Shown: positions 1 through 64,000, numbered from the stretch's first letter. The stretch: 64,000 nt of DNA from Planctomycetota bacterium (GCA_965223845.1 CBDCXR010000004.1:5376001-5440000); one strand, 5' to 3'. Numbers and translations: made by a program. The notes: generated by a model not told the origin, from the sequence alone.

Positions 1-216
1 GGGTGATCATCTCCGCGTTGAGGTAGGATCGAGGCGCGGCGGTCGGCGAACCGCGCGTCCGCCGAGGCGCTCACGCACCATCGCCGCGGCGAGCCCTCGC
101 ATCATACCCAACGAAACTGCTCTGAGCGGTGCCGGATCGAGGCTCGCGCTCGAGGAGATTGACGTGGCGGCGCTCGGTGCGCATCTTGCGCGTGCGGAAC
201 GTCCGGAGGAGATCAT

Positions 217-909
217 TTGGATGTACTGATTCTCGGAGGCATTTGGTACGCCGTGTTCGTCGCGTCGGCGGTGGCGCACGAAGTCGCTCACGGTTTGGTC
301 GCGCTCAAGCTCGGCGACCCGACGGCGCAGCGGGAAGGTCTCCTCACTCTCAACCCGGCCCCGCACATCCGGCGGGAATCGACCGGGATGGTCGTGGTTC
401 CGATCGTCTCGTTTTGGCTCACGAGCTACTCGTTCATGCTCGGATGGGCGAGTGTTCCGATCGATCCTGTCTGGGCCCGCGACCATCATCGGCGGGCCGC
501 GCTGACGGCGCTCGCCGGGCCGCTCGCGAACCTCGCTCTCGTCGTCGTCGCCGCGCTCGCCATTCGCGCGGGCATCGCCGCGGGGATCTTCGGAGAGTCC
601 GGCGGACGCAGCTTCGATGGCGTCGCGAGAGCGCTCGATCCGGGCTGGACGCGTTGGCTCGCGCTGGGGCTCAGCATTCTCTTCAGCCTCAATCTCCTTC
701 TCTGCGCGTTCAATTTGCTTCCGGTCCCGCCGCTCGATGGCAGTACGGTGATTCTCTTCCTCCTACCGAAGCCCGTCGCGGGAACGCTCCAGGGTCTGAT
801 GCGGCTCCCCTTGGTCGACATCATCGGGATGATCGCGGCGTTCTTCCTCGTGCGAGATTATTTCGCGAGCTGGGTATTCCATCCGGCGTTTCGCCTCCTC
901 TACCCCTAG
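217..909 (+). CDS. Site-2 protease family (M50) intramembrane zinc metalloprotease
   Basis: HEVAH (HExxH) in a TM helix plus NLLPVPPLDG motif; multiple hydrophobic segments; TTG start with GGAGGA RBS at 205-210. Confidence 0.92.
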   Translation: MDVLILGGIWYAVFVASAVAHEVAHGLVALKLGDPTAQREGLLTLNPAPHIRRESTGMVVVPIVSFWLTSYSFMLGWASVPIDPVWARDHHRRAALTALAGPLANLALVVVAALAIRAGIAAGIFGESGGRSFDGVARALDPGWTRWLALGLSILFSLNLLLCAFNLLPVPPLDGSTVILFLLPKPVAGTLQGLMRLPLVDIIGMIAAFFLVRDYFASWVFHPAFRLLYP

Positions 910-928
910 TCGATGTCGAGCCCGATTC

Positions 929-1396
929 ATGAAGCGCTACTGGCTGATCAAGAGTGAACCCGACGCATTCTCCATCGATGACCTCGAGAAGAAGGGCAGT
1001 ACGAGCTGGGATGGCGTACGAAACTACCAGGCGCGGAACTTCATGCGAGACGACATGAAGCTGGGCGATCTTGCGCTCTTCTACCACTCGAGCACGAAGC
1101 CGCCGGGGATCGTGGGTGTCGCCCGCGTTTCGCGGGAGTCCTACCCCGATCACACGCAGTTCGACAAGAAGAGCAAGTACTACGACCCGAAAGCGAAGCG
1201 AGACGATCCGACGTGGTACATGGTCGACTTCGAATTCGTCGAGAGATTTGAGCGCGTCTTCACACTCGACGACTTGAAGGCGACCGAAGAACTCGAGGGG
1301 ATGCTCGTCACGCGGCGCGGGCAGAGACTCTCGATACAACCGGTCGAGCCCGAGCACTTTCGGGCGGCGCGCAAGCTAGCCCGAGCGGCGCGGTAG
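929..1396 (+). CDS. EVE domain-containing protein (THYN1-like)
   Basis: [23 protein letters not shown] and RLSIQPV signatures of the EVE domain. Confidence 0.95.
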
Positions 1397-1613
1397 AGGC
1401 GAGCTCGCAGCCTGCATTTCAGACCGAAATCGCGCCGAGTTGCGGGCGCGGAGGACGCCACCGAGTAGCTTCCCTTCGCGCGGGGAATCGGGTACGCTCC
1501 CTGGTTCCTTCTATCGGCGAACAGAGAACCAAACGGCGACCTCTCCCAGCGGCGCGGCTCGGTGTCGGGCGCGTGCGCATCCGGTCGTAGAGGCCCGACA
1601 ATGGAGATCCTTC

Positions 1614-2651
1614 ATGCCCCTCGTACCCATGCGTCAGTTGCTCGATCACGCGGCCGAAAACGACTACGGCCTCGCGGCGTTCAACGTCAATAACATGGAG
1701 CAAATCCAGGCGATCATGGAGGCGGCGGAAGAGACGGACTCCCCGGTGATCGTCCAAGCTTCGCGCGGGGCGCGTTCGTACTCGCAGGACGAGTACCTGC
1801 GCCATCTGATGCTCGCCGCGGCCGCGCTCTACCCGCGGATTCCGATCGCGATGCACCAGGATCACGGGAACAGCCCCGCGACGTGCAAGAGCGCGATCGA
1901 AATGGGGTTCACGTCCGTGATGATGGACGGTTCGCTGGAGGAAGACGGAAAGACCCCGGCAGATTTCTCCTACAACGCGAACGTCACGCGGGAAGTCGTC
2001 GAAGCGGCGCATCGAGTGGGCGTCACCGTCGAGGGAGAACTCGGCTGTCTCGGTTCGCTCGAGACGGGGATGGGCGACAAGGAAGACGGTCATGGAGCGG
2101 AAGGTCAGCTCTCGGAAGACCAGCTGCTCACGGATCCGGCTGAAGCCGAAGACTTCGTCGCCAAGACCGGCGTCGACGCGCTCGCGGTCGCGATCGGAAC
2201 GAGCCACGGCGCGTACAAGTTTACGCGCGAGCCGGACGGCGAAATCCTCGCGATGGAGCGGATCCGTGAAATTCACCGTCGACTTCCGAACTGCCACCTC
2301 GTGATGCACGGTTCGTCGTCCGTGCCGCAGGAGCTCCAGGACATCATCAACGAGTACGGCGGAGAGATCCGTCAGACCTGGGGTGTCCCGGTGAAGGAGA
2401 TTCAGGAAGGGATCCGTCACGGAGTGCGCAAGGTGAACGTCGACACCGACAACCGTCTGGCGATGACGGGCGCCGTGCGCAAGGTGCTCCACGAAAGCCC
2501 GGAGAAGTTCGACCCGCGCGACTGGCTGAAGCCCGCGCGCGCGGCGATGCGGCAGGTGTGTGTCGACCGCATGGTGGCGTTCGGTCAGGCCGGGAACGCG
2601 AGCAAGATCAAGCCGATCAGCCTCGAGGAAATGGCGAAGCGTTACGGCTAG
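1614..2651 (+). CDS. fba: Class II fructose-bisphosphate aldolase (Calvin-cycle/proteobacterial-type subfamily)
   Basis: [58 protein letters not shown]; ATG at 1614 with GGAG upstream (the track's ORF start at 1440 is too early). Confidence 0.96.
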
Positions 2652-2867
2652 AAGCTGCGGGAGCCTGCGCAAGAAGTTGGATTCGGCCAGAAAACGGTCT
2701 GCCCCTACGGCCTCTTCGTCGCGAATCCTCGACGGTTCCTCCGGGATCGCGTGCGCTTCGCTTCGCGATTCCGACCGCGATGGTTCGTGTTCCGGCCTCG
2801 GATCGATTCTTGCGCCGGCTTCTAGCTCGCTACCCGTCGTCCGAAGCGCGACGATCTCGGGCGGCAG

Positions 2868-3476
2868 ATGACTGAGCTCCGATCTTGCGTCAAGCTTCTC
2901 GGAGCGTGGGTCATCGCGGCGTGGGTCGTCGAGGCGATCGACGTGATCGTGCTCGGCCGGGCTCTCGATGCGTTCGGCATCCGTCCCTTAGACCCTTGGG
3001 GCCTCGTCGGGATACCGCTGTCGCCGCTCCTCCATAACGGATTCGGGCACCTGGGTGCCAACACGGTGCCGTTCGCCGTTCTCGGGGGGCTGGTTCTCTT
3101 TGGACCGCACGGCGATTTTCTCCGCGCGAGCCTCACGATCATCTTGATCGGCGGCCTCGGGGTCTGGGTCGTGGGCGATCTCTTCGGCCCCGGCAACACG
3201 GTCCATATCGGAGCGAGTGGGCTCATCTTCGGATACTTCGGATTCCTTCTCGCACGTGGGTTCTACGCGCGAACGTTCAAGGCGGCGCTGATCGCGGTCG
3301 GAGTCGCCGTAATCTACGGCGGACTCGTCTTCGGCGTTCTTCCCGGACAGGATGGCGTCTCGTGGCAGGCCCACCTGTGCGGGTTCCTCGCGGGGATTCT
3401 GGCGGCGCGCCGCCTGAGCGTGCCGGGTCGAAAGACGCGGGAGACCCTCGTGCGCGGACCACGCCCTCGCACCTAG
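2868..3476 (+). CDS. Rhomboid family intramembrane serine protease
   Basis: HxxxxHxxxN (LHNGFGHLGAN), GASG catalytic Ser motif, WQAHLCG catalytic His; about 6 TM segments. Confidence 0.92.
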   Translation: MTELRSCVKLLGAWVIAAWVVEAIDVIVLGRALDAFGIRPLDPWGLVGIPLSPLLHNGFGHLGANTVPFAVLGGLVLFGPHGDFLRASLTIILIGGLGVWVVGDLFGPGNTVHIGASGLIFGYFGFLLARGFYARTFKAALIAVGVAVIYGGLVFGVLPGQDGVSWQAHLCGFLAGILAARRLSVPGRKTRETLVRGPRPRT

Positions 3477-3563
3477 GGCACGCGCCGCGTCGAGCCCGAA
3501 TCGCGACGCGTTTGCCGAGGCCAACATTCGGCTTAAGCGGACGGTGTGCACGGGGCGCCAAGA

Positions 3564-3618
3564 TTAGAGCCGCGTTAGAGTCGCTCGTCCCGATCGAGCC
3601 GCTCCGGCGTGCTATACT
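3564..3618 (+). promoter_or_regulatory. Putative promoter of the two-component operon: TTAGAG direct repeat plus extended -10
   Basis: TTAGAG at 3564-3569 and 3575-3580 (11-bp period); TGcTATACT at 3610-3618, 27 nt before the ATG at 3646. Confidence 0.45.
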
Positions 3619-3645
3619 CGCCCTTGGTCCAAAAAGGGCGCCGTC

Positions 3646-4329
3646 ATGCGAATTCTAGTCGTCGAAGATGATCGTGAACTCGCCTCGATCTTGCAGCGAG
3701 CTCTCACCGAGCAGCTCTATGCGGTCGAGACCGCGTACGACGGCGAGACCGCGCGCCATCTCGCCCTCAGCGAGAACTACGATACGATCCTCCTCGACCT
3801 CATGATTCCGCGCGTCGACGGGGTCGGAGTGTGCTACGCGCTCCGCGAAGCCGGCAAACACACCCCGGTGATCATGCTGACGGCGCGCGACGGCGTGGAA
3901 GATCGCGTGCAGGGACTCGACGCCGGCGCGGACGACTACGTCGTGAAGCCGTTCGCGATGGATGAGCTCCTCGCGCGCGTCCGCGCGCAACTTCGCCGCA
4001 CGACGAATCAAACGGAGAACGTCCTCAAGGTCGGTAGGCTGTCGCTCGATCCACGCTCGACGTGTGTCCAGTACGGCGATCGCTCGATTCCTCTGACCGC
4101 GAAGGAGTTCGCGCTGCTGCAGTTCTTTATGCAGAACCCGGACGCCGTCGTCTCGCGCACGGAGATTCTCGAGCACGTCTGGGACGCGAACTACGACGGT
4201 TTCGGCAACGTCGTCGACGTGTACGTGAACTACCTCCGGAACAAGCTCGAGAGCGAGGGCGAGCCACGCATCATCCTCACGGTGCGCGGACGCGGGTATC
4301 TGCTGAAGCAGAATCATGAAGTCGCTTAG
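3646..4329 (+). CDS. OmpR/PhoB-family response regulator
   Basis: [15 protein letters not shown] phospho-acceptor Asp, [10 protein letters not shown], winged helix ([13 protein letters not shown]...TVRGRGY). Confidence 0.96.
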
Positions 4330-6142
4330 CATCACGAAGCGACTGACACTGACCTTCGCCGTCATGACCGCCGCGGTCGTGGTCCCGGCGAGCGTGGCGC
4401 TCTACGTCAGCGTCGCCCGCGCCTACACCGCGGAGAGCATCGAGAAGGTCACCGATCGAGCGAACTCCGTTGCGCGCTCGATTCTCGGGCAATTGGACGA
4501 GGAGATCTTCATCGAGTTCGAGGGTCAACCCGTTCAGTTCCCTCAGCTCCGCGCCGACGCTGAAGACTGGGCGATCGTTCGGGGCGATGGAACGATCGTC
4601 GAACACTTGAGCGGCGTATTCTCCGACACGATACGGGCGGAGGAACGATCTCCGCTCGAGCCGATCGCCGTGAACGGACGTACCTTTCGGGTGACGGCGA
4701 TCCCACTCGTTCACACCGATCACATTCCGGTCGAAGACCTTCCGCCACTCATCCGATCCGCGGCGGCGGAGTACTATCCCGACGCGAAGTACTTGACGGC
4801 AGTGCGGGCGATCAGCAAGGGGCAGAACATCGTCGAGGTGCTGAAGCTCATCGGAAATCGTGTAGCGGAGATCAAGCTCTTTGAATCCGGGGATCTCCGG
4901 AACATCGGGAGCGATCGCCTGCCGGACGAGTTCGATCGAGCCTTTCTCCGCTTCGTGCCGCTCCACCGGCGCCCCGTCGCCGATCTCGAGCTGACGTGGA
5001 CGTCGCACGCCGGGCAATTGATCGCGATCGTGAGCGGAACGACCTCGGAGGGAAGGCCGGAGACGTTCGCGATGAATCGACTCGGCGAGTTGTTCGAGCT
5101 GAATGCAAACGGCGAGGTCGAAGGAATCGAGAGCGACTCGCAACTCTTCGTTCTCGCGGCCGTCGACATCGAAGGCGAGCTCGCGCGGAAGCGCACTCTC
5201 CTCATCGGACTCGCTCTCGGCGGACCACTCGTCTGGCTCGGGCTCGTGATGATCGGCTGGTTCGTCGCTCGGAGAGCGATGTCTCCTGTCGGTGGAATCG
5301 TCGAAGCGACGCGACGGATTCATCTCTCGGACCTCGCCGATCGCGTTCCGGTGGGGAACGCGGACGACGAGCTGTCACGGATCGCCACGACGATCAATGA
5401 GATGCTGGATCGACTCGAAACCGGATACCGGCGCGAGCGACAGTTCACCGGCGACGCGTCGCACGAGCTGCGGGGCCCGCTCACGAAGATCCAGGCGGAC
5501 GCCGAGCTCGCCCTGTCGCGTCCGCGCGGCTCCGAAGAGTACCGTTCGGCGCTCCGGCGAATCGACGGCTATTCGCTGCACATGAAGAGACTGGTCGAGT
5601 CGCTTCTTCTCCTCGCGCGACTCGACGGAAACCAGGAGCGACTGAAAAAGGATCGATTCGACCTCACGGAGTTGATCGTCGAAACCGTGGCAACGTTCGC
5701 CGACGACGACGCGGCGCGCATCCATCTTTCCTTCGACGGCGAGGATCCGCCGATCGTAGCCGAGGGACAGCGAAGCCTCATCGGTACCGCGCTTCACAAT
5801 CTCGTCGACAACGCTCTACGGTACAGCCCGCCGGCGGAGCCCGTAGAGGTCCGAATCCGGCGCGCTGGCTCGCGCGTCGTCATCGAGGTGGAAGACCGCG
5901 GGCCGGGACTTTCACGCGAGGACGCCGCTCGAGTGTTCGATCGTTTCTTCCGCGTGGACGCCGCGCGGACTCCTCAAGCCGGCGCTCCGAAGGCGGGCGG
6001 CTGCGGCTTGGGTCTGTCGATCGTCAGAGCGATCGCCGGCGCGCACGGAACGCACGTCGACCTCCGCGCAGCAACTCCGAGCGGAACGATCGCACGGTTT
6101 GAGCTCGCGGCTAAACCCGGAGGAGTTCGAGTGCCGGGATAG
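4316..6142 (+). CDS. Sensor histidine kinase (2 TM, HAMP, HisKA, HATPase)
   Basis: [11 protein letters not shown]-box, [10 protein letters not shown]-box, DRGPG G1, FDRFFR F-box, GLGLSI G2; overlaps the regulator by 14 nt. Confidence 0.95.
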
Positions 6143-6165
6143 TCCCCCAGGACTCGAACTAGTGT

Positions 6166-7770
6166 CTAGCCCTCCGTCACGATCACCGTCCCGCTTCGAC
6201 GCGGATCTCCCGCCCCCTCGAGCCGCCCGTCCGCCGTTCGCCGCACGGCGTGGACGCCTCCGAAAAAGAGGTTGGGGGAAGTGAACTCCTGCACGCGGGC
6301 GGCGACTCCGCGGGCCTCAGCGAGCTGCGACGCGGGGTCGTCCAGTGCGTAGGTCTCGGCGCTCAGCACTCCGTTTTCCACGTGGATCCGCGCGCGCTCT
6401 ACGCTGTCCGTCAGCGATTCGCCGTCGGCGAGCAAGCGAAGGAGAACTTGGGGAATCACCGTGCGAATACGACTCGATCCCCCGGCACCGAGCGCGGCGA
6501 CGCCGCCGCTCGGATCGACCACGATCGTCGGCGCCATCATCGTTCGCAGTCTCTCCCCCGCTCGCTCGCTTCCGAATCCGGCGGGAAACAAGTCCTCTTC
6601 CCCGAGCAGATTGTTCATGAGGATGCCGGTGCCCGGGATCTCGTAACCGTTTCCCTCGCCGTACGTCATCGTCACGGCGGCCGCGTTTCCCGCGGCATCG
6701 ACCGCACTCACGTGCGTCGTGTTTCCGGGCGTACGTCGCTCGCGACGGTCGACGGCGCTTTCGCCCGATCGAATTCGGGCGACTCGATCGTTCAAGCGAT
6801 CGCGCGCGTCCGCGCGATCGACGAGATCCGGCGTCTCAGCTCGCTCCTCGGAGATCGCTCGAAAAATCTCCGCGATGCGCCGGAGTCGGTTCGCACTCTC
6901 CGGAATACAGCCCACCACCCCGATTTTTTCGAAGCTCGAAAGTGTCGTCTCCACGAACCATCCGCCGAAGGCTGGAAGCGGTACGGTTGCGATCCGGGTC
7001 CCACAGAAAGAAAACTCGCGAGCGCGCGAGAACCGCGGCGCGTACTCGTCGAGATCGCGAGACGTGATCCTCCCGCCTCCCGCGATTCCGAACGCGTCGA
7101 GGATCGCCGGTGTGATGACGTCCGTTTCGACTGGAGACAAACCGTCGCGGGAGATCCGTTCGAGGAGCCCGGCGAGCGCTCGATTCTGCCAGAGATCGCC
7201 GACTGCTCGAGGCAGCCCCGGCTGAGCGTCGATGAGATCGCGTCCGAGAGCCGATCGTCGCAAGAACTCGGCGAGAATGGCACTGCACTCGACCTGAAAC
7301 GAGCTGAGTCGCACGCCTTCCCGGAGGAACCGAATCGACGGGGCGAGGACGGTCGAGAGCGGAAGCTTCCCCCAGCGCCGCTGCGCCGCCTCGAGTCCAC
7401 GCAGGACACCCGGGACCGCTGCTGCACCCCGTCCGATGAAGAACCTCTGCGTGGCTCCTCCGTCACCGAAATGAACATCGAACGGAATCAACTCGACGCC
7501 GCGCCGGCGCGCGGCCTCCTCGCGATCCGCCCCGAGCCCAGGAGCGGTCGAAAAGAAATCGCAAACTCCGACCTCGCCGCTCGTGCCGCATCGGTGGATG
7601 AGCAGGCCTCCACCCGCTAGGCTGACGATCGCCGGATCCCCGGCCGCTGCCGCAAACGCGCCGGCCACGGCGGCGTCCGCCGCGTTCCCGCCGCGGAGAA
7701 ACACCTCTCTCCCTGCAGCCGCCGATTGCTCCGAGCCGGCCGCGATCACTCCGATCGCTTCGACGCTCAT
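6166..7770 (-). CDS. ggt: Gamma-glutamyltransferase family protein (cytoplasmic)
   Basis: GGNAADAAVA, AVPGVLRG, NTTHVSAVDAAGN (nucleophile Thr), GILMNN, GAGDPRRSG; no signal peptide. Confidence 0.88.
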   Translation of the reverse strand: MSVEAIGVIAAGSEQSAAAGREVFLRGGNAADAAVAGAFAAAAGDPAIVSLAGGGLLIHRCGTSGEVGVCDFFSTAPGLGADREEAARRRGVELIPFDVHFGDGGATQRFFIGRGAAAVPGVLRGLEAAQRRWGKLPLSTVLAPSIRFLREGVRLSSFQVECSAILAEFLRRSALGRDLIDAQPGLPRAVGDLWQNRALAGLLERISRDGLSPVETDVITPAILDAFGIAGGGRITSRDLDEYAPRFSRAREFSFCGTRIATVPLPAFGGWFVETTLSSFEKIGVVGCIPESANRLRRIAEIFRAISEERAETPDLVDRADARDRLNDRVARIRSGESAVDRRERRTPGNTTHVSAVDAAGNAAAVTMTYGEGNGYEIPGTGILMNNLLGEEDLFPAGFGSERAGERLRTMMAPTIVVDPSGGVAALGAGGSSRIRTVIPQVLLRLLADGESLTDSVERARIHVENGVLSAETYALDDPASQLAEARGVAARVQEFTSPNLFFGGVHAVRRTADGRLEGAGDPRRSGTVIVTEG

Positions 7771-8180
7771 CCCGCTTGCCTCTTCTCGACATCGCGTCCC
7801 ATCACCGGCTCGCGAGCGTACGCTGATCTGATCCGATCTCTCCGACTGCCAAACGATTCACGCCCATAGCTCGAACCGTGCTCAAACGTTTGCTGCCGAA
7901 CCTTGAGCGGATTCCGGTGTCGACGGGGCGGACTCGCACCGAGCGAGAAGCCGAATCGAGGCGCCGCCACACTACCAAAGACCGCGCGCCGCGACACGAC
8001 GATCGCGACGCGCGCTTCGCGGCGGGCCACAGCCGGGGTGTCGCGCCTTCTGCCCTCGGCACCTCGGCCGTGCCCGCCCGCCCACCCCGGGGAATCCGCG
8101 CGAACGACATCGAATCGGAATACAATGAGTTTCGTTCGTTCTGTCGCGCTCTCGATGCATTGGGAAGCAGGGATACACGT

Positions 8181-10415
8181 ATGCTTCGATCCCCGAATCT
8201 GCGGCGAGTCTTCCGGGCGCTCGCCGCTGTGCTCGTCGCGACAGCTCCCGCGCTGGCGGCCCCCTCGAACGATCGATTCCTCGATCGCAGCCCCCTGAGC
8301 GGGCCAACCGGACGCGTTCAAGCCACGAGCGTCGACGCTACCCGAGAGCCGACCGAGCCGCTTCACTTCAACACCGGCGGGGCGTCGGTTTGGTGGACCT
8401 GGACGCCTGCGACCGACGGCGACGCGACGATCTATACCCACGGAAGCGATTACGACACCGTCCTCGCCGTCTACACCGGCTCCTCGCTCACGAACTTGAG
8501 TCTCGTCGCCGACTCCGACGACGCCTCTCTCGCCCATACGCGGAGCGCGGTCACTTTCGCGGCGAAGAGCGGCGTCGCCTATCAAATCGCCGTGGACGGC
8601 TACGATGGGCAATCCGGCGCGATCTCGCTCACCTGGTATCAACAAACGACTCCGAACGGCCGTCCTCTCAACGACGCGTTCGGCGCTCGGATCCAACTCG
8701 ACGGAGAGGAGGGCAGCGTCTTCGGCTCGACGCTTCGCGGGTCCCGCGAGCCGCGCGAACCGCTCCACGGGAACGCTCCGGGCACGGCCTCCTCGTGGTG
8801 GGAGTGGACGGCACCCGGACCCGGCGTCGCGATCTTCCACACCGGCGGCAGCAGCTTCAGCGCGAGCATCGGGGTGTACACGGGCGACGACTTCGACTCG
8901 TTCGTCGCGATCGCGGGCAACGCCATTCCCGAGCTCAACGGCTACACGTTCTTTTCCACGACGAGCGACGTGACCTACGCCGTTGCAGTCGACGGGGCGT
9001 CCGGCGAAACGGGCGTCGTCGAGCTCTCCTGGGAGTGGATTCCGAATTGTCGACCGCCGAGCGCGCCCGAGCACCCGTTTCCGCCCGATGAAACTCTCGG
9101 CGCAGGCGCGGACGTCACGCTCGAATGGAATCGATCGGTCCCCCTCGAGCTCGACGTCATCTACGGCGCCGACGATCGCAAGGAGTACTTTCAGGTCGAC
9201 GAACCCGATCTTCTCGCCGCGGCGGACGCGACGGCCGTCGTCGTCTGGAACGAATCGGTTCGCGAGAACGGCGATGGAACGGCCACCCTACTCGGCGGAA
9301 CCTTCGCCGACGAGTTCGACCTCTGCCAAGACGAGCCCTTTCGCGATCAACCGGTCCCGGGATTCTGCTCGGCGTTTCTGGTCGCTCCCGATCTCGTTGC
9401 GACCGCCGGCCACTGCGTGCTCGACATCAATGAGTGCGCCGAGGTCTCGTTCGTCTTTGGCTTTCGCCTGGAGGATGCGGCGACCGTCATTCGGACCGTG
9501 CCCGAGTCCCAGGTATACCGGTGCGCAGAGATCGTCTCGCGTGATCTCGACGACGAAAGTTCCGATTGGGCGGTGATCCGACTCGATCGACCCGTCGTCG
9601 GCATCGAGCCCTTATCCATTCGCCGAGGAGGCAAGGTGCCGAGCTCAGAACCACTCGTCCTCATCGGCCACCCGATCGGACTTCCGGTCAAGATCGCCGC
9701 GGGTGCGAGCGTACGCGAAAACGATGATCCTCTCGTGTTCACCGCGAATCTCGACGCCTACGGAGGAAACTCGGGCTCGCCGGTTCTCAGCGCGGACTCT
9801 CTGCTCGTCGAAGGAATCCTGATCGAAGGCGAGGACGACTTCGACGACGTCGGCTGTTTCCGCTCGAAGCGCTGCGCCGACGATGAATGCTCCGGGGAAA
9901 CGTCGATCCGCACAACTGCGTTCGCTCCGGTGGTTCCGAGACTGGCATCGTCCGCCGTGCACGGAGTTTTCTTCGGACGCTGCGACGAGGAGCTGACTCT
10001 CGTCGGCACGACGGCTGAAACGAAGTGGAACGCGACTGATCTCGAGCCGGACACCGCCTACTGTTGGCGGGTTTCGACGTCCAACGCCTGCGGATCGGTC
10101 GACGGCCCCACGTGGACGTTCACCACCCGCTCCGCCGAGCCGCGGTTTCGCCGCGGCGACGCCAACGCCGACGGCGGATTCAACATCGCCGATGCGATCG
10201 GAATTCTGAACTTCCTGTTCGGCGACGGCGTCGATCTTCCCTGTCCGGACGCGGCTGATGCGACCGACGCAAACGGAGTCAATATCGCCGACGGAATCTT
10301 TATCCTGAACCACCTCTTCGGTACCGGCGGGCCGCCGTTGGCGCCGTTTGAGGAGTGCGGTGTGGATCCGACTCCCGACGAATCCTCTTGCCCGTCGTTC
10401 CCGCCCTGCGGTTAG
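8181..10415 (+). CDS. Secreted trypsin-like serine protease with two N-terminal PPC-like repeats, Fn3-like domain and C-terminal dockerin-like module
   Basis: Signal peptide (...APALA|APSND); two P.ND.F...WWxWT...Y.IAVDG repeats; triad TAGHC / DWAV / GGNSGSPV; FRRGDANADG...NIADAI dockerin repeats. Confidence 0.88.
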   Translation: MLRSPNLRRVFRALAAVLVATAPALAAPSNDRFLDRSPLSGPTGRVQATSVDATREPTEPLHFNTGGASVWWTWTPATDGDATIYTHGSDYDTVLAVYTGSSLTNLSLVADSDDASLAHTRSAVTFAAKSGVAYQIAVDGYDGQSGAISLTWYQQTTPNGRPLNDAFGARIQLDGEEGSVFGSTLRGSREPREPLHGNAPGTASSWWEWTAPGPGVAIFHTGGSSFSASIGVYTGDDFDSFVAIAGNAIPELNGYTFFSTTSDVTYAVAVDGASGETGVVELSWEWIPNCRPPSAPEHPFPPDETLGAGADVTLEWNRSVPLELDVIYGADDRKEYFQVDEPDLLAAADATAVVVWNESVRENGDGTATLLGGTFADEFDLCQDEPFRDQPVPGFCSAFLVAPDLVATAGHCVLDINECAEVSFVFGFRLEDAATVIRTVPESQVYRCAEIVSRDLDDESSDWAVIRLDRPVVGIEPLSIRRGGKVPSSEPLVLIGHPIGLPVKIAAGASVRENDDPLVFTANLDAYGGNSGSPVLSADSLLVEGILIEGEDDFDDVGCFRSKRCADDECSGETSIRTTAFAPVVPRLASSAVHGVFFGRCDEELTLVGTTAETKWNATDLEPDTAYCWRVSTSNACGSVDGPTWTFTTRSAEPRFRRGDANADGGFNIADAIGILNFLFGDGVDLPCPDAADATDANGVNIADGIFILNHLFGTGGPPLAPFEECGVDPTPDESSCPSFPPCG

Positions 10416-10617
10416 GAACCGGGGTAACGGAGCGAGACGGTCGCGTCTCTGAAGAAACGCGCGTTCATTCGGCGCCCGCGAGGGCACGATCGGGCCGGTG
10501 AGCGACCACGTGTTATCGGGACTGATCGGCCCCACAGCGTCACTTCGGTCGACCCGCGTGCCGATGAACGAAGCGTCGTCGAAGATCGTCCGTCCCGAAA
10601 CTGAACGAGGATCTACC

Positions 10618-12423
10618 GTGCCTCCGACCGCCCCACCCACTCGCCCCGGCATGGGCGCGATTCCCGGTCCCGACAGCACGACGTTTCGCGTCTGGGCGCC
10701 GCACGGCCGCGGAGTCGCGGTCGCGGGAGACTTCAACGAGTGGTCACACACGACGCACTCCCTCCGTCCCGAGGGGAACGGCTACTGGGCGGGCGACGTC
10801 GCCGGGATGCTCGTCGGCAACCGCTACAAGTACGTGGTCGGAACGCACGATGGCCACCACCTCCGGACGGACCCCTACGCGCGCTCCGTGCGCCACTCGA
10901 ACGGCGCGAGCGTCGTCGACGACGGAAAGTACAACTGGGGCGATCACGCTTTCTACATGCCGCCGTGGAACGAGCTCGTCCTCTATGAGATCCACATCGG
11001 GACGTTCAACGACGAACCGGGAGGCTCGCCCGGCGATCTCCACCGCGCGATCGAGCGACTCGGGCACGTAGCCGATCTCGGCGCGAACGCCGTGCAACTG
11101 ATGCCCCCCACCGAGTTCGCCGGTGGATTCTCCTGGGGCTACAATCCCGCCCACCTCTTCGCGATCGAGACCGACTACGGCGGCCCCCGGGCGTTCAAGG
11201 ACTTCGTCCGTGAAGCGCACCGCCTCGGTCTCGCGGTGATTTTCGACGGCGTCTACAACCACTTCGGCCCTTCCGATCTCGATCTCTGGCGGTTCGACGG
11301 CTGGCACGAGGGCGAGGGCGGAGGAATCTATTTCTACAACGATTGGCGCGCTCGTACGCCTTGGGGCAACTCTCGTCCGGACTACGGCCGACCGGAGGTC
11401 CGCCAGTTCATCCGTGACAACGTGCTCATGTGGCTCGAGGAGTATCGACTCGACGGCATTCGCTGGGACGCGACCGCCTACATCCGTGACGCGCACGGTC
11501 ACAACGGCGACTCCGGGAGCGGCCTGGCCGACGGGTGGAATCTCCTGCGGTGGGTGAACGACGAGATCAACGCGCGCCAGCCGTGGAAGATCAGCATCGC
11601 GGAAGATCTTCGCGACAACGCGTGGGTCACGCGTGAGTCGCCTCGAGGCGGCGCCGGATTCGACGCACAGTGGTGCGCGAGCTTCGTTCATCCGGTGCGC
11701 GACGCAGTGATCACTCCGGACGACGCTCATCGCAACATGGCTTCCGTTCGCGAAGCCATCGAGCACCGTTACAACGCCGACGCCTTCGAGCGTGTCATCT
11801 ACACCGAATCGCACGACGAAGTCGCCAACGGGAAGGCGCGCGTTCCCGAGGAAGTCTGGCCGGGGCACGCGAGCGGATGGCACGCGAAGAAGCGCTCCTC
11901 GCTCGGCGCTGCGATCGTCATGACCTCACCGGGAATCCCGATGATCTTTCAGGGTCAAGAGTTTCTCGAGGACGAGTGGTTCCGCGACCACGACCCCATC
12001 GACTGGTCGAAGCGGGAGCGCTTCGCGGGAATCGTCCGCCTCTACCGCGACCTCATTCGACTCCGGCGCAACTGGTTCGACACGACGCGCGGGCTAAAGG
12101 GTCAACACGTTCGAGTTCACCACGTGAACGATCGAGACAAGGTGATCGCGTTTGAGCGCTGGGATCGGGGTGGACCGCGCGACAGCGTCGTCGTCCTCGC
12201 GAACTTCTCCCATCGGCCGTTCTCTGCCTACCGCGTCGGCTTCCCGCGCGCCGGCGAATGGAAGGTGCGACTCAACAGCGATTGGCGCGGCTACGATCAC
12301 GAATTCGCCGGACACCCGAGCCACGATACGTACGCCCATGCGCACGCCACCGACGGCATGCCCGCGAGCGGTGAAGTCGGGATCGGCTCGTACAGCGCGG
12401 TGATCCTGTCGCAGGATCGATAG
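10618..12423 (+). CDS. GH13 alpha-amylase family glycoside hydrolase with N-terminal CBM48 (GlgB/TreZ-like)
   Basis: FRVWAP, YEIHIGTF, WGYNP, DGVYNH, DGIRWDAT, IAED, ESHDE conserved regions; GTG at 10618 follows GAGG (start uncertain). Confidence 0.9.
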   Translation: MPPTAPPTRPGMGAIPGPDSTTFRVWAPHGRGVAVAGDFNEWSHTTHSLRPEGNGYWAGDVAGMLVGNRYKYVVGTHDGHHLRTDPYARSVRHSNGASVVDDGKYNWGDHAFYMPPWNELVLYEIHIGTFNDEPGGSPGDLHRAIERLGHVADLGANAVQLMPPTEFAGGFSWGYNPAHLFAIETDYGGPRAFKDFVREAHRLGLAVIFDGVYNHFGPSDLDLWRFDGWHEGEGGGIYFYNDWRARTPWGNSRPDYGRPEVRQFIRDNVLMWLEEYRLDGIRWDATAYIRDAHGHNGDSGSGLADGWNLLRWVNDEINARQPWKISIAEDLRDNAWVTRESPRGGAGFDAQWCASFVHPVRDAVITPDDAHRNMASVREAIEHRYNADAFERVIYTESHDEVANGKARVPEEVWPGHASGWHAKKRSSLGAAIVMTSPGIPMIFQGQEFLEDEWFRDHDPIDWSKRERFAGIVRLYRDLIRLRRNWFDTTRGLKGQHVRVHHVNDRDKVIAFERWDRGGPRDSVVVLANFSHRPFSAYRVGFPRAGEWKVRLNSDWRGYDHEFAGHPSHDTYAHAHATDGMPASGEVGIGSYSAVILSQDR

Positions 12424-12442
12424 GTACGGCTCCGTCGTCCGC

Positions 12443-14128
12443 TTATTTGGCGGCGTTCGGATTCGCGCCGATGGGACCGATGTACTCGCGCGCGATCACG
12501 ACGTTGTCGAAGTAGACCACGTTCGTCTTCTGCTTCGTCCAGCGGTCGGTGACGTACGCCTCGAGCGTGAGTGCGTTCGCGTGGAGTCCGTCGCTCTTCC
12601 GCCAGTTGATCCCTCCCCAATATCCGCGCAACTCGCCGTCGATCCAGTACGCCTGCGCGCCGTCTCGCTCTCCGGGTGTGTTGTGAACGAGGAGAAACTC
12701 CGCGCAGATCCAGCGACCGCGCTCGATCGCGCCGCCCCTCTCCGGCCGGAACGAGTTTCCCCAGAACTTGCCGTCCCGCGACTCTTTCATCTCGTGCCAA
12801 TAGGAATAGAAGTTCCACCGTCCCGGCGGCGGGTAGCGGCCCCAGTTTCCCCACGGCTCGAGCGCCGTCGAAAACCTCTCGTCCCCGCGAGGCTTCACTC
12901 CGGCGCCGCCGAAACCGCTCCATCGGTCTCCGCCCTTGAGCCCGCGATTCGCTCGCAGCGTGACGAAGTGATGCACGTAGTCGCAGGTGGGATCGAACTT
13001 GACGTAGAACCGAATGAATACCTTCGGTGCGGACTCGAACCACTTCGTGACTCCGCCGCCGGTGTTCTTTCCGAGCGTCGCGGTCACGCGGAGACTCCGC
13101 TCCCCGACCACAGAGTTCGCTCCTGCGGGCACGACAGCGAGCGTGCCGCGATCCCTCGCCTCGTCCCAGCGCTCGCGAAAAGCACCGTCTTCGAAATCGT
13201 CCGCGAAGATCACGGCCGGATGTTTCGCGATTTCACGATCGCGGGCGTAGCTCGCCGCGAATCCGGCTCCTCTCGGCAATCGCGCCGCGGCCAGACGATC
13301 GCGGCGCTCGCGAACGATCGCCCACGGATCCTCCGGTGGATCGTCCGGGTCGACGTACCGCTCGAGATCGCGAAGCGCGATGACGGTGTAGTCGTTTTCG
13401 CGCAAATACCTCATGTAGTCTTCGAATCGCTCCCTCGGAGTGTGTACCCAAGGATGCTCGCCCTCGGGAACGCCGTGGAACTGGAGCACCGCGATCCGGC
13501 CATCCTTTGCTTGCTCGACCGCGCGCACGAAATCGCTCATGCTCCAGTCCGGGCGAGCGTCCCCGGCGGAGGGAACGAGCAAGGGATGATCGCGCCCGGG
13601 CTCGTAAGCGAAGCCGCGCCCGCGTTCGTATGGATACTCGGGCGCACCGCCGCGCCGGGCGAATCGAATCCCCCGCTTCCTCAGCACGGCGAAAGCTCGA
13701 TCGGAGATCGCATTTCCGGGCCAGGCGAACGTCACAGGCTTCGGGATGCCGTGCTTCGCGCACTGGGCCTCGATCGCGCTCAGTTGAGCCTCGAGCCGGG
13801 GAACGTTCTCATCGCTCACACCCATGTGGTCGCGCGTGTGGTTCCCGATCTCGAAACCGTCTTCGTGGAGGCCGCGGATCTCGTCCCACGTCATGTAGTC
13901 CTTCTTGTTCGTGCGAAAGGTGAATCCTTCGGTGATGAAGAAGGTCGCCCCGAATCCGTAGCGCTTGAGGAGCGGGCGCGCGACGGTGTAGTGGGACTTT
14001 ACCGAATCGTCGAACGTGAGGACGACGAGCCGATCGGGGATCGGCTCTCGCGCTTCCGTCCGATCGGCGAACTCGCAAGAAATCGCGAAACTGAAAGCAA
14101 GAACGATCGAAGTTCGGATTCGAAGCAC
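12443..14128 (-). CDS. Secreted polysaccharide deacetylase (NodB/CE4-like) fused to a C-terminal jelly-roll (polysaccharide-lyase-like) domain
   Basis: LTFDD, ATFF, EIGNHTRDH, FAWPG motifs; C-terminal domain with FIRFYVKF...NTPGERDG...YFDNVVIA; GTG start after GGAGGTG RBS. Confidence 0.8.
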   Translation of the reverse strand: MLRIRTSIVLAFSFAISCEFADRTEAREPIPDRLVVLTFDDSVKSHYTVARPLLKRYGFGATFFITEGFTFRTNKKDYMTWDEIRGLHEDGFEIGNHTRDHMGVSDENVPRLEAQLSAIEAQCAKHGIPKPVTFAWPGNAISDRAFAVLRKRGIRFARRGGAPEYPYERGRGFAYEPGRDHPLLVPSAGDARPDWSMSDFVRAVEQAKDGRIAVLQFHGVPEGEHPWVHTPRERFEDYMRYLRENDYTVIALRDLERYVDPDDPPEDPWAIVRERRDRLAAARLPRGAGFAASYARDREIAKHPAVIFADDFEDGAFRERWDEARDRGTLAVVPAGANSVVGERSLRVTATLGKNTGGGVTKWFESAPKVFIRFYVKFDPTCDYVHHFVTLRANRGLKGGDRWSGFGGAGVKPRGDERFSTALEPWGNWGRYPPPGRWNFYSYWHEMKESRDGKFWGNSFRPERGGAIERGRWICAEFLLVHNTPGERDGAQAYWIDGELRGYWGGINWRKSDGLHANALTLEAYVTDRWTKQKTNVVYFDNVVIAREYIGPIGANPNAAK

Positions 14129-14165
14129 GGTCGAACACCTCCAACGGGGACGGGTTCTTTCTCGA

Positions 14166-15092
14166 TCACGCACGAGCCTTCTCGGGATCCTCCACCTGCG
14201 CCGCGGAGTCGATGCGTAGAAACCGCGAGAGATGGTGGACGCCGAAATAAAACGGAACCGTGTCGACGAGCGCGACGACGACCTTGAACAGATAGCCCCA
14301 GCCGACGATCGCCGCGAGATCGCCCACGGTGCGGGTTCCATCCGCGACCGATCCTCCAAAGGTGATCGCCACGACGAGTGTCGTATCGACGAGCTGGCTG
14401 ACCAATGTCGATCCGTTGTTGCGGAGCCAAAGATGGCGCCCGCGAGTGAGCCGCTTCCAGAAGTGAAACATGAACACATCGACGAACTGAGCGGCGAGAT
14501 AGGCGATCATGCTCGCGAAGACGGCCATTTGCGTCGTCAGTGCGATCCGCTCGAACAAGGCTCGTTCGGTAAACGTGATCTCCGCCCCTTCCGGAACGCG
14601 AAGAACCGGGGCGCCGCTCTCGTCACGAAGCTCCGCTCCATCTTCACCGCGAGCGGGCTCGAGATCGCCGTTCGCCTCGAGAAACACTTGGAACGGCGCC
14701 GGCTGGTCGACGCCGTCGATCCTCGCTCCGAGCGAGAGCACGCCGAGCACGAGGAGATTGACGAGAAGGCCGACGAACACTACCCAGTTCGCGCAGCGCT
14801 GGCCGTAGAACTCGCTGATGAAGTCCGTACAGAGGAAGGTGAGCGGATACGGCAAAACGCCCACCGCGATCACGACCGGACTCCAGGCGACACCGAGGAA
14901 CTCAAATGCCGGTGCGATGACGAGGAACTTCGTGATGCCGAGTATGTTCAGCATCGCCATCGCGCCGAGGAATACGCCCGCGAAGAGAAGAAGCAACCTC
15001 TCCCGCCGCGCGTGCAGCGTTCGCGAGTCGAGCTCCGGAAGGTCGTCGAACTTCGCCTGGGGAATGACCGCGGAGGGAAGCGAGTGGGACAT
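14166..15092 (-). CDS. Queuosine precursor transporter (YhhQ/Vut_1 family)
   Basis: GVLPYPLTFLCTDFISEFYG, ASMIAYLAAQFVDV, LWLRNNGSTLVSQLVDT motifs; multi-TM. Confidence 0.88.
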   Translation of the reverse strand: MSHSLPSAVIPQAKFDDLPELDSRTLHARRERLLLLFAGVFLGAMAMLNILGITKFLVIAPAFEFLGVAWSPVVIAVGVLPYPLTFLCTDFISEFYGQRCANWVVFVGLLVNLLVLGVLSLGARIDGVDQPAPFQVFLEANGDLEPARGEDGAELRDESGAPVLRVPEGAEITFTERALFERIALTTQMAVFASMIAYLAAQFVDVFMFHFWKRLTRGRHLWLRNNGSTLVSQLVDTTLVVAITFGGSVADGTRTVGDLAAIVGWGYLFKVVVALVDTVPFYFGVHHLSRFLRIDSAAQVEDPEKARA

Positions 15093-15324
15093 GAGCCGGG
15101 CCGAACGAGAAGGTTCGCTGGCGAAGGACCGCCGCACGACATCGAAGCGATGGCGGAGATCATACCATAGTTCGCCGCTCGTCGGGTTGGGCGGCAAGCG
15201 GTCGCGACTCGGGCCGTGTGATGTCTCGGCCCCCGTAGTATGATTGGGCCCTTCGTCGCGTGAGAAAGTCGAGCGCGCACGACCCAACTGGCCGACCGAA
15301 CGAACCCCGATCGCGAGATTGATC

Positions 15325-16371
15325 ATGAGGAGAATCCGATTCATTCGACCGAGCGCGCGCTGTCGAACCTTCACGGCGATTCTCGTCGGTGTCGGTGCCT
15401 ATTCACTCCTTTCATCGTGCACGGGCTTCAATCCCCATCGCCGCTACGGCACACTCCCGCAGAGCTTCAGCGTGAAGCCGACGCTCACCCATCGCCAGGG
15501 GAACTACTCGGAAGGTGTCGTTCTCGACTACGAAGGGAATCTCTACTTCTCCCACGGTGAGATCATCACGGTCTTACGACCCGATGGATCTCACGACGAA
15601 TGGGCTCGCACCGGAGCTCCCAACGGCCACAAGGTGCTCGAGGACGGAACGCACCTCGTCTGCGACGGAAGCCGCCACGCGGTCCTTCACCTCGCGGCCG
15701 ACGGCACCGTGCTCGGAAACGCCTCCGACTCGTGCGACGGCCGGCCGCTTCGCGCGCCGAACGACCTCACTCTCGACGAAAAACACGGCGGCTTCTATTT
15801 CACCGACCCGGGTGGCTCAGCAGAGGAACCGATCGGAACGGTCCACTACGTCGATGCGAAGGGCGAAACGCGGCTGGTCCACGACGGTCTCCTCTTTCCG
15901 AACGGCATCGTTCTCCGGCCCGACGGCAAGACGCTGTTGGTGGCAGAAAGTAAGCAGAATCGCATCCTGGTGTTCGACGTGCTCGCGCCTGGCGAGGTCG
16001 GCGAACCGCGCGTCTTCTGCGAGCTGCCCGTGAAATCGGGGTCCCAGGTCGACAACCAACCCGACGGGATGTGCCTCGATCTCTTCGGCAACCTCTACGT
16101 CGCTCACTACGGCATGGGTCAGGTGCAAGTGATCGATCGAAAGGGACGGATCATCCGGCAGTACGCGGGGGGGAATCTACTCACGAGCAACGTCGCGTTC
16201 GCGCCTCGGGCGAGGGACGACAAGCTGAACCAGCTCTATGTAACCGGTGGGGAACCGGACGGTGAGTCCGGCGGCTTCTACCGCCTCGATCTCTCCGGCC
16301 CCGACAACATGGGCGCGTCCGGGATGGACGTTCGCCCGTATCGGGAGAGCGACGAGGCGACACCGGAGTAG
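15325..16371 (+). CDS. SMP-30/gluconolactonase family beta-propeller, probable lipoprotein
   Basis: SEGV, PNDL, FTDP, FPNGI, PDGMCLD.GNLYV, SNVAF motifs; LSSC lipobox-like sequence. Confidence 0.88.
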   Translation: MRRIRFIRPSARCRTFTAILVGVGAYSLLSSCTGFNPHRRYGTLPQSFSVKPTLTHRQGNYSEGVVLDYEGNLYFSHGEIITVLRPDGSHDEWARTGAPNGHKVLEDGTHLVCDGSRHAVLHLAADGTVLGNASDSCDGRPLRAPNDLTLDEKHGGFYFTDPGGSAEEPIGTVHYVDAKGETRLVHDGLLFPNGIVLRPDGKTLLVAESKQNRILVFDVLAPGEVGEPRVFCELPVKSGSQVDNQPDGMCLDLFGNLYVAHYGMGQVQVIDRKGRIIRQYAGGNLLTSNVAFAPRARDDKLNQLYVTGGEPDGESGGFYRLDLSGPDNMGASGMDVRPYRESDEATPE

Positions 16372-16398
16372 GACAAACGTCTCACGCCGCAGAAGGAC

Positions 16399-17673
16399 AT
16401 GTACGACGAGCTCTTCCAATTCGAGCCGGGACGCGAGGGGTACTACGGACCCTACGGCGGCGCCTTTCTGCCCGAAATTCTTCACGAGACGATCGAGGAG
16501 CTCCGCACATCCTTCGAGGAGGCCCGGCGAGATCCGGCGTTCTGGGACGAGTTCGTGCAGCTCATGTCGACCTATTCGTGTCGACCGACACCCATCACGT
16601 TCTGCGACAACCTCACGCGTGAGTGCGGCGGGGCAAGAATCTTTGCGAAACGTGAAGACCTCAATCAGACGGGCGCTCACAAAGCGAACAATGTCATGGG
16701 TCAGGGCTTGCTCGTTCGGCGGATGGGCAAGCAGCGGGTGATCGCGGAGACGGGCGCAGGGCAGCACGGCGTCGCGACCGCGACGATGGCCGCGCGCCTC
16801 GGTCTCGAGTGCACCATATACATGGGTGCCGTCGACGTTGCGCGCCAGCGGCCGAACGTCTTTTGGATGGAGCAGCTCGGCGCCGAGGTGATCTCGGTCG
16901 AAGACGGCACTCGCACCCTCAAGGACGCGATCAACGCGTGCATGCGCGATTGGGTCGACTCGATGGCGACGACTCACTACGTCCTCGGCACGGTGTGTGG
17001 ACCGCACCCCTTTCCGCAGATGGTGACCTACTTCCAGTCGATCATCGGACGCGAAGCGCGCGAGCAAATGCTCGCGGAGACGGGCGCTCTACCGCGCTGC
17101 GTTTACGCCTGCGTCGGCGGAGGATCGAACGCGTCGGGAATCTTCGCGGGCTTTCTCGACGATGCGGACGTCGAGCTCGTCGGAGTCGAGGCCGGAGGCC
17201 GCGGCCTCGAGACCGGCCGACACGCGGCGCGCATCGCCGGCCAGCAGGGGACGCCCGGAGCGGCGCAGGGATATCTCACGCGCTTTCTTCAGAGCGAAGA
17301 GGGCATCATGCAGCACACGCATTCCGTATCGGCTGGACTCGATTACGTCGGCGTGGGCCCGATTCTCGCCTACCTCGGCGACCTCGGACGCGTCCGCTTC
17401 GAGGCGGCGACCGACGACGAGACCATCGCAGCGTTCAAGCGCACGGTCAGACGAGAGGGGGTCATTCCCGCGCTGGAAAGCTCGCACGCGCTCGCACAGG
17501 CTCTCGCCGAGGCGCCGGGGTACGGTCCCGATGACGTGATCCTCGTCAACATCTCCGGTCGGGGTGACAAGGACATCTTCACGATCGCCGACGCTCTCGG
17601 CGATCCGAAGTGGCGCGATTTCCTACGCGCGAAGGTCGCCGAGTACGACCGCGAAGACCGCGACGCGAGATGA
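16399..17673 (+). CDS. trpB: Tryptophan synthase beta chain
   Basis: GYYGPYGG, KREDLNQTGAHKANN (PLP Lys), IAETGAGQHGVATA, CVGGGSNA, PALESSHA, SGRGDKD. Confidence 0.97.
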   Translation: MYDELFQFEPGREGYYGPYGGAFLPEILHETIEELRTSFEEARRDPAFWDEFVQLMSTYSCRPTPITFCDNLTRECGGARIFAKREDLNQTGAHKANNVMGQGLLVRRMGKQRVIAETGAGQHGVATATMAARLGLECTIYMGAVDVARQRPNVFWMEQLGAEVISVEDGTRTLKDAINACMRDWVDSMATTHYVLGTVCGPHPFPQMVTYFQSIIGREAREQMLAETGALPRCVYACVGGGSNASGIFAGFLDDADVELVGVEAGGRGLETGRHAARIAGQQGTPGAAQGYLTRFLQSEEGIMQHTHSVSAGLDYVGVGPILAYLGDLGRVRFEAATDDETIAAFKRTVRREGVIPALESSHALAQALAEAPGYGPDDVILVNISGRGDKDIFTIADALGDPKWRDFLRAKVAEYDREDRDAR

Positions 17674-17755
17674 TGATCGTGCCTCGATCCGCCGACGTCA
17701 CGCGGAAGAATCTAGACCACGAAGAGGGACGGGACGCGCGCCCGATTCCAAACGC

Positions 17756-18529
17756 TTGAATCTCACGGACTACATTCACGCCCGGCGGAAAGAGCGCCGG
17801 CCGCTCGTGATGACACACGCGGTCGTCGGCTACCCGTCGCTCGAAGCCAATTGGACGATGCTCGAGCGCACCGCCGAGGCCGGCGTCGACCTCGTCGAGC
17901 TCCAGCTTCCCTTCAGCGAGCCGATCGCGGACGGCCCGAGCTTTATCCGCGCGAATCAAGGCGCGCTCGACCAGTCCGTCGGTTGGAAGGAGTACTTCGA
18001 GCTCGTCGCGCGTGCGACCGAGTCCTTTCCGTTCCGCGTTCTGTTCATGGGTTACTACAACAGCGTGTACCGGATGGGTGCCGAGACGTTTTGCGCGCGA
18101 CTGCGCGAAGCCGGAGCGAGCGGATTCATCGTCGCGGACCTCCCGCCCGAGGAAGCGCGCGATCTCAACGAAGAGGCGCGCGGCGCGGGACTCGATCCCG
18201 TCCTCCTCATGACGCCGACTAACAGCGACGAGCGTCTGCGGGCGATTGCCGCCCTGGCATCGGGCTTCGTCTACTGCGTCGCGCGGAAGGGCGTCACCGG
18301 GCGACGGACGGATGTCGGAAGCGACGTGCGCGCGTTTCTCGCCCGCTGCCGGTCGGCGACCGATCTTCCGCTCGCGCTCGGTTTCGGGATCAAGACCCCC
18401 GGTGACATCGCCGCTGTCGCGGACGCCGGGGCGGATATCGCGATCGTCGGCACGGCTTGCCTCGAAGCCTGGGAGCGTGGCGGAGAGGGTGAATACGCGA
18501 GCTTTCTGAGGTCTCTCACTGCGCCTTGA
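17756..18529 (+). CDS. trpA: Tryptophan synthase alpha chain
   Basis: GYPS, ELQLPFSEPIADGP, MGYYN, DLPPEE, GFVYCVARKGVTG, GFGIKT; probable TTG start at 17756. Confidence 0.94.
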   Translation: MNLTDYIHARRKERRPLVMTHAVVGYPSLEANWTMLERTAEAGVDLVELQLPFSEPIADGPSFIRANQGALDQSVGWKEYFELVARATESFPFRVLFMGYYNSVYRMGAETFCARLREAGASGFIVADLPPEEARDLNEEARGAGLDPVLLMTPTNSDERLRAIAALASGFVYCVARKGVTGRRTDVGSDVRAFLARCRSATDLPLALGFGIKTPGDIAAVADAGADIAIVGTACLEAWERGGEGEYASFLRSLTAP

Positions 18530-18539
18530 GGGACGATCC

Positions 18540-19097
18540 GTGAACATTCCCGAGCACCTCGACCGACGACTCTTTGAACTCCTCCCGGAGAAACCCGCGC
18601 TCCTCGCGATGGATTTCGACGGCGTCTTCACCGACGACCGAGTCTACGTCGACGAGGCCGGGCGCGAACTCGCAGCGTGCACTCGCGGAGATGGGATGGG
18701 CGTCACTCTCCTCCGGCGCGCTGGATTCCCCGTCCTCGTCATCTCGACCGAGCCGAATCCGATCGTTCGCGCGCGCAGTGAGAAACTGGGCGTCGAATGC
18801 GTCCACGGCTGCGCCGACAAGACGCTCGAGTTTCGCGCCCTCCTCCGCGATCGCAAGATCGATCCCGCCGAGACGATCTACGTCGGAAACGATGTGAACG
18901 ACATCGGTTGCCTCCGCACCGTCGGATGTGGGCTCGTGGTAGCCGACGCGCACCCGCTCGTTCGAGACGTCGCCGACGGGGTGCTCACGCGCCGAGGTGG
19001 AAAAGGCGCGGTCCGCGAGATTTGCGAGCTCGTACTCGTTCGTCTCGGTCGCGACCTGCTGTTCAATCCGAGCGATCGCGACGGACACGGGGAATGA
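18540..19097 (+). CDS. KdsC/YrbI-like HAD phosphatase (KDO/KDN 8/9-phosphate phosphatase-like)
   Basis: DFDGVFTD, DGMG, YVGNDVNDI, GGKGAVRE motifs. Confidence 0.85.
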   Translation: MNIPEHLDRRLFELLPEKPALLAMDFDGVFTDDRVYVDEAGRELAACTRGDGMGVTLLRRAGFPVLVISTEPNPIVRARSEKLGVECVHGCADKTLEFRALLRDRKIDPAETIYVGNDVNDIGCLRTVGCGLVVADAHPLVRDVADGVLTRRGGKGAVREICELVLVRLGRDLLFNPSDRDGHGE

Positions 19098-19110
19098 CGC
19101 TCTCGGCGCG

Positions 19111-19935
19111 TCAGGTCTGACAGGACGGGCAGAAATACGTCGAGCGATTGAGGATCACCGACCGCCGAATCGTCGTTCCGCAGCGCCGGCACGGCTCGGC
19201 CGCGCGATCGTAGACTTCGAGCCGGCTCTGGAATCCGCCCGCGTCTCCCGTCCCGCCGCGGAAATCGGCGATCGTCGTGCCACCCCCTGCGATCGCCGCC
19301 CCGAGCACTTCCTTTACCGCCCAGACGATGCTTCCCCACCGCGCGAGCCCGATGCGTCCCGCGGCGCGAGTCGGTCGGACGCCCGCGAGAAAGAGCGCCT
19401 CGCTCGCGTAGATATTCCCGATCCCGACGACGTGGCGAGAGTCCATGAGGAAGCTCTTGACCGATCGCTTGAGCGATCTCGACCGCGCGTAGAAGCCCGG
19501 TCCCGTGAACTCGTCGGAGAGCGGTTCCACCCCCAAGTGGACGAGTCGCCGATCGCGCTCGAGTTCCCGTGGGGGCACGAAATCGACGAGGCCGAAACGT
19601 CGCGGATCGCGGAAGCGAAGCTCGCGCGCGTCGTCCAATCGAAACGACACGTGGACGTGCTTCGCTCGCGGCGCGTCCGCCTCGAACAGACGGAGCGTTC
19701 CACTCATCCCGAGGTGGACGATCACGTGTCCCGCGTCGTCGAGCTCAAGGAGGAGGTATTTCGCTCGCCGACCGATACGCACGACTCGGCGCCCGACGGC
19801 GCACCGCCGGAGGACGGCCGACCTCACGGGATAGCGAAGCCGGCGTTCCACGACGTCGACGCCATCGAACCGACGACCGACGAGCTCACGCTCGAGCGTT
19901 CGGCGGACGGTTTCGACTTCGGGAAGCTCGGGCAC
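19111..19935 (-). CDS. mutM: Formamidopyrimidine-DNA glycosylase (Fpg)
   Basis: PELPEVE N-terminus, HLGMSG, DPRRFG, GIGNIYASE, C-terminal zinc finger CRRC...CPSCQ. Confidence 0.97.
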   Translation of the reverse strand: MPELPEVETVRRTLERELVGRRFDGVDVVERRLRYPVRSAVLRRCAVGRRVVRIGRRAKYLLLELDDAGHVIVHLGMSGTLRLFEADAPRAKHVHVSFRLDDARELRFRDPRRFGLVDFVPPRELERDRRLVHLGVEPLSDEFTGPGFYARSRSLKRSVKSFLMDSRHVVGIGNIYASEALFLAGVRPTRAAGRIGLARWGSIVWAVKEVLGAAIAGGGTTIADFRGGTGDAGGFQSRLEVYDRAAEPCRRCGTTIRRSVILNRSTYFCPSCQT

Positions 19936-20136
19936 GGGAAGCGGCGGGCGTGGGGAGTTTCGATCGGAGGCGCGCGCGATGGTCGCCCATCGCCGTCACT
20001 CGAGCAAGCCCACTGTCCAATGCGAGCGTGCACTCGGCGATTCCCGTAGAATGTTCGGCGCTCGAGAGTCGAGCTCGCTTTTCAGAAATCGCTCCGCGGC
20101 TCGCGGCGCACTGGCTCTGCGCGAGGAAACCTAGTT

Positions 20137-21093
20137 ATGCGTGCCCTCTGGCTCGAGGATCGCGGGCTCCGTCTCCGCGAAGATCTCGACGCACCAACTC
20201 CGCCTCCCGGAGAAGCCCTCATCCGAGTCACCCGCGCCGGAATCTGCTCGACCGACCACGGCCTCATCGCGGGTCTCTACCCGTTCGCGGGTGTCCTCGG
20301 CCACGAGTTCGTCGGCGTGGTCGAGTCGGGTTCACCCGCTTGGCGCGGGAAGCGCGTCGTAGGAGAGATCAACGCCGTCTGCGGCCGGTGCGCGCGTTGC
20401 CGGCGTGGATTCGGGAAGCACTGCGCAGAGCGAACCGTCTTCGGCATCGTCGGCCGAAACGGTGCGTTTGCCGAGTACACGACCCTTCCCGAGGAGAATC
20501 TGCACGCGGTTCCGGACGAAGTGAGCGACGCTCAAGCGGTTTTCACCGAGCCACTCGCTGCCGCTCTCGACATTCAGGAACAGATCCGAGTCGGTCCGGA
20601 CGACCGAGTGCTTCTCGTCGGCGACGGCAAGCTCGGCCAGCTCATAGCACAGACGCTCGCTCTCACCGGCTGCGACCTCGTCGTCGTCGGCCGTCACGAG
20701 CGAAAGCTCGATCTCCTCCGCGCGCGCGGAATCGCTACGGTGAACGCGAGCGGAGTCGAGCCGGGCGCGTTCGATATCGCCGTCGAGTGCACCGGGAACG
20801 AACACGGTTTCCACGTCGCGCGGTCGGCGCTCCGACCTCAGGGAACACTCGTTCTCAAGAGCACGTATCCCGGAGAGCTCAAGGTCGACGCGACGATGCT
20901 AGCCGTGGACGAGATCAGGCTCGTCGGTTCGCGCTGCGGCTCGTTCGCACCGGCACTCCGCTTACTCAAGGATCGTCGAGTCGACGTGCTTCCTCTCGAT
21001 GAGGCGTCGTTTCCCCTCAGCGAAGGTCTGGCGGCGATCGAGCGCAGCCGGGAACGCGGCACGCTGAAGATCACGCTGGATACGTCGGTGTAG
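20137..21093 (+). CDS. Zinc-dependent medium-chain alcohol dehydrogenase
   Basis: GICSTD, GHEFVG, CGRCARC...C structural Zn, EPLAA, GDGKLG. Confidence 0.92.
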   Translation: MRALWLEDRGLRLREDLDAPTPPPGEALIRVTRAGICSTDHGLIAGLYPFAGVLGHEFVGVVESGSPAWRGKRVVGEINAVCGRCARCRRGFGKHCAERTVFGIVGRNGAFAEYTTLPEENLHAVPDEVSDAQAVFTEPLAAALDIQEQIRVGPDDRVLLVGDGKLGQLIAQTLALTGCDLVVVGRHERKLDLLRARGIATVNASGVEPGAFDIAVECTGNEHGFHVARSALRPQGTLVLKSTYPGELKVDATMLAVDEIRLVGSRCGSFAPALRLLKDRRVDVLPLDEASFPLSEGLAAIERSRERGTLKITLDTSV

Positions 21094-21193
21094 GAGTGAT
21101 GTCCACCGAGAGAGAGCCTCACTCGATAAGCGCGAACAATGACGACGAAGAGTGAACTCGAAGTGTGAGTGCTCCAGGTGTGAGAGGGTGCCG

Positions 21194-24112
21194 ATGACTT
21201 GGCGCGATCGCACTCGACCCTACGACTCAGGATCCGTGCTATCGAACGCCGCGGCGACACGAGGATGCTTCGACCGGCGCTCCGCGCCCGCGTTCATCGT
21301 CGGCCTCGCGTTCGTATTCGCGTTCGGCGCCAGGGCGCTCGCGACTCCTCCGAGTGAGCTCCGCGAGCTCGGTCGCGTCGTGGTGGCCTCGCTCGAAAAC
21401 GAGACGGTCGGCGAAATCCATCTCGTCGTCTCCGAGCGTACCCTCGCCGGGAATCGCGGGATGCGCCGCGCCGCGCGAGTCACCGCTCGGACCGAGTCCG
21501 GAGAATTCCTCGACGGTTCCGGACGCGGGCTCTACGCGGACGGCCGCTTTTTCATCGACGGCGAGTGCACGCTGCGCGCCCCGCCCGGAAAGGTGCGGCT
21601 GTCGATTCGCACGGGGCCCGAGCACGTCCCTCTCGACGCGGAGGTCACGGCGACGCGAGGAGATCGAGTTTACGTCGAAGCGCTCCTCTCGCGCTGGATC
21701 TCGCTCCGTGATCGCGGCTGGTACGACGGTGACAACCATGTCCACGCGCAGCACGATCGGAACGCAGCGGTTCGGACGAGCCTCGAATTCGCGGCGCTTC
21801 AAGCTCGCGCGGGGGGACTCGCGTACATCACGGAAGCCGGATCCCATCTTTCCTACGCGAACGCGGCATCTCTCTCGCGCCCCGACTTTCTCTTCGGGAG
21901 CGCGAACGAGCTCCGGCCCGGGTGTTTCGCCGGCCATCTCAACACCCCTGGCATCGCGCGCGCGGTCGACGCGGAGACGCTTCGACACGCGGAGACATCG
22001 CCGCTTCCGATCGGAGCGCTTCTCGATCCCGTCCACTCCCTCGGCGGCGCCGTGATCCACACGCACCTCATGGTCCCGCCGCACCAGCTTCACTGGATGG
22101 GAGCGACGGAGCTTCTCTCCGGTACCGTGCTCGGACGCACGGCCGACGCCGTCGATCTCGACTTCGACGGCACGCGACTCCTCTGGTTCGCCGCGCTCAA
22201 TCTCGGTAGTCGCATCGCCGCGAGCGCGTCGACCGACTGCGCGCTCGGGCGGAGACGGACACCGTCGCCGGGCGATCGGCGGGTCTACGCTCGCAGTGGC
22301 GTTCTCTCCCTCGCGGCGATCGCGCGCGCGCTTCGAGCGGGACGTTCCGTCGCAACGAGCGGCGGCCCGCTCTTCGCCGAGCTGTCGGTCGACGGACAGG
22401 GCCCGGGAGGAACGACGACCGCCGGTGCCACACCGCACGAGGTCGAAGCGCGGCTGGACAGCCTGCACCAGCTCCGATTCGCGACACTCTACTGGCGTGG
22501 GCAACCGGTCGCGGAGCTCGACGTGAACGGTGAGCGCGGAACGGTTGACCGTCGCGCTCGCGTCGAGGCGCGCGATGCGAACGCAGACGGCTGGTTCGTC
22601 CTCCACGCCGAAGATGAACGCGGGGATTGGGTGCTGACGAGCCCGGTCTACGTGAAAGGCGCGGCGACTCCGCCCGGTCGAGAGAATGAACATCTTTCGC
22701 CGGCACTCGCTCTCATCGAGATCAGCAATGCGACGCGCTTCATCGAGCTCCGGCGCGAGTTTTTCGCCCACGCGATCGTGACCGTGAGAGAGAACGAATC
22801 CCTCGATCGAGCCGAGCTTCTTCGCGATGGCGCTTCCGTCCGAGTGATTCGTGCCGCGAACGGCGACGAGCGCGCCGGGGGACGCGTTCCCGTCACGGAG
22901 CTCCGCGGCGAGTACGCGCCGGGTTGGATCTGGCATCCAGAACCCGCGCGCGCGCAGCACGTCGCGGCCGATTGGCGAATCGATGCGAGCGGCTGGTACG
23001 CCGTCCGGGCGACGACGCGCGCCGGACGCACCGTCGAGAGCGACGCCGTCTACTTCGACGCCGAGCACGAAACGAGCCACGCTCTCTCCGCGGCGACACT
23101 TTCCGGCGGCGACACGGAGTTTCGCTGGTGGGGATACGGGGAAGAGATGCCGCTCGATGCGATCGAGCTCCCGTTCGAAGGCGACCGTTGGTGGTTTCCG
23201 AAGAACACCGCCTGGCGCGTCGAGGCGCGCTTCGGCTCGCACTCCCCGCAAACCGGCGGCGGCCCCAACCAGTCCGCGCTTCGCCTCTTTCGGCGGCGCG
23301 GAAACGCCGCGCCCGCTCCCCCGCAGCGGCGGACTTCGCTTCTCGCCGGCCCGGCACTCGACGAGTTCTACAGTTGGCTCCATGCGAGTCATCATCGCGA
23401 CCCGGAGCGCGTCTTTGCTTCTCGCAACGGACGGCTTCGCATCTCGGGCGAAGGCTTCGGCTACCTCGGCACGCGCCGTGCGTATCGAGACTACCGCCTG
23501 ACTCTCGAGTACCGCTGGGGTGATCGGAACTGGCGGTCCCGCAGCGGCAAGGCTCGCGATGCGGGTGTGTTTCTCCACGCGGTCGGGCCGGACGGAAACA
23601 GCCACGACGGCGACGGTGCGTTCCGTTCGGCGATCGAGTGTCAGATCATGGAGGGCGCGACTGGTGACTTGATGCTGATTCGCGGGGACGACGAGCGCGG
23701 CGACTTGATCCCGCTCGCGCTCACCGCCGAGGTCCGCGCCGCGCCCGACAGCGACGGCTGGCCCTACTGGGAAGACGGCGGAACCGAGCGGACGATCGAG
23801 ACGTGGGGTCGACTGAACTGGTTCGGAAAGGATCCCGCTTGGGAGGATCGATTCGGGTTCCGCGGGGCCGACGATCGCGAAAGCCCGGCGGGAGAGTGGA
23901 CGCGGCTCGAGATCACCTGCGCCGAACGAACGATCGAGGTACGGGTGAACGGCGCGGTGGTCAATCGAGCGACGAACGTCGTACCGAGCGCGGGGCAGAT
24001 CCTCCTTCAGTGTGAGGGATCGGAGATCGAGTTTCGTCGAATCGACATCGAGCCGCTACGAGCGCGCTCCGGGGGGATCCTGAAGTCGAACGAGACCCGA
24101 GAGTCGCACTGA
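21194..24112 (+). CDS. Secreted CehA/McbA-like PHP-fold metallohydrolase fused to a C-terminal DUF1080 (3-keto-disaccharide hydrolase-like) domain
   Basis: GWYDGDNHVH, GHLN, IHTH, ASASTD, GRSVATSGGP; C-terminal YRDYRLTLEYRWG...DAGV...IECQIMEGATGD...GEWT...GQILLQCEGSEIEFR; start uncertain (21194 or 21236). Confidence 0.75.
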   Translation: MTWRDRTRPYDSGSVLSNAAATRGCFDRRSAPAFIVGLAFVFAFGARALATPPSELRELGRVVVASLENETVGEIHLVVSERTLAGNRGMRRAARVTARTESGEFLDGSGRGLYADGRFFIDGECTLRAPPGKVRLSIRTGPEHVPLDAEVTATRGDRVYVEALLSRWISLRDRGWYDGDNHVHAQHDRNAAVRTSLEFAALQARAGGLAYITEAGSHLSYANAASLSRPDFLFGSANELRPGCFAGHLNTPGIARAVDAETLRHAETSPLPIGALLDPVHSLGGAVIHTHLMVPPHQLHWMGATELLSGTVLGRTADAVDLDFDGTRLLWFAALNLGSRIAASASTDCALGRRRTPSPGDRRVYARSGVLSLAAIARALRAGRSVATSGGPLFAELSVDGQGPGGTTTAGATPHEVEARLDSLHQLRFATLYWRGQPVAELDVNGERGTVDRRARVEARDANADGWFVLHAEDERGDWVLTSPVYVKGAATPPGRENEHLSPALALIEISNATRFIELRREFFAHAIVTVRENESLDRAELLRDGASVRVIRAANGDERAGGRVPVTELRGEYAPGWIWHPEPARAQHVAADWRIDASGWYAVRATTRAGRTVESDAVYFDAEHETSHALSAATLSGGDTEFRWWGYGEEMPLDAIELPFEGDRWWFPKNTAWRVEARFGSHSPQTGGGPNQSALRLFRRRGNAAPAPPQRRTSLLAGPALDEFYSWLHASHHRDPERVFASRNGRLRISGEGFGYLGTRRAYRDYRLTLEYRWGDRNWRSRSGKARDAGVFLHAVGPDGNSHDGDGAFRSAIECQIMEGATGDLMLIRGDDERGDLIPLALTAEVRAAPDSDGWPYWEDGGTERTIETWGRLNWFGKDPAWEDRFGFRGADDRESPAGEWTRLEITCAERTIEVRVNGAVVNRATNVVPSAGQILLQCEGSEIEFRRIDIEPLRARSGGILKSNETRESH

Positions 24113-24162
24113 GCGCGCCGCCAGACGCCCCGTCTCCGTCCGCGCGGTTCGCGTCGACGCCG

Positions 24163-25179
24163 CTAAAACGCCCGCAGCTTCCGCCGCTTTGGAACGGTCC
24201 AGATGCGAATCGCCGATTCCTCCCGCGATTGGAGACCGACCGCAAGTCGTCGCCCGTCGGGTGAAAAGGAGATCGACCAGACCGGCGCGCCGAGGACGCC
24301 GGAATCGGCGTAGGGAACATCGCCGGCGAGCGACCAGAGCTTCACCCGACCGTCGAGACTGCCACTCGCGAGTGCAGTCCCGTCGGGGGTGAAGGCGATG
24401 GAGGTTACCCAATCGATGTGCCCACGCCGAGAGCTCGCGCGAAGTGAGTTCCAGTCGTCGCCCGTCCAAGTGCGAATGGATCCGTCGACGCCGGCCGACG
24501 CGATCGTCCGGCCGCCGGGCGCCATCGCCACCGCCATGACGGCGCCGTCGTGGCCAACGAGCTTGTTCACGAGGGATTTGCGCTCGATGCTCCACACGCG
24601 AACGATACCGTCTGCCCCGCCCGAGACGAGATGCTCTCCGTCGGGCGAAAACGCGACGCTTCGAACGGCGCCGACGTGATCGCGGAGCTCGAATTCCACC
24701 TCGCCCGTCGTGACGCTCACGATGCGAATCACGCCGTCTTCGCTCGCCGCTGCGATGCTCTCCCCGTTCGGTGAGAATTCGGCGTCGAGCGTCCAGCGCT
24801 CGGGACCCGTGATCGTCGCCTCCAGCTTTCGATCGGCAACCGACCAGATGTGCACGGCGCCGTCGTAGGCAGATGCGGCGAGCTTGTCCCCGGCCGGCGA
24901 GAGCGCTACGGACCAGACCGAAGCTCGCGTCCCCTCGAAACCCTCGGCCTCCTCCTCGGAATCGAGCGGCCAAAGCCGCACCGTCCCCGGCCGGTGAAGG
25001 AGCGTGTCGCCGCCGCCGAAGGCCAGCCGGTCGCCGCTTCGACTAAACGCGACCGAAGTCACCCAGCGGAGCTCGTCGTCGAGCTCTCGCCACTCGGCAT
25101 CCGCTCGGGCGTCGGCAAACACCGACGCAGCGACGAAGGGAACTACGAGTAGAGCGGAACGAATCGCCGAGTGCAGCAT
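24163..25179 (-). CDS. Secreted WD40-repeat beta-propeller protein
   Basis: About 7 repeats of V.SVAFSPDG...ASG..DG.VR.W; N-terminal signal peptide. Confidence 0.9.
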   Translation of the reverse strand: MLHSAIRSALLVVPFVAASVFADARADAEWRELDDELRWVTSVAFSRSGDRLAFGGGDTLLHRPGTVRLWPLDSEEEAEGFEGTRASVWSVALSPAGDKLAASAYDGAVHIWSVADRKLEATITGPERWTLDAEFSPNGESIAAASEDGVIRIVSVTTGEVEFELRDHVGAVRSVAFSPDGEHLVSGGADGIVRVWSIERKSLVNKLVGHDGAVMAVAMAPGGRTIASAGVDGSIRTWTGDDWNSLRASSRRGHIDWVTSIAFTPDGTALASGSLDGRVKLWSLAGDVPYADSGVLGAPVWSISFSPDGRRLAVGLQSREESAIRIWTVPKRRKLRAF

Positions 25180-25347
25180 GAAACCGACTCCGCAGATCAT
25201 CTCGGGCGAGCTCGATCGCGCGGGGCGACGAGCAGGCCGCGTGGAACGCGAATACACTGAGCTTGGAACGCATTCATTCTATCCGCTACCCGTCGTGACG
25301 GCACCACTCGCTCCCTTTCGCGGAAGAGTCTTGCTATTCTCACCGCC

Positions 25348-26025
25348 ATGAAACGAGTCGAAAAAGCAGAGCGCGTCCGAACGCAGCTCGAGACGCTCTA
25401 TCCGGATCCTCCGATCCCGCTTCGGCATCGCGACCCGTACACTCTCCTCATCGCGGTACTCCTCTCGGCGCAGACGACGGACGAACGCGTCAACAAGGTG
25501 ACGCCAGCCCTGTTTCGCCGCGCCGCCACGCCGCGCGCGATGGCTCAGCTTTCGGTCGACGAGATCCGCGAATCCATCCGCACTTGCGGGCTCGCACCCG
25601 CGAAGGCGAAGTCGATTCAGCGCTTGTCGGAGATCCTCGTCGAGGAACACGGCGGAAAGGTCCCGGAGAGCTTCGATGCGCTCGAAGCGCTTCCCGGAGT
25701 CGGCCACAAGACCGCGAGCGTCGTGATGGCACAGGCCTTCGGTCATCCCGCGTTTCCGGTCGATACGCACATCCACCGCCTCGCTGCGCGCTGGGGCCTC
25801 TCGAACGGGCACTCGGTCGAGCGCACGGAACGCGATCTCAAGGCGAGCTTTCCGAAGGAGTGCTGGAACAAGCTGCACCTCCAAATGATCTACTTCGGCC
25901 GCGAGCACTGTCCCGCCCAGCGCCACGATCTCACGATGTGTCCCATCTGCTCGTGGGCCGCGTCCAAAAAGCGAATCCGGGAGGAAGCGGCGAAGAGGAC
26001 CCGGCGGGCGCATGCCGCCCGTTGA
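25348..26025 (+). CDS. nth: Endonuclease III
   Basis: LLIAVLLSAQTTD, HhH LPGVGHKTA, VDTHI, C-terminal Cys cluster. Confidence 0.95.
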   Translation: MKRVEKAERVRTQLETLYPDPPIPLRHRDPYTLLIAVLLSAQTTDERVNKVTPALFRRAATPRAMAQLSVDEIRESIRTCGLAPAKAKSIQRLSEILVEEHGGKVPESFDALEALPGVGHKTASVVMAQAFGHPAFPVDTHIHRLAARWGLSNGHSVERTERDLKASFPKECWNKLHLQMIYFGREHCPAQRHDLTMCPICSWAASKKRIREEAAKRTRRAHAAR

Positions 26026-26135
26026 CGCGCGCGATCGGACGCGCCGACACTCGACGCTCGAGTGGACTCTCGCGATGATCCCGTCGAGACGACCGGTAAC
26101 GCAGTCCGAAGGGGAAGCTTGGGTATACTCCTTCC

Positions 26136-28274
26136 ATGCTGAGCAAGATCGCGTTGTGGCTCGTCATCATGCTGCTCCTCGTTGCGCTCTCGTCGGTCCA
26201 TCTCTTGGACGGCACGAGCCCGATCTGGGATCGTCCCGAAGACACCGAGGCGCTCGAGTACGGTAGCGAAGCGACACGAAACGCGACGATCGATCGACTC
26301 CTCGAGGAGCTCCGCGCGGCCGGTGACGACTGGGACGAAGGTCAAGCGTGGGCGATCACGGGCGTGTTCGTCTCCGCACGTCTGCCGTCGAGCGCTCGCT
26401 CTCGGATCCTCGCGGAGTACGCCCGACTCATTCCGAACGACGCCGCGCATCCTCTCGTCTCTCCCTTTCTCTGGTGTGCAGACGAGATGAGCTCGGATGC
26501 GAAACCTGCGCTCCCGGCTCTCCATCGCATCGCCGGCGCAGCCCCCCCACCCGATCCGGGCGACGTCGAACGAGACGACGAAGCTGCCACGATCGCGCGC
26601 GATCTCATCGACCGCATCGAGCGAGGAGAGGAGTCCCCCGGCGTCAACGAACGCGTTTCGCTTCACCGCTTCGTCATGCGCAGTGCGCTCGTGCTCACTC
26701 CCTTCGTCGGCGCCGCCATCGCGTTCTGGCGGGCGAAGCGACGACGAACGGGAGAGACAGAAGAGGATCGACGCCGCTACTGGCGCTGGCGTGGCCTCTC
26801 GTCGGCGCTGCTCTGGATCTCGGCCGTCGGTCTTCCGCTCACGTTCCTTTCCCCTCGAGTTGACGACTCATCCTGGCCGCTCGCGCTCGCGGGTGCTTTT
26901 GCGGGGCTCGTCGCGCTCGACTTCCTCTTCACCGCGTTTCTCTGCCATCTCGACGGGAAGTGGAGGGGGCTCAAAGGGTCAGGGTGGAAGAATTCGCTCC
27001 CCCAAATCTGGCTTCTTCTTCACGGCCTGCCCACACTCGCGGGTTTCGCGTTTCTCGCCGTCGGCCTCCTCTCGATCGGAGAAGACGCCGCGCTCAACCC
27101 GCGGTGGATTCCCATCGCGGCGTTCGCAGTTTTCATCGCGGGATGGCTGATCTGGCCGGGGCCGCTCCGGCGTGCACTCGGCTTCCTCGAGGCCCCCGCG
27201 ACGGAGAAGCTACGCTCGGTCGCTTCTCGTCACGAAGGACGGTTCAGCTCCGTCACCATCCTCCCCGCGTACGACTCGCGCTTCGCCAACGCGTTCGCGA
27301 TGCCCGGGAAGAGCCTCGTCTTCACCGACTGCATCGTCGACGCATGTGACGAAGCCGAGCTCGACGGAATCTTTTGTCACGAGCTCGGTCACCTGGAACG
27401 TCCGGCCGAAGCGCGCTGGCGCAAGGTCTTCGCCACCTCGATCCCGATCGTTCTCGTCGCGTCGGCCTCGATTCTGCCGTGGTGCTATTCGTGGCTCGGT
27501 CCAGTGCGGGCGGTCCATTCACTTCTCCCGCACGGCTGCGCGGTCGCCGCGATCGCTGCGTTCCTCGCCATCGGAGTCGCGTACCAACGAATGAGCCGCC
27601 GCTGGGAGGTTCACGCCGACTCGTACGCGATCGAGCACTGCCGCGATCCCGAGGCTCTCGCCCGCGCGCTCGTCAAGGTCCACGATCTTCTCGAGTTGCC
27701 GCGAGAGTTCCATCCGGACGGACGCGAGACCGAAACCCATCCGAGTCTTCGAAGACGGCTCGCGGCGATCTACGAACATCCGCGTCTCGAAGGGAAGGCG
27801 AACCCGTACGACGAGAGCTCGCGGGAACGCGATCCACGACGCGTCTCTCTCGAGCTCCATCCGGAGAAGCTCGCGATCGTACTGCTCCCGGCCGACGCCG
27901 AAACGCCGCCGTGGGCCGAGAACGGCGCGTTCACGTCGGTCACCCGCACGTCCCGCGAGCTCAGCATCGTTTGCTCAGCGAACCTCGTCCCGCGCGAGCT
28001 CCAGAGCGAGCGAGAGTGGCGCCGCTTCGAGATCGCCGGCGATCTCGACTTCGACGAGATCGGAATCCTCGCGTCGCTCACCGAGCCGCTCGCGGACGGC
28101 GGAGTGAGCGTGTTCGCCGTATCGACTTTTCGCACGGACTCGATCCTTGTCCCCGCCGCCGACGTCGACCGCGCCGCCGAGCTCCTCACCGCCGCCGGAC
28201 ATCGAGTGGAGGCGTCGACGGACTCCGGCGACGTCGCGGCGACTTCATCTTCGAGCGGCCGAACGCGCGACTAG
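26136..28274 (+). CDS. Membrane M48/HtpX-like zinc metallopeptidase fused to a C-terminal CASTOR-like tandem ACT module
   Basis: ANAFA, CHELGH (HExxH), EVHAD, THPS..RRL; C-terminal TRTSRELSIVC...LDFDEIGILA...FAVSTFRTDSILV. Confidence 0.8.
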   Translation: MLSKIALWLVIMLLLVALSSVHLLDGTSPIWDRPEDTEALEYGSEATRNATIDRLLEELRAAGDDWDEGQAWAITGVFVSARLPSSARSRILAEYARLIPNDAAHPLVSPFLWCADEMSSDAKPALPALHRIAGAAPPPDPGDVERDDEAATIARDLIDRIERGEESPGVNERVSLHRFVMRSALVLTPFVGAAIAFWRAKRRRTGETEEDRRRYWRWRGLSSALLWISAVGLPLTFLSPRVDDSSWPLALAGAFAGLVALDFLFTAFLCHLDGKWRGLKGSGWKNSLPQIWLLLHGLPTLAGFAFLAVGLLSIGEDAALNPRWIPIAAFAVFIAGWLIWPGPLRRALGFLEAPATEKLRSVASRHEGRFSSVTILPAYDSRFANAFAMPGKSLVFTDCIVDACDEAELDGIFCHELGHLERPAEARWRKVFATSIPIVLVASASILPWCYSWLGPVRAVHSLLPHGCAVAAIAAFLAIGVAYQRMSRRWEVHADSYAIEHCRDPEALARALVKVHDLLELPREFHPDGRETETHPSLRRRLAAIYEHPRLEGKANPYDESSRERDPRRVSLELHPEKLAIVLLPADAETPPWAENGAFTSVTRTSRELSIVCSANLVPRELQSEREWRRFEIAGDLDFDEIGILASLTEPLADGGVSVFAVSTFRTDSILVPAADVDRAAELLTAAGHRVEASTDSGDVAATSSSSGRTRD

Positions 28275-28368
28275 GCGCGTCGAGCAGTTTCCGACCTGAC
28301 GCAAGTCTCGAAGTCTCTTAGACTGTTCGCGACTCCCTGGTTCTCTCTCCTTCGGACGAGGTACACCC

Positions 28369-29406
28369 ATGAAAACGCCGTTCGCCGCCGCGATTCTTCT
28401 CGTTTCGCTTGCCCTCGCCGCTCCCGCGTCTTTCGCGCAAATCCCAGATCCCGCTCCCGAAATCGAACGATTCGATCGCTATCTCGGAAACTGGGAGGGA
28501 GCGGGGACCTCGAAAGAGCTACCGGATTCGCCTCCTCGCTCGTGGACCGCAGTCTCTTCCGTGAAGAAGGTGGCCGAAGGATTCGCGATTCAGGAAGACA
28601 CGACGATCGATTTCGGTGGCCCCGCATCGTTTCTCGTTCGCAATCTTTATTGCTGGGAGATGGAGAACAAGCGCCTCACGAAGTTTTCGGTCACAAACGC
28701 GGACTTTGGAGGCTACGAGCCGATGTACTGGGTCGGTGAGAACCGGCTTACCGGCTCCGTCTCTCGTCTCGTCCAAGGGATTCCCGTCGCTCAACGCTGG
28801 GTGATCGATTTCGCGACGGACAGCTACACGATCCGCATCGATCGATCGATCGCCGGCGGTCCGTTCTTCACGTACGTCGACGGTGAGTTTCATCGCGGCG
28901 GCGAGGGGACGTCGCACGCCGACTCCGGCGGGGAAGTTCTTCTCCCCGCACCGAGAGAGATGGCCGTCACCGCTCCCGCGGCCGGCCGGTGGAAGTTCCG
29001 GGGCAAGTACAGTCCCATGCCAGGAATCCCCGGAATCGACATCTCCGGGCGAAGTACGACGGCGAACATCTTGGGCGGTCATTGCCAGTTCACCGTGATC
29101 GAGGGCGCACCGACTCCGCCGCGCTCCTATCGGGGACTCACGATCGTCGCGTGGGATGCCGAGATCCGACGGTACGCCTCCCTGAACGTCGACAACTTCG
29201 GCGCGGCGAACGTCGAAACCGCGCTTCAGACGGGTGCGCGGCAGCTGACGTATACGGGAACGGCGAGCTTTCAGGGGACGCCGATGGCGACGCGCAGCAT
29301 CGTCGCATGGTCGAGCGACGGAAACCGCGCCGAGGTCGTGGGCCATCGCGCGTTCGGCACGGACGAGCCGGACCAGTTCTTCACGCTGACGCAAGAGCGC
29401 GAGTAG
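28369..29406 (+). CDS. Secreted protein with two DUF1579-like beta-barrel repeats
   Basis: Signal peptide (ASFA|Q); internal repeat P.PE..RF..YLGNWEG / PAPREM...AAGRWKF, each followed by a W[DE]...[KR]R segment. Confidence 0.6.
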   Translation: MKTPFAAAILLVSLALAAPASFAQIPDPAPEIERFDRYLGNWEGAGTSKELPDSPPRSWTAVSSVKKVAEGFAIQEDTTIDFGGPASFLVRNLYCWEMENKRLTKFSVTNADFGGYEPMYWVGENRLTGSVSRLVQGIPVAQRWVIDFATDSYTIRIDRSIAGGPFFTYVDGEFHRGGEGTSHADSGGEVLLPAPREMAVTAPAAGRWKFRGKYSPMPGIPGIDISGRSTTANILGGHCQFTVIEGAPTPPRSYRGLTIVAWDAEIRRYASLNVDNFGAANVETALQTGARQLTYTGTASFQGTPMATRSIVAWSSDGNRAEVVGHRAFGTDEPDQFFTLTQERE

Positions 29407-29467
29407 GAGAAGCGACCGACCACGAAGGGTTCGGTCGGACGACCCGCGGATTTGTGCCGAGATCGGA

Positions 29468-30061
29468 TCAGCGCAAACCGGCGAATCGGCGAATCTCGTC
29501 GAGAAACCCACGACAGTCAGCGCGCGTCGAGAGTTGAGATTCCTGAGCTACCGGAAGAGCGGGAAACGCGTCGCGGAGCATCGCGGCGAACAGCCCGTCT
29601 CCCGGTTGAGCGGCATCGGCGTCGGCCTCCGGTTTCCGTCGGGGCGCGCTCCCGACGCCGCAGCTAGGAGATCGACTCTTGAAGATGTAGCCGCTGATCG
29701 ACATGGCTCTCAGCCTCTCGATCTGGCGCTCACCCCAGTCGACGAGCGCGCACGTCCAGTCGTTCCCCGTCTCTTTTTCGACGACCCGAACTCCCCACCG
29801 CGTGCCGCGATCGACGAGGAGCTCGATCGGCTCACGCGGCGTCGTCATCCCAGCTCCGACCTCCGGGCAAAGCCGTTCCCACTCGACATATGGACCGATC
29901 TCGCGGAGAACGAGATCACAGCGCTTGTGTGCGCCGTCGTAACGGACGCAAGCGCCGGAGAGGCAATCCGAAATCGCGACTCGCGGCTTGTTCGGCGATT
30001 CCACTTCTCGAGCTCTCGCTGTTCCTTCACGTCGGTTTCGCTCGATCGACGAGCCTCCCAT
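29468..30061 (-). CDS. DUF523 family (2-thiouracil desulfurase-like) Fe-S protein
   Basis: ISDCLSG..VRYDG, CPEVGAGM.TPRE, FKSRSPSCG, GLFA. Confidence 0.88.
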   Translation of the reverse strand: MGGSSIERNRREGTARAREVESPNKPRVAISDCLSGACVRYDGAHKRCDLVLREIGPYVEWERLCPEVGAGMTTPREPIELLVDRGTRWGVRVVEKETGNDWTCALVDWGERQIERLRAMSISGYIFKSRSPSCGVGSAPRRKPEADADAAQPGDGLFAAMLRDAFPALPVAQESQLSTRADCRGFLDEIRRFAGLR

Positions 30062-30170
30062 TCTGTCATGGTCCCGTGCTCGTGTCGCGGCTCTCGTTCT
30101 TCTCGCCCTTCCGCACGATCGTTCGGTTAGACTCGTCGGCAGAACCGCAGTTTCGAACGAGGACTCTCCG

Positions 30171-31571
30171 ATGCCGAGCTCCCCGCGATCCCCTCGATCT
30201 CGACGTCAGTTTCTCCGCACCGCCGGCCTCGCTCTCGGCGCTTGGAGCCTCCCCGTCACGCTTCCCCGGCGACGGCGTGCGCACCGAATGGAAGCGTCGA
30301 CGCTGAACGCCGGACGACTCACCGTCGCGCGCGTCGACAGAACCACCGTGCGACTCCCCTTTCGCGAAGTACCTCGGCGCGCGATGGATCGCGAGCTTCC
30401 CCACTGGCGTTACTCGGAAATCTGCGAGGTTCACCTTCGTTCGGGTGACGTCGGCCTCGGGGAAACGCTGCTCTTCTACACCTGGGGCGCCACCGACGAT
30501 ACCGATGTCGAGCGCGCGCTCGGAAACAACGCCGCCGCGCTTCTCTGGGACGACTCTCTCGGCGCCGGACTTCAGGCGGCGCTCTTCGATGCCGTCGCGC
30601 GCGCCCAGGGGATTCCGATCCATCGCCTCCTCGGGAGGCAAGTCCACGAGCGAACGCCGCTCTCGTGGTGGAATATCGACACGCCCGCCGATGACATGGC
30701 GTCTGAATGCAAGACGGCATTCGACCAGGGCTACCTTTCGTACAAGACGAAGGGACGACCTTGGTTCGACATTTGGGACCAGGTCGAGAAGTCACGGAAG
30801 GTCGTCCCGGAGACGTTCAAGATCGACATGGACTTCAACGAGACGCTTCTCGACGCGAAGCGCGCGCTCCCGATCGTCAAGGACCTCGAGAGCGTCCCCC
30901 AGATCGACATCTACGAGTCGCCGATCCCTCAGCGCGACGTCGAAGGCAACCGAGCGATCCGCGAGGCGACACGCGTCAACATCGCACTTCACTACGGGAC
31001 TCCGCCTCCCGATGTCGTCGTCCGCGAAGGAGTCTGCGACGGCTTCGTCGTGGGCGGCGGAGCGAGTCGCGTGCTCGAGCAAGGTCGCTTCGCGGGCGAA
31101 GTGAAGATGCCGTTCTGGCTTCAGCTCGTCGGAACCGGAATCACCGCCGCGTACTCGCTCCACTTCGGTGCAATTCTGCGCGAGGCGCGCTGGCCGGCCG
31201 TCAACTGCCACCAGCTCTACACGCACTCGATGCTCGAGAAGTCGATCGCGGTCGAAAACGGCACTGCAGCCGTTCCGAACGGACCCGGACTCGGCTACAC
31301 GCTCGATCGGACCGCGCTCGAGCGCTTTCGCGTCGACAAGCCGTCCTCTCTTCCGAATCCGAAACGGATGGTCGAGGCGCGGTGGCCGGATGGCCGGCGG
31401 ATGTATTTCGCGAACGGTCCCGTCAACTTCGTGCTCCGTCCGGGAATGGAAGGGAAGATTCCGTTCTACGAGCGCGGAGTGACGACTCGCCTCTTCCCGG
31501 ACGACGGGAGCGAGTCCTGGAGCGAGCTCTACGAACGCGCGCGGAAGGACGGTCCGTTCATCCTTCGGTAG
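30171..31571 (+). CDS. Tat-exported mandelate racemase/muconate lactonizing enzyme (enolase superfamily) protein
   Basis: SRRQFLR Tat motif; GLGE, ALFDAVARAQG.P...LLG, KTK, DFNE, YESP, VPNGPGLG. Confidence 0.82.
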   Translation: MPSSPRSPRSRRQFLRTAGLALGAWSLPVTLPRRRRAHRMEASTLNAGRLTVARVDRTTVRLPFREVPRRAMDRELPHWRYSEICEVHLRSGDVGLGETLLFYTWGATDDTDVERALGNNAAALLWDDSLGAGLQAALFDAVARAQGIPIHRLLGRQVHERTPLSWWNIDTPADDMASECKTAFDQGYLSYKTKGRPWFDIWDQVEKSRKVVPETFKIDMDFNETLLDAKRALPIVKDLESVPQIDIYESPIPQRDVEGNRAIREATRVNIALHYGTPPPDVVVREGVCDGFVVGGGASRVLEQGRFAGEVKMPFWLQLVGTGITAAYSLHFGAILREARWPAVNCHQLYTHSMLEKSIAVENGTAAVPNGPGLGYTLDRTALERFRVDKPSSLPNPKRMVEARWPDGRRMYFANGPVNFVLRPGMEGKIPFYERGVTTRLFPDDGSESWSELYERARKDGPFILR

Positions 31572-31579
31572 CGGCAAGA

Positions 31580-33211
31580 TCAGGGCTCGAGCGCGAGCAC
31601 GACGTCGGAGCCCGCGACGTTCTGAATCCCCTCGTGGTCGACGCCATCCGGTCCCGAGCTGTAGATCAAGAGTCGACCGTCGAAGAGCGCAAGCTTGATC
31701 TGCCGGCCGTCGTAAGGATCTTCGGGTAAATCGTCGATCCACTCGGGAACGAGATCCTCGGCCTTTTCGGGGAGTGAGCCCTTCGCCGATCGGTAGGCGG
31801 CTGCCGCGAGAGCGACCGCCGCGAGACGGTAGTGCGTGCGTACGCTCGCAGCGGCGCGCGGGTAGAACTCCGCGAGCGTGGGTGACAGCCGCTGCGTGAC
31901 GAGGCCGCGCTGGGACGTCACCGATCGCAACCAGCCGCGGTCGGCGGCTTGGGTCCGAACTTCGGGATACGGAAGTCGAGCGCGTGTTTTCTGCGCGCGC
32001 AGGATCTCCCGAAGGCTCTGCACGTCGGCGCGGACAACGTAGACCCGCCAGAGGGCCAGAGCGGCGCTCTGGCGCGGCGCCAGCGACCGACCGCCGCTTC
32101 GCTTCACGAAGAGTGCATCGCCCGACTCACCCTCCGGCACCTCGCCGAGCGCGTGGTCGGCGAGCATCCAGAGGAGAGCGGCGCCCATCCGGTCGATGGC
32201 GCGGTCGACGTCGGCCTCGCTCAAGATCTCAATCGAGCCCGCGTTTGGACTGGGCGGAGGGATCTTCGTCTCTGCCGAGGCGTGAGCGAGCACTGCGGTG
32301 AGCGTCTCGCTCGCTTCAGCCGCCCGGCGCGCGGCCGCGGCGAGCTCGAACGCTGTCGCGTTCGCGACGAGATGGCGGACAACGGTCCACATCCGCTGCT
32401 GGACGGAGAGCGCGCCGACGATGTCGCCTCGCTCCGCGAGCACCCGCGCCTCGAGCGCCAGCATCGCCGACGCGTCGCGCAGCGCCGCGATCAACTCGTC
32501 GCTGAACATGTTCACCTGGACGCCCGTCGGTTTCGGGCGCTGGCAGTGTTCGAGATCGGTCGCACGGTGAACGAGCCGAGTCGCCGATTTCATCCGCTCG
32601 AGGTAGTTCGCCATCGCGGAAGGATCGAGCTTTCCTTCGACCACGCTCGAATCGGAGTGCAATAGCCCGAACCACTTCGGACGCTCAAGACGCGTCCCGA
32701 GCTCCGCGCGAAGAACGCGGTAGAGATCGAACGCGTTCGCGCCGGAGGGCGACTCCTCGACAACGAGATCTTGTGCGATCTGCTTCAGCCCGCGAAGCTC
32801 CGACTTTCGCCGGTCGTCGATCACGATGAAGAGAACGACCGCCGCGAGGATCGAGCCGCCGGCCAGTAGAGCGAGACGGCGCGAACGCCAAGAGTCGGCT
32901 CGGAGTCCGGGCCCGCTGGGAGCGCGGCGAAGACCGTAAAGGACGACCAGCGCCGCCGCGGTAACGTAGACAGCCCCCCACCCGAGCGTGTAGCCGAGCC
33001 ACGACGGCGCTACTCCGGCCGACCGTAGACGCAGCGTGAGCATGACGGTCCACGCGGCGAACACGAACGGCGCGCAGGCGACGATGACCACGCCGAAAAA
33101 GCGCGACAGAAACGGCCGGACGTTGCGGCTCGCGGCGACCCAGAATGCCACCCCGGAAACACAACCGACGAGGAAGAGTCCCCACAACGCCCAGAGTACA
33201 ACCGCGTTCAT
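31580..33211 (-). CDS. Hypothetical membrane protein (4 N-terminal TMs; C-terminal GspG-like DPY...IYSxGPDG motif)
   Basis: Four hydrophobic segments in the first ~130 aa; YRSAKGSLP..EDLVP.....PEDPYDG...LIYSSGPDGVD tail. Confidence 0.7.
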   Translation of the reverse strand: MNAVVLWALWGLFLVGCVSGVAFWVAASRNVRPFLSRFFGVVIVACAPFVFAAWTVMLTLRLRSAGVAPSWLGYTLGWGAVYVTAAALVVLYGLRRAPSGPGLRADSWRSRRLALLAGGSILAAVVLFIVIDDRRKSELRGLKQIAQDLVVEESPSGANAFDLYRVLRAELGTRLERPKWFGLLHSDSSVVEGKLDPSAMANYLERMKSATRLVHRATDLEHCQRPKPTGVQVNMFSDELIAALRDASAMLALEARVLAERGDIVGALSVQQRMWTVVRHLVANATAFELAAAARRAAEASETLTAVLAHASAETKIPPPSPNAGSIEILSEADVDRAIDRMGAALLWMLADHALGEVPEGESGDALFVKRSGGRSLAPRQSAALALWRVYVVRADVQSLREILRAQKTRARLPYPEVRTQAADRGWLRSVTSQRGLVTQRLSPTLAEFYPRAAASVRTHYRLAAVALAAAAYRSAKGSLPEKAEDLVPEWIDDLPEDPYDGRQIKLALFDGRLLIYSSGPDGVDHEGIQNVAGSDVVLALEP

Positions 33212-33661
33212 GAAAGTTGCCCCTTACGATTTGCCGATCGGACGCTTCGCTCCCAAAACTGCGCGAGCTCGGCTACGGGAGCGAACGGACGAGCTTAACC
33301 CTTACGTTGCAAAAACGGCGCGCAAAAACGGTGAGGAGTACTCTCGCGGTGGCTTCTCGAGACGCTGCGCCGAGCCGATCGTGCTCGACACGCGACATCG
33401 CGGGAGCGGATCAGAGCTCGCGGGCGACGCGGAATCCGCGAGGGAAGGCTCTTCTCGCCGCCGGGCTTACACCGTGCGCAGGATGACTCGGAAGTCGCGC
33501 CCGGCCGGCTCCGCACGGGAAGCGGTCGGGGCCGAGTGCGATGCGTGATCGGTCCCGGCTGCATTCGAGAAAACTCGATCGCGCGGCGCGAGGAATCGAT
33601 TCTACTGTCTTGGAAGACCCGATCGACTGATCGGGGCGGCAACCGGCGAGGAAGTCCATCC

Positions 33662-35146
33662 ATGAACCGAGAGCTCGAGTTGCGTCTTCGCTTCGAGGCG
33701 GGGAGCCTCGATCGAATCCTCCGCCACGCATCGCTCGGCGGCGGGGAGCGACGACCGACGCGCACGCTGAGCGCGCACTACTTCGACACCCCGGACTTGC
33801 GACTCGCGCAGAACGGAGTGGGCGTTCGCATCCGAGAAGACGGCGGGCGATGGCTTCAAACCGTCAAGCTGCGAGGAGATCGCGACGGTGGTGTCGACAC
33901 TCGACTCGAGTACGAGACCGAGGTCGACGGTCCCGGGGTGGAGTCGCTCGATCTGTCATCGATCCCGGAGGTCTCGCACGCACTCGGCGCCATCGGGGCG
34001 ACCGCCGCGACGCTCCAGCGGGTTCTCTTTACCGCGATCTTGCGCGACGACGTTCGTCTCGAGCGCGACGAATCCGAGATCCTCGTCTCGATCGATCGCG
34101 GAGAGCTGCGAAGCCCCCGGGCTGCGACCACGACGAACGAGATCGAGCTGGAGCTCGTCCGCGGTGACGTCGCCGAACTCTTCGCTCTCGCACTCGAGCT
34201 CGCCGGAGAGATTCCGCTCGCACTCGAGCCCGCGAATAAGCTCGAGCGCGGCCTGGGGATCGCCCCGCGGCCGGAGACGACCATCGGCAGCGCGCTCACG
34301 CAGACGACGCCGGCTCGAGACGCGTTCGATCTCCTCGCGTCGAGCTGCGCGTCCGCCCTTCTCGCCCAGCGAGCGGCGGCGCGTGCCGGAAAGCTGCGAA
34401 CCATTGCCGGCACGCTCGACAGTCTCCGCGCCGGTTTGCGCCTCGTTCGCAAGGCTGCGCCGAAGACGGCTCACGCCGCCCTCAATCGCGAGCTCCGCCG
34501 CTTGCAAAAATTCGCGACGTCCTTCTGCGGCTGGGACGAGATCGCGGCGTGGCTTGACGCAACGGAAGACCGAGATCGCAACGAGGACTCCGATTCCCTT
34601 CGCGCACTGCGAACCATCGCGCACCGAAAGCGAGCGGCGGCGGAGCGGCGACTCCGAATCGAGCTGTCGAAGCCGCGGCTCGATCGAGCGCTGCTTCTCG
34701 CGGGGACGGCGATCGGTGTGCGCGAACGCGCGACGGCGAAAGCCGCCAAGAAGCAAAAGCGCGCGGGCGATCGACCGCTGGGCCCGATCGCTGCAATCGA
34801 GCTCGATCGACTCGATCGACGCGTGCGAAGTGCCGGAGAGGATCCCGACCGGCGCGAGAAGGTGGCGCGGCGCTGCGCTCGGCTCGGAGCGACGCTCGAC
34901 GCCGTCGCGCCACTCTACGACGCGAAGGTGGTCGACGATCTCCGCGCCGCCACCCAGCGGCTCGAGCGCGCAGCATCTCGCTTCGAGAGCTCTCTTCTTT
35001 TCGACGCGATCCCGAGCCCGTCGCTCCGCCGAGCGGCAACCGCGTTTTCGCCCGCCTCCAAAGCGGACGAGTTCACCGCCGCGTGGAGCGCGTTTCGCGA
35101 AGCCCGTCGGCCCTGGGCCGAAACTCGGGACGGAGACGATCGCTGA
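33662..35146 (+). CDS. CYTH domain protein with a degenerate CHAD-like helical C-terminus (YgiF-like)
   Basis: ELELRL (ExExK-like), YFDTPD..L, RIR..G..WLQTVK, RLEYE, EIELEL, NKLERG. Confidence 0.78.
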   Translation: MNRELELRLRFEAGSLDRILRHASLGGGERRPTRTLSAHYFDTPDLRLAQNGVGVRIREDGGRWLQTVKLRGDRDGGVDTRLEYETEVDGPGVESLDLSSIPEVSHALGAIGATAATLQRVLFTAILRDDVRLERDESEILVSIDRGELRSPRAATTTNEIELELVRGDVAELFALALELAGEIPLALEPANKLERGLGIAPRPETTIGSALTQTTPARDAFDLLASSCASALLAQRAAARAGKLRTIAGTLDSLRAGLRLVRKAAPKTAHAALNRELRRLQKFATSFCGWDEIAAWLDATEDRDRNEDSDSLRALRTIAHRKRAAAERRLRIELSKPRLDRALLLAGTAIGVRERATAKAAKKQKRAGDRPLGPIAAIELDRLDRRVRSAGEDPDRREKVARRCARLGATLDAVAPLYDAKVVDDLRAATQRLERAASRFESSLLFDAIPSPSLRRAATAFSPASKADEFTAAWSAFREARRPWAETRDGDDR

Positions 35147-35152
35147 GTACCG

Positions 35153-37459
35153 TCAGCGATCGTTCTCGTTTTGCCCCGCGTTCGTGTCCGCAGCGGCACC
35201 GTGCTTTCGAAGAAGCTCGGCGATCTTCGGCTTCGCTGCGTTTACCTCGTCGGGATCCACTTTCACTCGAAAGACGTTGAAGAGAAACCGCGCCGCGTTC
35301 TCGTCCAGCTCTCGCGCGGTTCCGTCGAGCGGCGTCGTGCCGTCGCGGTTCTTCGCGTCGGCGTCCGCGCCGTTCTCGAGAAGGAAGCGAACCGCCTTCA
35401 ACCGGCCGAGACCCGCTGCCCAGCTGAGCGCCGTCGACCCGAGTCCGTCGTGTTCATCGACATCTGTCGTTTCCAGATGACGCTTCAGTGCCGCGATGTC
35501 GCCCGCACGCGCGGCGGCCCAGAGGTCATCCGGCGGGTCGGCACCGTCGTCGCGACCCCGGTTTCCACCGAAGCGGTTCCGCGGGGCGCCGGCCGGAATG
35601 AGCGGCAACGCTCCCGGAGATCGCGTCCAGATCGGCATTCCATCCTTCGTCTCTTCGGCGATGTCGGCGCGACGATTTCGGATGAACGTCCGCACTCGAT
35701 CGAGATGGCGACCGAAACCTCGCTGCTCGCCGTCGCTCTCTAGATGCGGCTCGAGCATCTTCTCGATGCGATCGACCTCGGCGAGGAGCGCATCCTCTTT
35801 CCAGTGCTCGTCGAGGATCGATTGGAGCGTGTCTAAGTATCGCTCTCGTCCCCCGGATGTCTGGTAGAGGCGGTGCGCAATCAAACCCTCGGTCTTGACC
35901 GAAATCGGCACGCTTCGATCCGGGTTGATCTTGCTGTACTTCTCGAACAGCGAATCGGCCCCCCACGGGAGGAAATGGATCTTCCCGGACTTTGGATTCA
36001 AGTAGACGAAGAAGTTGTTTCGGTTGCCCGAGTAGCCGTCCCAGAATCCGAGCAATCCCTCGAGAGCCCAGTAGCGATAGAACGCGTCGAGATCGACGAA
36101 GTCCCCGATCGCTGCTCGCGCGCCGCCGGTGCGTCCACGCAGCTCGCCCGCGATGAGCATGTCCGAGCTCGTCGGTTCGACGTTGAGTCCATGGAGCGCG
36201 AGGACGTTCTCTCCCTGCCTGAGCTTGTCGCGGTGTTCCGAGACAAAAAACGGCTGGAACGATACCGCCGTGCCGTCGCCGTTCGGTCCGGTCGAGCCGG
36301 ACGTCCACGACAAATCCTCCGGAGCGTTTGCCGATGCGATGCGATGGCCGTTCAGGTACGCGACGAAGCCGTCGTCGAACTTCATCCGGAGAACGAGCTC
36401 CGAGATCGACGCCGGATCGTCGACGGTGAAGCGAAGCCGGACATAAACGGACTGCCCGCGTCCGAAGAGGTCCGCTTTGAAATCGAATTCCGGCGCGAGC
36501 AACGACTCGTAGCCGGAATCGTTCTCGTAACCCGCGCCGCCCTTGCCGGAAATCCAGCTCGAGTCGTCGAACTCGGGTTTCATCCAGATGTCGTCGACGT
36601 CTCCGTTCGTCGGGACCCATGCCCGAGCGAGGGCGTCGGCAGGAGCGAGCACATCGCCGCCGCTACCGCTGATCGCGTCGATCAGCTCCTTAATCTTCGC
36701 GCGCCCGGCCGCGTCGTCGCCTAACTTGTGCTCGAAGCTGTTCTCCCAGTCCTCGTAAAAATCAACGATCGTTCCCTCGTAGAGAACTCCGCTGGCATCC
36801 CCGTATCCGCGCGCGAGGAGAGGCCGCCTCGCCGTTTCGACGTGCGAGTAGATACCGAGACTTCTCCCGTTGACCGTCACACGTGCGAACGCGCAGCGAG
36901 GCGCCGGCGATCCGACCGCGTTGAAGAGTCGGTAGCTCAAGTACTGGCTGACGAGACTCGTGTCCTGTTGATTGTTGTTGAGCGTGAGGTTCCGAAGTCC
37001 CTCGATGCCTCCTTCGGGGTCGACGTGGTTCAGCTTGATCTTGAGCGAGGGACGCGACGAGCTGAGCGACCCGAGAAAACCCTTCTTTCGAAGTCCAACT
37101 TTGGGAAGCTCGACGCCGTCGATCGTGACGCTCGCGGGAACATATGTGAACGGGCTCGGAACCGGGCCGTGAAGACGAGCGGCCCCCAGCGCCGTGTACA
37201 CGTCTCGCGTCTGGAAGCGGAGGATATCCCAGTCCTCGCGCTGGACGGTGATTTGAACGTCGAGGACGCGGTCCGCCGGGAAGAGCTCGTCGAGCGTGAG
37301 ACCGGCGGATTTAGAATCGCTGCCTTCCGCAGCGGGAGAGTTCCGCTCCGACACAGCGGAAGTCGATTCGGCAGAATGGACGGCGCGACCAGACGAAAGT
37401 CCAACCGAGATCAAGACGGCGACGAGAGCCCCCGGAAACGAACGGACGGTCCTACTCAT
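35153..37459 (-). CDS. Secreted CotH-family kinase with an inserted jelly-roll domain and C-terminal ankyrin repeats
   Basis: Signal peptide; VGLRKKG, RPSLKIK, LTLNN..QD, APRCAFARVTVNG..LGIY..VE, WDGY..NRNNF, PWGAD; ankyrin G.TAL.WAA..G...AV.FLLENGAD. Confidence 0.85.
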   Translation of the reverse strand: MSRTVRSFPGALVAVLISVGLSSGRAVHSAESTSAVSERNSPAAEGSDSKSAGLTLDELFPADRVLDVQITVQREDWDILRFQTRDVYTALGAARLHGPVPSPFTYVPASVTIDGVELPKVGLRKKGFLGSLSSSRPSLKIKLNHVDPEGGIEGLRNLTLNNNQQDTSLVSQYLSYRLFNAVGSPAPRCAFARVTVNGRSLGIYSHVETARRPLLARGYGDASGVLYEGTIVDFYEDWENSFEHKLGDDAAGRAKIKELIDAISGSGGDVLAPADALARAWVPTNGDVDDIWMKPEFDDSSWISGKGGAGYENDSGYESLLAPEFDFKADLFGRGQSVYVRLRFTVDDPASISELVLRMKFDDGFVAYLNGHRIASANAPEDLSWTSGSTGPNGDGTAVSFQPFFVSEHRDKLRQGENVLALHGLNVEPTSSDMLIAGELRGRTGGARAAIGDFVDLDAFYRYWALEGLLGFWDGYSGNRNNFFVYLNPKSGKIHFLPWGADSLFEKYSKINPDRSVPISVKTEGLIAHRLYQTSGGRERYLDTLQSILDEHWKEDALLAEVDRIEKMLEPHLESDGEQRGFGRHLDRVRTFIRNRRADIAEETKDGMPIWTRSPGALPLIPAGAPRNRFGGNRGRDDGADPPDDLWAAARAGDIAALKRHLETTDVDEHDGLGSTALSWAAGLGRLKAVRFLLENGADADAKNRDGTTPLDGTARELDENAARFLFNVFRVKVDPDEVNAAKPKIAELLRKHGAAADTNAGQNENDR

Positions 37460-37713
37460 AGATCTCTCGACTCGCCTAATGCGTCGCTGATCGTCGCGAC
37501 GGAGGATCGAAACGGTCGTCCATCTGATGGATCGCGAACGCGAACTCCTATCGATCCGGATTCGATCCCCGACCGCACCGGGCGCGGAGCGAGTCGAATT
37601 CGGAGCCATGTTCCCCGGCGCTCAATGTAACCGGGACGAATCGCTGGCTCCAGCTTCCGAGCGCGTCGCGCGGCACGGGCGGTCGCCCGAGGACGTCCGC
37701 GCGCCCGGGAGAG

Positions 37714-37943
37714 ATTTACCACGAAGGGCACGAAGGACACGAAGAGAAGAGGTAGGAAAGAGAGTGAGAGACACTCTGTGTATCGCTTCGAGTGAACACG
37801 CTCGAACGATCGGCACTCGATTTCAAACGCTGGTGCGGTCCAGACGAACGCGACGCTCGACCACCAATCGGTCTCTTCCTCTAAATCTCTTTCTCAATAC
37901 CTCTCTTTCTTCCTTCGTGTCCTTCGTGCCCTTCGTGGTGAAT
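37714..37943. repeat. Long inverted repeat (perfect 27-bp arms) forming a ~230-nt hairpin/MITE-like element
   Basis: ACCACGAAGGGCACGAAGGACACGAAG at 37718-37744 and its exact reverse complement at 37913-37939; purine-rich and pyrimidine-rich inner flanks. Confidence 0.9.
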
Positions 37944-37963
37944 TCCTCTTCCAGGCCCGAGGC

Positions 37964-39001
37964 TCAGCCCTTCGCGACCGCCAAACGGCGCGAGAGCGCG
38001 TACGCGCCACCGAGCGCGAGCAACGCGACGAGGACGATGAGCCCGATCGGAGATGCCGCGGGCACGGGCGGAGCTTCTCCGATCCGCCACAGCTCGAGAA
38101 GCACGATGTCTCCTCCATTCGGGTCGTTGCCGTCCCCGTCGGGCCCGCCCGGTCCCGGATTCGAGTTTCCCTGGAGGAGATGCACGCGAACGTAGCCCTG
38201 CGTCACGTTCAGCGTTGGTGAATTCGCCGCACCGCTGCCATCGCCGCCGCTCGGCTCACCATTTTCGTTCATGTTCACAAAGACGGGATCGGGCGCCGTG
38301 CCGTCCCCCGGAGGTGCCTGCTTGTCACCGAACCCGACATGGGCGAAGACACCGGCGCCCGTGCGATCTGCTCGCGCTTGACCGGTCGTGTACTGCGCCT
38401 GGTCGTGATTCTTCACGAGGACGACGTGGTTCGCGCCGACGTTTTCGGGAGGACCGCCGCCGCCGTCCTCGGCGATAACGCGGTGCGCATGCGGGTTGTC
38501 CGCTTCTCCGATGACCGCCACGAAACGGTAGAGGCCGTTCGGGACATCGACGCGGAAGATTCCACCTTCGGGTGGACTACACGGCTCGTTCGGGCCGCCT
38601 GCCGTCGCCTCGTCACACGCATCGGCGAAGTTCTTGAAGCCGATGAAAGAGTCGTACAGCTCTTCCGGACACGAGTCTCCGAAGCGATTCCGGTTGTTCG
38701 GGGAGTCGTCGAACGGACCGAACTGCTCCGCGCCGTTTCGGCCCCCGGCACCCTCGTTCGTTACCTCGAAACCCCATCCGAGCCCCGGGTCGTACGCGAG
38801 CGCGTCGTGCGCCGCGACGCTGTTCGCGGAATGGTGGACCATCGTGTAGTTGGTCTCAGGGTCGTTGAAAGTCGGACACTCGAGGTTCCGCGAACCGAAT
38901 GCGAACGCCCCTTCTAGGGTCTGAGCCCTCGCGATGCCTCCCGCCGACGCCAAGAACAGCGCGGCAACACAACCGATCGAGCGACGAAGTCCTATCGACA
39001 T
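37964..39001 (-). CDS. Secreted protein consisting of one 'domain X' copy with a C-terminal IPTL-CTERM-like sorting signal
   Basis: Signal peptide (IARA|QT); domain shared with 44826 and 47307 proteins; tail VPAASPIGLIVLVALLALGGAYALSRR (motif + TM + basic residues). Confidence 0.85.
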   Translation of the reverse strand: MSIGLRRSIGCVAALFLASAGGIARAQTLEGAFAFGSRNLECPTFNDPETNYTMVHHSANSVAAHDALAYDPGLGWGFEVTNEGAGGRNGAEQFGPFDDSPNNRNRFGDSCPEELYDSFIGFKNFADACDEATAGGPNEPCSPPEGGIFRVDVPNGLYRFVAVIGEADNPHAHRVIAEDGGGGPPENVGANHVVLVKNHDQAQYTTGQARADRTGAGVFAHVGFGDKQAPPGDGTAPDPVFVNMNENGEPSGGDGSGAANSPTLNVTQGYVRVHLLQGNSNPGPGGPDGDGNDPNGGDIVLLELWRIGEAPPVPAASPIGLIVLVALLALGGAYALSRRLAVAKG

Positions 39002-39077
39002 GGTTCCCTCCGATCAACAACCGCTCCCTCGGGCGTGCGAACCCGAGAGGGACGACTCGACAGTACTCGAGGCACTG

Positions 39078-39087
39078 AAAACCCTAC
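39078..39087 (-). promoter_or_regulatory. Shared upstream motif GTAGGGTTTT (candidate -10 element or regulator site)
   Basis: Identical 10-mer at 53462-53471; 77 and 75 nt upstream of the respective starts. Confidence 0.4.
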
Positions 39088-39214
39088 ACCGAACATTCTA
39101 TCGAGCGGGTAAGATCGCCATCCATCCACAAGTCCTCTAGCCGCTCTGCATCCCGAACGCGGCCGAGACGGAATTCGCGTTCGTGACTCTCTTCCTCGCA
39201 CCGTTTCACCCAAG

Positions 39215-42200
39215 ATGATCCGAACCTCCATCCGCTCGATTCGTTCCGTCTCGCGGAACATACTCGTGTTGCTCCTCTGCGTCGTCGCGCGGGAAGCCGC
39301 CGCTGATCGAGTGACCTACATCGCCTACGAATCTACGTGGCGATTCCGGCTCGGCACGGCCGAGGCATCGAATCCGGTGTCCGAGTGGCGCGAACGCACT
39401 TACGACGACTCCGGCTGGTCCTCCGGGATGGCGCCCTTCGGATACGGCGACCCGCCGTTCGGAGTCGATCTCACGACGTTCGATCCCGTCATGCGCGGAA
39501 ACTACGCCTGCGTTTTTCTGCGCCGCGAGTTCGAGCTCACGAACAGTGCAGCCGTCGCTGCGCTCGATCTCGACGTCGATTACGACGACGGTTTCATCGC
39601 CTGGTTGAACGGCGAGGAGATTCTCCGGGTCAACATGGAAAGCGCCGTGCCGGGGAGTGCGGTGCGCTTCGATGAATTCGCGGATGACCAGCACGAATCG
39701 GGATCGCCCGAGACGTTTTCGGTCGCCGATCCCGGCAACGTCCTCGTCGACGGGACGAACGTTCTCTGTGTGCAGGTCTTCAACAACCAGATCAACAGCA
39801 GTGATCTCAAGCTCGACCTCGAGCTCTACGATCCCGACGGCCCCGACGTGTCGCCGCCCGCGATCGCGAGCGTGGCCCCGGCGCCGGGCGGAACCGTTCG
39901 CTCACTCACCGCGGCGACGGTCACGTTCACCGAGCCGGTCCTCGGAGTCGACGCCGCGGATCTCCTCGTAGCCGGCTCTCCGGCGACGTCCGTCGCCGGC
40001 ACGGGAGCGGGTCCCTACACCTTCTCGTTCGCCGAGCCTCCGGCCGGGGCGGTTCAGTTCACGTGGAGCGGCGCGCACGGGATCACCGACGACGCCGTAC
40101 CTCCGAACGCGCTCGAACCATTCGCATGGTCGGCGACCCTCGATCCCGATGCGCCTCTCGGCGATCTCGTCGTGAGCGAGATCCTCGCCTCGAATCGAAC
40201 TGGGATCACCGACCAAGACGGCGAGCGGAGCGACTGGTTCGAGGTGTGGAACCGCGGAACGGAAACGGTGAGCGCGGCGGGTTGGTCGGTTTCCGATGAT
40301 CCGGACGTTCCGGCGAAGTGGATCTTTCCCGCGGTCGACATTGCGCCGGGCGACTACATCGTCGTGTTCGCATCGGGAAAAGATCGCCGAGACGCGACCG
40401 ACGAACTCCACACGAGCTTTCGGCTCAGCACTGAGGGCGAGTACTTCGCCCTCTTCTCCCCGGACGAGCCTCGACGCGCGGTGACCGAGTTTTCGCCGCA
40501 GTTTCCGGATCAGCGAAGCGACATCGCCTACGGGCAGACCGCGCTCGGCGAAGCGCGCTATCTCGACCCGCCCACGCCGGGCGCGCCGAACTCGGCTGCA
40601 ACCGCGCTCGAGGGAAAGGTCGCGGAGCCGCACTTCAGCGTCGAGCGCGGGTTCTTCTCGGGGTCGATTCCGCTCAAGCTGACCGCGACGCCGGCCGATG
40701 CGACGATCCGATACACACTCGACGGCTCCGAGCCGACCGCGACGCGCGGGACCGTCTACTCGAACGAGCTCGTCGTCGAAGGGACGGCGAGCCGCGCGGT
40801 CATCACCGTGCGTGCGATCGCGACGAAGAGTGGTTACCTGCCGTCGACCGTCGTCACGCACACCTACATCTTTCCGTCTGAAGTCCGGCACCAGCCGGCC
40901 GATCCGAGCGGTTTCCCCGGCGGCTGGGGGAATCATCCCGACGCCGACTACGAGATCGACCCGCAGGTCGTCGGAGACGCGCGCTACTCACGAGACTTCG
41001 AAGACGGACTTCTCGACCTCCCGTCGATTTCGATCGTCATGCAGACGAGCGACATGTTCGGCTCCAGCGGAATCTACTCGAATCCCGGGGGAGAGGGCGT
41101 GCAGTGGGAGCGCGCCGCGTCGGTCGAAGCTCTCTATCCCGACGGTCGTGAGGGGTTCAACGTCAACTGCGGGATCCGCATCCAGGGAGGTGCGAGTCGG
41201 AGCACGTCGAAGTCGGCGAAGCACTCGTTCCGGTTTCTCTTCAAAGGCGATTACGGTCCGACCAAGCTCCGCTTTCCGCTCTTTCCGGACACCGACGTCG
41301 ACGAGTTCGACACGGTGATCCTCCGCGCCGGCTACAACAATTCCTGGATTCATTGGGACAGCGGTCAGCGCGCGCGCACGCAATACATCCGCGATCAGTG
41401 GATACGCGACACTCAGCGCGATATGGGTCAGCCGACTCCTCACGGGATCTTCGTCCACGTGTACGTGAACGGACTCTACTGGGGTCTCTACAACCTCGTC
41501 GAACGTCCGAGCGGTCCGTTCGCGGCGTCCCACCTCGGCGGGGAGCGCGAAGACTACGACGCACTCAACTCCGCCGAGCCGGTCGACGGCGACAAGAGCG
41601 CGTGGAACACGATGATCGGCATCGCGAACGGCGGACTGTCGTCGAATGCGGCGTACGAGAACATCCAGAACTATCTCGACGTGACCAATCTTTCGGACTA
41701 CATGATCGTCAACTTCTACGGCTCGAACGCAGACTGGCCGAGCCACAACTGGTACGCCGCGCGGCGGCGCGCGGCGGGGGCGCAATACAAGTTCTTTAGT
41801 TGGGACGCCGAGCGGACGTTCGAAGGCCTCACGTCGAACCGGACCGGAGTGAGCAACGGCGATTCCCCGGGGATCCTCTATTCGCGCCTCCGCGCGAACG
41901 CAGAGTACCGTCTCCTCTTCGCCGATCGCGTACACCGCTGGTTCTTCAACGGCGGCGCCCTGACTCCGACTGCGGTGCGCGAGCGCTGGCTCGCTCGCTC
42001 CGATCGCCTCGAGCGTGCGGTCGTGTGCGAGTCGGCGCGCTGGGGTGACTACCGGCGCGACGTGCACCAATCGAGCAACGGTCCGTACGAGTTCTATCGC
42101 CGCGATGAGTTTTGGATCCCGGAGAAGAACCGTCTCCTTTCGAACTACATACCGCAGCGATCGAACACCGTGCTCTCGCAATTTCGTTCGATCGATCTCT

Positions 42201-44512
42201 ACCCCGATATCGGTGCGCCGGTTCTCAATCAGCACGGCGGCGAGGTCGCTCCGGGCTTCGGCGCGACACTGTCGCGGCCCGCGGGAACGAGCGGGACGAT
42301 CTTCGTCACGACCGACGGCACGGACCCACGCGAACCAATCTCGGGAGATCCGTCCGCGTCGGCGTTCGCGTACGCGGGTGCGATCACCATCGACGAGCGA
42401 ACGACGATCCAGGCACGCGTGCGATCCGGGAGCGACTGGAGTGCGCTCACCGACGCGACATTCTGGGTGCCTTCCGTCTTCGAAGGGATCGCGATCACCG
42501 AGATCATGTACAACCCGCTCGCGGGCGAGTTGCTCGAGTTCGTCGAGATCGGGAACCTCGGCGCGACTCCCGTCGATCTCACGGGACTCGAGTTTACGAA
42601 CGGCATCGCGTTCACCTTCGAGGAGCACGTGCTCGCACCCGGCGAACACGTTGTCGTCGTGGCCCACGCCGCGGAGTTTTCTGCACTGTATCCAGGCGTA
42701 TCACCCGCGGGAGTTTACGAGGGTCGACTCGCGAACGGCGGCGAGAAGATCACGCTGCGGGAACCGTCCGGCACGACTCTCGTTTCGGTCGACTACTCCG
42801 ACGGTGGACTCTGGCCGGTCGGTCCCGATGGCTTCGGTTTCTCGCTCGTTCTCGCCGACGCTGCCGGCGACCCGGACGAGCCGAGTCGCTGGCGCGCGAG
42901 CGCGCAGCTCGACGGATCACCCGGCGAGGCCGACCCGCCCGCGTCGTCGCCCCCGGTCTTCATCAACGAGGTCCTCGCGACGGGCGCCCCGCCGTTCGAA
43001 GACGCCATCGAGCTCGTCAACCGGGCGGCGTTCGACGTCGAGGTCGGCGGCTGGTACCTGAGCAACAACCGCGAGAGCTTCGGTGCGCTCCGAACGTTCG
43101 CGATCCCGGACGGAACGGTGATTCCGGCGGGCGGCTTCGCGGTGCTCTACGAGAGCGAGTTCGGCGGAGCGTTCACGCTCGACGACGCCGGGGGCGCCGT
43201 CTATCTGAGCGCCGCGAGCGCCGGGGCGCTCACCGGACACATCGTCGAGCTTCGCTACCGCGCGACCGAGCCGCAGCGCTCCGTGGGGCTCCACGTGACT
43301 TCGAACGGAACCGACATCACGACGCTTCTCGCACCCACCTTCGGCGTCGAAGCACCCGCAAGCGTCGCGGAGTTTCGGGCGGGAACCGGTGCGGCGAACG
43401 CCGCTCCTCTCGCGCCGCGCGTCGCGATCAACGAGATCCACTACCATCCGCCGTTCGGCGTCGACGAGTTCGTCGAGCTCTTCAACCCGGGCGGACCGAT
43501 CGCGCTCTACTCGGGCGAACTCGAGCGCGGATGGCGCATCGACGGAGTTCGGAGTCCGCTCGGCGGCGACTTCGAATTCCTCCCGGGAAGCGCACTCGCT
43601 GCCGGTGCGTACGCGCTCGTCGTCGGCGTCGATCCGGAAGTGTTTCGCGACCGAAACGACGTACCGGGCGACGTACCGATCTTCGGTCCCTACGCCGGCG
43701 CACTCGCGAGCGAGGGCGAACGACTTCGCTTGCTCGCGCCCATCGCGACCGAGGCGGGAGGTGTCGCCTTCGTCGAGGTCGATCAGGTTCGCTACAACGA
43801 TCGCGCGCCCTGGCCGATCGAGCCGGACGGCGAGGGGCCGTCGCTCGAGCGTCCGTACGCTTCGCTCTACGGCAACGACCCGGCGCACTGGGCGGCATCG
43901 GACACGGACGGCGGCACGCCGGGACAGCGGAACAGCACGAGCCCCGACACTCCGAACGAGCTTCCCGAGCCTGCGATTGCGGGCGGACCGTTCAGCGGGA
44001 GCGCTCCGCTCGAAGTGACCTTCGACGGCTCGGCGTCGACCGATCCCGACGGTTCGATCATCGAGTGGGCGTGGAGTTTCGGCGACGGCGCGAGCGCACT
44101 CGGGGAAGAAGTCTCCCACACCTACGAGAGCGCCGGATCGTATTCCGCGCAGCTCACGGTGACCGACAACACCGGAGCTCGCACGTCGGCGAGCGTCACC
44201 GTCACGGTCGCAGAAGGGCCGGGTGGCGGTCAGATCGCTTTCGACATCAATCAGGATTCCGATCTCAACATCGCCGATCCGATCGCCCTGCTCGGCTACC
44301 TGTTCGGCGGACCAGCGCCCGAGCCGCCGTGCGACGGCGGGGATCCGTCCGGACCGGGAAACACGCTTCTCTTCAACATCAACGGCGATGCCGGCGTCGA
44401 CGTCTCCGATGCGATCTACGCGCTCCTCTTCCTCTTCGGGGATGGTGCGCCGCCGGTTCTCGGCGAGGAGTGCACACCGATCGTCGGTTGTCCCGAGCGG
44501 TGCGTGCCTTAG
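39215..44512 (+). CDS. Large secreted CotH kinase: jelly-roll, Ig-like, lamin-tail (LTD) repeats, chitobiase/Fn3-associated, CotH, PKD, dockerin-like
   Basis: Signal peptide; YDDGF..WLNG jelly-roll; V.SEI.A.N / INE..Y.P LTD starts; IRYTLDGSEP; GIRIQGG, NGLYWGLYNLVER, NADWPSHNWY, WDAE; PKD W.FGDG; duplicated Ca-binding loops at the C-terminus. Confidence 0.88.
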   Translation: MIRTSIRSIRSVSRNILVLLLCVVAREAAADRVTYIAYESTWRFRLGTAEASNPVSEWRERTYDDSGWSSGMAPFGYGDPPFGVDLTTFDPVMRGNYACVFLRREFELTNSAAVAALDLDVDYDDGFIAWLNGEEILRVNMESAVPGSAVRFDEFADDQHESGSPETFSVADPGNVLVDGTNVLCVQVFNNQINSSDLKLDLELYDPDGPDVSPPAIASVAPAPGGTVRSLTAATVTFTEPVLGVDAADLLVAGSPATSVAGTGAGPYTFSFAEPPAGAVQFTWSGAHGITDDAVPPNALEPFAWSATLDPDAPLGDLVVSEILASNRTGITDQDGERSDWFEVWNRGTETVSAAGWSVSDDPDVPAKWIFPAVDIAPGDYIVVFASGKDRRDATDELHTSFRLSTEGEYFALFSPDEPRRAVTEFSPQFPDQRSDIAYGQTALGEARYLDPPTPGAPNSAATALEGKVAEPHFSVERGFFSGSIPLKLTATPADATIRYTLDGSEPTATRGTVYSNELVVEGTASRAVITVRAIATKSGYLPSTVVTHTYIFPSEVRHQPADPSGFPGGWGNHPDADYEIDPQVVGDARYSRDFEDGLLDLPSISIVMQTSDMFGSSGIYSNPGGEGVQWERAASVEALYPDGREGFNVNCGIRIQGGASRSTSKSAKHSFRFLFKGDYGPTKLRFPLFPDTDVDEFDTVILRAGYNNSWIHWDSGQRARTQYIRDQWIRDTQRDMGQPTPHGIFVHVYVNGLYWGLYNLVERPSGPFAASHLGGEREDYDALNSAEPVDGDKSAWNTMIGIANGGLSSNAAYENIQNYLDVTNLSDYMIVNFYGSNADWPSHNWYAARRRAAGAQYKFFSWDAERTFEGLTSNRTGVSNGDSPGILYSRLRANAEYRLLFADRVHRWFFNGGALTPTAVRERWLARSDRLERAVVCESARWGDYRRDVHQSSNGPYEFYRRDEFWIPEKNRLLSNYIPQRSNTVLSQFRSIDLYPDIGAPVLNQHGGEVAPGFGATLSRPAGTSGTIFVTTDGTDPREPISGDPSASAFAYAGAITIDERTTIQARVRSGSDWSALTDATFWVPSVFEGIAITEIMYNPLAGELLEFVEIGNLGATPVDLTGLEFTNGIAFTFEEHVLAPGEHVVVVAHAAEFSALYPGVSPAGVYEGRLANGGEKITLREPSGTTLVSVDYSDGGLWPVGPDGFGFSLVLADAAGDPDEPSRWRASAQLDGSPGEADPPASSPPVFINEVLATGAPPFEDAIELVNRAAFDVEVGGWYLSNNRESFGALRTFAIPDGTVIPAGGFAVLYESEFGGAFTLDDAGGAVYLSAASAGALTGHIVELRYRATEPQRSVGLHVTSNGTDITTLLAPTFGVEAPASVAEFRAGTGAANAAPLAPRVAINEIHYHPPFGVDEFVELFNPGGPIALYSGELERGWRIDGVRSPLGGDFEFLPGSALAAGAYALVVGVDPEVFRDRNDVPGDVPIFGPYAGALASEGERLRLLAPIATEAGGVAFVEVDQVRYNDRAPWPIEPDGEGPSLERPYASLYGNDPAHWAASDTDGGTPGQRNSTSPDTPNELPEPAIAGGPFSGSAPLEVTFDGSASTDPDGSIIEWAWSFGDGASALGEEVSHTYESAGSYSAQLTVTDNTGARTSASVTVTVAEGPGGGQIAFDINQDSDLNIADPIALLGYLFGGPAPEPPCDGGDPSGPGNTLLFNINGDAGVDVSDAIYALLFLFGDGAPPVLGEECTPIVGCPERCVP

Positions 44513-44825
44513 CCCGGATCCGGATTTGCATCCGGCGGAAACCCACGGGTACAGTTGACGTCGAACTCCGGGGTCCGCAGGAGCGCGGAGTTCAGGGTCG
44601 AATTCTCGATCGAGTCGCCCGCAATGCTCCGATAGGGGAAACGTTTGGGCGCCCCGATCGCGGTTTCTCGCTCTCGCGATTCAGGATTCATCCGGATTAG
44701 CCAGCAGTTCTCACCCGATTCGGTGAGCGCAGCGACGAGTCCGGAGCGCGAGAAAGAAACGACGTCCGATCGCCCGCGTCGCGACGGAGCGCGGCGCCGA
44801 GAGTTTCCTGGAGGGAGGGTCCACG

Positions 44826-47198
44826 ATGAGGCTGAACCGAAGCATCGTAGCGGGCGGATTTGCGGTCCTTTTGTGCGCAGCGGGTATCGAAAAGGCGAAC
44901 GCCGAGCCGGAGCTCGTCTGGGCATTCGCGTTCGGGTCGCGGAACCTCGAGTGCGAGACGGCGAGTGAGCCAGGCACGAACTACACCATGGTCTGGCAGC
45001 AGGGGAACGATTGGGCCCTCTCCGATCTCAGTTACGACCCGGATCGCGAATGGGGATACGAGGAGCTGTTCCCCGAAGCGTTCGACTGGGCGATCTACGG
45101 ACCGTTCGACGACTCGGCGAACAATCGGAACGCGTTTCCCGACGACTGCCCGTCGCAGATCTACGATTCCTTCATCGGCGCGAAGAACTTCCTCTCGGAA
45201 TGCAGCGAGCTCACCGTCGGCGATCTCGAGTCGACTTGTGCCGACGGCGGAATCACCGAAGAGGGAATCATCTTCCGGGTCGATGTCCCGAACGGTCTCT
45301 ACCGCTTTGTCGCCGCGGTCGGCTCGGCCGACAATCGGCACGCCCACCGCATCCTCGCGGAGGACGGCGGCGAGGGGACACCTGACCTCATCGGCGACAA
45401 CCACGTCGTCCTCGTCCACAACTACGACCAGGCCGAGCACGGCGTGGGTGTATTCGCACGCGTCGGCTTCGGCTGCCTGCTTCCGCCCGATCCGGGTCAG
45501 CCGCAATTCGTCAACATGGACAGCGAGGGCCTCATCACGGAGGACGCCCCCTCGAGTCCGCTTCTCGAAGTAACGGAGGGCTACATTCGTATCCATCAGC
45601 TCCAGGCGAACTCGAACGATGGTGCGGCCGGTACGAGAGATCCGAACGGCGGTGACATGGTTCTCCTCGAGCTGTGGAAAGTCGACGGCCCGGACGACGG
45701 CGCCGGACAACCGTTCTCCGTGAGCCGGAGCATTTCGCCGAGCCCGCGCTCGCCCGGGGAGGCGGTCGAAGTAACTCTGAGCGCGGCCGCCATCACCGGA
45801 GCGACGACGATTACGGAGGTGATCCCCGATGGGTGGAGCGTCGTCGCGGACGGAGGCGGGACGGTCGCCGGTCAAGAGATCAGCTTCTCGGTCACCGCGG
45901 ACGGCGATGTCACCTACAGCGCGAAGCCAGACGACGACGAGAGCTGCGAGCCCGCGTCCTTTTCCGGATCGGCCGTCGGCCCCGGCGATTGCAGCGCCGG
46001 CGTCACCGGGGACAGCGCCATCGCGTGTATCCAGCCGTTCGATTGCGAGACGCCGCCGGACGCGCCGGCCGTCGAGCTCGTCGCCGCCTTCCATTTCGGC
46101 GCCGCCGCTGTCGACTGCGCGTCGTTCAATGATCCGGACGTGAACTTCACGCCGGTCGTTCAGTCGTCTCCCGCCGATCTTCTCTTCGACGAGGATCGAG
46201 GCTGGGGATACGAGGAGATTCTTCCCGGCGACGCCAGCCGCGGCGGTTACGGAATGTTCGGCCCGTTCGATGACTCCCCAAACAATCGGAACCAGTTTCC
46301 GGATGCGTGCCCCGAACAGCTCTACGACTCGATGATCGGCGCCAAGAACTTCAGCTTCCCGTGCGACGAGCTCGCGGTCGGCAGCCTCGACGAACCGTGT
46401 GAGGAGGGAGGGATCGATCCCGAAGGAATCATTTTCCGCATCGACGACATCCCGAACGGGAAATACCGCTTCGTCGCCGCGGTCGGAGACCAGTTCCAGC
46501 ACGCGCACCGCATCGTCGTCGAGAACGGTGGCGACGGTCCGCCCGCGGATCGCTCCGACGAGTTTGTCGTCCTCGTGAACAACTTCGACCAGAACCAGTA
46601 CCCGATCGGAGAGACCGACCCGGCCAATCCCGGACGAAACGTTTACGCTCGCGTCGGGTTCGATGGTCGGATCCCACCACCGGGAGACGGAGTCGCACCG
46701 AGCCCGCAGTTCGTGAACATGGACGAATTCGGAGAAGCGACGGAGGACTGCCCGAGCAGCCCGACGCTCGAAGTGACCGAGGGCTACATCCGCGTTCACC
46801 AGCTCCAAGGAAACTCGAACGTGAATCCGGACACCGGCACTCCCGGCGATGCGAACGGCGGTGACCTCGTACTCATCGAGCTCTGGCGGCTGAGCGACGA
46901 CGGCGGCCAGGAGATCAGGCGCGGCGACGCCAACACCGACGGCGCCGTCAACATCGCCGACATGATCTTCATGCTGAACGATCTCTTCGGGGACGGCGGC
47001 GCACCGTCCTGCCTCGAAACGGCGGATGTGAACGGCGACGCGGCCTACAACATCGCCGACGCGATCTTCGGGCTGAACCGGCTCTTCGGCGACGGTCCGC
47101 CGCCGATCGACGGTGCAGGTCCGGAAGGGACCGACTGCGGCGCGGACCCGAACCCCGCGACCTCGCTCGGGTGTGATTCGTACGACAAGTGCCCGTAG
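44826..47198 (+). CDS. Secreted protein with two 'domain X' copies, an Ig-like spacer and a C-terminal dockerin-like module
   Basis: GGAGG RBS, signal peptide (ANA|EPEL); internal repeat ~44904-45680 and ~46071-46889; IRRGDANTDG...ADVNGD...NIADAI. Confidence 0.85.
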   Translation: MRLNRSIVAGGFAVLLCAAGIEKANAEPELVWAFAFGSRNLECETASEPGTNYTMVWQQGNDWALSDLSYDPDREWGYEELFPEAFDWAIYGPFDDSANNRNAFPDDCPSQIYDSFIGAKNFLSECSELTVGDLESTCADGGITEEGIIFRVDVPNGLYRFVAAVGSADNRHAHRILAEDGGEGTPDLIGDNHVVLVHNYDQAEHGVGVFARVGFGCLLPPDPGQPQFVNMDSEGLITEDAPSSPLLEVTEGYIRIHQLQANSNDGAAGTRDPNGGDMVLLELWKVDGPDDGAGQPFSVSRSISPSPRSPGEAVEVTLSAAAITGATTITEVIPDGWSVVADGGGTVAGQEISFSVTADGDVTYSAKPDDDESCEPASFSGSAVGPGDCSAGVTGDSAIACIQPFDCETPPDAPAVELVAAFHFGAAAVDCASFNDPDVNFTPVVQSSPADLLFDEDRGWGYEEILPGDASRGGYGMFGPFDDSPNNRNQFPDACPEQLYDSMIGAKNFSFPCDELAVGSLDEPCEEGGIDPEGIIFRIDDIPNGKYRFVAAVGDQFQHAHRIVVENGGDGPPADRSDEFVVLVNNFDQNQYPIGETDPANPGRNVYARVGFDGRIPPPGDGVAPSPQFVNMDEFGEATEDCPSSPTLEVTEGYIRVHQLQGNSNVNPDTGTPGDANGGDLVLIELWRLSDDGGQEIRRGDANTDGAVNIADMIFMLNDLFGDGGAPSCLETADVNGDAAYNIADAIFGLNRLFGDGPPPIDGAGPEGTDCGADPNPATSLGCDSYDKCP

Positions 47199-47240
47199 GG
47201 AAACGGGGCGACGCGGCTTGACCGCGTCGGCGAACTCGAG

Positions 47241-47278
47241 ACAGAGAAAGGCCCGCCGAACGGCGGGCCTTTCTCTGT
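47241..47278. terminator. Bidirectional intrinsic terminator between convergent genes
   Basis: Perfect 17-bp stem ACAGAGAAAGGCCCGCC / GGCGGGCCTTTCTCTGT with a GAAC loop. Confidence 0.85.
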
Positions 47279-47306
47279 TCTGGGCGTACGCGCGGCTTGT
47301 GCGGCC

Positions 47307-50300
47307 CTAGAACGCACACACATCCGGACAGCCGAGAACCGGCACGCATCCGGTCCCGAGTGACGGTGGCGGGCCGTCGGCGAAGAGGTAATTGAGGACG
47401 TAGAGCGCGTCGGCGACATTCACACCGGCATCGGCGTTCACGTCGAAGACCTTGGCGTTCGCTGCGCTGTCGATCGGCCCGTCGCAGGGGAGTCCGCCGG
47501 GATTCACAAAGAGCTCGACGAGGATCTTCACCCCGTCGGCGATGTCGAGGCGGCCGTCTTGATTCGCATCGCCGGGAATCTGTCCGCCGCCGAGGTCTTC
47601 GCCGACGAAGATGAACTGACTCGCGACATCCTCCGCGCCGTCGTCATCCGTGACGACGAGCGTAACGACGTAGTTTCCGGGCGCCGCGAAGGTGTGCCCG
47701 ATCGACGCGCTCGTCGACATCGCGCCGTCGTCGAAGTCCCAGAGATAGCTCACGATCTCGCCGTCGAGATCGTAGGACTGCGTCCCGTCGAAGAACACCT
47801 CGAGCGGAGCGTCACCCGACGACGGGCTCGCGGCAATCACCGCGCCCGGGAGGAGGTTGCCGCCCCCGGAAACCGCGGTGTTCGCGATCCCCGGTGTGCC
47901 ACCGTCGCGCGTCGAAGCCGCCCAATTGACGGGATCACTTCCGTAGGACGTCGCTACGATGCGCTCGAGAGAAGGCCCCGCGCCGTCTGCTTCGGTCGGC
48001 CACGGGTCTTTGTCATTGTAGCGGACCTCGTCGACGACGGTCGGTACGACACCGAAATTCGCGAAGAACAGCGGGCGTTCGAGACGAAGTCGCTCGCCGC
48101 CGTCGGACACGCCGCCGCCAAACGCGCCGACGATCGGTACGGATCCCGGGACGGCGTGAAGGGAACGAAACGCCGCCGGATCGATACCGACGACGAGGAG
48201 GTAGCCTCCTGACGGTACGACGTCACCCGCAGAAAACTCGAAGAAACCGCTCTCCGTCGAGTTGAGGACGCCGCGAAGGTTCCAGCCAACTCCGAGCGCG
48301 TCATCATAGAGTGAAACGGGGGCTCCGGTGGGATTGAAGATCTCGATGAACTCCTCGCGGTCGCCGCCGGGGTTGTACATGATCTCGTTGATGACGAGAG
48401 GACCGAACCGCGGCTCTGCGTTCGGCTCTCCGGTCCCCGTGCGAAACTCTTCAACGCTCGCCGGGGAGTCGGCGCCGAACGTCCGCGCGCTCAGCGCGCC
48501 GAAGTCGATGTCCTCGCTCGTCGCGAAGCGCCCAAACGAGACTCCGGTCTCGCCCGCTTCGTAGCGACCTTCAGCGATGTGACCCGTGAGAGCGCCGCCG
48601 CCGTCGGCGGACGCGAGAAACACACTGCCGCCGGCGGGCTCGAGCGAGAGACCCGCCGGCTCGAAATCGATCGCGTAAAACACGATGGACTCGCCCGAGG
48701 GAAGAATCGTTCCGTCGGGAATCCGGTATTTTCGCAGGCTAGCCGCGTCGGTTCGTGCGTCGCTGAGGAACCACCCTCCGAGATCGACGGCGGCGGGATC
48801 TCGGTTGAAGAGCTCGATCGCGCCTTCGAGGGGATCGGCCGCGTTGGCGAGAATCTCGCTCACCACGACCGCACCTTCGGCCGGGCCGAGATCGTCGCTT
48901 CCGGGCGAACCGTCGACGTTTCGGCTCGCGCCCCACGAAGACGGTGAATCCGGGTCGCCGGTCTCGTCGATGCGCACTAGCGAATAACCGAAGCCGTCGG
49001 CCCCGATCGGCCAGAGCTGTCCGTCGTCGTAATCGACGTCGAAGATGAGCTCACCCGCCGCGTTGCGAAGCTGGATCTCCTCGCCGCCGTTCGCGAGCTG
49101 ACCGAAATACTCGCCGTCGACGTCGACTCCCGGGTACCGCGAGGCGAACGAGGCAGGATCGGAGACGAGGACCACGAACGCACCCGGGGCCAGCGTCGCG
49201 CTCGAGTCGAAGGTGAAATCGATGCCGGAGAACCTCGCCCCGGCGAGATCGATCGTCCGCGTCCCCGTGTTCTTCAGCTCGAGAAACTCGAAGCCGTTCC
49301 CGCCGACCGGATTGAACATGATCTCCGTCACGCGCAGCACTTCGCGCGGATCGGCAAACGAAAACGTGGCCTCCGCGAGCGCGCTCCAAGTCGTCCCCGA
49401 GCGAGTCCGCGCAAGGACGTGCGCGTGATCGGTGAGAATGATCGGATCTTCGTACGACTCCGACCGGCCCGACACCGCGCCCGATCCGAACACCCGCGGA
49501 TCCGTACCGTCCGTCGTGAAGTAGATCGTTCCGTTCGTTCCTGCGGGAAGCGACATCGAGAGAACGAATCCCGGATCGACCTCGCCGCCGTGCTGACTCA
49601 GAATCGGCGCCCCGAGATTCGGGTAGAGCCCGCGGCTCCTGAGCTGGCCGAGCACGTTCCCGGAGCGATTCGGAAAGTACTGCGTGAGGAGCCAGTTGAG
49701 CTCTGCCATCCACTCGTCGTTCCGTGTGTAGGGCTCGCTCGGCCGGCGCGTATCCCCCCAGCGGGCGGCCTCGCAGGCGATCGCCGGATCGACCTCGTCG
49801 ATGCGACGCATCCAGTGCGCCGCGGGTCGGTTGCGCTCGGGCTGCGCGGGATCCCACGCGGGATCGTCCTCGTCGACATAGAGGATGCCGCCATTAAAGA
49901 AATGCCGATGGGCTTCGTCGGCAAAGAGGAGACGAAACTCGGGACTCGCTCGCAGCCGGTCGTAGATTTCCCCGGGCGTGCCGCTTCGCGACTCGCTCGT
50001 GCGATCGATCGAAACGCTCTTCAGCGTGTGCTCGGCGTCCCAGCTATGAAACTGGAAGCCGAAGCCGGGCTGACGGAACTTGGTGGCGTACCAGTTGTGG
50101 TGCGGCCAGTCGTCATTCCCGCAGAAAAAGTTGACGAGCATGTAGTTGGCGAAGCTGCGGATGTCGAGGTGGTTCTCGAGATCGAGGTAGTTGCTCGTAT
50201 TCGAGAGATCGCGCCTGACGAAGTTCATCATCGTGCTCCACGAGCTGCTCGATCCGTCGACGACGTTCGATCCGCTGTGGCGAAGAGCGTCGTACTGCGT

Positions 50301-53300
50301 TTTGTCGCCGCCGTAGTGGGACGCGGCAAACGATGCGTCGGCACGCTCGTGGAGATCGAAGACGCCCCAGTAGAGGCCGTTCAGATAGAGGTGAAAGAAG
50401 ATGTCGTGCGGAGCGAGGCCCCCCGCCGCTTTCTGAAGGTCGCTCACGTACTGGTCGCGACAGTACTGACCGCGGACGCGCTGGCCGTGGTTCGGATGCT
50501 GCCACGTCTGATTCATGTGCGCATCGAGGACGATCGTGTCGAACTCGTCGACCGTCGAATCTGGAAACAAGCGATGGCGGAGCTTCGTCGGGCCGTACTC
50601 GCCCTTGAAGAGAAGGCGCATGCTGACCTTGATCACCTTCCAGTTGTTCACGCTGCTGCCGCCCTGAATCCGCATGCCGCAGTTCGCTTGGTGGCTCGCG
50701 CGCCCGCTGGGGTAGATGAACTCGGCCGACACCGGGCGTTCCCAAGAGGGACCGTCGCGCGAAGGATTCGCGTAGATCCCGGTCGAGGACGAGAAGAGGT
50801 CGTCCACATCGGCGACGACGGAGAGAGTCGGAATCGACGTCAATCCCTCGAGAATCAAATTGCGGTGACCGGGATCGTTGACGACGTCGGGGTCCATCTC
50901 GTAGTCGGCGGTCTGCGAGTTCCACGTCGACGGAAAACCGGAGGGGTTCCGCGGCTGAGTGAGGACGTGGTCGACGAAGATGTAAGAGTAAGTCGACACC
51001 CGCGACGGCAAGAACCCGCTTCGGTACGCGATCGCGCGCAGTGTGACGACCGCGCGCGACGCCGACCCACTGATCTGAAAGGGTCCCGTGTACAGCGTTC
51101 CCGACGTCGCCGATGGCGGGCTGCCGTCGAGCGTGTATCGGATCTGCGCGCCCGGAGTTCCCGACGAAAGAAACACATCGAAGGGCGCGTCGTAGAACCC
51201 TCGCCCCGGCGCCGCAACGGGCTCGAGGACGTAGCCGTCGTAAGTGACGCCACCCGAGTTCGGCGCGCCGGGAGTCGGCGCCGTGAAGTAGACGAGCTCG
51301 CCGGCGCCGTTTCGCCCGTAGGAGATGTCGGGCTGCTGCGGCGGGAATCGCGGCGCGATCTCGGAAATCACTTGCCGCGGCGACTCGGCGTTGAAGAGAC
51401 CGAAATACTCGCCCTCGGCGCTCAATCGGAAGCTGGTGTGCGGCTCGCCGCCGGTCAGGTCCTTTCCCGTCGCGAAAACTACGACGTGTTCCCCTGGCGC
51501 GAGAACGATGTTCGGAAGCACCCAGAGACCGGGCTCGTTCGGGTCGTCCGTGACGGACCACCCCGCGAGCGAAACGCTCGCGTCGCCGTCGTTCACGAGC
51601 TCGAACCAATCGCCTTCCTCGTTCTCGAAGTCGCGGAGGCCACTGCGGTTGACGGCGAGGATCTCGTTGATCGCGACGGTCCCGAGCGGTGCGTCGGGAT
51701 CGATGGTGTAAGTCCAGCTTCCGCCGGCGAAGGGATTCGAAAAATCGCCGAGGTCGACGATCCCGTGCCCCGAGCTCCACTCGACCGTGACGACCCCGGG
51801 CGCGGCCGGCGAAAACGAGAACACGTACGGCCCTCGGCCTTCACCCACGACCGACGATGCCGGAGCCCCATCGACCAGGAGATCGCCCGCGTCGACGCCG
51901 GTTACATCTTCGTCGAAGGTCACCTCGATTTGGCTGAGGCTCCGAAACGTACCGCCCGCGAACGGAACGAGGCTCGAAACGCTGGGAGGAACGAGATCCG
52001 GAGCGATCGGATCCACGATTTCGATGTCGAAGAAGAGGTCCGTGCTCGAGATCGTCGCGTTCAGCACTTCGACGCAGACGATATTCGTCCCGTTGACGAG
52101 GTAGTCGAGCGGATTCGGAAGCTGAAACTCCTCGATCGAACCGGACTCGTGAGTTCCCGCCGCGCGATCATCGTAGAGGACGGGGTCGCCCTCGGTGCCG
52201 TTTGCGTTGACGCGCAGGACCTCGATCTCGTTGATCCACATGACGAAGCCGTCGTCGTAATTCGCACGCGCGAGAAGCTCGCTCACCGCGGTGATGTTCG
52301 AGACCTCGAAGGTCTGCCGGAGAAAGAGCGTCGTGTAGTTCGACTGCATGGGCGGGGAGAGATCGGAGAGATCCGTCGCGATTCCCGCCTCACCGTAGCC
52401 GAACGGGGCTGCTCCGGCCGCCCAACTGGCGTCGTCGAAATTGAGTGCACGCCACGCGGGAACAGGACTCGAAGCCTCACTCTGACCGCGGAAGTAGCGC
52501 CAAGTTGAGCCCGGCTCGATCGCCCGGAACGAATCCTCGACCCGCCAGACCTCGAAGATGACGAGATCGCCGCCGTTCGCGTCCGTCCCCGACGTCTTTC
52601 CCTTGAGCTGGTGGACACGAATGTGACCGCTCGTGACATCGAGCGTGGGACTGCTCGCGCTCGCGGCGACGAGACCGTTCTCGCCGAAGTCGACGAATCC
52701 GTTCACCGCCGCCGGAGGCGGAACGAGGCCGTCGAATCCGACGCGCGCGAATACGCCTTGACCGTGCTCGGCTTGATCGAAGTTGTCGACGAGGACGACG
52801 TGATTCGCACCGAGTGACGCGGGGCCGCCGGCGCCGCCATCTTCTACGGTGAGGCGATGCGCATGGAGATTGTCAGCGGAGCCAACCGCCGAAACGAAAC
52901 GATAGACGCCGGGAGGAAGATCGATGCGAAAGATGATTCCCTCGGGCGGCGCGCACTCGCCCGTCGCCGGCGCCGGCTCCGACGAACACGGCGACGCGAA
53001 CGTTTTTGCGCCGATGAACGAGTCGTAGATCTCTTCGGGACAGCTATCCCCGAACGCGTTTCGATCGTTCGCGCTGTCGTCGAACGGACCGAAGATCCCG
53101 TAGCCCGCGCGCGTCGTATCGTCCGGGTCGACGACCTCGTACCCCCACCCCCGGCCCGAGTTGTACTCGAGGTTCGCCGGCGAGGTCTGGACGACGGCCG
53201 TATAGAACTGGCCGGGCGCGTTGTGAAGCTCGCACGAGAGATCGCGCGATCCGAAGATGAACGCTCGGACGAGCTCGGGCTCGGCGTGAAGGGCGCGCGA

Positions 53301-53387
53301 GGAGGAGGTCGTCGCGGGCCCGAGGAAACCGAGCAAAAAGAAACCAGCGAGAACGAGGCGTGAATGCCAGCGCGAGTTAGACGTCAC
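47307..53387 (-). CDS. Large secreted CotH kinase with N-terminal 'domain X': X, jelly-roll, Ig-like, LTD repeats, CotH, PKD, dockerin-like (2026 aa)
   Basis: Signal peptide (ALHA|EPEL); collinear with the 39215 protein after domain X; GMRIQGG, NGLYWGVFDLHER, NDDWPHHNWY, WDAE; GDANQDG...DVNADAG dockerin loops. Confidence 0.88.
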   Translation of the reverse strand: MTSNSRWHSRLVLAGFFLLGFLGPATTSSSRALHAEPELVRAFIFGSRDLSCELHNAPGQFYTAVVQTSPANLEYNSGRGWGYEVVDPDDTTRAGYGIFGPFDDSANDRNAFGDSCPEEIYDSFIGAKTFASPCSSEPAPATGECAPPEGIIFRIDLPPGVYRFVSAVGSADNLHAHRLTVEDGGAGGPASLGANHVVLVDNFDQAEHGQGVFARVGFDGLVPPPAAVNGFVDFGENGLVAASASSPTLDVTSGHIRVHQLKGKTSGTDANGGDLVIFEVWRVEDSFRAIEPGSTWRYFRGQSEASSPVPAWRALNFDDASWAAGAAPFGYGEAGIATDLSDLSPPMQSNYTTLFLRQTFEVSNITAVSELLARANYDDGFVMWINEIEVLRVNANGTEGDPVLYDDRAAGTHESGSIEEFQLPNPLDYLVNGTNIVCVEVLNATISSTDLFFDIEIVDPIAPDLVPPSVSSLVPFAGGTFRSLSQIEVTFDEDVTGVDAGDLLVDGAPASSVVGEGRGPYVFSFSPAAPGVVTVEWSSGHGIVDLGDFSNPFAGGSWTYTIDPDAPLGTVAINEILAVNRSGLRDFENEEGDWFELVNDGDASVSLAGWSVTDDPNEPGLWVLPNIVLAPGEHVVVFATGKDLTGGEPHTSFRLSAEGEYFGLFNAESPRQVISEIAPRFPPQQPDISYGRNGAGELVYFTAPTPGAPNSGGVTYDGYVLEPVAAPGRGFYDAPFDVFLSSGTPGAQIRYTLDGSPPSATSGTLYTGPFQISGSASRAVVTLRAIAYRSGFLPSRVSTYSYIFVDHVLTQPRNPSGFPSTWNSQTADYEMDPDVVNDPGHRNLILEGLTSIPTLSVVADVDDLFSSSTGIYANPSRDGPSWERPVSAEFIYPSGRASHQANCGMRIQGGSSVNNWKVIKVSMRLLFKGEYGPTKLRHRLFPDSTVDEFDTIVLDAHMNQTWQHPNHGQRVRGQYCRDQYVSDLQKAAGGLAPHDIFFHLYLNGLYWGVFDLHERADASFAASHYGGDKTQYDALRHSGSNVVDGSSSSWSTMMNFVRRDLSNTSNYLDLENHLDIRSFANYMLVNFFCGNDDWPHHNWYATKFRQPGFGFQFHSWDAEHTLKSVSIDRTSESRSGTPGEIYDRLRASPEFRLLFADEAHRHFFNGGILYVDEDDPAWDPAQPERNRPAAHWMRRIDEVDPAIACEAARWGDTRRPSEPYTRNDEWMAELNWLLTQYFPNRSGNVLGQLRSRGLYPNLGAPILSQHGGEVDPGFVLSMSLPAGTNGTIYFTTDGTDPRVFGSGAVSGRSESYEDPIILTDHAHVLARTRSGTTWSALAEATFSFADPREVLRVTEIMFNPVGGNGFEFLELKNTGTRTIDLAGARFSGIDFTFDSSATLAPGAFVVLVSDPASFASRYPGVDVDGEYFGQLANGGEEIQLRNAAGELIFDVDYDDGQLWPIGADGFGYSLVRIDETGDPDSPSSWGASRNVDGSPGSDDLGPAEGAVVVSEILANAADPLEGAIELFNRDPAAVDLGGWFLSDARTDAASLRKYRIPDGTILPSGESIVFYAIDFEPAGLSLEPAGGSVFLASADGGGALTGHIAEGRYEAGETGVSFGRFATSEDIDFGALSARTFGADSPASVEEFRTGTGEPNAEPRFGPLVINEIMYNPGGDREEFIEIFNPTGAPVSLYDDALGVGWNLRGVLNSTESGFFEFSAGDVVPSGGYLLVVGIDPAAFRSLHAVPGSVPIVGAFGGGVSDGGERLRLERPLFFANFGVVPTVVDEVRYNDKDPWPTEADGAGPSLERIVATSYGSDPVNWAASTRDGGTPGIANTAVSGGGNLLPGAVIAASPSSGDAPLEVFFDGTQSYDLDGEIVSYLWDFDDGAMSTSASIGHTFAAPGNYVVTLVVTDDDGAEDVASQFIFVGEDLGGGQIPGDANQDGRLDIADGVKILVELFVNPGGLPCDGPIDSAANAKVFDVNADAGVNVADALYVLNYLFADGPPPSLGTGCVPVLGCPDVCAF

Positions 53388-53461
53388 TGCTCAGAACTCC
53401 GAAGGAGATTTCGCCCCGTGCTAGATCCGCTCCAGCGCGCGTCCGCGGCGCCTGTCGCAGT

Positions 53462-53471
53462 AAAACCCTAC
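53462..53471 (-). promoter_or_regulatory. Shared upstream motif GTAGGGTTTT (second copy)
   Basis: Exact match to 39078-39087, same orientation relative to its gene. Confidence 0.4.
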
Positions 53472-53757
53472 CGATCGTCCAGAGTACCCACGAAGGCGGG
53501 CGAACTCACTCCCGCGCCGGGTCGCGCTCGCACAAGATCGCAAGTCTTTGTTTTGATTACATTTATGAACTCGTTCGCGGGCTAGCCACTCGCCGGCGCT
53601 CCGCGTACGACTCGTGGGGCTTGGCTGTAAGTCTTGGAAAATAAATGGTTTAGGTCGGTCTGCCGGGCTTGCGGCATCGGATCCGAAGCCTTTCGCGCTC
53701 TCTAGGGTTTCAGCTACCATGAGCGTTTCCCCGCCACTTCATGGCCCGAGGTTCGGA

Positions 53758-56259
53758 ATGGACTTGCGCACTCGTTTCTACCTCCTTCCGCTCGCGATTC
53801 TCGGCGCGCTGACTCTCTCGTCCGGCGACCGACTTCGGGGCGAAGATCTTTCACCCGAAGCACTCGAGTTCTTCGAGAAGGAGGTGCGCCCGGTCCTCGT
53901 CCGCCACTGCTACCGTTGTCACTCCGAAGAGAGCAACCGCGTCCGCGGCGGCCTCCTCCTCGACACGCAGGAGGGATGGATGGACGGGGGCGACTCCGGC
54001 GCCGCTCTCGAACCCGGCGATCCGAACGCGAGTCTTCTCATTCGTGCTATCCGCTACGAAGACGAAGACCTGCAGATGCCGCCGAAGGGCAAGATGTCGG
54101 ACAAGGAAATTGCCGCGCTCGTCCAGTGGGTGCAGTCGGGCGCGCCCGATCCGCGCGTCGCGGACGGCGCCAAGCGGGAAGCGAAGGAGATCGATCTCGA
54201 AAGCGGACGCAGGTTTTGGGCGTTCCAGCTGCCCGAGAAGTCCGCGCCGCCCGAAGTGAGGAAGGCGGACTGGCCGCGCGATGAGCTCGATCACTACGTC
54301 CTCGCTGGGCTCGAAGCGAACCGTCTCGAGCCCGTCGCCGATGCCGACCGACGCGACTTTCTTCGCCGGCTCACGTTCGATCTCACCGGGCTCCCGCCGA
54401 CCACGGCGGAGATCCACGCGTTCCTTGCGGACGAGTCGCCCACCGCCCGCGAGACCGTCGTCGACCGCCTCCTCGACTCGGCGCGATTCGGGGAGCGCTG
54501 GGGGCGCCACTGGCTCGACATCGCTCGCTACGCCGAATCGACGGGCCGCACGCGGAACGTCCCCTTTCGCTACGCGTGGCGCTATCGAGACTACGTGATC
54601 GGTGCGCTCAACGCCGACAAGCCGTACGACGAGTTTCTTCGCGAACAAATCGCCGGCGATCTCCTCCCGGCGGAGTCGAACGACGAGCGGAACGAACACT
54701 CCGTCGCGACCGGTTTCCTCGCACTCGGCACGAAAGACCTCAACGAAAGAAACACCCGTCAATTTCTCGCCGACAACGTCGACGAGCAGATCGATACGCT
54801 GAGTCGAGGCGTCCTCGCACTCACCGTCGGCTGCGCACGCTGTCACGACCACAAGTTCGATCCGATCCCGACGGCCGATTACTACGCGCTCGCGGGGATC
54901 TTCGGCAGCACCGAGATCCTCGCCGGACTCACGGGACGCGGCGGAGGACGAAAGAACTACGAGAACCGCGACCTCCTGATCGCGCTCGAAACGGACGGCA
55001 CGAATCTCGAGCCGTCCGCGGAGTCCGCTCCCGAGACGAAGCCCAACGCGAAGCCAAATCGGGGTCTTCGCCGCCGCATCGCGCGTGTCGAGCGCGAGCT
55101 GCGGGAAGAGCGCGCGAAAATGGCGTCGGCAACGCGGGAAGAGAAGAGACGACTGCGCCCGCGCATCCAGCAGCTCAATCGTCAGCTCAACAACTTGAAG
55201 CGACAGAGTGCCGACGACACGCCGCCGATCCCCGTCGGCGCGCCCTTGGCTCTGGGCGTGCGCGAACGTGACCGACCGGTGAATGCACGCATCTACATTC
55301 GCGGGGAGGTTTCGAATCCGGGCGACGTCGTCGAGCGAGGTTTCCTCCGCGTCCTCGCCGTCGATGGGGCGAAAGAAGTCAACGCCAAGGCGAGCGGTCG
55401 ACTCGAACTTGCCAATTGGATCGCGAGCGACTCGAATCCTCTCACCGCGCGCGTGTTCGTGAACCGCGTCTGGCATCATCTCTTCGGTCGCGGGCTCGTT
55501 CGCACGGTCGACAACTTCGGCTCGACCGGCGCGGAGCCGTCGCATCCCGAGCTCCTCGACGCGCTTGCGGTGCGCTTCGTCGAGGGTGGTTGGTCGGTGA
55601 AGAGGTTGATCCGGACGATCGTTCTCAGCCGCACGTACGGACTCTCGACCGATCACCACGACGCGAACTACGAAGCGGATCCCGACAACGTCCGGCGCTG
55701 GCGGATGAGCCCGCGTCGCATCGAGGTCGAGGCGTTTCGCGACGCGATGCTCGCGGTGAGCGGCACACTTGAAGTCGAGCCGCCGAGCGGCTCTCCGGTC
55801 GAGCGACTGCGGTCCGCCGAACTCGGAAGGCGCGGCGGTCCGATCGATCTTTGGAGCGACCTCAGGCATCGACGGAGCGTGTACATTCCGGTGGTCCGAG
55901 GAATGGTCCCGCCGATGTTCGAGATCTTCGACTTCGCCGAGCCGACTCTCGTCAAAGGAAACCGCGACATTACCACGGTGCCGACGCAGGCACTCTTCCT
56001 CCTCAATAACCCGTACGTCCGCGAGCTCGCCGCGAGCGCGGCGAAGCGCGTTCTCGCGGCCGAAGGACTCGACACCCGAGGACGCGTTCGGCACGCCTAC
56101 GAGCTAGCCTTCGCTCGTCTGCCGAGCCCGGCGGAAGAGGCGCGAGCACTCGCCTACCTGAAGAGTGAGGACACCGCCGCAGACGAGGCGACGCGTGAGG
56201 ACTGGACGCGCTTCAGTCACGCACTCTTCGCGAGCGCCGAGTTTCGCTACCTCAACTGA
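53758..56259 (+). CDS. PSD1 and planctomycete cytochrome c domain protein (DUF1549/DUF1553)
   Basis: FFEKEVRPVL..HCYRCH, LRRLTFDLTGLPPT, GERWGRHWLD, CARCHDHKFDP, NPLTARV.VNRVW, PSHPELLD, PTQAL.LLN, EFRYLN. Confidence 0.95.
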   Translation: MDLRTRFYLLPLAILGALTLSSGDRLRGEDLSPEALEFFEKEVRPVLVRHCYRCHSEESNRVRGGLLLDTQEGWMDGGDSGAALEPGDPNASLLIRAIRYEDEDLQMPPKGKMSDKEIAALVQWVQSGAPDPRVADGAKREAKEIDLESGRRFWAFQLPEKSAPPEVRKADWPRDELDHYVLAGLEANRLEPVADADRRDFLRRLTFDLTGLPPTTAEIHAFLADESPTARETVVDRLLDSARFGERWGRHWLDIARYAESTGRTRNVPFRYAWRYRDYVIGALNADKPYDEFLREQIAGDLLPAESNDERNEHSVATGFLALGTKDLNERNTRQFLADNVDEQIDTLSRGVLALTVGCARCHDHKFDPIPTADYYALAGIFGSTEILAGLTGRGGGRKNYENRDLLIALETDGTNLEPSAESAPETKPNAKPNRGLRRRIARVERELREERAKMASATREEKRRLRPRIQQLNRQLNNLKRQSADDTPPIPVGAPLALGVRERDRPVNARIYIRGEVSNPGDVVERGFLRVLAVDGAKEVNAKASGRLELANWIASDSNPLTARVFVNRVWHHLFGRGLVRTVDNFGSTGAEPSHPELLDALAVRFVEGGWSVKRLIRTIVLSRTYGLSTDHHDANYEADPDNVRRWRMSPRRIEVEAFRDAMLAVSGTLEVEPPSGSPVERLRSAELGRRGGPIDLWSDLRHRRSVYIPVVRGMVPPMFEIFDFAEPTLVKGNRDITTVPTQALFLLNNPYVRELAASAAKRVLAAEGLDTRGRVRHAYELAFARLPSPAEEARALAYLKSEDTAADEATREDWTRFSHALFASAEFRYLN

Positions 56260-56296
56260 TCACGCTGCGATCGATCGCATTGCCGGGAGTAGAACC

Positions 56297-57679
56297 ATGA
56301 ACCCCTACAACGACGAACCTCTCGTCCGCACGCTCACGCGGCGCGAACTCCTCAAGCGGAGCAGCTGCGGATTCGGGTATCTCGCGCTCGCGGGACTGTC
56401 GACCGAGCTCGCCGCGGCCGATCGCTACCGCGACCCGCTCGCGCGCAAGACACCTCATTTCAGTCCGCGCGCTCGACGGGTGATCTTCCTCTTCATGCAG
56501 GGCGGACCGTCGCACGTCGACACCTTCGACTACAAACCTCAGCTCGAGAAGGACGCCGGAAAGAAAATCCGCGGCGGGCCGCTGATGCCCTCGAAGTGGA
56601 CCTTCCGGCCGCGTGGATCGAGCGGGCTCATGATCTCGGACGTCTATCCCGAGCTCTCGCGCCACGCCGACGAGCTTTGCCTTCTCAACGCGATGCACAC
56701 GAACAGCCCGGCGCATCCGCAGGCGACGGTCATGGTGCACACGGGCAGCATCAACTTCGTCCGCCCGTCGGTCGGCGCGTGGACGCTCTACGGCCTGGGC
56801 ACGGAGAACAACGACCTTCCCGGGTACGTCACGATCAATGCCCCGCAGCGGCTCGGCGGCGCGCAGAACTTCGGAAGCGCGTTCCTGCCGGCTTGCTATC
56901 AGGGCACGCCCATCAGCGGCGGACGCGGTCGCGAGCCCGGTCTAGCGAACTTGCCGAAGAGCGGAGCCGACCTCGAAGAGCAGCGCCGTCAGCTCGATCT
57001 CGTTCAGGCGATGAACCGCGACCTCCGAGACCGAGCGAAGGTGAACTCCGAACTCGACGGACTCATCGAGTCGTACGAGCTCGCCTTTCGCATGCAGCGC
57101 GCGGTTCCCAAGGTTCTCGACACGGCGCGTGAGACCAAGGCGACCCTCGACCTCTACGGGATCGGAGAACGGCAGACGGATGCGTTCGGGCGACAATGCC
57201 TCATGGCGCGGCGTCTCGCCGAGTCCGGAGTCCGTTACATCGAGGTGTGCCACAACGGTTGGGACCAGCACAACAATCTGACAGCGCGCCTGGGAGCGAA
57301 TGCGGCGGCGACCGACAAGCCCATCGCCGGTCTTCTCACCGATCTCAAGGCGCGCGGCCTTCTCCAGGACACGCTCGTCATCTGGGGCGGCGAGTTCGGA
57401 CGAACACCGAGCGCGCAGAACACGGACGGCCGGCGTCACAACAACCGCGGCTACACGATGTGGATGGCAGGCGGCGGGGTTCGCGGCGGAATTCGTCACG
57501 GCGCGACGGACGAGCACGGTTTCGAGGCCGTCGACGAGAAGGTCCACATCCACGACCTTCACGCAACGACGCTGCACCTTCTCGGACTCGACCACGAGAA
57601 GCTCACGTACCGCTACTCCGGTCGCGACTTCCGTCTCACCGACGTCTACGGGCGAGTCGTGAAGGAGATCATCGCGTAG
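56297..57679 (+). CDS. DUF1501 domain protein (Tat-exported)
   Basis: TRRELL Tat motif; VIFLFMQGGPSHVDTFDYKP, CLMARRL.E.GVR, WDQH, WGGEFGRTP, HDLHAT.LHLLG. Confidence 0.95.
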   Translation: MNPYNDEPLVRTLTRRELLKRSSCGFGYLALAGLSTELAAADRYRDPLARKTPHFSPRARRVIFLFMQGGPSHVDTFDYKPQLEKDAGKKIRGGPLMPSKWTFRPRGSSGLMISDVYPELSRHADELCLLNAMHTNSPAHPQATVMVHTGSINFVRPSVGAWTLYGLGTENNDLPGYVTINAPQRLGGAQNFGSAFLPACYQGTPISGGRGREPGLANLPKSGADLEEQRRQLDLVQAMNRDLRDRAKVNSELDGLIESYELAFRMQRAVPKVLDTARETKATLDLYGIGERQTDAFGRQCLMARRLAESGVRYIEVCHNGWDQHNNLTARLGANAAATDKPIAGLLTDLKARGLLQDTLVIWGGEFGRTPSAQNTDGRRHNNRGYTMWMAGGGVRGGIRHGATDEHGFEAVDEKVHIHDLHATTLHLLGLDHEKLTYRYSGRDFRLTDVYGRVVKEIIA

Positions 57680-57704
57680 AGAACGAGACCGGGTCTGATC
57701 TACG

Positions 57705-57745
57705 AACAAGGCGGCCGGACTTCGGCGAAGTCCGGCCGCCTTGTT
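57705..57745. terminator. Bidirectional intrinsic terminator between convergent genes
   Basis: Perfect 19-bp stem AACAAGGCGGCCGGACTTC / GAAGTCCGGCCGCCTTGTT with a 3-nt loop. Confidence 0.85.
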
Positions 57746-57783
57746 GCCATGTTCGAGTCGCGAGATCGACCTCGTCGGGCTCC

Positions 57784-58335
57784 TCAGCGAACGAGCGACA
57801 CGAGCTCGCTTCGCGAGTAGACGCGCTCCGAACCCGATGACGCGTCCGCGACGAGTAGCCTCCCGTCGGGCAGCACCTCTCCCTCCGCGATCAGCTCGCC
57901 GTCCGCCCCCGTACGCGTCGCCGTTCCGTCTGCCTTTGCGAGCAGTACGGACTCATCGACGAGCACCCCCTTCTCGAACACGCGAATGGTGAGCTCGACG
58001 CCTTCATCGGTTCGCTGGCGCGTGAGCTCGATCGTCCGCTCCCCGTCCTCGATCGTCTTGATCTCGCCGGCGTCGGTGACCTCGTCCACGGGGTTTTCGC
58101 CCGTCCAGAATTCGATGCTGTTGAAGATGATCGCATCGCCGAGGGTCGCGAAGCCGTAGACCGGCAAGATGACGAGTCCGAGGAAGACGAGCTCGTTCAC
58201 CCACTTTTCGCCGACTTGGCCATTCCATTCGTGAAGTGCCTTTGTGATCTTGAACGGGCCGTAGCACGAGGAATTGAGCGTGACGACCGCGACCAAAAGA
58301 CACCCGAGCAGCCCCTGACGTGTGCGCTTCTTCAT
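57784..58335 (-). CDS. DUF3332 family lipoprotein
   Basis: SSCYGPF..T..L..WN, KWVNELVF, PVYG....D..IFNSIEFWTGENP. Confidence 0.88.
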   Translation of the reverse strand: MKKRTRQGLLGCLLVAVVTLNSSCYGPFKITKALHEWNGQVGEKWVNELVFLGLVILPVYGFATLGDAIIFNSIEFWTGENPVDEVTDAGEIKTIEDGERTIELTRQRTDEGVELTIRVFEKGVLVDESVLLAKADGTATRTGADGELIAEGEVLPDGRLLVADASSGSERVYSRSELVSLVR

Positions 58336-58464
58336 CTTCTTTCCTTTGAACAAGCGACGAGCACAGTAAGGAAAACGGGACAACAGCCCCTTCTTCTACG
58401 AGACCGCGTCGCGAAGGGTCAACGGCGCGGAAAAGTTACCGGCCCCGCAGAAAGAAACGCATCC

Positions 58465-59502
58465 GTGATCGATCCACCTTCTCGGAACACGCGCAGGCGA
58501 AAAAGCTGGAAGCGTTGGGTCGCCGCTGTGCTCGTCGCGGGCGCGCTGGGCGGCGGTGCTTACTACTACAATTTCTTCGTCTACGGTCACTTCCACGTCG
58601 TTCTCGACGGCGAGGTGTACCGTTCGGCGCAGCCGACGCCCGCGATGCTCGACGCGTGGGTTCCAGCGCACGATCTTCGAACCGTCATCAATCTTCGCGG
58701 CAAGAGCTCGGGCGCGTTTTACCACGAGGAACGAGCGTCGGCCGAGCGGCTCGGGATCGCGATGCACGACGTCAAGTGGTCGGCGGTGCGCGAACCGCCT
58801 CAACCAGCCCTTCATCGCTTGATCGAGCTTCTCGAGACGGCGCCGCGGCCACTCCTCATCCACTGTAAGCGTGGTGTCGACCGGACCGGCGTCGCGAGCG
58901 TCATGGCTCAGATGGCGATCGGCGGAAGGACCTACGAAGAGGCTCGCCCACAGCTCAGCCTCCGCTACTGGCGATTTCCCGACCGCGACGACGACATCGC
59001 CGGCGTCCTCTACGAGTACGAGAAGCAGCGCCGGGCGAGCGGTTTGGAGCTCGGCGGGTGGCCCGAATTTCGTCGCTGGGCCCTCGAGGACTATCGCCCG
59101 GGATTCTATTTCGTGGAGATCTCTGCACCCGAGGAAGTGACTGCGATCGCCAGCGCGCCGGTCGACGTCGAACTCCGCATCACCAACCGATCGACGAAGA
59201 CGCTGCCGGCGGGCGATCCGGATCGACGGTTCTACGTCGCGACGTTCACCGGAACGAGCATCGAAGAGCTCCCCGACGAGATCCTTGGAACGACGACACT
59301 CGAACGGCGGGACCTCGCGCCGGGCGAGTCGCTCGTCCTCCGCCATCGCTTCGAGCTGCCGACGAAAGGGGAGGCGGGTGCAAAGTCGTTCGAAGCTCGA
59401 CACGACATCGTCGAGAGCAAGGTCACCTGGTTCGCACGCCAGGGCTCACCGATGGGATCGACGATGGTCACGCTGAATCGCGGTGCGCCGGCGTCGCCTT
59501 GA
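58465..59502 (+). CDS. Membrane-anchored Cys-based (CX5R) tyrosine/dual-specificity phosphatase with a C-terminal Ig-like domain
   Basis: N-terminal basic stretch + TM; VYRSAQP, TVINLRG, IHCKRGVDRTG; start uncertain. Confidence 0.82.
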   Translation: MIDPPSRNTRRRKSWKRWVAAVLVAGALGGGAYYYNFFVYGHFHVVLDGEVYRSAQPTPAMLDAWVPAHDLRTVINLRGKSSGAFYHEERASAERLGIAMHDVKWSAVREPPQPALHRLIELLETAPRPLLIHCKRGVDRTGVASVMAQMAIGGRTYEEARPQLSLRYWRFPDRDDDIAGVLYEYEKQRRASGLELGGWPEFRRWALEDYRPGFYFVEISAPEEVTAIASAPVDVELRITNRSTKTLPAGDPDRRFYVATFTGTSIEELPDEILGTTTLERRDLAPGESLVLRHRFELPTKGEAGAKSFEARHDIVESKVTWFARQGSPMGSTMVTLNRGAPASP

Positions 59503-59520
59503 GTTGGATTGAGCCGATCT

Positions 59521-59991
59521 TCACTCCGCTGGCACGTCCGGAAACGCGCTCGTGTGATCGTGGACGATCTTCCAGCCGTCCTCGCCTCGCTCGAAGACGA
59601 CGGTGAAGACACCCGACGGTCGATCGGCTTCGCGCTCGAGCGTCCAGCGGCCGGTCACGACTGCCGCGCGCCGACCAAACGATCGCTCCTCGATCTCGCT
59701 GAACGCCAGTGTTCCCATCGCTTTGCGATCCGGATAGCGGCGGCGGTAGCGTTCGAGTACGGTCTCCCAGCCGCGGATCGTCCCGCTCGCACTCGAGAAG
59801 CTCGTCGCAGGAGATCGGCGGTAGTCGTTCATGAACGAGTCGATGTCGCCGCGATTCCAGGCAGACTGCTGTCGCCTGAGAACGGCGGTGGGTCCCGGCG
59901 ACTCGCCCGGTGCGCGACACGAGCTCGCGGCGAACGCGAGAGCAAGGAGGGCACCGACGCTCACTCCTCGCAAACACTGACGAAACGACAT
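59521..59991 (-). CDS. NTF2-like/DUF4440 lipoprotein
   Basis: AAGGAG RBS; ASSC lipobox; [23 protein letters not shown]....[10 protein letters not shown]. Confidence 0.88.
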
Positions 59992-60140
59992 TCGATCTCC
60001 TTTCTCGCGAGCGTTTTCGCGGCCAACCGACGACGCGTCGGGAGTGCGCGCCGGGCTTTCGCCCCAGCGGCATCGAGGTTACGCTGAAGATCCTTCCCCC
60101 CTGGAGCCAAATCTACGCTCAGTCGAAGAGGATCTCTTCT

Positions 60141-62207
60141 ATGCGTCACATCGCTCGATTTCCATCGATCGGCGCGCGATCGTTCGCCGCCCTTGCGCTC
60201 GTCTTCCTGGCGAGCTCTGCGGCCGTCGCCGCCGAGGCGCGACCGAACATCATTTTCATGTTCACCGACGACCACGCCTCGCACGCGATCGGCGCCTACG
60301 GGTCGAAAATCAACGTGACGCCCAACCTCGATCGCCTCAGCGCTCAAGGGATGCGCTTCGACAATTGCTTCTGCACAAACTCGATCTGCGGACCGAGCCG
60401 CGCGGTGATTCTCACGGGAAAGCACAGCCACCTGAACGGTTTCATGACGAACGGCGATCGCTTCGACGGTTCGCAGCAAACCGTTTCGAAGCTTCTCCGC
60501 GCCTCCGGCTATCAGACGGCGGTCGTCGGCAAGTGGCACCTGAAGACCGCCCCCACCGGCTTCGACTATTGGGAAGTCCTCATCGGCCAAGGACCGTACT
60601 ACAACCCTCCGATGCGGACCGAAGCGGGTACGCGGAAGCACATCGGGTACACGACCGACATCATCACGGACCTCGCGCTCGACTGGCTCGATCAGAAGCG
60701 CGACAAGTCTAAGCCGTTCTTCCTCATGTATCAGCACAAGGCGCCGCACCGCGAGTGGGCGCCGGGGCCCGATCACCTCACCCTCTACGACGACGTAGAG
60801 ATCCCCGAGCCGGCGACTCTATTCGACGATTGGGAGGGCCGGACGAGCGCCGCGAAGACCCAGACGATGACGATCGCTCGCCACATGAGCGACCGCGATC
60901 TCAAGTTCGTCCCGCCGCGGAACCTCACTCCCGAGCAGCTCGAGAAGTGGAACGCGGCCTACGGCCCGAAAAACGAGGCGTTCAAAAAGGCAAATCTCGA
61001 GGGCAAGGCACTCGTTCGCTGGAAGTATCAGCGCTACATCAAGGACTACCTTCGCTGCATCGCGTCGGTCGACGACAACATCGGGCGCCTCCTCGAATAC
61101 CTCGAGAAGAACGGGCTCTCGAAAAACACGGTCGTGATGTACAGCTCGGATCAGGGGTTCTATCTCGGCGATCACGGCTGGTACGACAAGCGATGGATGT
61201 ACGAAGAGTCCCTGCGGATGCCGTTCATCGTGCGTTGGCCGGACGTCGTCAAGGCGGGCTCGGTCAATCGCGACCTCGTACAGAATCTCGATTTTGCCGA
61301 GACCTTTCTCGAGATCGCCGGCGCTTCGATTCCGAGTGACATGCAGGGGAGAAGCCTCGTCCCCCTGCTGAAGGGCGGAACTCCGGCCGATTGGCGGAAG
61401 TCGATCTACTACCACTACCTCGAGTTCCCCGGCGCGCACAGCGTTCGTCGGCACTTCGGCGTACGCACCGATCGGTACAAGCTCATCCGCTACTACGGCA
61501 TCGACGAGTGGGAGCTCTTCGATCTCGCGAAGGACCCGGACGAGCTGAGAAGCGTCTACACGTCGGCGGACTACGCCGGCGTGGTGGCGGACCTGAAGAC
61601 CGAGCTCACACGGCTGCAGGGTGTCTACCGTGACACGGAACCGACGGTCGGTGCCGGGGAGCGGAGCCAACGTGCACTCCGGCGGAGGGCGAAGGGCGTC
61701 CGTCGAGAACTCGTGCTTCTCCTCGACAAAGCCGACGCGCGCGCGCGCACCGGAATCGATCCCGCCGCCAAACCGCTCACGGTCGGGGCGAGCTGTGTCC
61801 CGAAATCGGGCGACGGGGTGATCATTGCGCAGGGCGGAGAAGCGTACGGCTACAGCATCTATCTGAGAGTTGGCGTGCCGCACTTCACCGTCCGGAACGA
61901 AGGCGATCCGCGCACGGTGCGCGCGAAGAAAGCGGTGCCGGTGGGCGAGCGCGTCCACCTCGCCGCGGCCGTGCGCCCGAACGGTCGGCTGGTGCTCTAC
62001 GTAGGCGGGGAAGTCGTCGCGGAGGGGAAGGGATATCTTCTCTCGAACCGGCCGGCCGATTCACTGACCGTCGGTTCGGATGCGGGCTCCGTCGTCGGTG
62101 ACTACGCGGGACCGTTCGCCTTCGAGGGTGAACTGAGCAACATTCGCCTCTACTGGGGTGTCCTCCCGAACGACGAGCTCTCGGCCTGGGTCGGCGAGAA
62201 GCGCTGA
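60141..62207 (+). CDS. Secreted S1 sulfatase with a C-terminal LamG/ConA-like domain
   Basis: [22 protein letters not shown] (CxPxR), [19 protein letters not shown]; C-terminal beta-sandwich (VHLAA...LVLYVGG...[10 protein letters not shown]). Confidence 0.93.
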
Positions 62208-62360
62208 GCTCGGGGTCGACGCGGCTCGAAAATCGCCGAACGCGCGGCTATGATTCCCGCGTTTCCGGCGTCGAGCCGCGCCATCGGCGGCGCGGTTCTC
62301 CTCCGACTCGGCTCGACGACCGATACGCAGGATCTCGAACTCAGCCAGGACTCGACTCAG

Positions 62361-64000
62361 GTGACGACCCCTCCCACGACCCCTTCGACCGGCGCGCCCG
62401 AAGGCTCCTCTCCCGAATCGGAGTCGGCGTCCCGCAGCTTCATCGATCAGATCATTCACGAGCACGCGGAGTCTGGCCGTTTCGATGGACGCGTTCACAC
62501 GCGCTTCCCCCCGGAGCCCAACGGCTACCTTCACATCGGCCACGCGAAGTCGATCTGCCTCAACTTCGGGCTCGCCGAGAAGTACGGCGGACTCTGCAAT
62601 CTCCGCTTCGACGATACGAATCCGACGAAGGAAGACGTCGAGTACGTGGAGTCGATCCAGGATGACGTCCGCTGGCTCGGATTTGAATGGAACGGCGAAA
62701 CGCTCTTCGCATCCGACTATTTCGAGCGGCTGTGCGACTGCGCGGTTCAATTGATTCGCGACGGCAAGGCGTACGTCGACAGCTTGTCGCTCGAAGAGAT
62801 CCGCGACTACCGCGGCTCGCTCACCGAGCCGGGAAAGAACAGCCCCTACCGGGATCGCAGCGTCGAAGAGAATCTCGACCTCTTCGAACGAATGCGCGCG
62901 GGAGAATTCGACGACGGAGCGCACGTACTCCGGGCGAAAATCGACATGGCGTCGCCCAACATGAACCTGCGCGACCCGCCGATTTACCGCATCCGACGAG
63001 TCGCACACCACCGAACGGGCGACGCGTGGTGCGTCTACCCGATGTACGACTTCACGCACGGGCTCTGCGATTCTTTCGAATCGATCACGCACTCGATCTG
63101 CACTCTCGAATTCGAGAACCATCGCCCCCTCTACGATTGGTTTCTCGACGAGCTCGACGTCTACCATCCGCAGCAGATCGAGTTCGCGCGACTCAGCATC
63201 ACGCACACCGTGCTCAGCAAGCGAAAGCTCCTCGAGCTCGTCGAAGGCGGATACGTGAGCGGCTGGAACGACCCCCGTATGCCGACCATCGCCGGGCTGA
63301 GGCGCCGAGGCTACACGCCGAAGGCGATCCGGAACTTCTGCGACACGATCGGTGTCGCAAAGAACGACAGCACGATCGACATGGTCGTCCTCGAAAACAG
63401 CATCCGAGAAGACCTCAACGAAACCGCTGAACGGCGGATGGCGGTCTTGCGACCGCTCAAAGTTGTCATCGAGAACTTTCCGGAGGGTGACGTCGACGAG
63501 CTCGACGCGGCGAACCACCCGCAGCGACCGGAGCTGGGCTCGCGCAAGGTGCCGTTCAGCCGCGAGCTCTTCATCGAACGGGATGACTTTCTGGAAGCTC
63601 CGCCGAAGAAATTCTTTCGCCTCGGGCCCGATCGAGAAGTGCGGCTCCGGTACGGCTACTTCATCCGCTGCGTCGACGTCGTGAAGAACGACGCGGGCGA
63701 GGTCGTCGAGCTGCGCTGCACCTACGACCCCGAGACTCGGGGCGGATCGGCGCCCGACGGCCGCAAGGTGAAGGGTACGCTCCACTGGGTGTCCGCGGCC
63801 CACGCGGTCGACGCCGAGGTGCGGCTGTACGATCACCTCTTCTCGACGCCCGATCCGTCCGCGGGCGACGGCGACTTCAAGGATCACCTGAACCCGAGCT
63901 CGCTCGAGGTCGCTTCGGGGAAGCTCGAACCGAGCCTCGGCGACGCGCGGGCGGAAGATCGATTCCAGTTCGAGCGGGTCGGGTACTTCTGCCTCGACTC
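62361..64000 (+). CDS. glnS: Glutaminyl-tRNA synthetase (3' end beyond the window)
   Basis: Translated by hand: [78 protein letters not shown]; absent from the ORF track because no stop lies in the window. Confidence 0.96.

What the first reader, a model, noticed from the sequence alone, without database searches (positions are those of the whole stretch)
35153..53387. Candidate surface-displayed, dockerin-linked extracellular kinase system (3 CotH kinases + 4 copies of an unnamed domain)
Seen: five consecutive genes, all with signal peptides. They are CotH+ankyrin (35153-37459, -), X+membrane anchor (37964-39001, -), CotH-LTD-PKD-dockerin (39215-44512, +), X-Ig-X-dockerin (44826-47198, +) and X-CotH-LTD-PKD-dockerin (47307-53387, -). 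Established: CotH proteins are atypical kinases related to the secretory Fam20C family and phosphorylate spore-coat proteins in Bacillus; dockerins assemble cellulosome-type complexes; planctomycetes do not form endospores. Inference: a modular extracellular phosphorylation complex in which domain X is the substrate, adaptor or targeting module, tethered by the CTERM-anchored copy and/or dockerins. It could act in surface-layer assembly, glycan modification or mineral binding, since the proteins are very Asp/Glu-rich.
Basis: partly seen in the sequence, partly recalled or inferred. Interest (0 to 1): 0.85.

Follow-up and report, generated by a model that had tools for sequence, protein, structure and literature searches.

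The report
Sugar-binding-like domain paired with secreted CotH proteins
A previously unnamed 270-residue domain, probably a carbohydrate-binding module, is repeatedly encoded beside or fused to one branch of the many secreted CotH kinase-like proteins of a planctomycete, which hints at a shared surface or sugar-directed job but not at a special kinase complex.

Summary
The five secreted genes and the four copies of domain X are real. X has no Pfam, NCBIfam or PDB sequence match. A confident model (pLDDT 96) is a CBM/malectin-like jelly roll closest to the YxiM N-domain (Z 11.9). X is a small family (188 clusters among 1.84 billion representatives). It occurs N-terminal, C-terminal or doubled, most often fused to LamG, with CBM and PEP-CTERM fusions rarer, so it behaves like a binding module and not like a kinase substrate.

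The other parts are generic in this genome. There are 70 CotH matches, and 309 ORFs carry the same C-terminal dockerin-like tag.

X occurs only in this locus. In another family of the same order, orthologues form two separate pairs: (P0005 + P0002) and (P0004 + P0003). X-adjacent CotH genes of five relatives fall in two CotH clades. All ten members examined keep both catalytic aspartates.

P0001 (CotH+ankyrin) has Gly at the second aspartate, and its orthologues lie on other contigs than X.

The five-gene unit is therefore not conserved, and a dockerin-assembled complex is not supported. The X–CotH link is real. Kinase activity and ligand are untested.

The parts
35153..37609 (-). P0001: secreted CotH-like protein with a GH2-N-like jelly roll inserted in the CotH domain (36110-36658) and C-terminal ankyrin repeats (about 35255-35524). 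The likely true start is the Met at 37459. It is a neighbour only and not a conserved part of the system.
   Evidence: CotH E 3.7e-32, Ank_2 E 4.7e-10. Gly at the D251-equivalent ('WGAD'); orthologues of 53-62% identity lie on contigs other than the X contigs; long branch outside the X-linked clades.
37964..39001 (-). P0002: signal peptide, X domain (38072-38926) and a C-terminal hydrophobic helix with a basic tail (37967-38065). The tail is a PEP-CTERM/IPTL-CTERM-like sorting or anchor signal.
   Evidence: IPTL_CTERM at 15.7 bits, below its 20.5 cut-off; 10 of 89 near-length X homologues carry PF07589; two exosortase matches in the genome; 50%-identical orthologue next to the P0005 orthologue in G005.
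39215..44512 (+). P0003: signal peptide, GH2-N-like jelly roll (39296-39859), Ig-like stretch, LTD, CHB_HEX_C, CotH (about 41102-42286), CHB_HEX_C, further LTDs (4 LTD stretches in all), PKD, and a dockerin-like end with a Cys tail (about 44243-44509). CotH clade A.
   Evidence: both catalytic Asp kept ('NADWP', 'WDAER'); clade A, support 96; 52.7%-identical orthologue beside the P0004 orthologue in G005.
44826..47198 (+). P0004: signal peptide, X (44904-45713), an unassigned spacer of about 120 aa, X (46068-46910), and a dockerin-like end with a Cys tail (46896-47195).
   Evidence: Dockerin_1 E 5.2e-5, above cut-off. E 2.9e-38 to the A5 profile; spacer has no Pfam match. X-spacer-X proteins of about 1150-1270 aa are the commonest form in relatives.
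47307..53387 (-). P0005: signal peptide, X (52521-53282), then the same architecture as P0003: GH2-N-like 51972-52535, CotH about 49536-50744, LTDs, PKD, dockerin-like 47361-47573. CotH clade B.
   Evidence: both Asp kept ('NDDWP', 'WDAEH'); clade B, support 100; full-length orthologue (54% identity, 2042 aa) in G005.

Best explanation
Domain X is a new, narrowly distributed family. It is a derived form of the galactose-binding-domain-like / malectin-like carbohydrate-binding fold, with the YxiM/beta-agarase GBD as closest relative, enlarged by about 130 residues of conserved insertions and two likely disulfides.

X acts as a binding or targeting module. In this order of Planctomycetota it has become linked to two sister-like clades of secreted multidomain CotH-LTD proteins. 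In clade B it is fused to the N-terminus (P0005) and a membrane- or exosortase-anchored X protein is encoded beside it (P0002). In clade A a separate X-spacer-X protein is encoded beside it (P0004 with P0003).

The window holds both ancient pairs side by side. P0001, an unrelated CotH-ankyrin gene that probably lacks normal catalysis, is only a neighbour.

Inferred working model: the X modules hold the CotH-LTD proteins, which are themselves full of sugar-binding-like domains, at a particular glycan on the cell's own surface or on a substrate or prey. The CotH domain then acts there as an ATP-dependent phosphotransferase on a protein or sugar.

Shown here: the architecture, the fold of X, the family's spread, the gene linkage, and retention of the two catalytic Asp. 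Inferred only: the ligand, the catalysis and the location.
For: Fold of X:
- The AF2 model has pLDDT 96.4 and pTM 0.94.
- Its best structural match is the YxiM N-domain, 2o14_A, with Z 11.9, rmsd 2.5, 143 residues aligned and 24% identity. Next come the GH2 C-terminal CBM-like domains (Z 10.4, 9.8), the FERONIA malectin-like domain (Z 9.8), many CBMs (Z 6-7.6) and malectin (Z 6.8). The top Foldseek hit is the same protein (E 2.4e-5).
- With a widened profile, 2o14 is the only one of 177,635 PDB sequences with E up to 10. Its E is 0.21, and it shares the 'GYG' and 'F.VD.PNG.Y' motifs.
- A distant family member, P0229, has a sub-threshold PF21254 AGA-YXIM_GBD hit inside its X-like region (E 0.0082).
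- Atlas leads point to AGA-YXIM_GBD (0.88) and Malectin (0.86). Both are below the 0.9 mark.

X behaves as a module:
- 188 representative clusters reach E <= 0.001. X is found at N-termini, at C-termini and doubled.
- Of 116 longer homologues, 34 carry LamG PF13385, others carry CBM4_9, CBM9 or PA14, and only 4 carry CotH.
- 10 of 89 near-length homologues carry PEP-CTERM.

Linkage to CotH:
- X occurs 4 times in the genome, all in this locus.
- G005, from another family, has the P0005 and P0002 orthologues adjacent on one contig and the P0004 and P0003 orthologues adjacent on another.
- CotH is the immediate neighbour or is fused in 6 of 23 X-bearing regions from 16 relatives. These six lie in 5 genomes of 3 families.
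- All six relatives' X-adjacent CotH domains fall in two clades (support 96 and 100) of a 45-row tree.
- All 10 members of those clades that were examined keep both Asp. These are equivalent to B. subtilis D228 and D251, whose mutants are inactive (PMC7821199 passages).

Other sugar-related hints:
- The N-terminal domain of the CotH proteins models as a GH2-N sugar-binding jelly roll (Z 12.0; 33 chains at Z >= 8).
- In genus g5, the X-X genes lie among glucose/sorbosone dehydrogenase, GFO/IDH/MocA and PQQ-propeller genes.
Against: - No ligand, binding or activity was tested.
- The four X copies have no Pfam match even at E 10. The PDB sequence match is not significant on its own (E 0.21).
- About half of X (the conserved insertions, with many invariant polar residues such as R124, D126, H145 and E277) has no counterpart in the CBM matches. 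It could form a catalytic or protein-binding site.
- Most X genes are not next to CotH: 17 of 23 regions, and 0 of 7 regions in genus g5. Eight of those 17 are contigs under 8 kb and say little.
- Most fusions are to LamG, not to CotH.
- The same genome has a tandem clade A + clade B CotH pair without any X.
- The tree is the quick IQ-TREE run, not the finished careful one. It holds no non-adjacent CotH from relatives, so the clade specificity is tested only against this genome's paralogues.
- Related genomes are not independent samples.
- A source of ATP outside the cytoplasmic membrane is unexplained.
Confidence: 0.5

Rival explanations
1. This is a dedicated, surface-tethered extracellular phosphorylation complex. 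Its parts are assembled through dockerins and the anchored X copy, and X is the kinase's substrate or a protein adaptor.
For: - X/CotH pairing and fusion are conserved.
- Both catalytic Asp are kept in P0003, P0005 and their clades.
- The layout resembles a cellulosome: anchor-X (P0002), X-X-dockerin (P0004) and enzyme-dockerin (P0003), as read.
- Every non-anchored X protein examined ends in the dockerin-like module.
Against: - The dockerin-like module sits on 309 ORFs, while X occurs 4 times.
- No cohesin match lies in the window.
- X is a compact, Ser-poor CBM-like fold. CotB and CotG, the known substrates, are marked by Ser/Lys/Arg-rich repeats.
- In most family members X is joined to LamG or CBM modules with no kinase.
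- The five genes are not syntenic elsewhere.
Confidence: 0.12
2. The CotH-LTD proteins and X proteins are adhesins or surface-coat components. They work by binding, in the way that Mucorales CotH proteins act as host-cell ligands. Kinase chemistry is irrelevant or vestigial, and the pairing reflects co-assembly into a surface layer or holdfast.
For: - The proteins stack binding-type modules: X, GH2-N-like, LTD, PKD, CHB_HEX_C.
- A shared C-terminal tag occurs on hundreds of secreted proteins.
- An anchored X copy exists.
- A cellulosome review says the role of cellulosomal CotH proteins is unclear and may be structural as well as regulatory (PMC12484212 passage).
- The Mucorales invasin role is recalled. 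It was seen here only in listing titles and abstract starts.
Against: Both catalytic Asp are strictly kept in all 10 clade members examined and in 44 of 49 CotH ORFs of the genome. That argues for retained chemistry.
Confidence: 0.15
3. X is itself an enzyme, for example a jelly-roll glycan lyase, hydrolase or modifying enzyme. Its conserved insertions form the active site, and the CotH proteins are partners in processing the same polymer.
For: - X is unusually large for a CBM: 270 aa, of which about 145 align to CBMs.
- It is very conserved, at 55-65% identity between families, with many invariant Arg, Asp, His and Glu residues.
- It lies among sugar oxidoreductase genes in genus g5.
Against: - None of the 50 rows shown in the structural search aligns X to a jelly-roll catalytic domain; where a hit is an enzyme chain, the description or the aligned range points to an accessory non-catalytic module.
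- Doubling and free placement at either end of proteins are typical of binding modules.
Confidence: 0.1
4. There is no functional link. The cluster is a by-product of local duplication in a genome crowded with CotH genes.
For: - The genome has 70 CotH matches, and relatives have 25-88 first-look candidates, so chance neighbours occur.
- P0001's adjacency is indeed not conserved.
- Genus g5 keeps X-X without CotH.
Against: - Both pairs are kept at about 50-54% protein identity in another family.
- Adjacency recurs in 3 further lineages and always with the same two CotH clades.
- By my rough estimate, chance adjacency is about 2% per gene (about 60 CotH among several thousand genes), against 6 of 23 observed.
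Confidence: 0.08

Closest known systems
Cellulosomal CotH proteins of Clostridium thermocellum: CseP (Cthe_0044, listed as CotH) and Cthe_0239 (listed as LTD, LTD, Fn3, CotH). Also dockerin-CotH proteins of anaerobic fungi.
   Same: These are secreted CotH domains joined to lamin-tail domains and listed among cellulosomal proteins (PMC6083626 table passage; titles and listing). Their function there is also unknown (PMC12484212 passage).
   Different: - Here no cohesin scaffold lies in the locus.
- The dockerin-like end carries a Cys-rich tail and is a genome-wide tag.
- The proteins are three to four times larger.
- They are paired with domain X, which those systems are not reported to have. 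I did not search them for X.
Bacillus subtilis CotH with its substrates CotB and CotG
   Same: Same Pfam family. The profile matches the solved B. cereus CotH structure 5jd9 at E 1.2e-24. The two aspartates equivalent to D228 and D251 are kept in P0003 and P0005.
   Different: B. subtilis CotH is a small single-domain spore-coat protein (about 42.8 kDa; PMC7821199 passage) that acts on Ser/Lys/Arg-rich repeat proteins encoded next to it. Here there are signal peptides, giant multidomain proteins and no repeat-type substrate gene. The neighbour is a folded CBM-like protein.
YxiM / beta-agarase galactose-binding-domain-like module (Pfam PF21254); malectin and CBM57-like domains
   Same: Same jelly-roll core (Z 11.9, 24% identity over 143 residues to 2o14; Z 9.8-10.4 to malectin-like and GH2 C-terminal domains). 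Shared short motifs.
   Different: X is nearly twice as long, with conserved insertions and four invariant Cys. It does not reach any Pfam threshold. It forms its own tight family, seen so far almost only in records labelled Planctomycetota or Phycisphaerales.
Fam20C/Fam20B secretory-pathway kinases (recalled; the relation of CotH to the Fam20C family is stated in a PMC7821199 passage)
   Same: Kinase-like fold working outside the cytosol. The idea that such kinases may phosphorylate sugars as well as proteins is my recollection (Fam20B, POMK).
   Different: Those enzymes work in the ATP-supplied Golgi lumen. No ATP source is known for a bacterial surface. No direct comparison was run here.

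Membership tests
CotH kinase family (PF08757) | Match to the family profile above the curated cut-off | tested here: met
   P0001 112.6 bits, P0003 80.1 bits and P0005 54.3 bits, against a cut-off of 23.8; the profile of these domains hits solved CotH 5jd9 at E 1.2e-24.
CotH kinase family (PF08757) | Aspartate equivalent to B. subtilis D228 (the D228Q mutant is inactive) | tested here: met
   D is present in P0001 ('FWDGY'), P0003 ('NADWP') and P0005 ('NDDWP'). The residue's role is from PMC7821199 passages.
CotH kinase family (PF08757) | Aspartate equivalent to B. subtilis D251 (the D251A mutant is inactive) | tested here: met
   This holds for P0003 and P0005 ('WDAE') and for all 10 clade A/B members examined. 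It is NOT met in P0001, which has Gly ('WGAD'); this was confirmed with a profile that excludes P0001.
CotH kinase family (PF08757) | ATP-dependent phosphotransfer | not testable with these tools
   Needs purified protein.
Dockerin type I (PF00404) / cellulosome-type assembly | Profile match above cut-off | tested here: inconclusive
   P0004 is at 23.8 bits against a cut-off of 22.9 (met), P0005 is at 16.8 (below), and P0003 has no hit. A local profile of the family's C-termini finds all three. Two 'D.N.DG...D'-type loop-helix repeats are visible.
Dockerin type I (PF00404) / cellulosome-type assembly | Cohesin-bearing scaffold as partner, encoded with the system | tested here: not met
   6 cohesin matches in the genome (4 over cut-off). 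None lies within the window (C4:5376001-5440000). Several lie in ORFs that also carry dockerin.
AGA-YXIM_GBD (PF21254) / galactose-binding-domain-like CBM fold | Profile match | tested here: not met
   none of the 4 X copies matches any Pfam family at E 10. Only the distant relative P0229 has a sub-threshold hit (E 0.0082, 16.5 bits against 27).
AGA-YXIM_GBD (PF21254) / galactose-binding-domain-like CBM fold | Same fold as the solved member (YxiM N-domain, 2o14) | tested here: met
   Z 11.9, rmsd 2.5, 143 residues aligned, 24% identity, top of 48,161 chains; top Foldseek hit; the only PDB sequence hit (E 0.21).
AGA-YXIM_GBD (PF21254) / galactose-binding-domain-like CBM fold | Carbohydrate binding | not testable with these tools
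   Needs glycan arrays or calorimetry.
PEP-CTERM / IPTL-CTERM exosortase sorting signal (P0002 C-terminus) | Profile match; short motif, hydrophobic helix and basic tail at the very C-terminus; exosortase in the genome | tested here: inconclusive
   IPTL_CTERM at 15.7 bits, below its 20.5 cut-off. The helix and the 'SRRLAVAKG' tail are visible. PF07589 occurs on 10 of 89 near-length X homologues.
Lamin tail domain (PF00932) | Profile match above cut-off | tested here: met
   P0003 E 8.8e-41 and P0005 E 1.1e-48, with 4 stretches each.

The most novel reading that the evidence does not exclude
X is the missing receptor for the planctomycete dockerin-like C-terminal module, or for a subset of those modules. 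P0002 would be a membrane-anchored base. P0004 (X-X-dockerin) would be an adaptor. P0003 and P0005 would be the catalytic CotH cargo. Together they would form a cohesin-independent, cellulosome-like scaffold that displays extracellular kinases. The single complex prediction gave no answer either way, so this is not excluded.
Probability: 0.07. Interest if true: 0.8.

Novelty: new variant of a known kind. Interest (0 to 1): 0.45.

Why it matters
Secreted CotH-LTD-dockerin proteins are known from cellulosomes, but nobody knows what they do. In this planctomycete order they have expanded to dozens of giant genes per genome. My two whole-word full-text searches for CotH with Planctomycetota or Planctomycetes found no paper that discusses this: 0 papers, and 2 papers of which neither concerns it (one opened, one judged by its title).

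A tightly conserved, unnamed, probably glycan-binding domain that tracks two particular CotH clades gives a concrete way in. Finding the ligand of X would show where those CotH proteins act and what they might phosphorylate. It also defines a new domain family for the databases.

Tried and rejected
- Direct sequence searches of X against PDB, Pfam and NCBIfam found nothing.
- phmmer of single CotH domains against PDB found nothing. Only profiles reached 5jd9.
- The first profile (A3) was swamped by ankyrin hits, so I rebuilt it without the ankyrin part (A4).
- Complex prediction of X (alignment A2) with the dockerin-like end (alignment A5) gave 'no answer': score 0.00 against a mark of 0.32, and the controls were not run. 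This is evidence neither for nor against binding.
- The look-up of sequencing runs listed no RNA holder, so expression could not be examined.
- The promoter and terminator scan of 35000-53700 found nothing above the shuffled expectation: 0 promoters against a mean of 1.5, and 12 terminators against a mean of 14.2.
- Paper search was badly framed (min_terms 2) and returned papers without 'CotH'.
- The word_start search for 'CotH' returned 40 papers; the two I opened matched only the author name Schoepp-Cothenet.
- Nguyen et al. 2016 (PMC4922149) is not held. The roles of D228 and D251 are therefore taken from passages of PMC7821199, and what Nguyen et al. say about CotH outside spore formers could not be read.
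- Supplements were not consulted.
- The idea that the Asp/Glu content points to mineral binding was rejected.
- The idea that P0001 belongs to the system was rejected.
- The careful tree search did not finish in 300 s, so the quick tree was used. Rows with under 300 profile positions covered were dropped first, which left 39 of 49 G000 ORFs plus 6 from relatives.
- The 17 loci come from the same species-representative genomes as the G handles, so they are not an independent sample.
- One X-bearing contig (G028:C830, 2.3 kb) was scanned only.

Full report
**Observation.** The region holds five large ORFs on the strands and at the coordinates given. Pfam confirms three things:
- CotH in P0001, P0003 and P0005;
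- ankyrin repeats in P0001;
- four LTD stretches, CHB_HEX_C/Fn3_assoc and PKD in P0003 and P0005.

Dockerin_1 passes its cut-off only in P0004. All five proteins begin with a basic stretch followed by a hydrophobic one, as signal peptides do. This was judged by eye.

The four X copies are 53-57% identical, with about 100 invariant columns that include four Cys. A search of the whole 7.93-Mb genome finds X only at these four places.

**What X is.** X has no match in Pfam (E up to 10), NCBIfam or PDB sequences. Homologues from metagenomes gave a 48-row alignment and a very confident model, with pLDDT 96.4 and pTM 0.94.

An exhaustive structural comparison puts the N-terminal domain of B. subtilis YxiM first: 2o14_A, Z 11.9, rmsd 2.5, 143 residues, 24% identity. 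It is followed by:
- the C-terminal CBM-like domains of Bacteroides GH2 glucuronidases (Z 10.4, 9.8);
- the malectin-like domain of FERONIA (Z 9.8);
- a long list of carbohydrate-binding modules and malectin (Z 6-7.6).

Foldseek agrees on the top hit. Three weaker lines point the same way:
- A widened sequence profile finds 2o14 as the only PDB sequence at E up to 10 (E 0.21). It shares the 'GYG' and 'F.VD.PNG.Y' motifs.
- A distant family member has a sub-threshold PF21254 (AGA-YXIM_GBD) hit in its X-like part.
- The language-model atlas lists AGA-YXIM_GBD and Malectin clusters at 0.84-0.88, which is below its 0.9 mark.

X is therefore a derived, enlarged member of the galactose-binding-domain-like / malectin-like fold. 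It does not belong to any curated family. Roughly 130 of its 270 residues are conserved insertions of unknown role.

**How X is used elsewhere.** The family is small. It has 188 clusters at E <= 0.001 among 1.84 billion representatives, and 118 of them reach 1e-30. Where records carry labels, these are almost all Planctomycetota or Phycisphaerales.

X sits at N-termini, at C-termini, or twice in one protein. Among 116 longer homologues:
- 34 carry LamG (PF13385);
- others carry CBM4_9, CBM9, PA14 or PKD;
- 4 carry CotH (P0166, P0184, P0191, P0201);
- 2 more carry LTD without a listed CotH.

Ten of 89 near-length homologues carry PEP-CTERM. This free shuffling is what binding modules do. It is not what is expected of a dedicated kinase substrate.

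X is also compact, acidic and Ser-poor (4-8% Ser). [quoted passage not shown]

**What is generic.**
- The genome has 70 CotH matches spread over the chromosome.
- Relatives in four families have 12-88 first-look candidates each. A fifth family of small genomes has almost none.
- A profile of the locus family's C-terminal module (two dockerin-like loop-helix repeats plus a Cys-rich tail) finds 309 ORFs of 200 aa or more in this genome.
- In 247 of those ORFs the module is at the very C-terminus, and 39 of the 49 CotH ORFs carry it.
- Only six weak cohesin matches exist, and none lies in the window.

Signal peptide, CotH, LTD, PKD and the dockerin-like end are thus the standard build of a large class of secreted proteins here. 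They are not the mark of a special complex. D+E content is also ordinary.

**What is specific.** In G005, a 9.4-Mb genome of another family in the same order, two pairs exist:
- A full-length orthologue of P0005 (2042 aa, 54% identity) lies next to an orthologue of P0002 (345 aa, 50%) on one contig.
- An orthologue of P0004 (1157 aa) lies divergently next to an orthologue of P0003 (52.7%) on another contig.

I scanned 23 X-bearing contig regions from the 16 relatives that have X (16 of 40 searched). A CotH gene is fused or is the immediate neighbour in six of them. These six are in five genomes of three families.

In a tree of 45 CotH domains, all six group with P0003 or P0005 in two clades:
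- Clade A has support 96 and holds 4 rows, of which 3 are X-linked.
- Clade B has support 100 and holds 6 rows, of which 5 are X-linked.

The two non-linked members are a tandem pair elsewhere in this genome. By my rough estimate, chance adjacency would be about 2% per gene. Relatedness of the genomes inflates any formal test, so I give none.

Against the link:
- In genus g5, 0 of 7 regions have CotH nearby. The X-spacer-X gene there lies among sugar dehydrogenase and oxidoreductase genes.
- Eight negative regions are contigs too short to judge.

**The CotH domains.** A profile of these domains matches solved B. cereus CotH, 5jd9, at E 1.2e-24. The two aspartates lie 23 residues apart and align with B. 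subtilis D228 and D251, whose mutants are inactive. Both are kept in P0003, in P0005, in all 10 clade A/B members examined, and in 44 of the genome's 49 CotH ORFs.

P0001 differs:
- It has Gly at the second position, also when aligned to a profile built without it.
- It sits on a long branch outside the two clades.
- It carries a GH2-N-like jelly roll inserted in the CotH domain.
- It has orthologues of 53-62% identity in at least ten relatives, all on contigs other than those with X.

It is a neighbour, not a conserved part of the system.

The N-terminal domain of P0003 is the same domain that follows X in P0005. It models as the sugar-binding N-domain of GH2 enzymes: pLDDT 82.9, Z 12.0, and 33 chains at Z 8 or more.

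**Most likely mechanism.** What is shown:
- two ancient gene pairs, each joining an X protein with a clade-specific secreted CotH-LTD protein;
- X is a CBM/malectin-like module;
- one X copy carries a C-terminal helix and basic tail of the exosortase-sorting type. Its profile score is below cut-off, and exosortases are present;
- the CotH domains keep their two key aspartates.

What is inferred: X binds a defined glycan, either on the cell's own envelope or on a substrate. It thereby positions the CotH-LTD proteins, which then phosphorylate a protein or sugar there. I put this at about 0.5.

The rivals are:
- a purely adhesive or structural role (0.15);
- X as an enzyme (0.10);
- no functional link (0.08).

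**Comparison and novelty.** Dockerin-bearing CotH proteins with LTDs are already listed among C. thermocellum cellulosomal proteins (CseP, Cthe_0239; PMC6083626 table passage). A review states that their role is unclear (PMC12484212 passage). The 'dockerin-linked extracellular CotH' idea is therefore not new.

What is new is domain X as a family, and its conserved pairing with two CotH clades in Planctomycetota. Whole-word full-text searches for CotH with Planctomycetota returned 0 papers. With Planctomycetes they returned 2 papers. One concerns DGR targets (passages read) and the other is a survey of swimming microbes (title only).

Noticed in passing
whole genome G000 (window = C4:5376001-5440000) and relatives G001-G028: CotH is massively expanded. 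There are 70 Pfam matches in this 7.9-Mb genome, mostly in ORFs of 1000-2000 aa, and 12-88 first-look candidates in relatives of four families. A fifth family of roughly 3-5-Mb genomes has almost none. 44 of 49 ORFs here keep both catalytic Asp. Neither whole-word search of CotH with Planctomycetota/Planctomycetes returned a paper that discusses this.
   Followed up: partly
whole genome G000; in the window at 44243-44509, 46896-47195 and 47361-47573: A C-terminal module made of two dockerin-like repeats and a Cys-rich tail ('C.P.P...GC...C') sits on 309 ORFs of 200 aa or more. In 247 of them it is at the very C-terminus. It looks like a general sorting or surface-attachment tag and not like a cellulosome part.
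   Followed up: partly
G000:C4:5971048-5981141: One clade-A and one clade-B CotH paralogue lie in tandem about 540 kb from the window, without any X gene. The A+B combination may itself be a conserved unit.
   Followed up: no
window 33536-35146 (+): A CYTH + CHAD protein (triphosphate-tunnel enzyme plus polyphosphate-granule-type domain) is convergent with P0001 and ends 7 bases from it. This phosphate-metabolism gene beside a kinase-like cluster is probably a coincidence.
   Followed up: no
window 58216-59502 (+): A PTP/DSP-like phosphatase with an intact 'HCKRGVDRT' CX5R motif lies behind a single transmembrane helix that is preceded by a basic stretch. The catalytic domain may therefore face outward. 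It lies 5 kb from the CotH genes, beyond a PSCyt/PSD1-DUF1501 pair.
   Followed up: no
L043:4489-13085 and the matching parts of L044-L049 (genus g5): In the small marine-type genomes, the X-spacer-X gene is flanked by glucose/sorbosone dehydrogenase with a cytochrome c domain, two GFO/IDH/MocA oxidoreductases and a PQQ-like propeller. The roughly 450-aa spacer between the two X copies has no Pfam match.
   Followed up: partly
G000:C4:3293000-3293458, 3362670-3363302, 4513984-4514661, 2441829-2443316: ORFs of 466-655 aa combine weak cohesin matches with dockerin matches. They are possible small cohesin-dockerin proteins in a planctomycete.
   Followed up: no
window 36110-36658 (-): In P0001 a GH2-N-like jelly roll is inserted inside the CotH domain, between its two matched halves. 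The same domain type is N-terminal or internal in very many other CotH proteins of these genomes (40-50% identity).
   Followed up: partly
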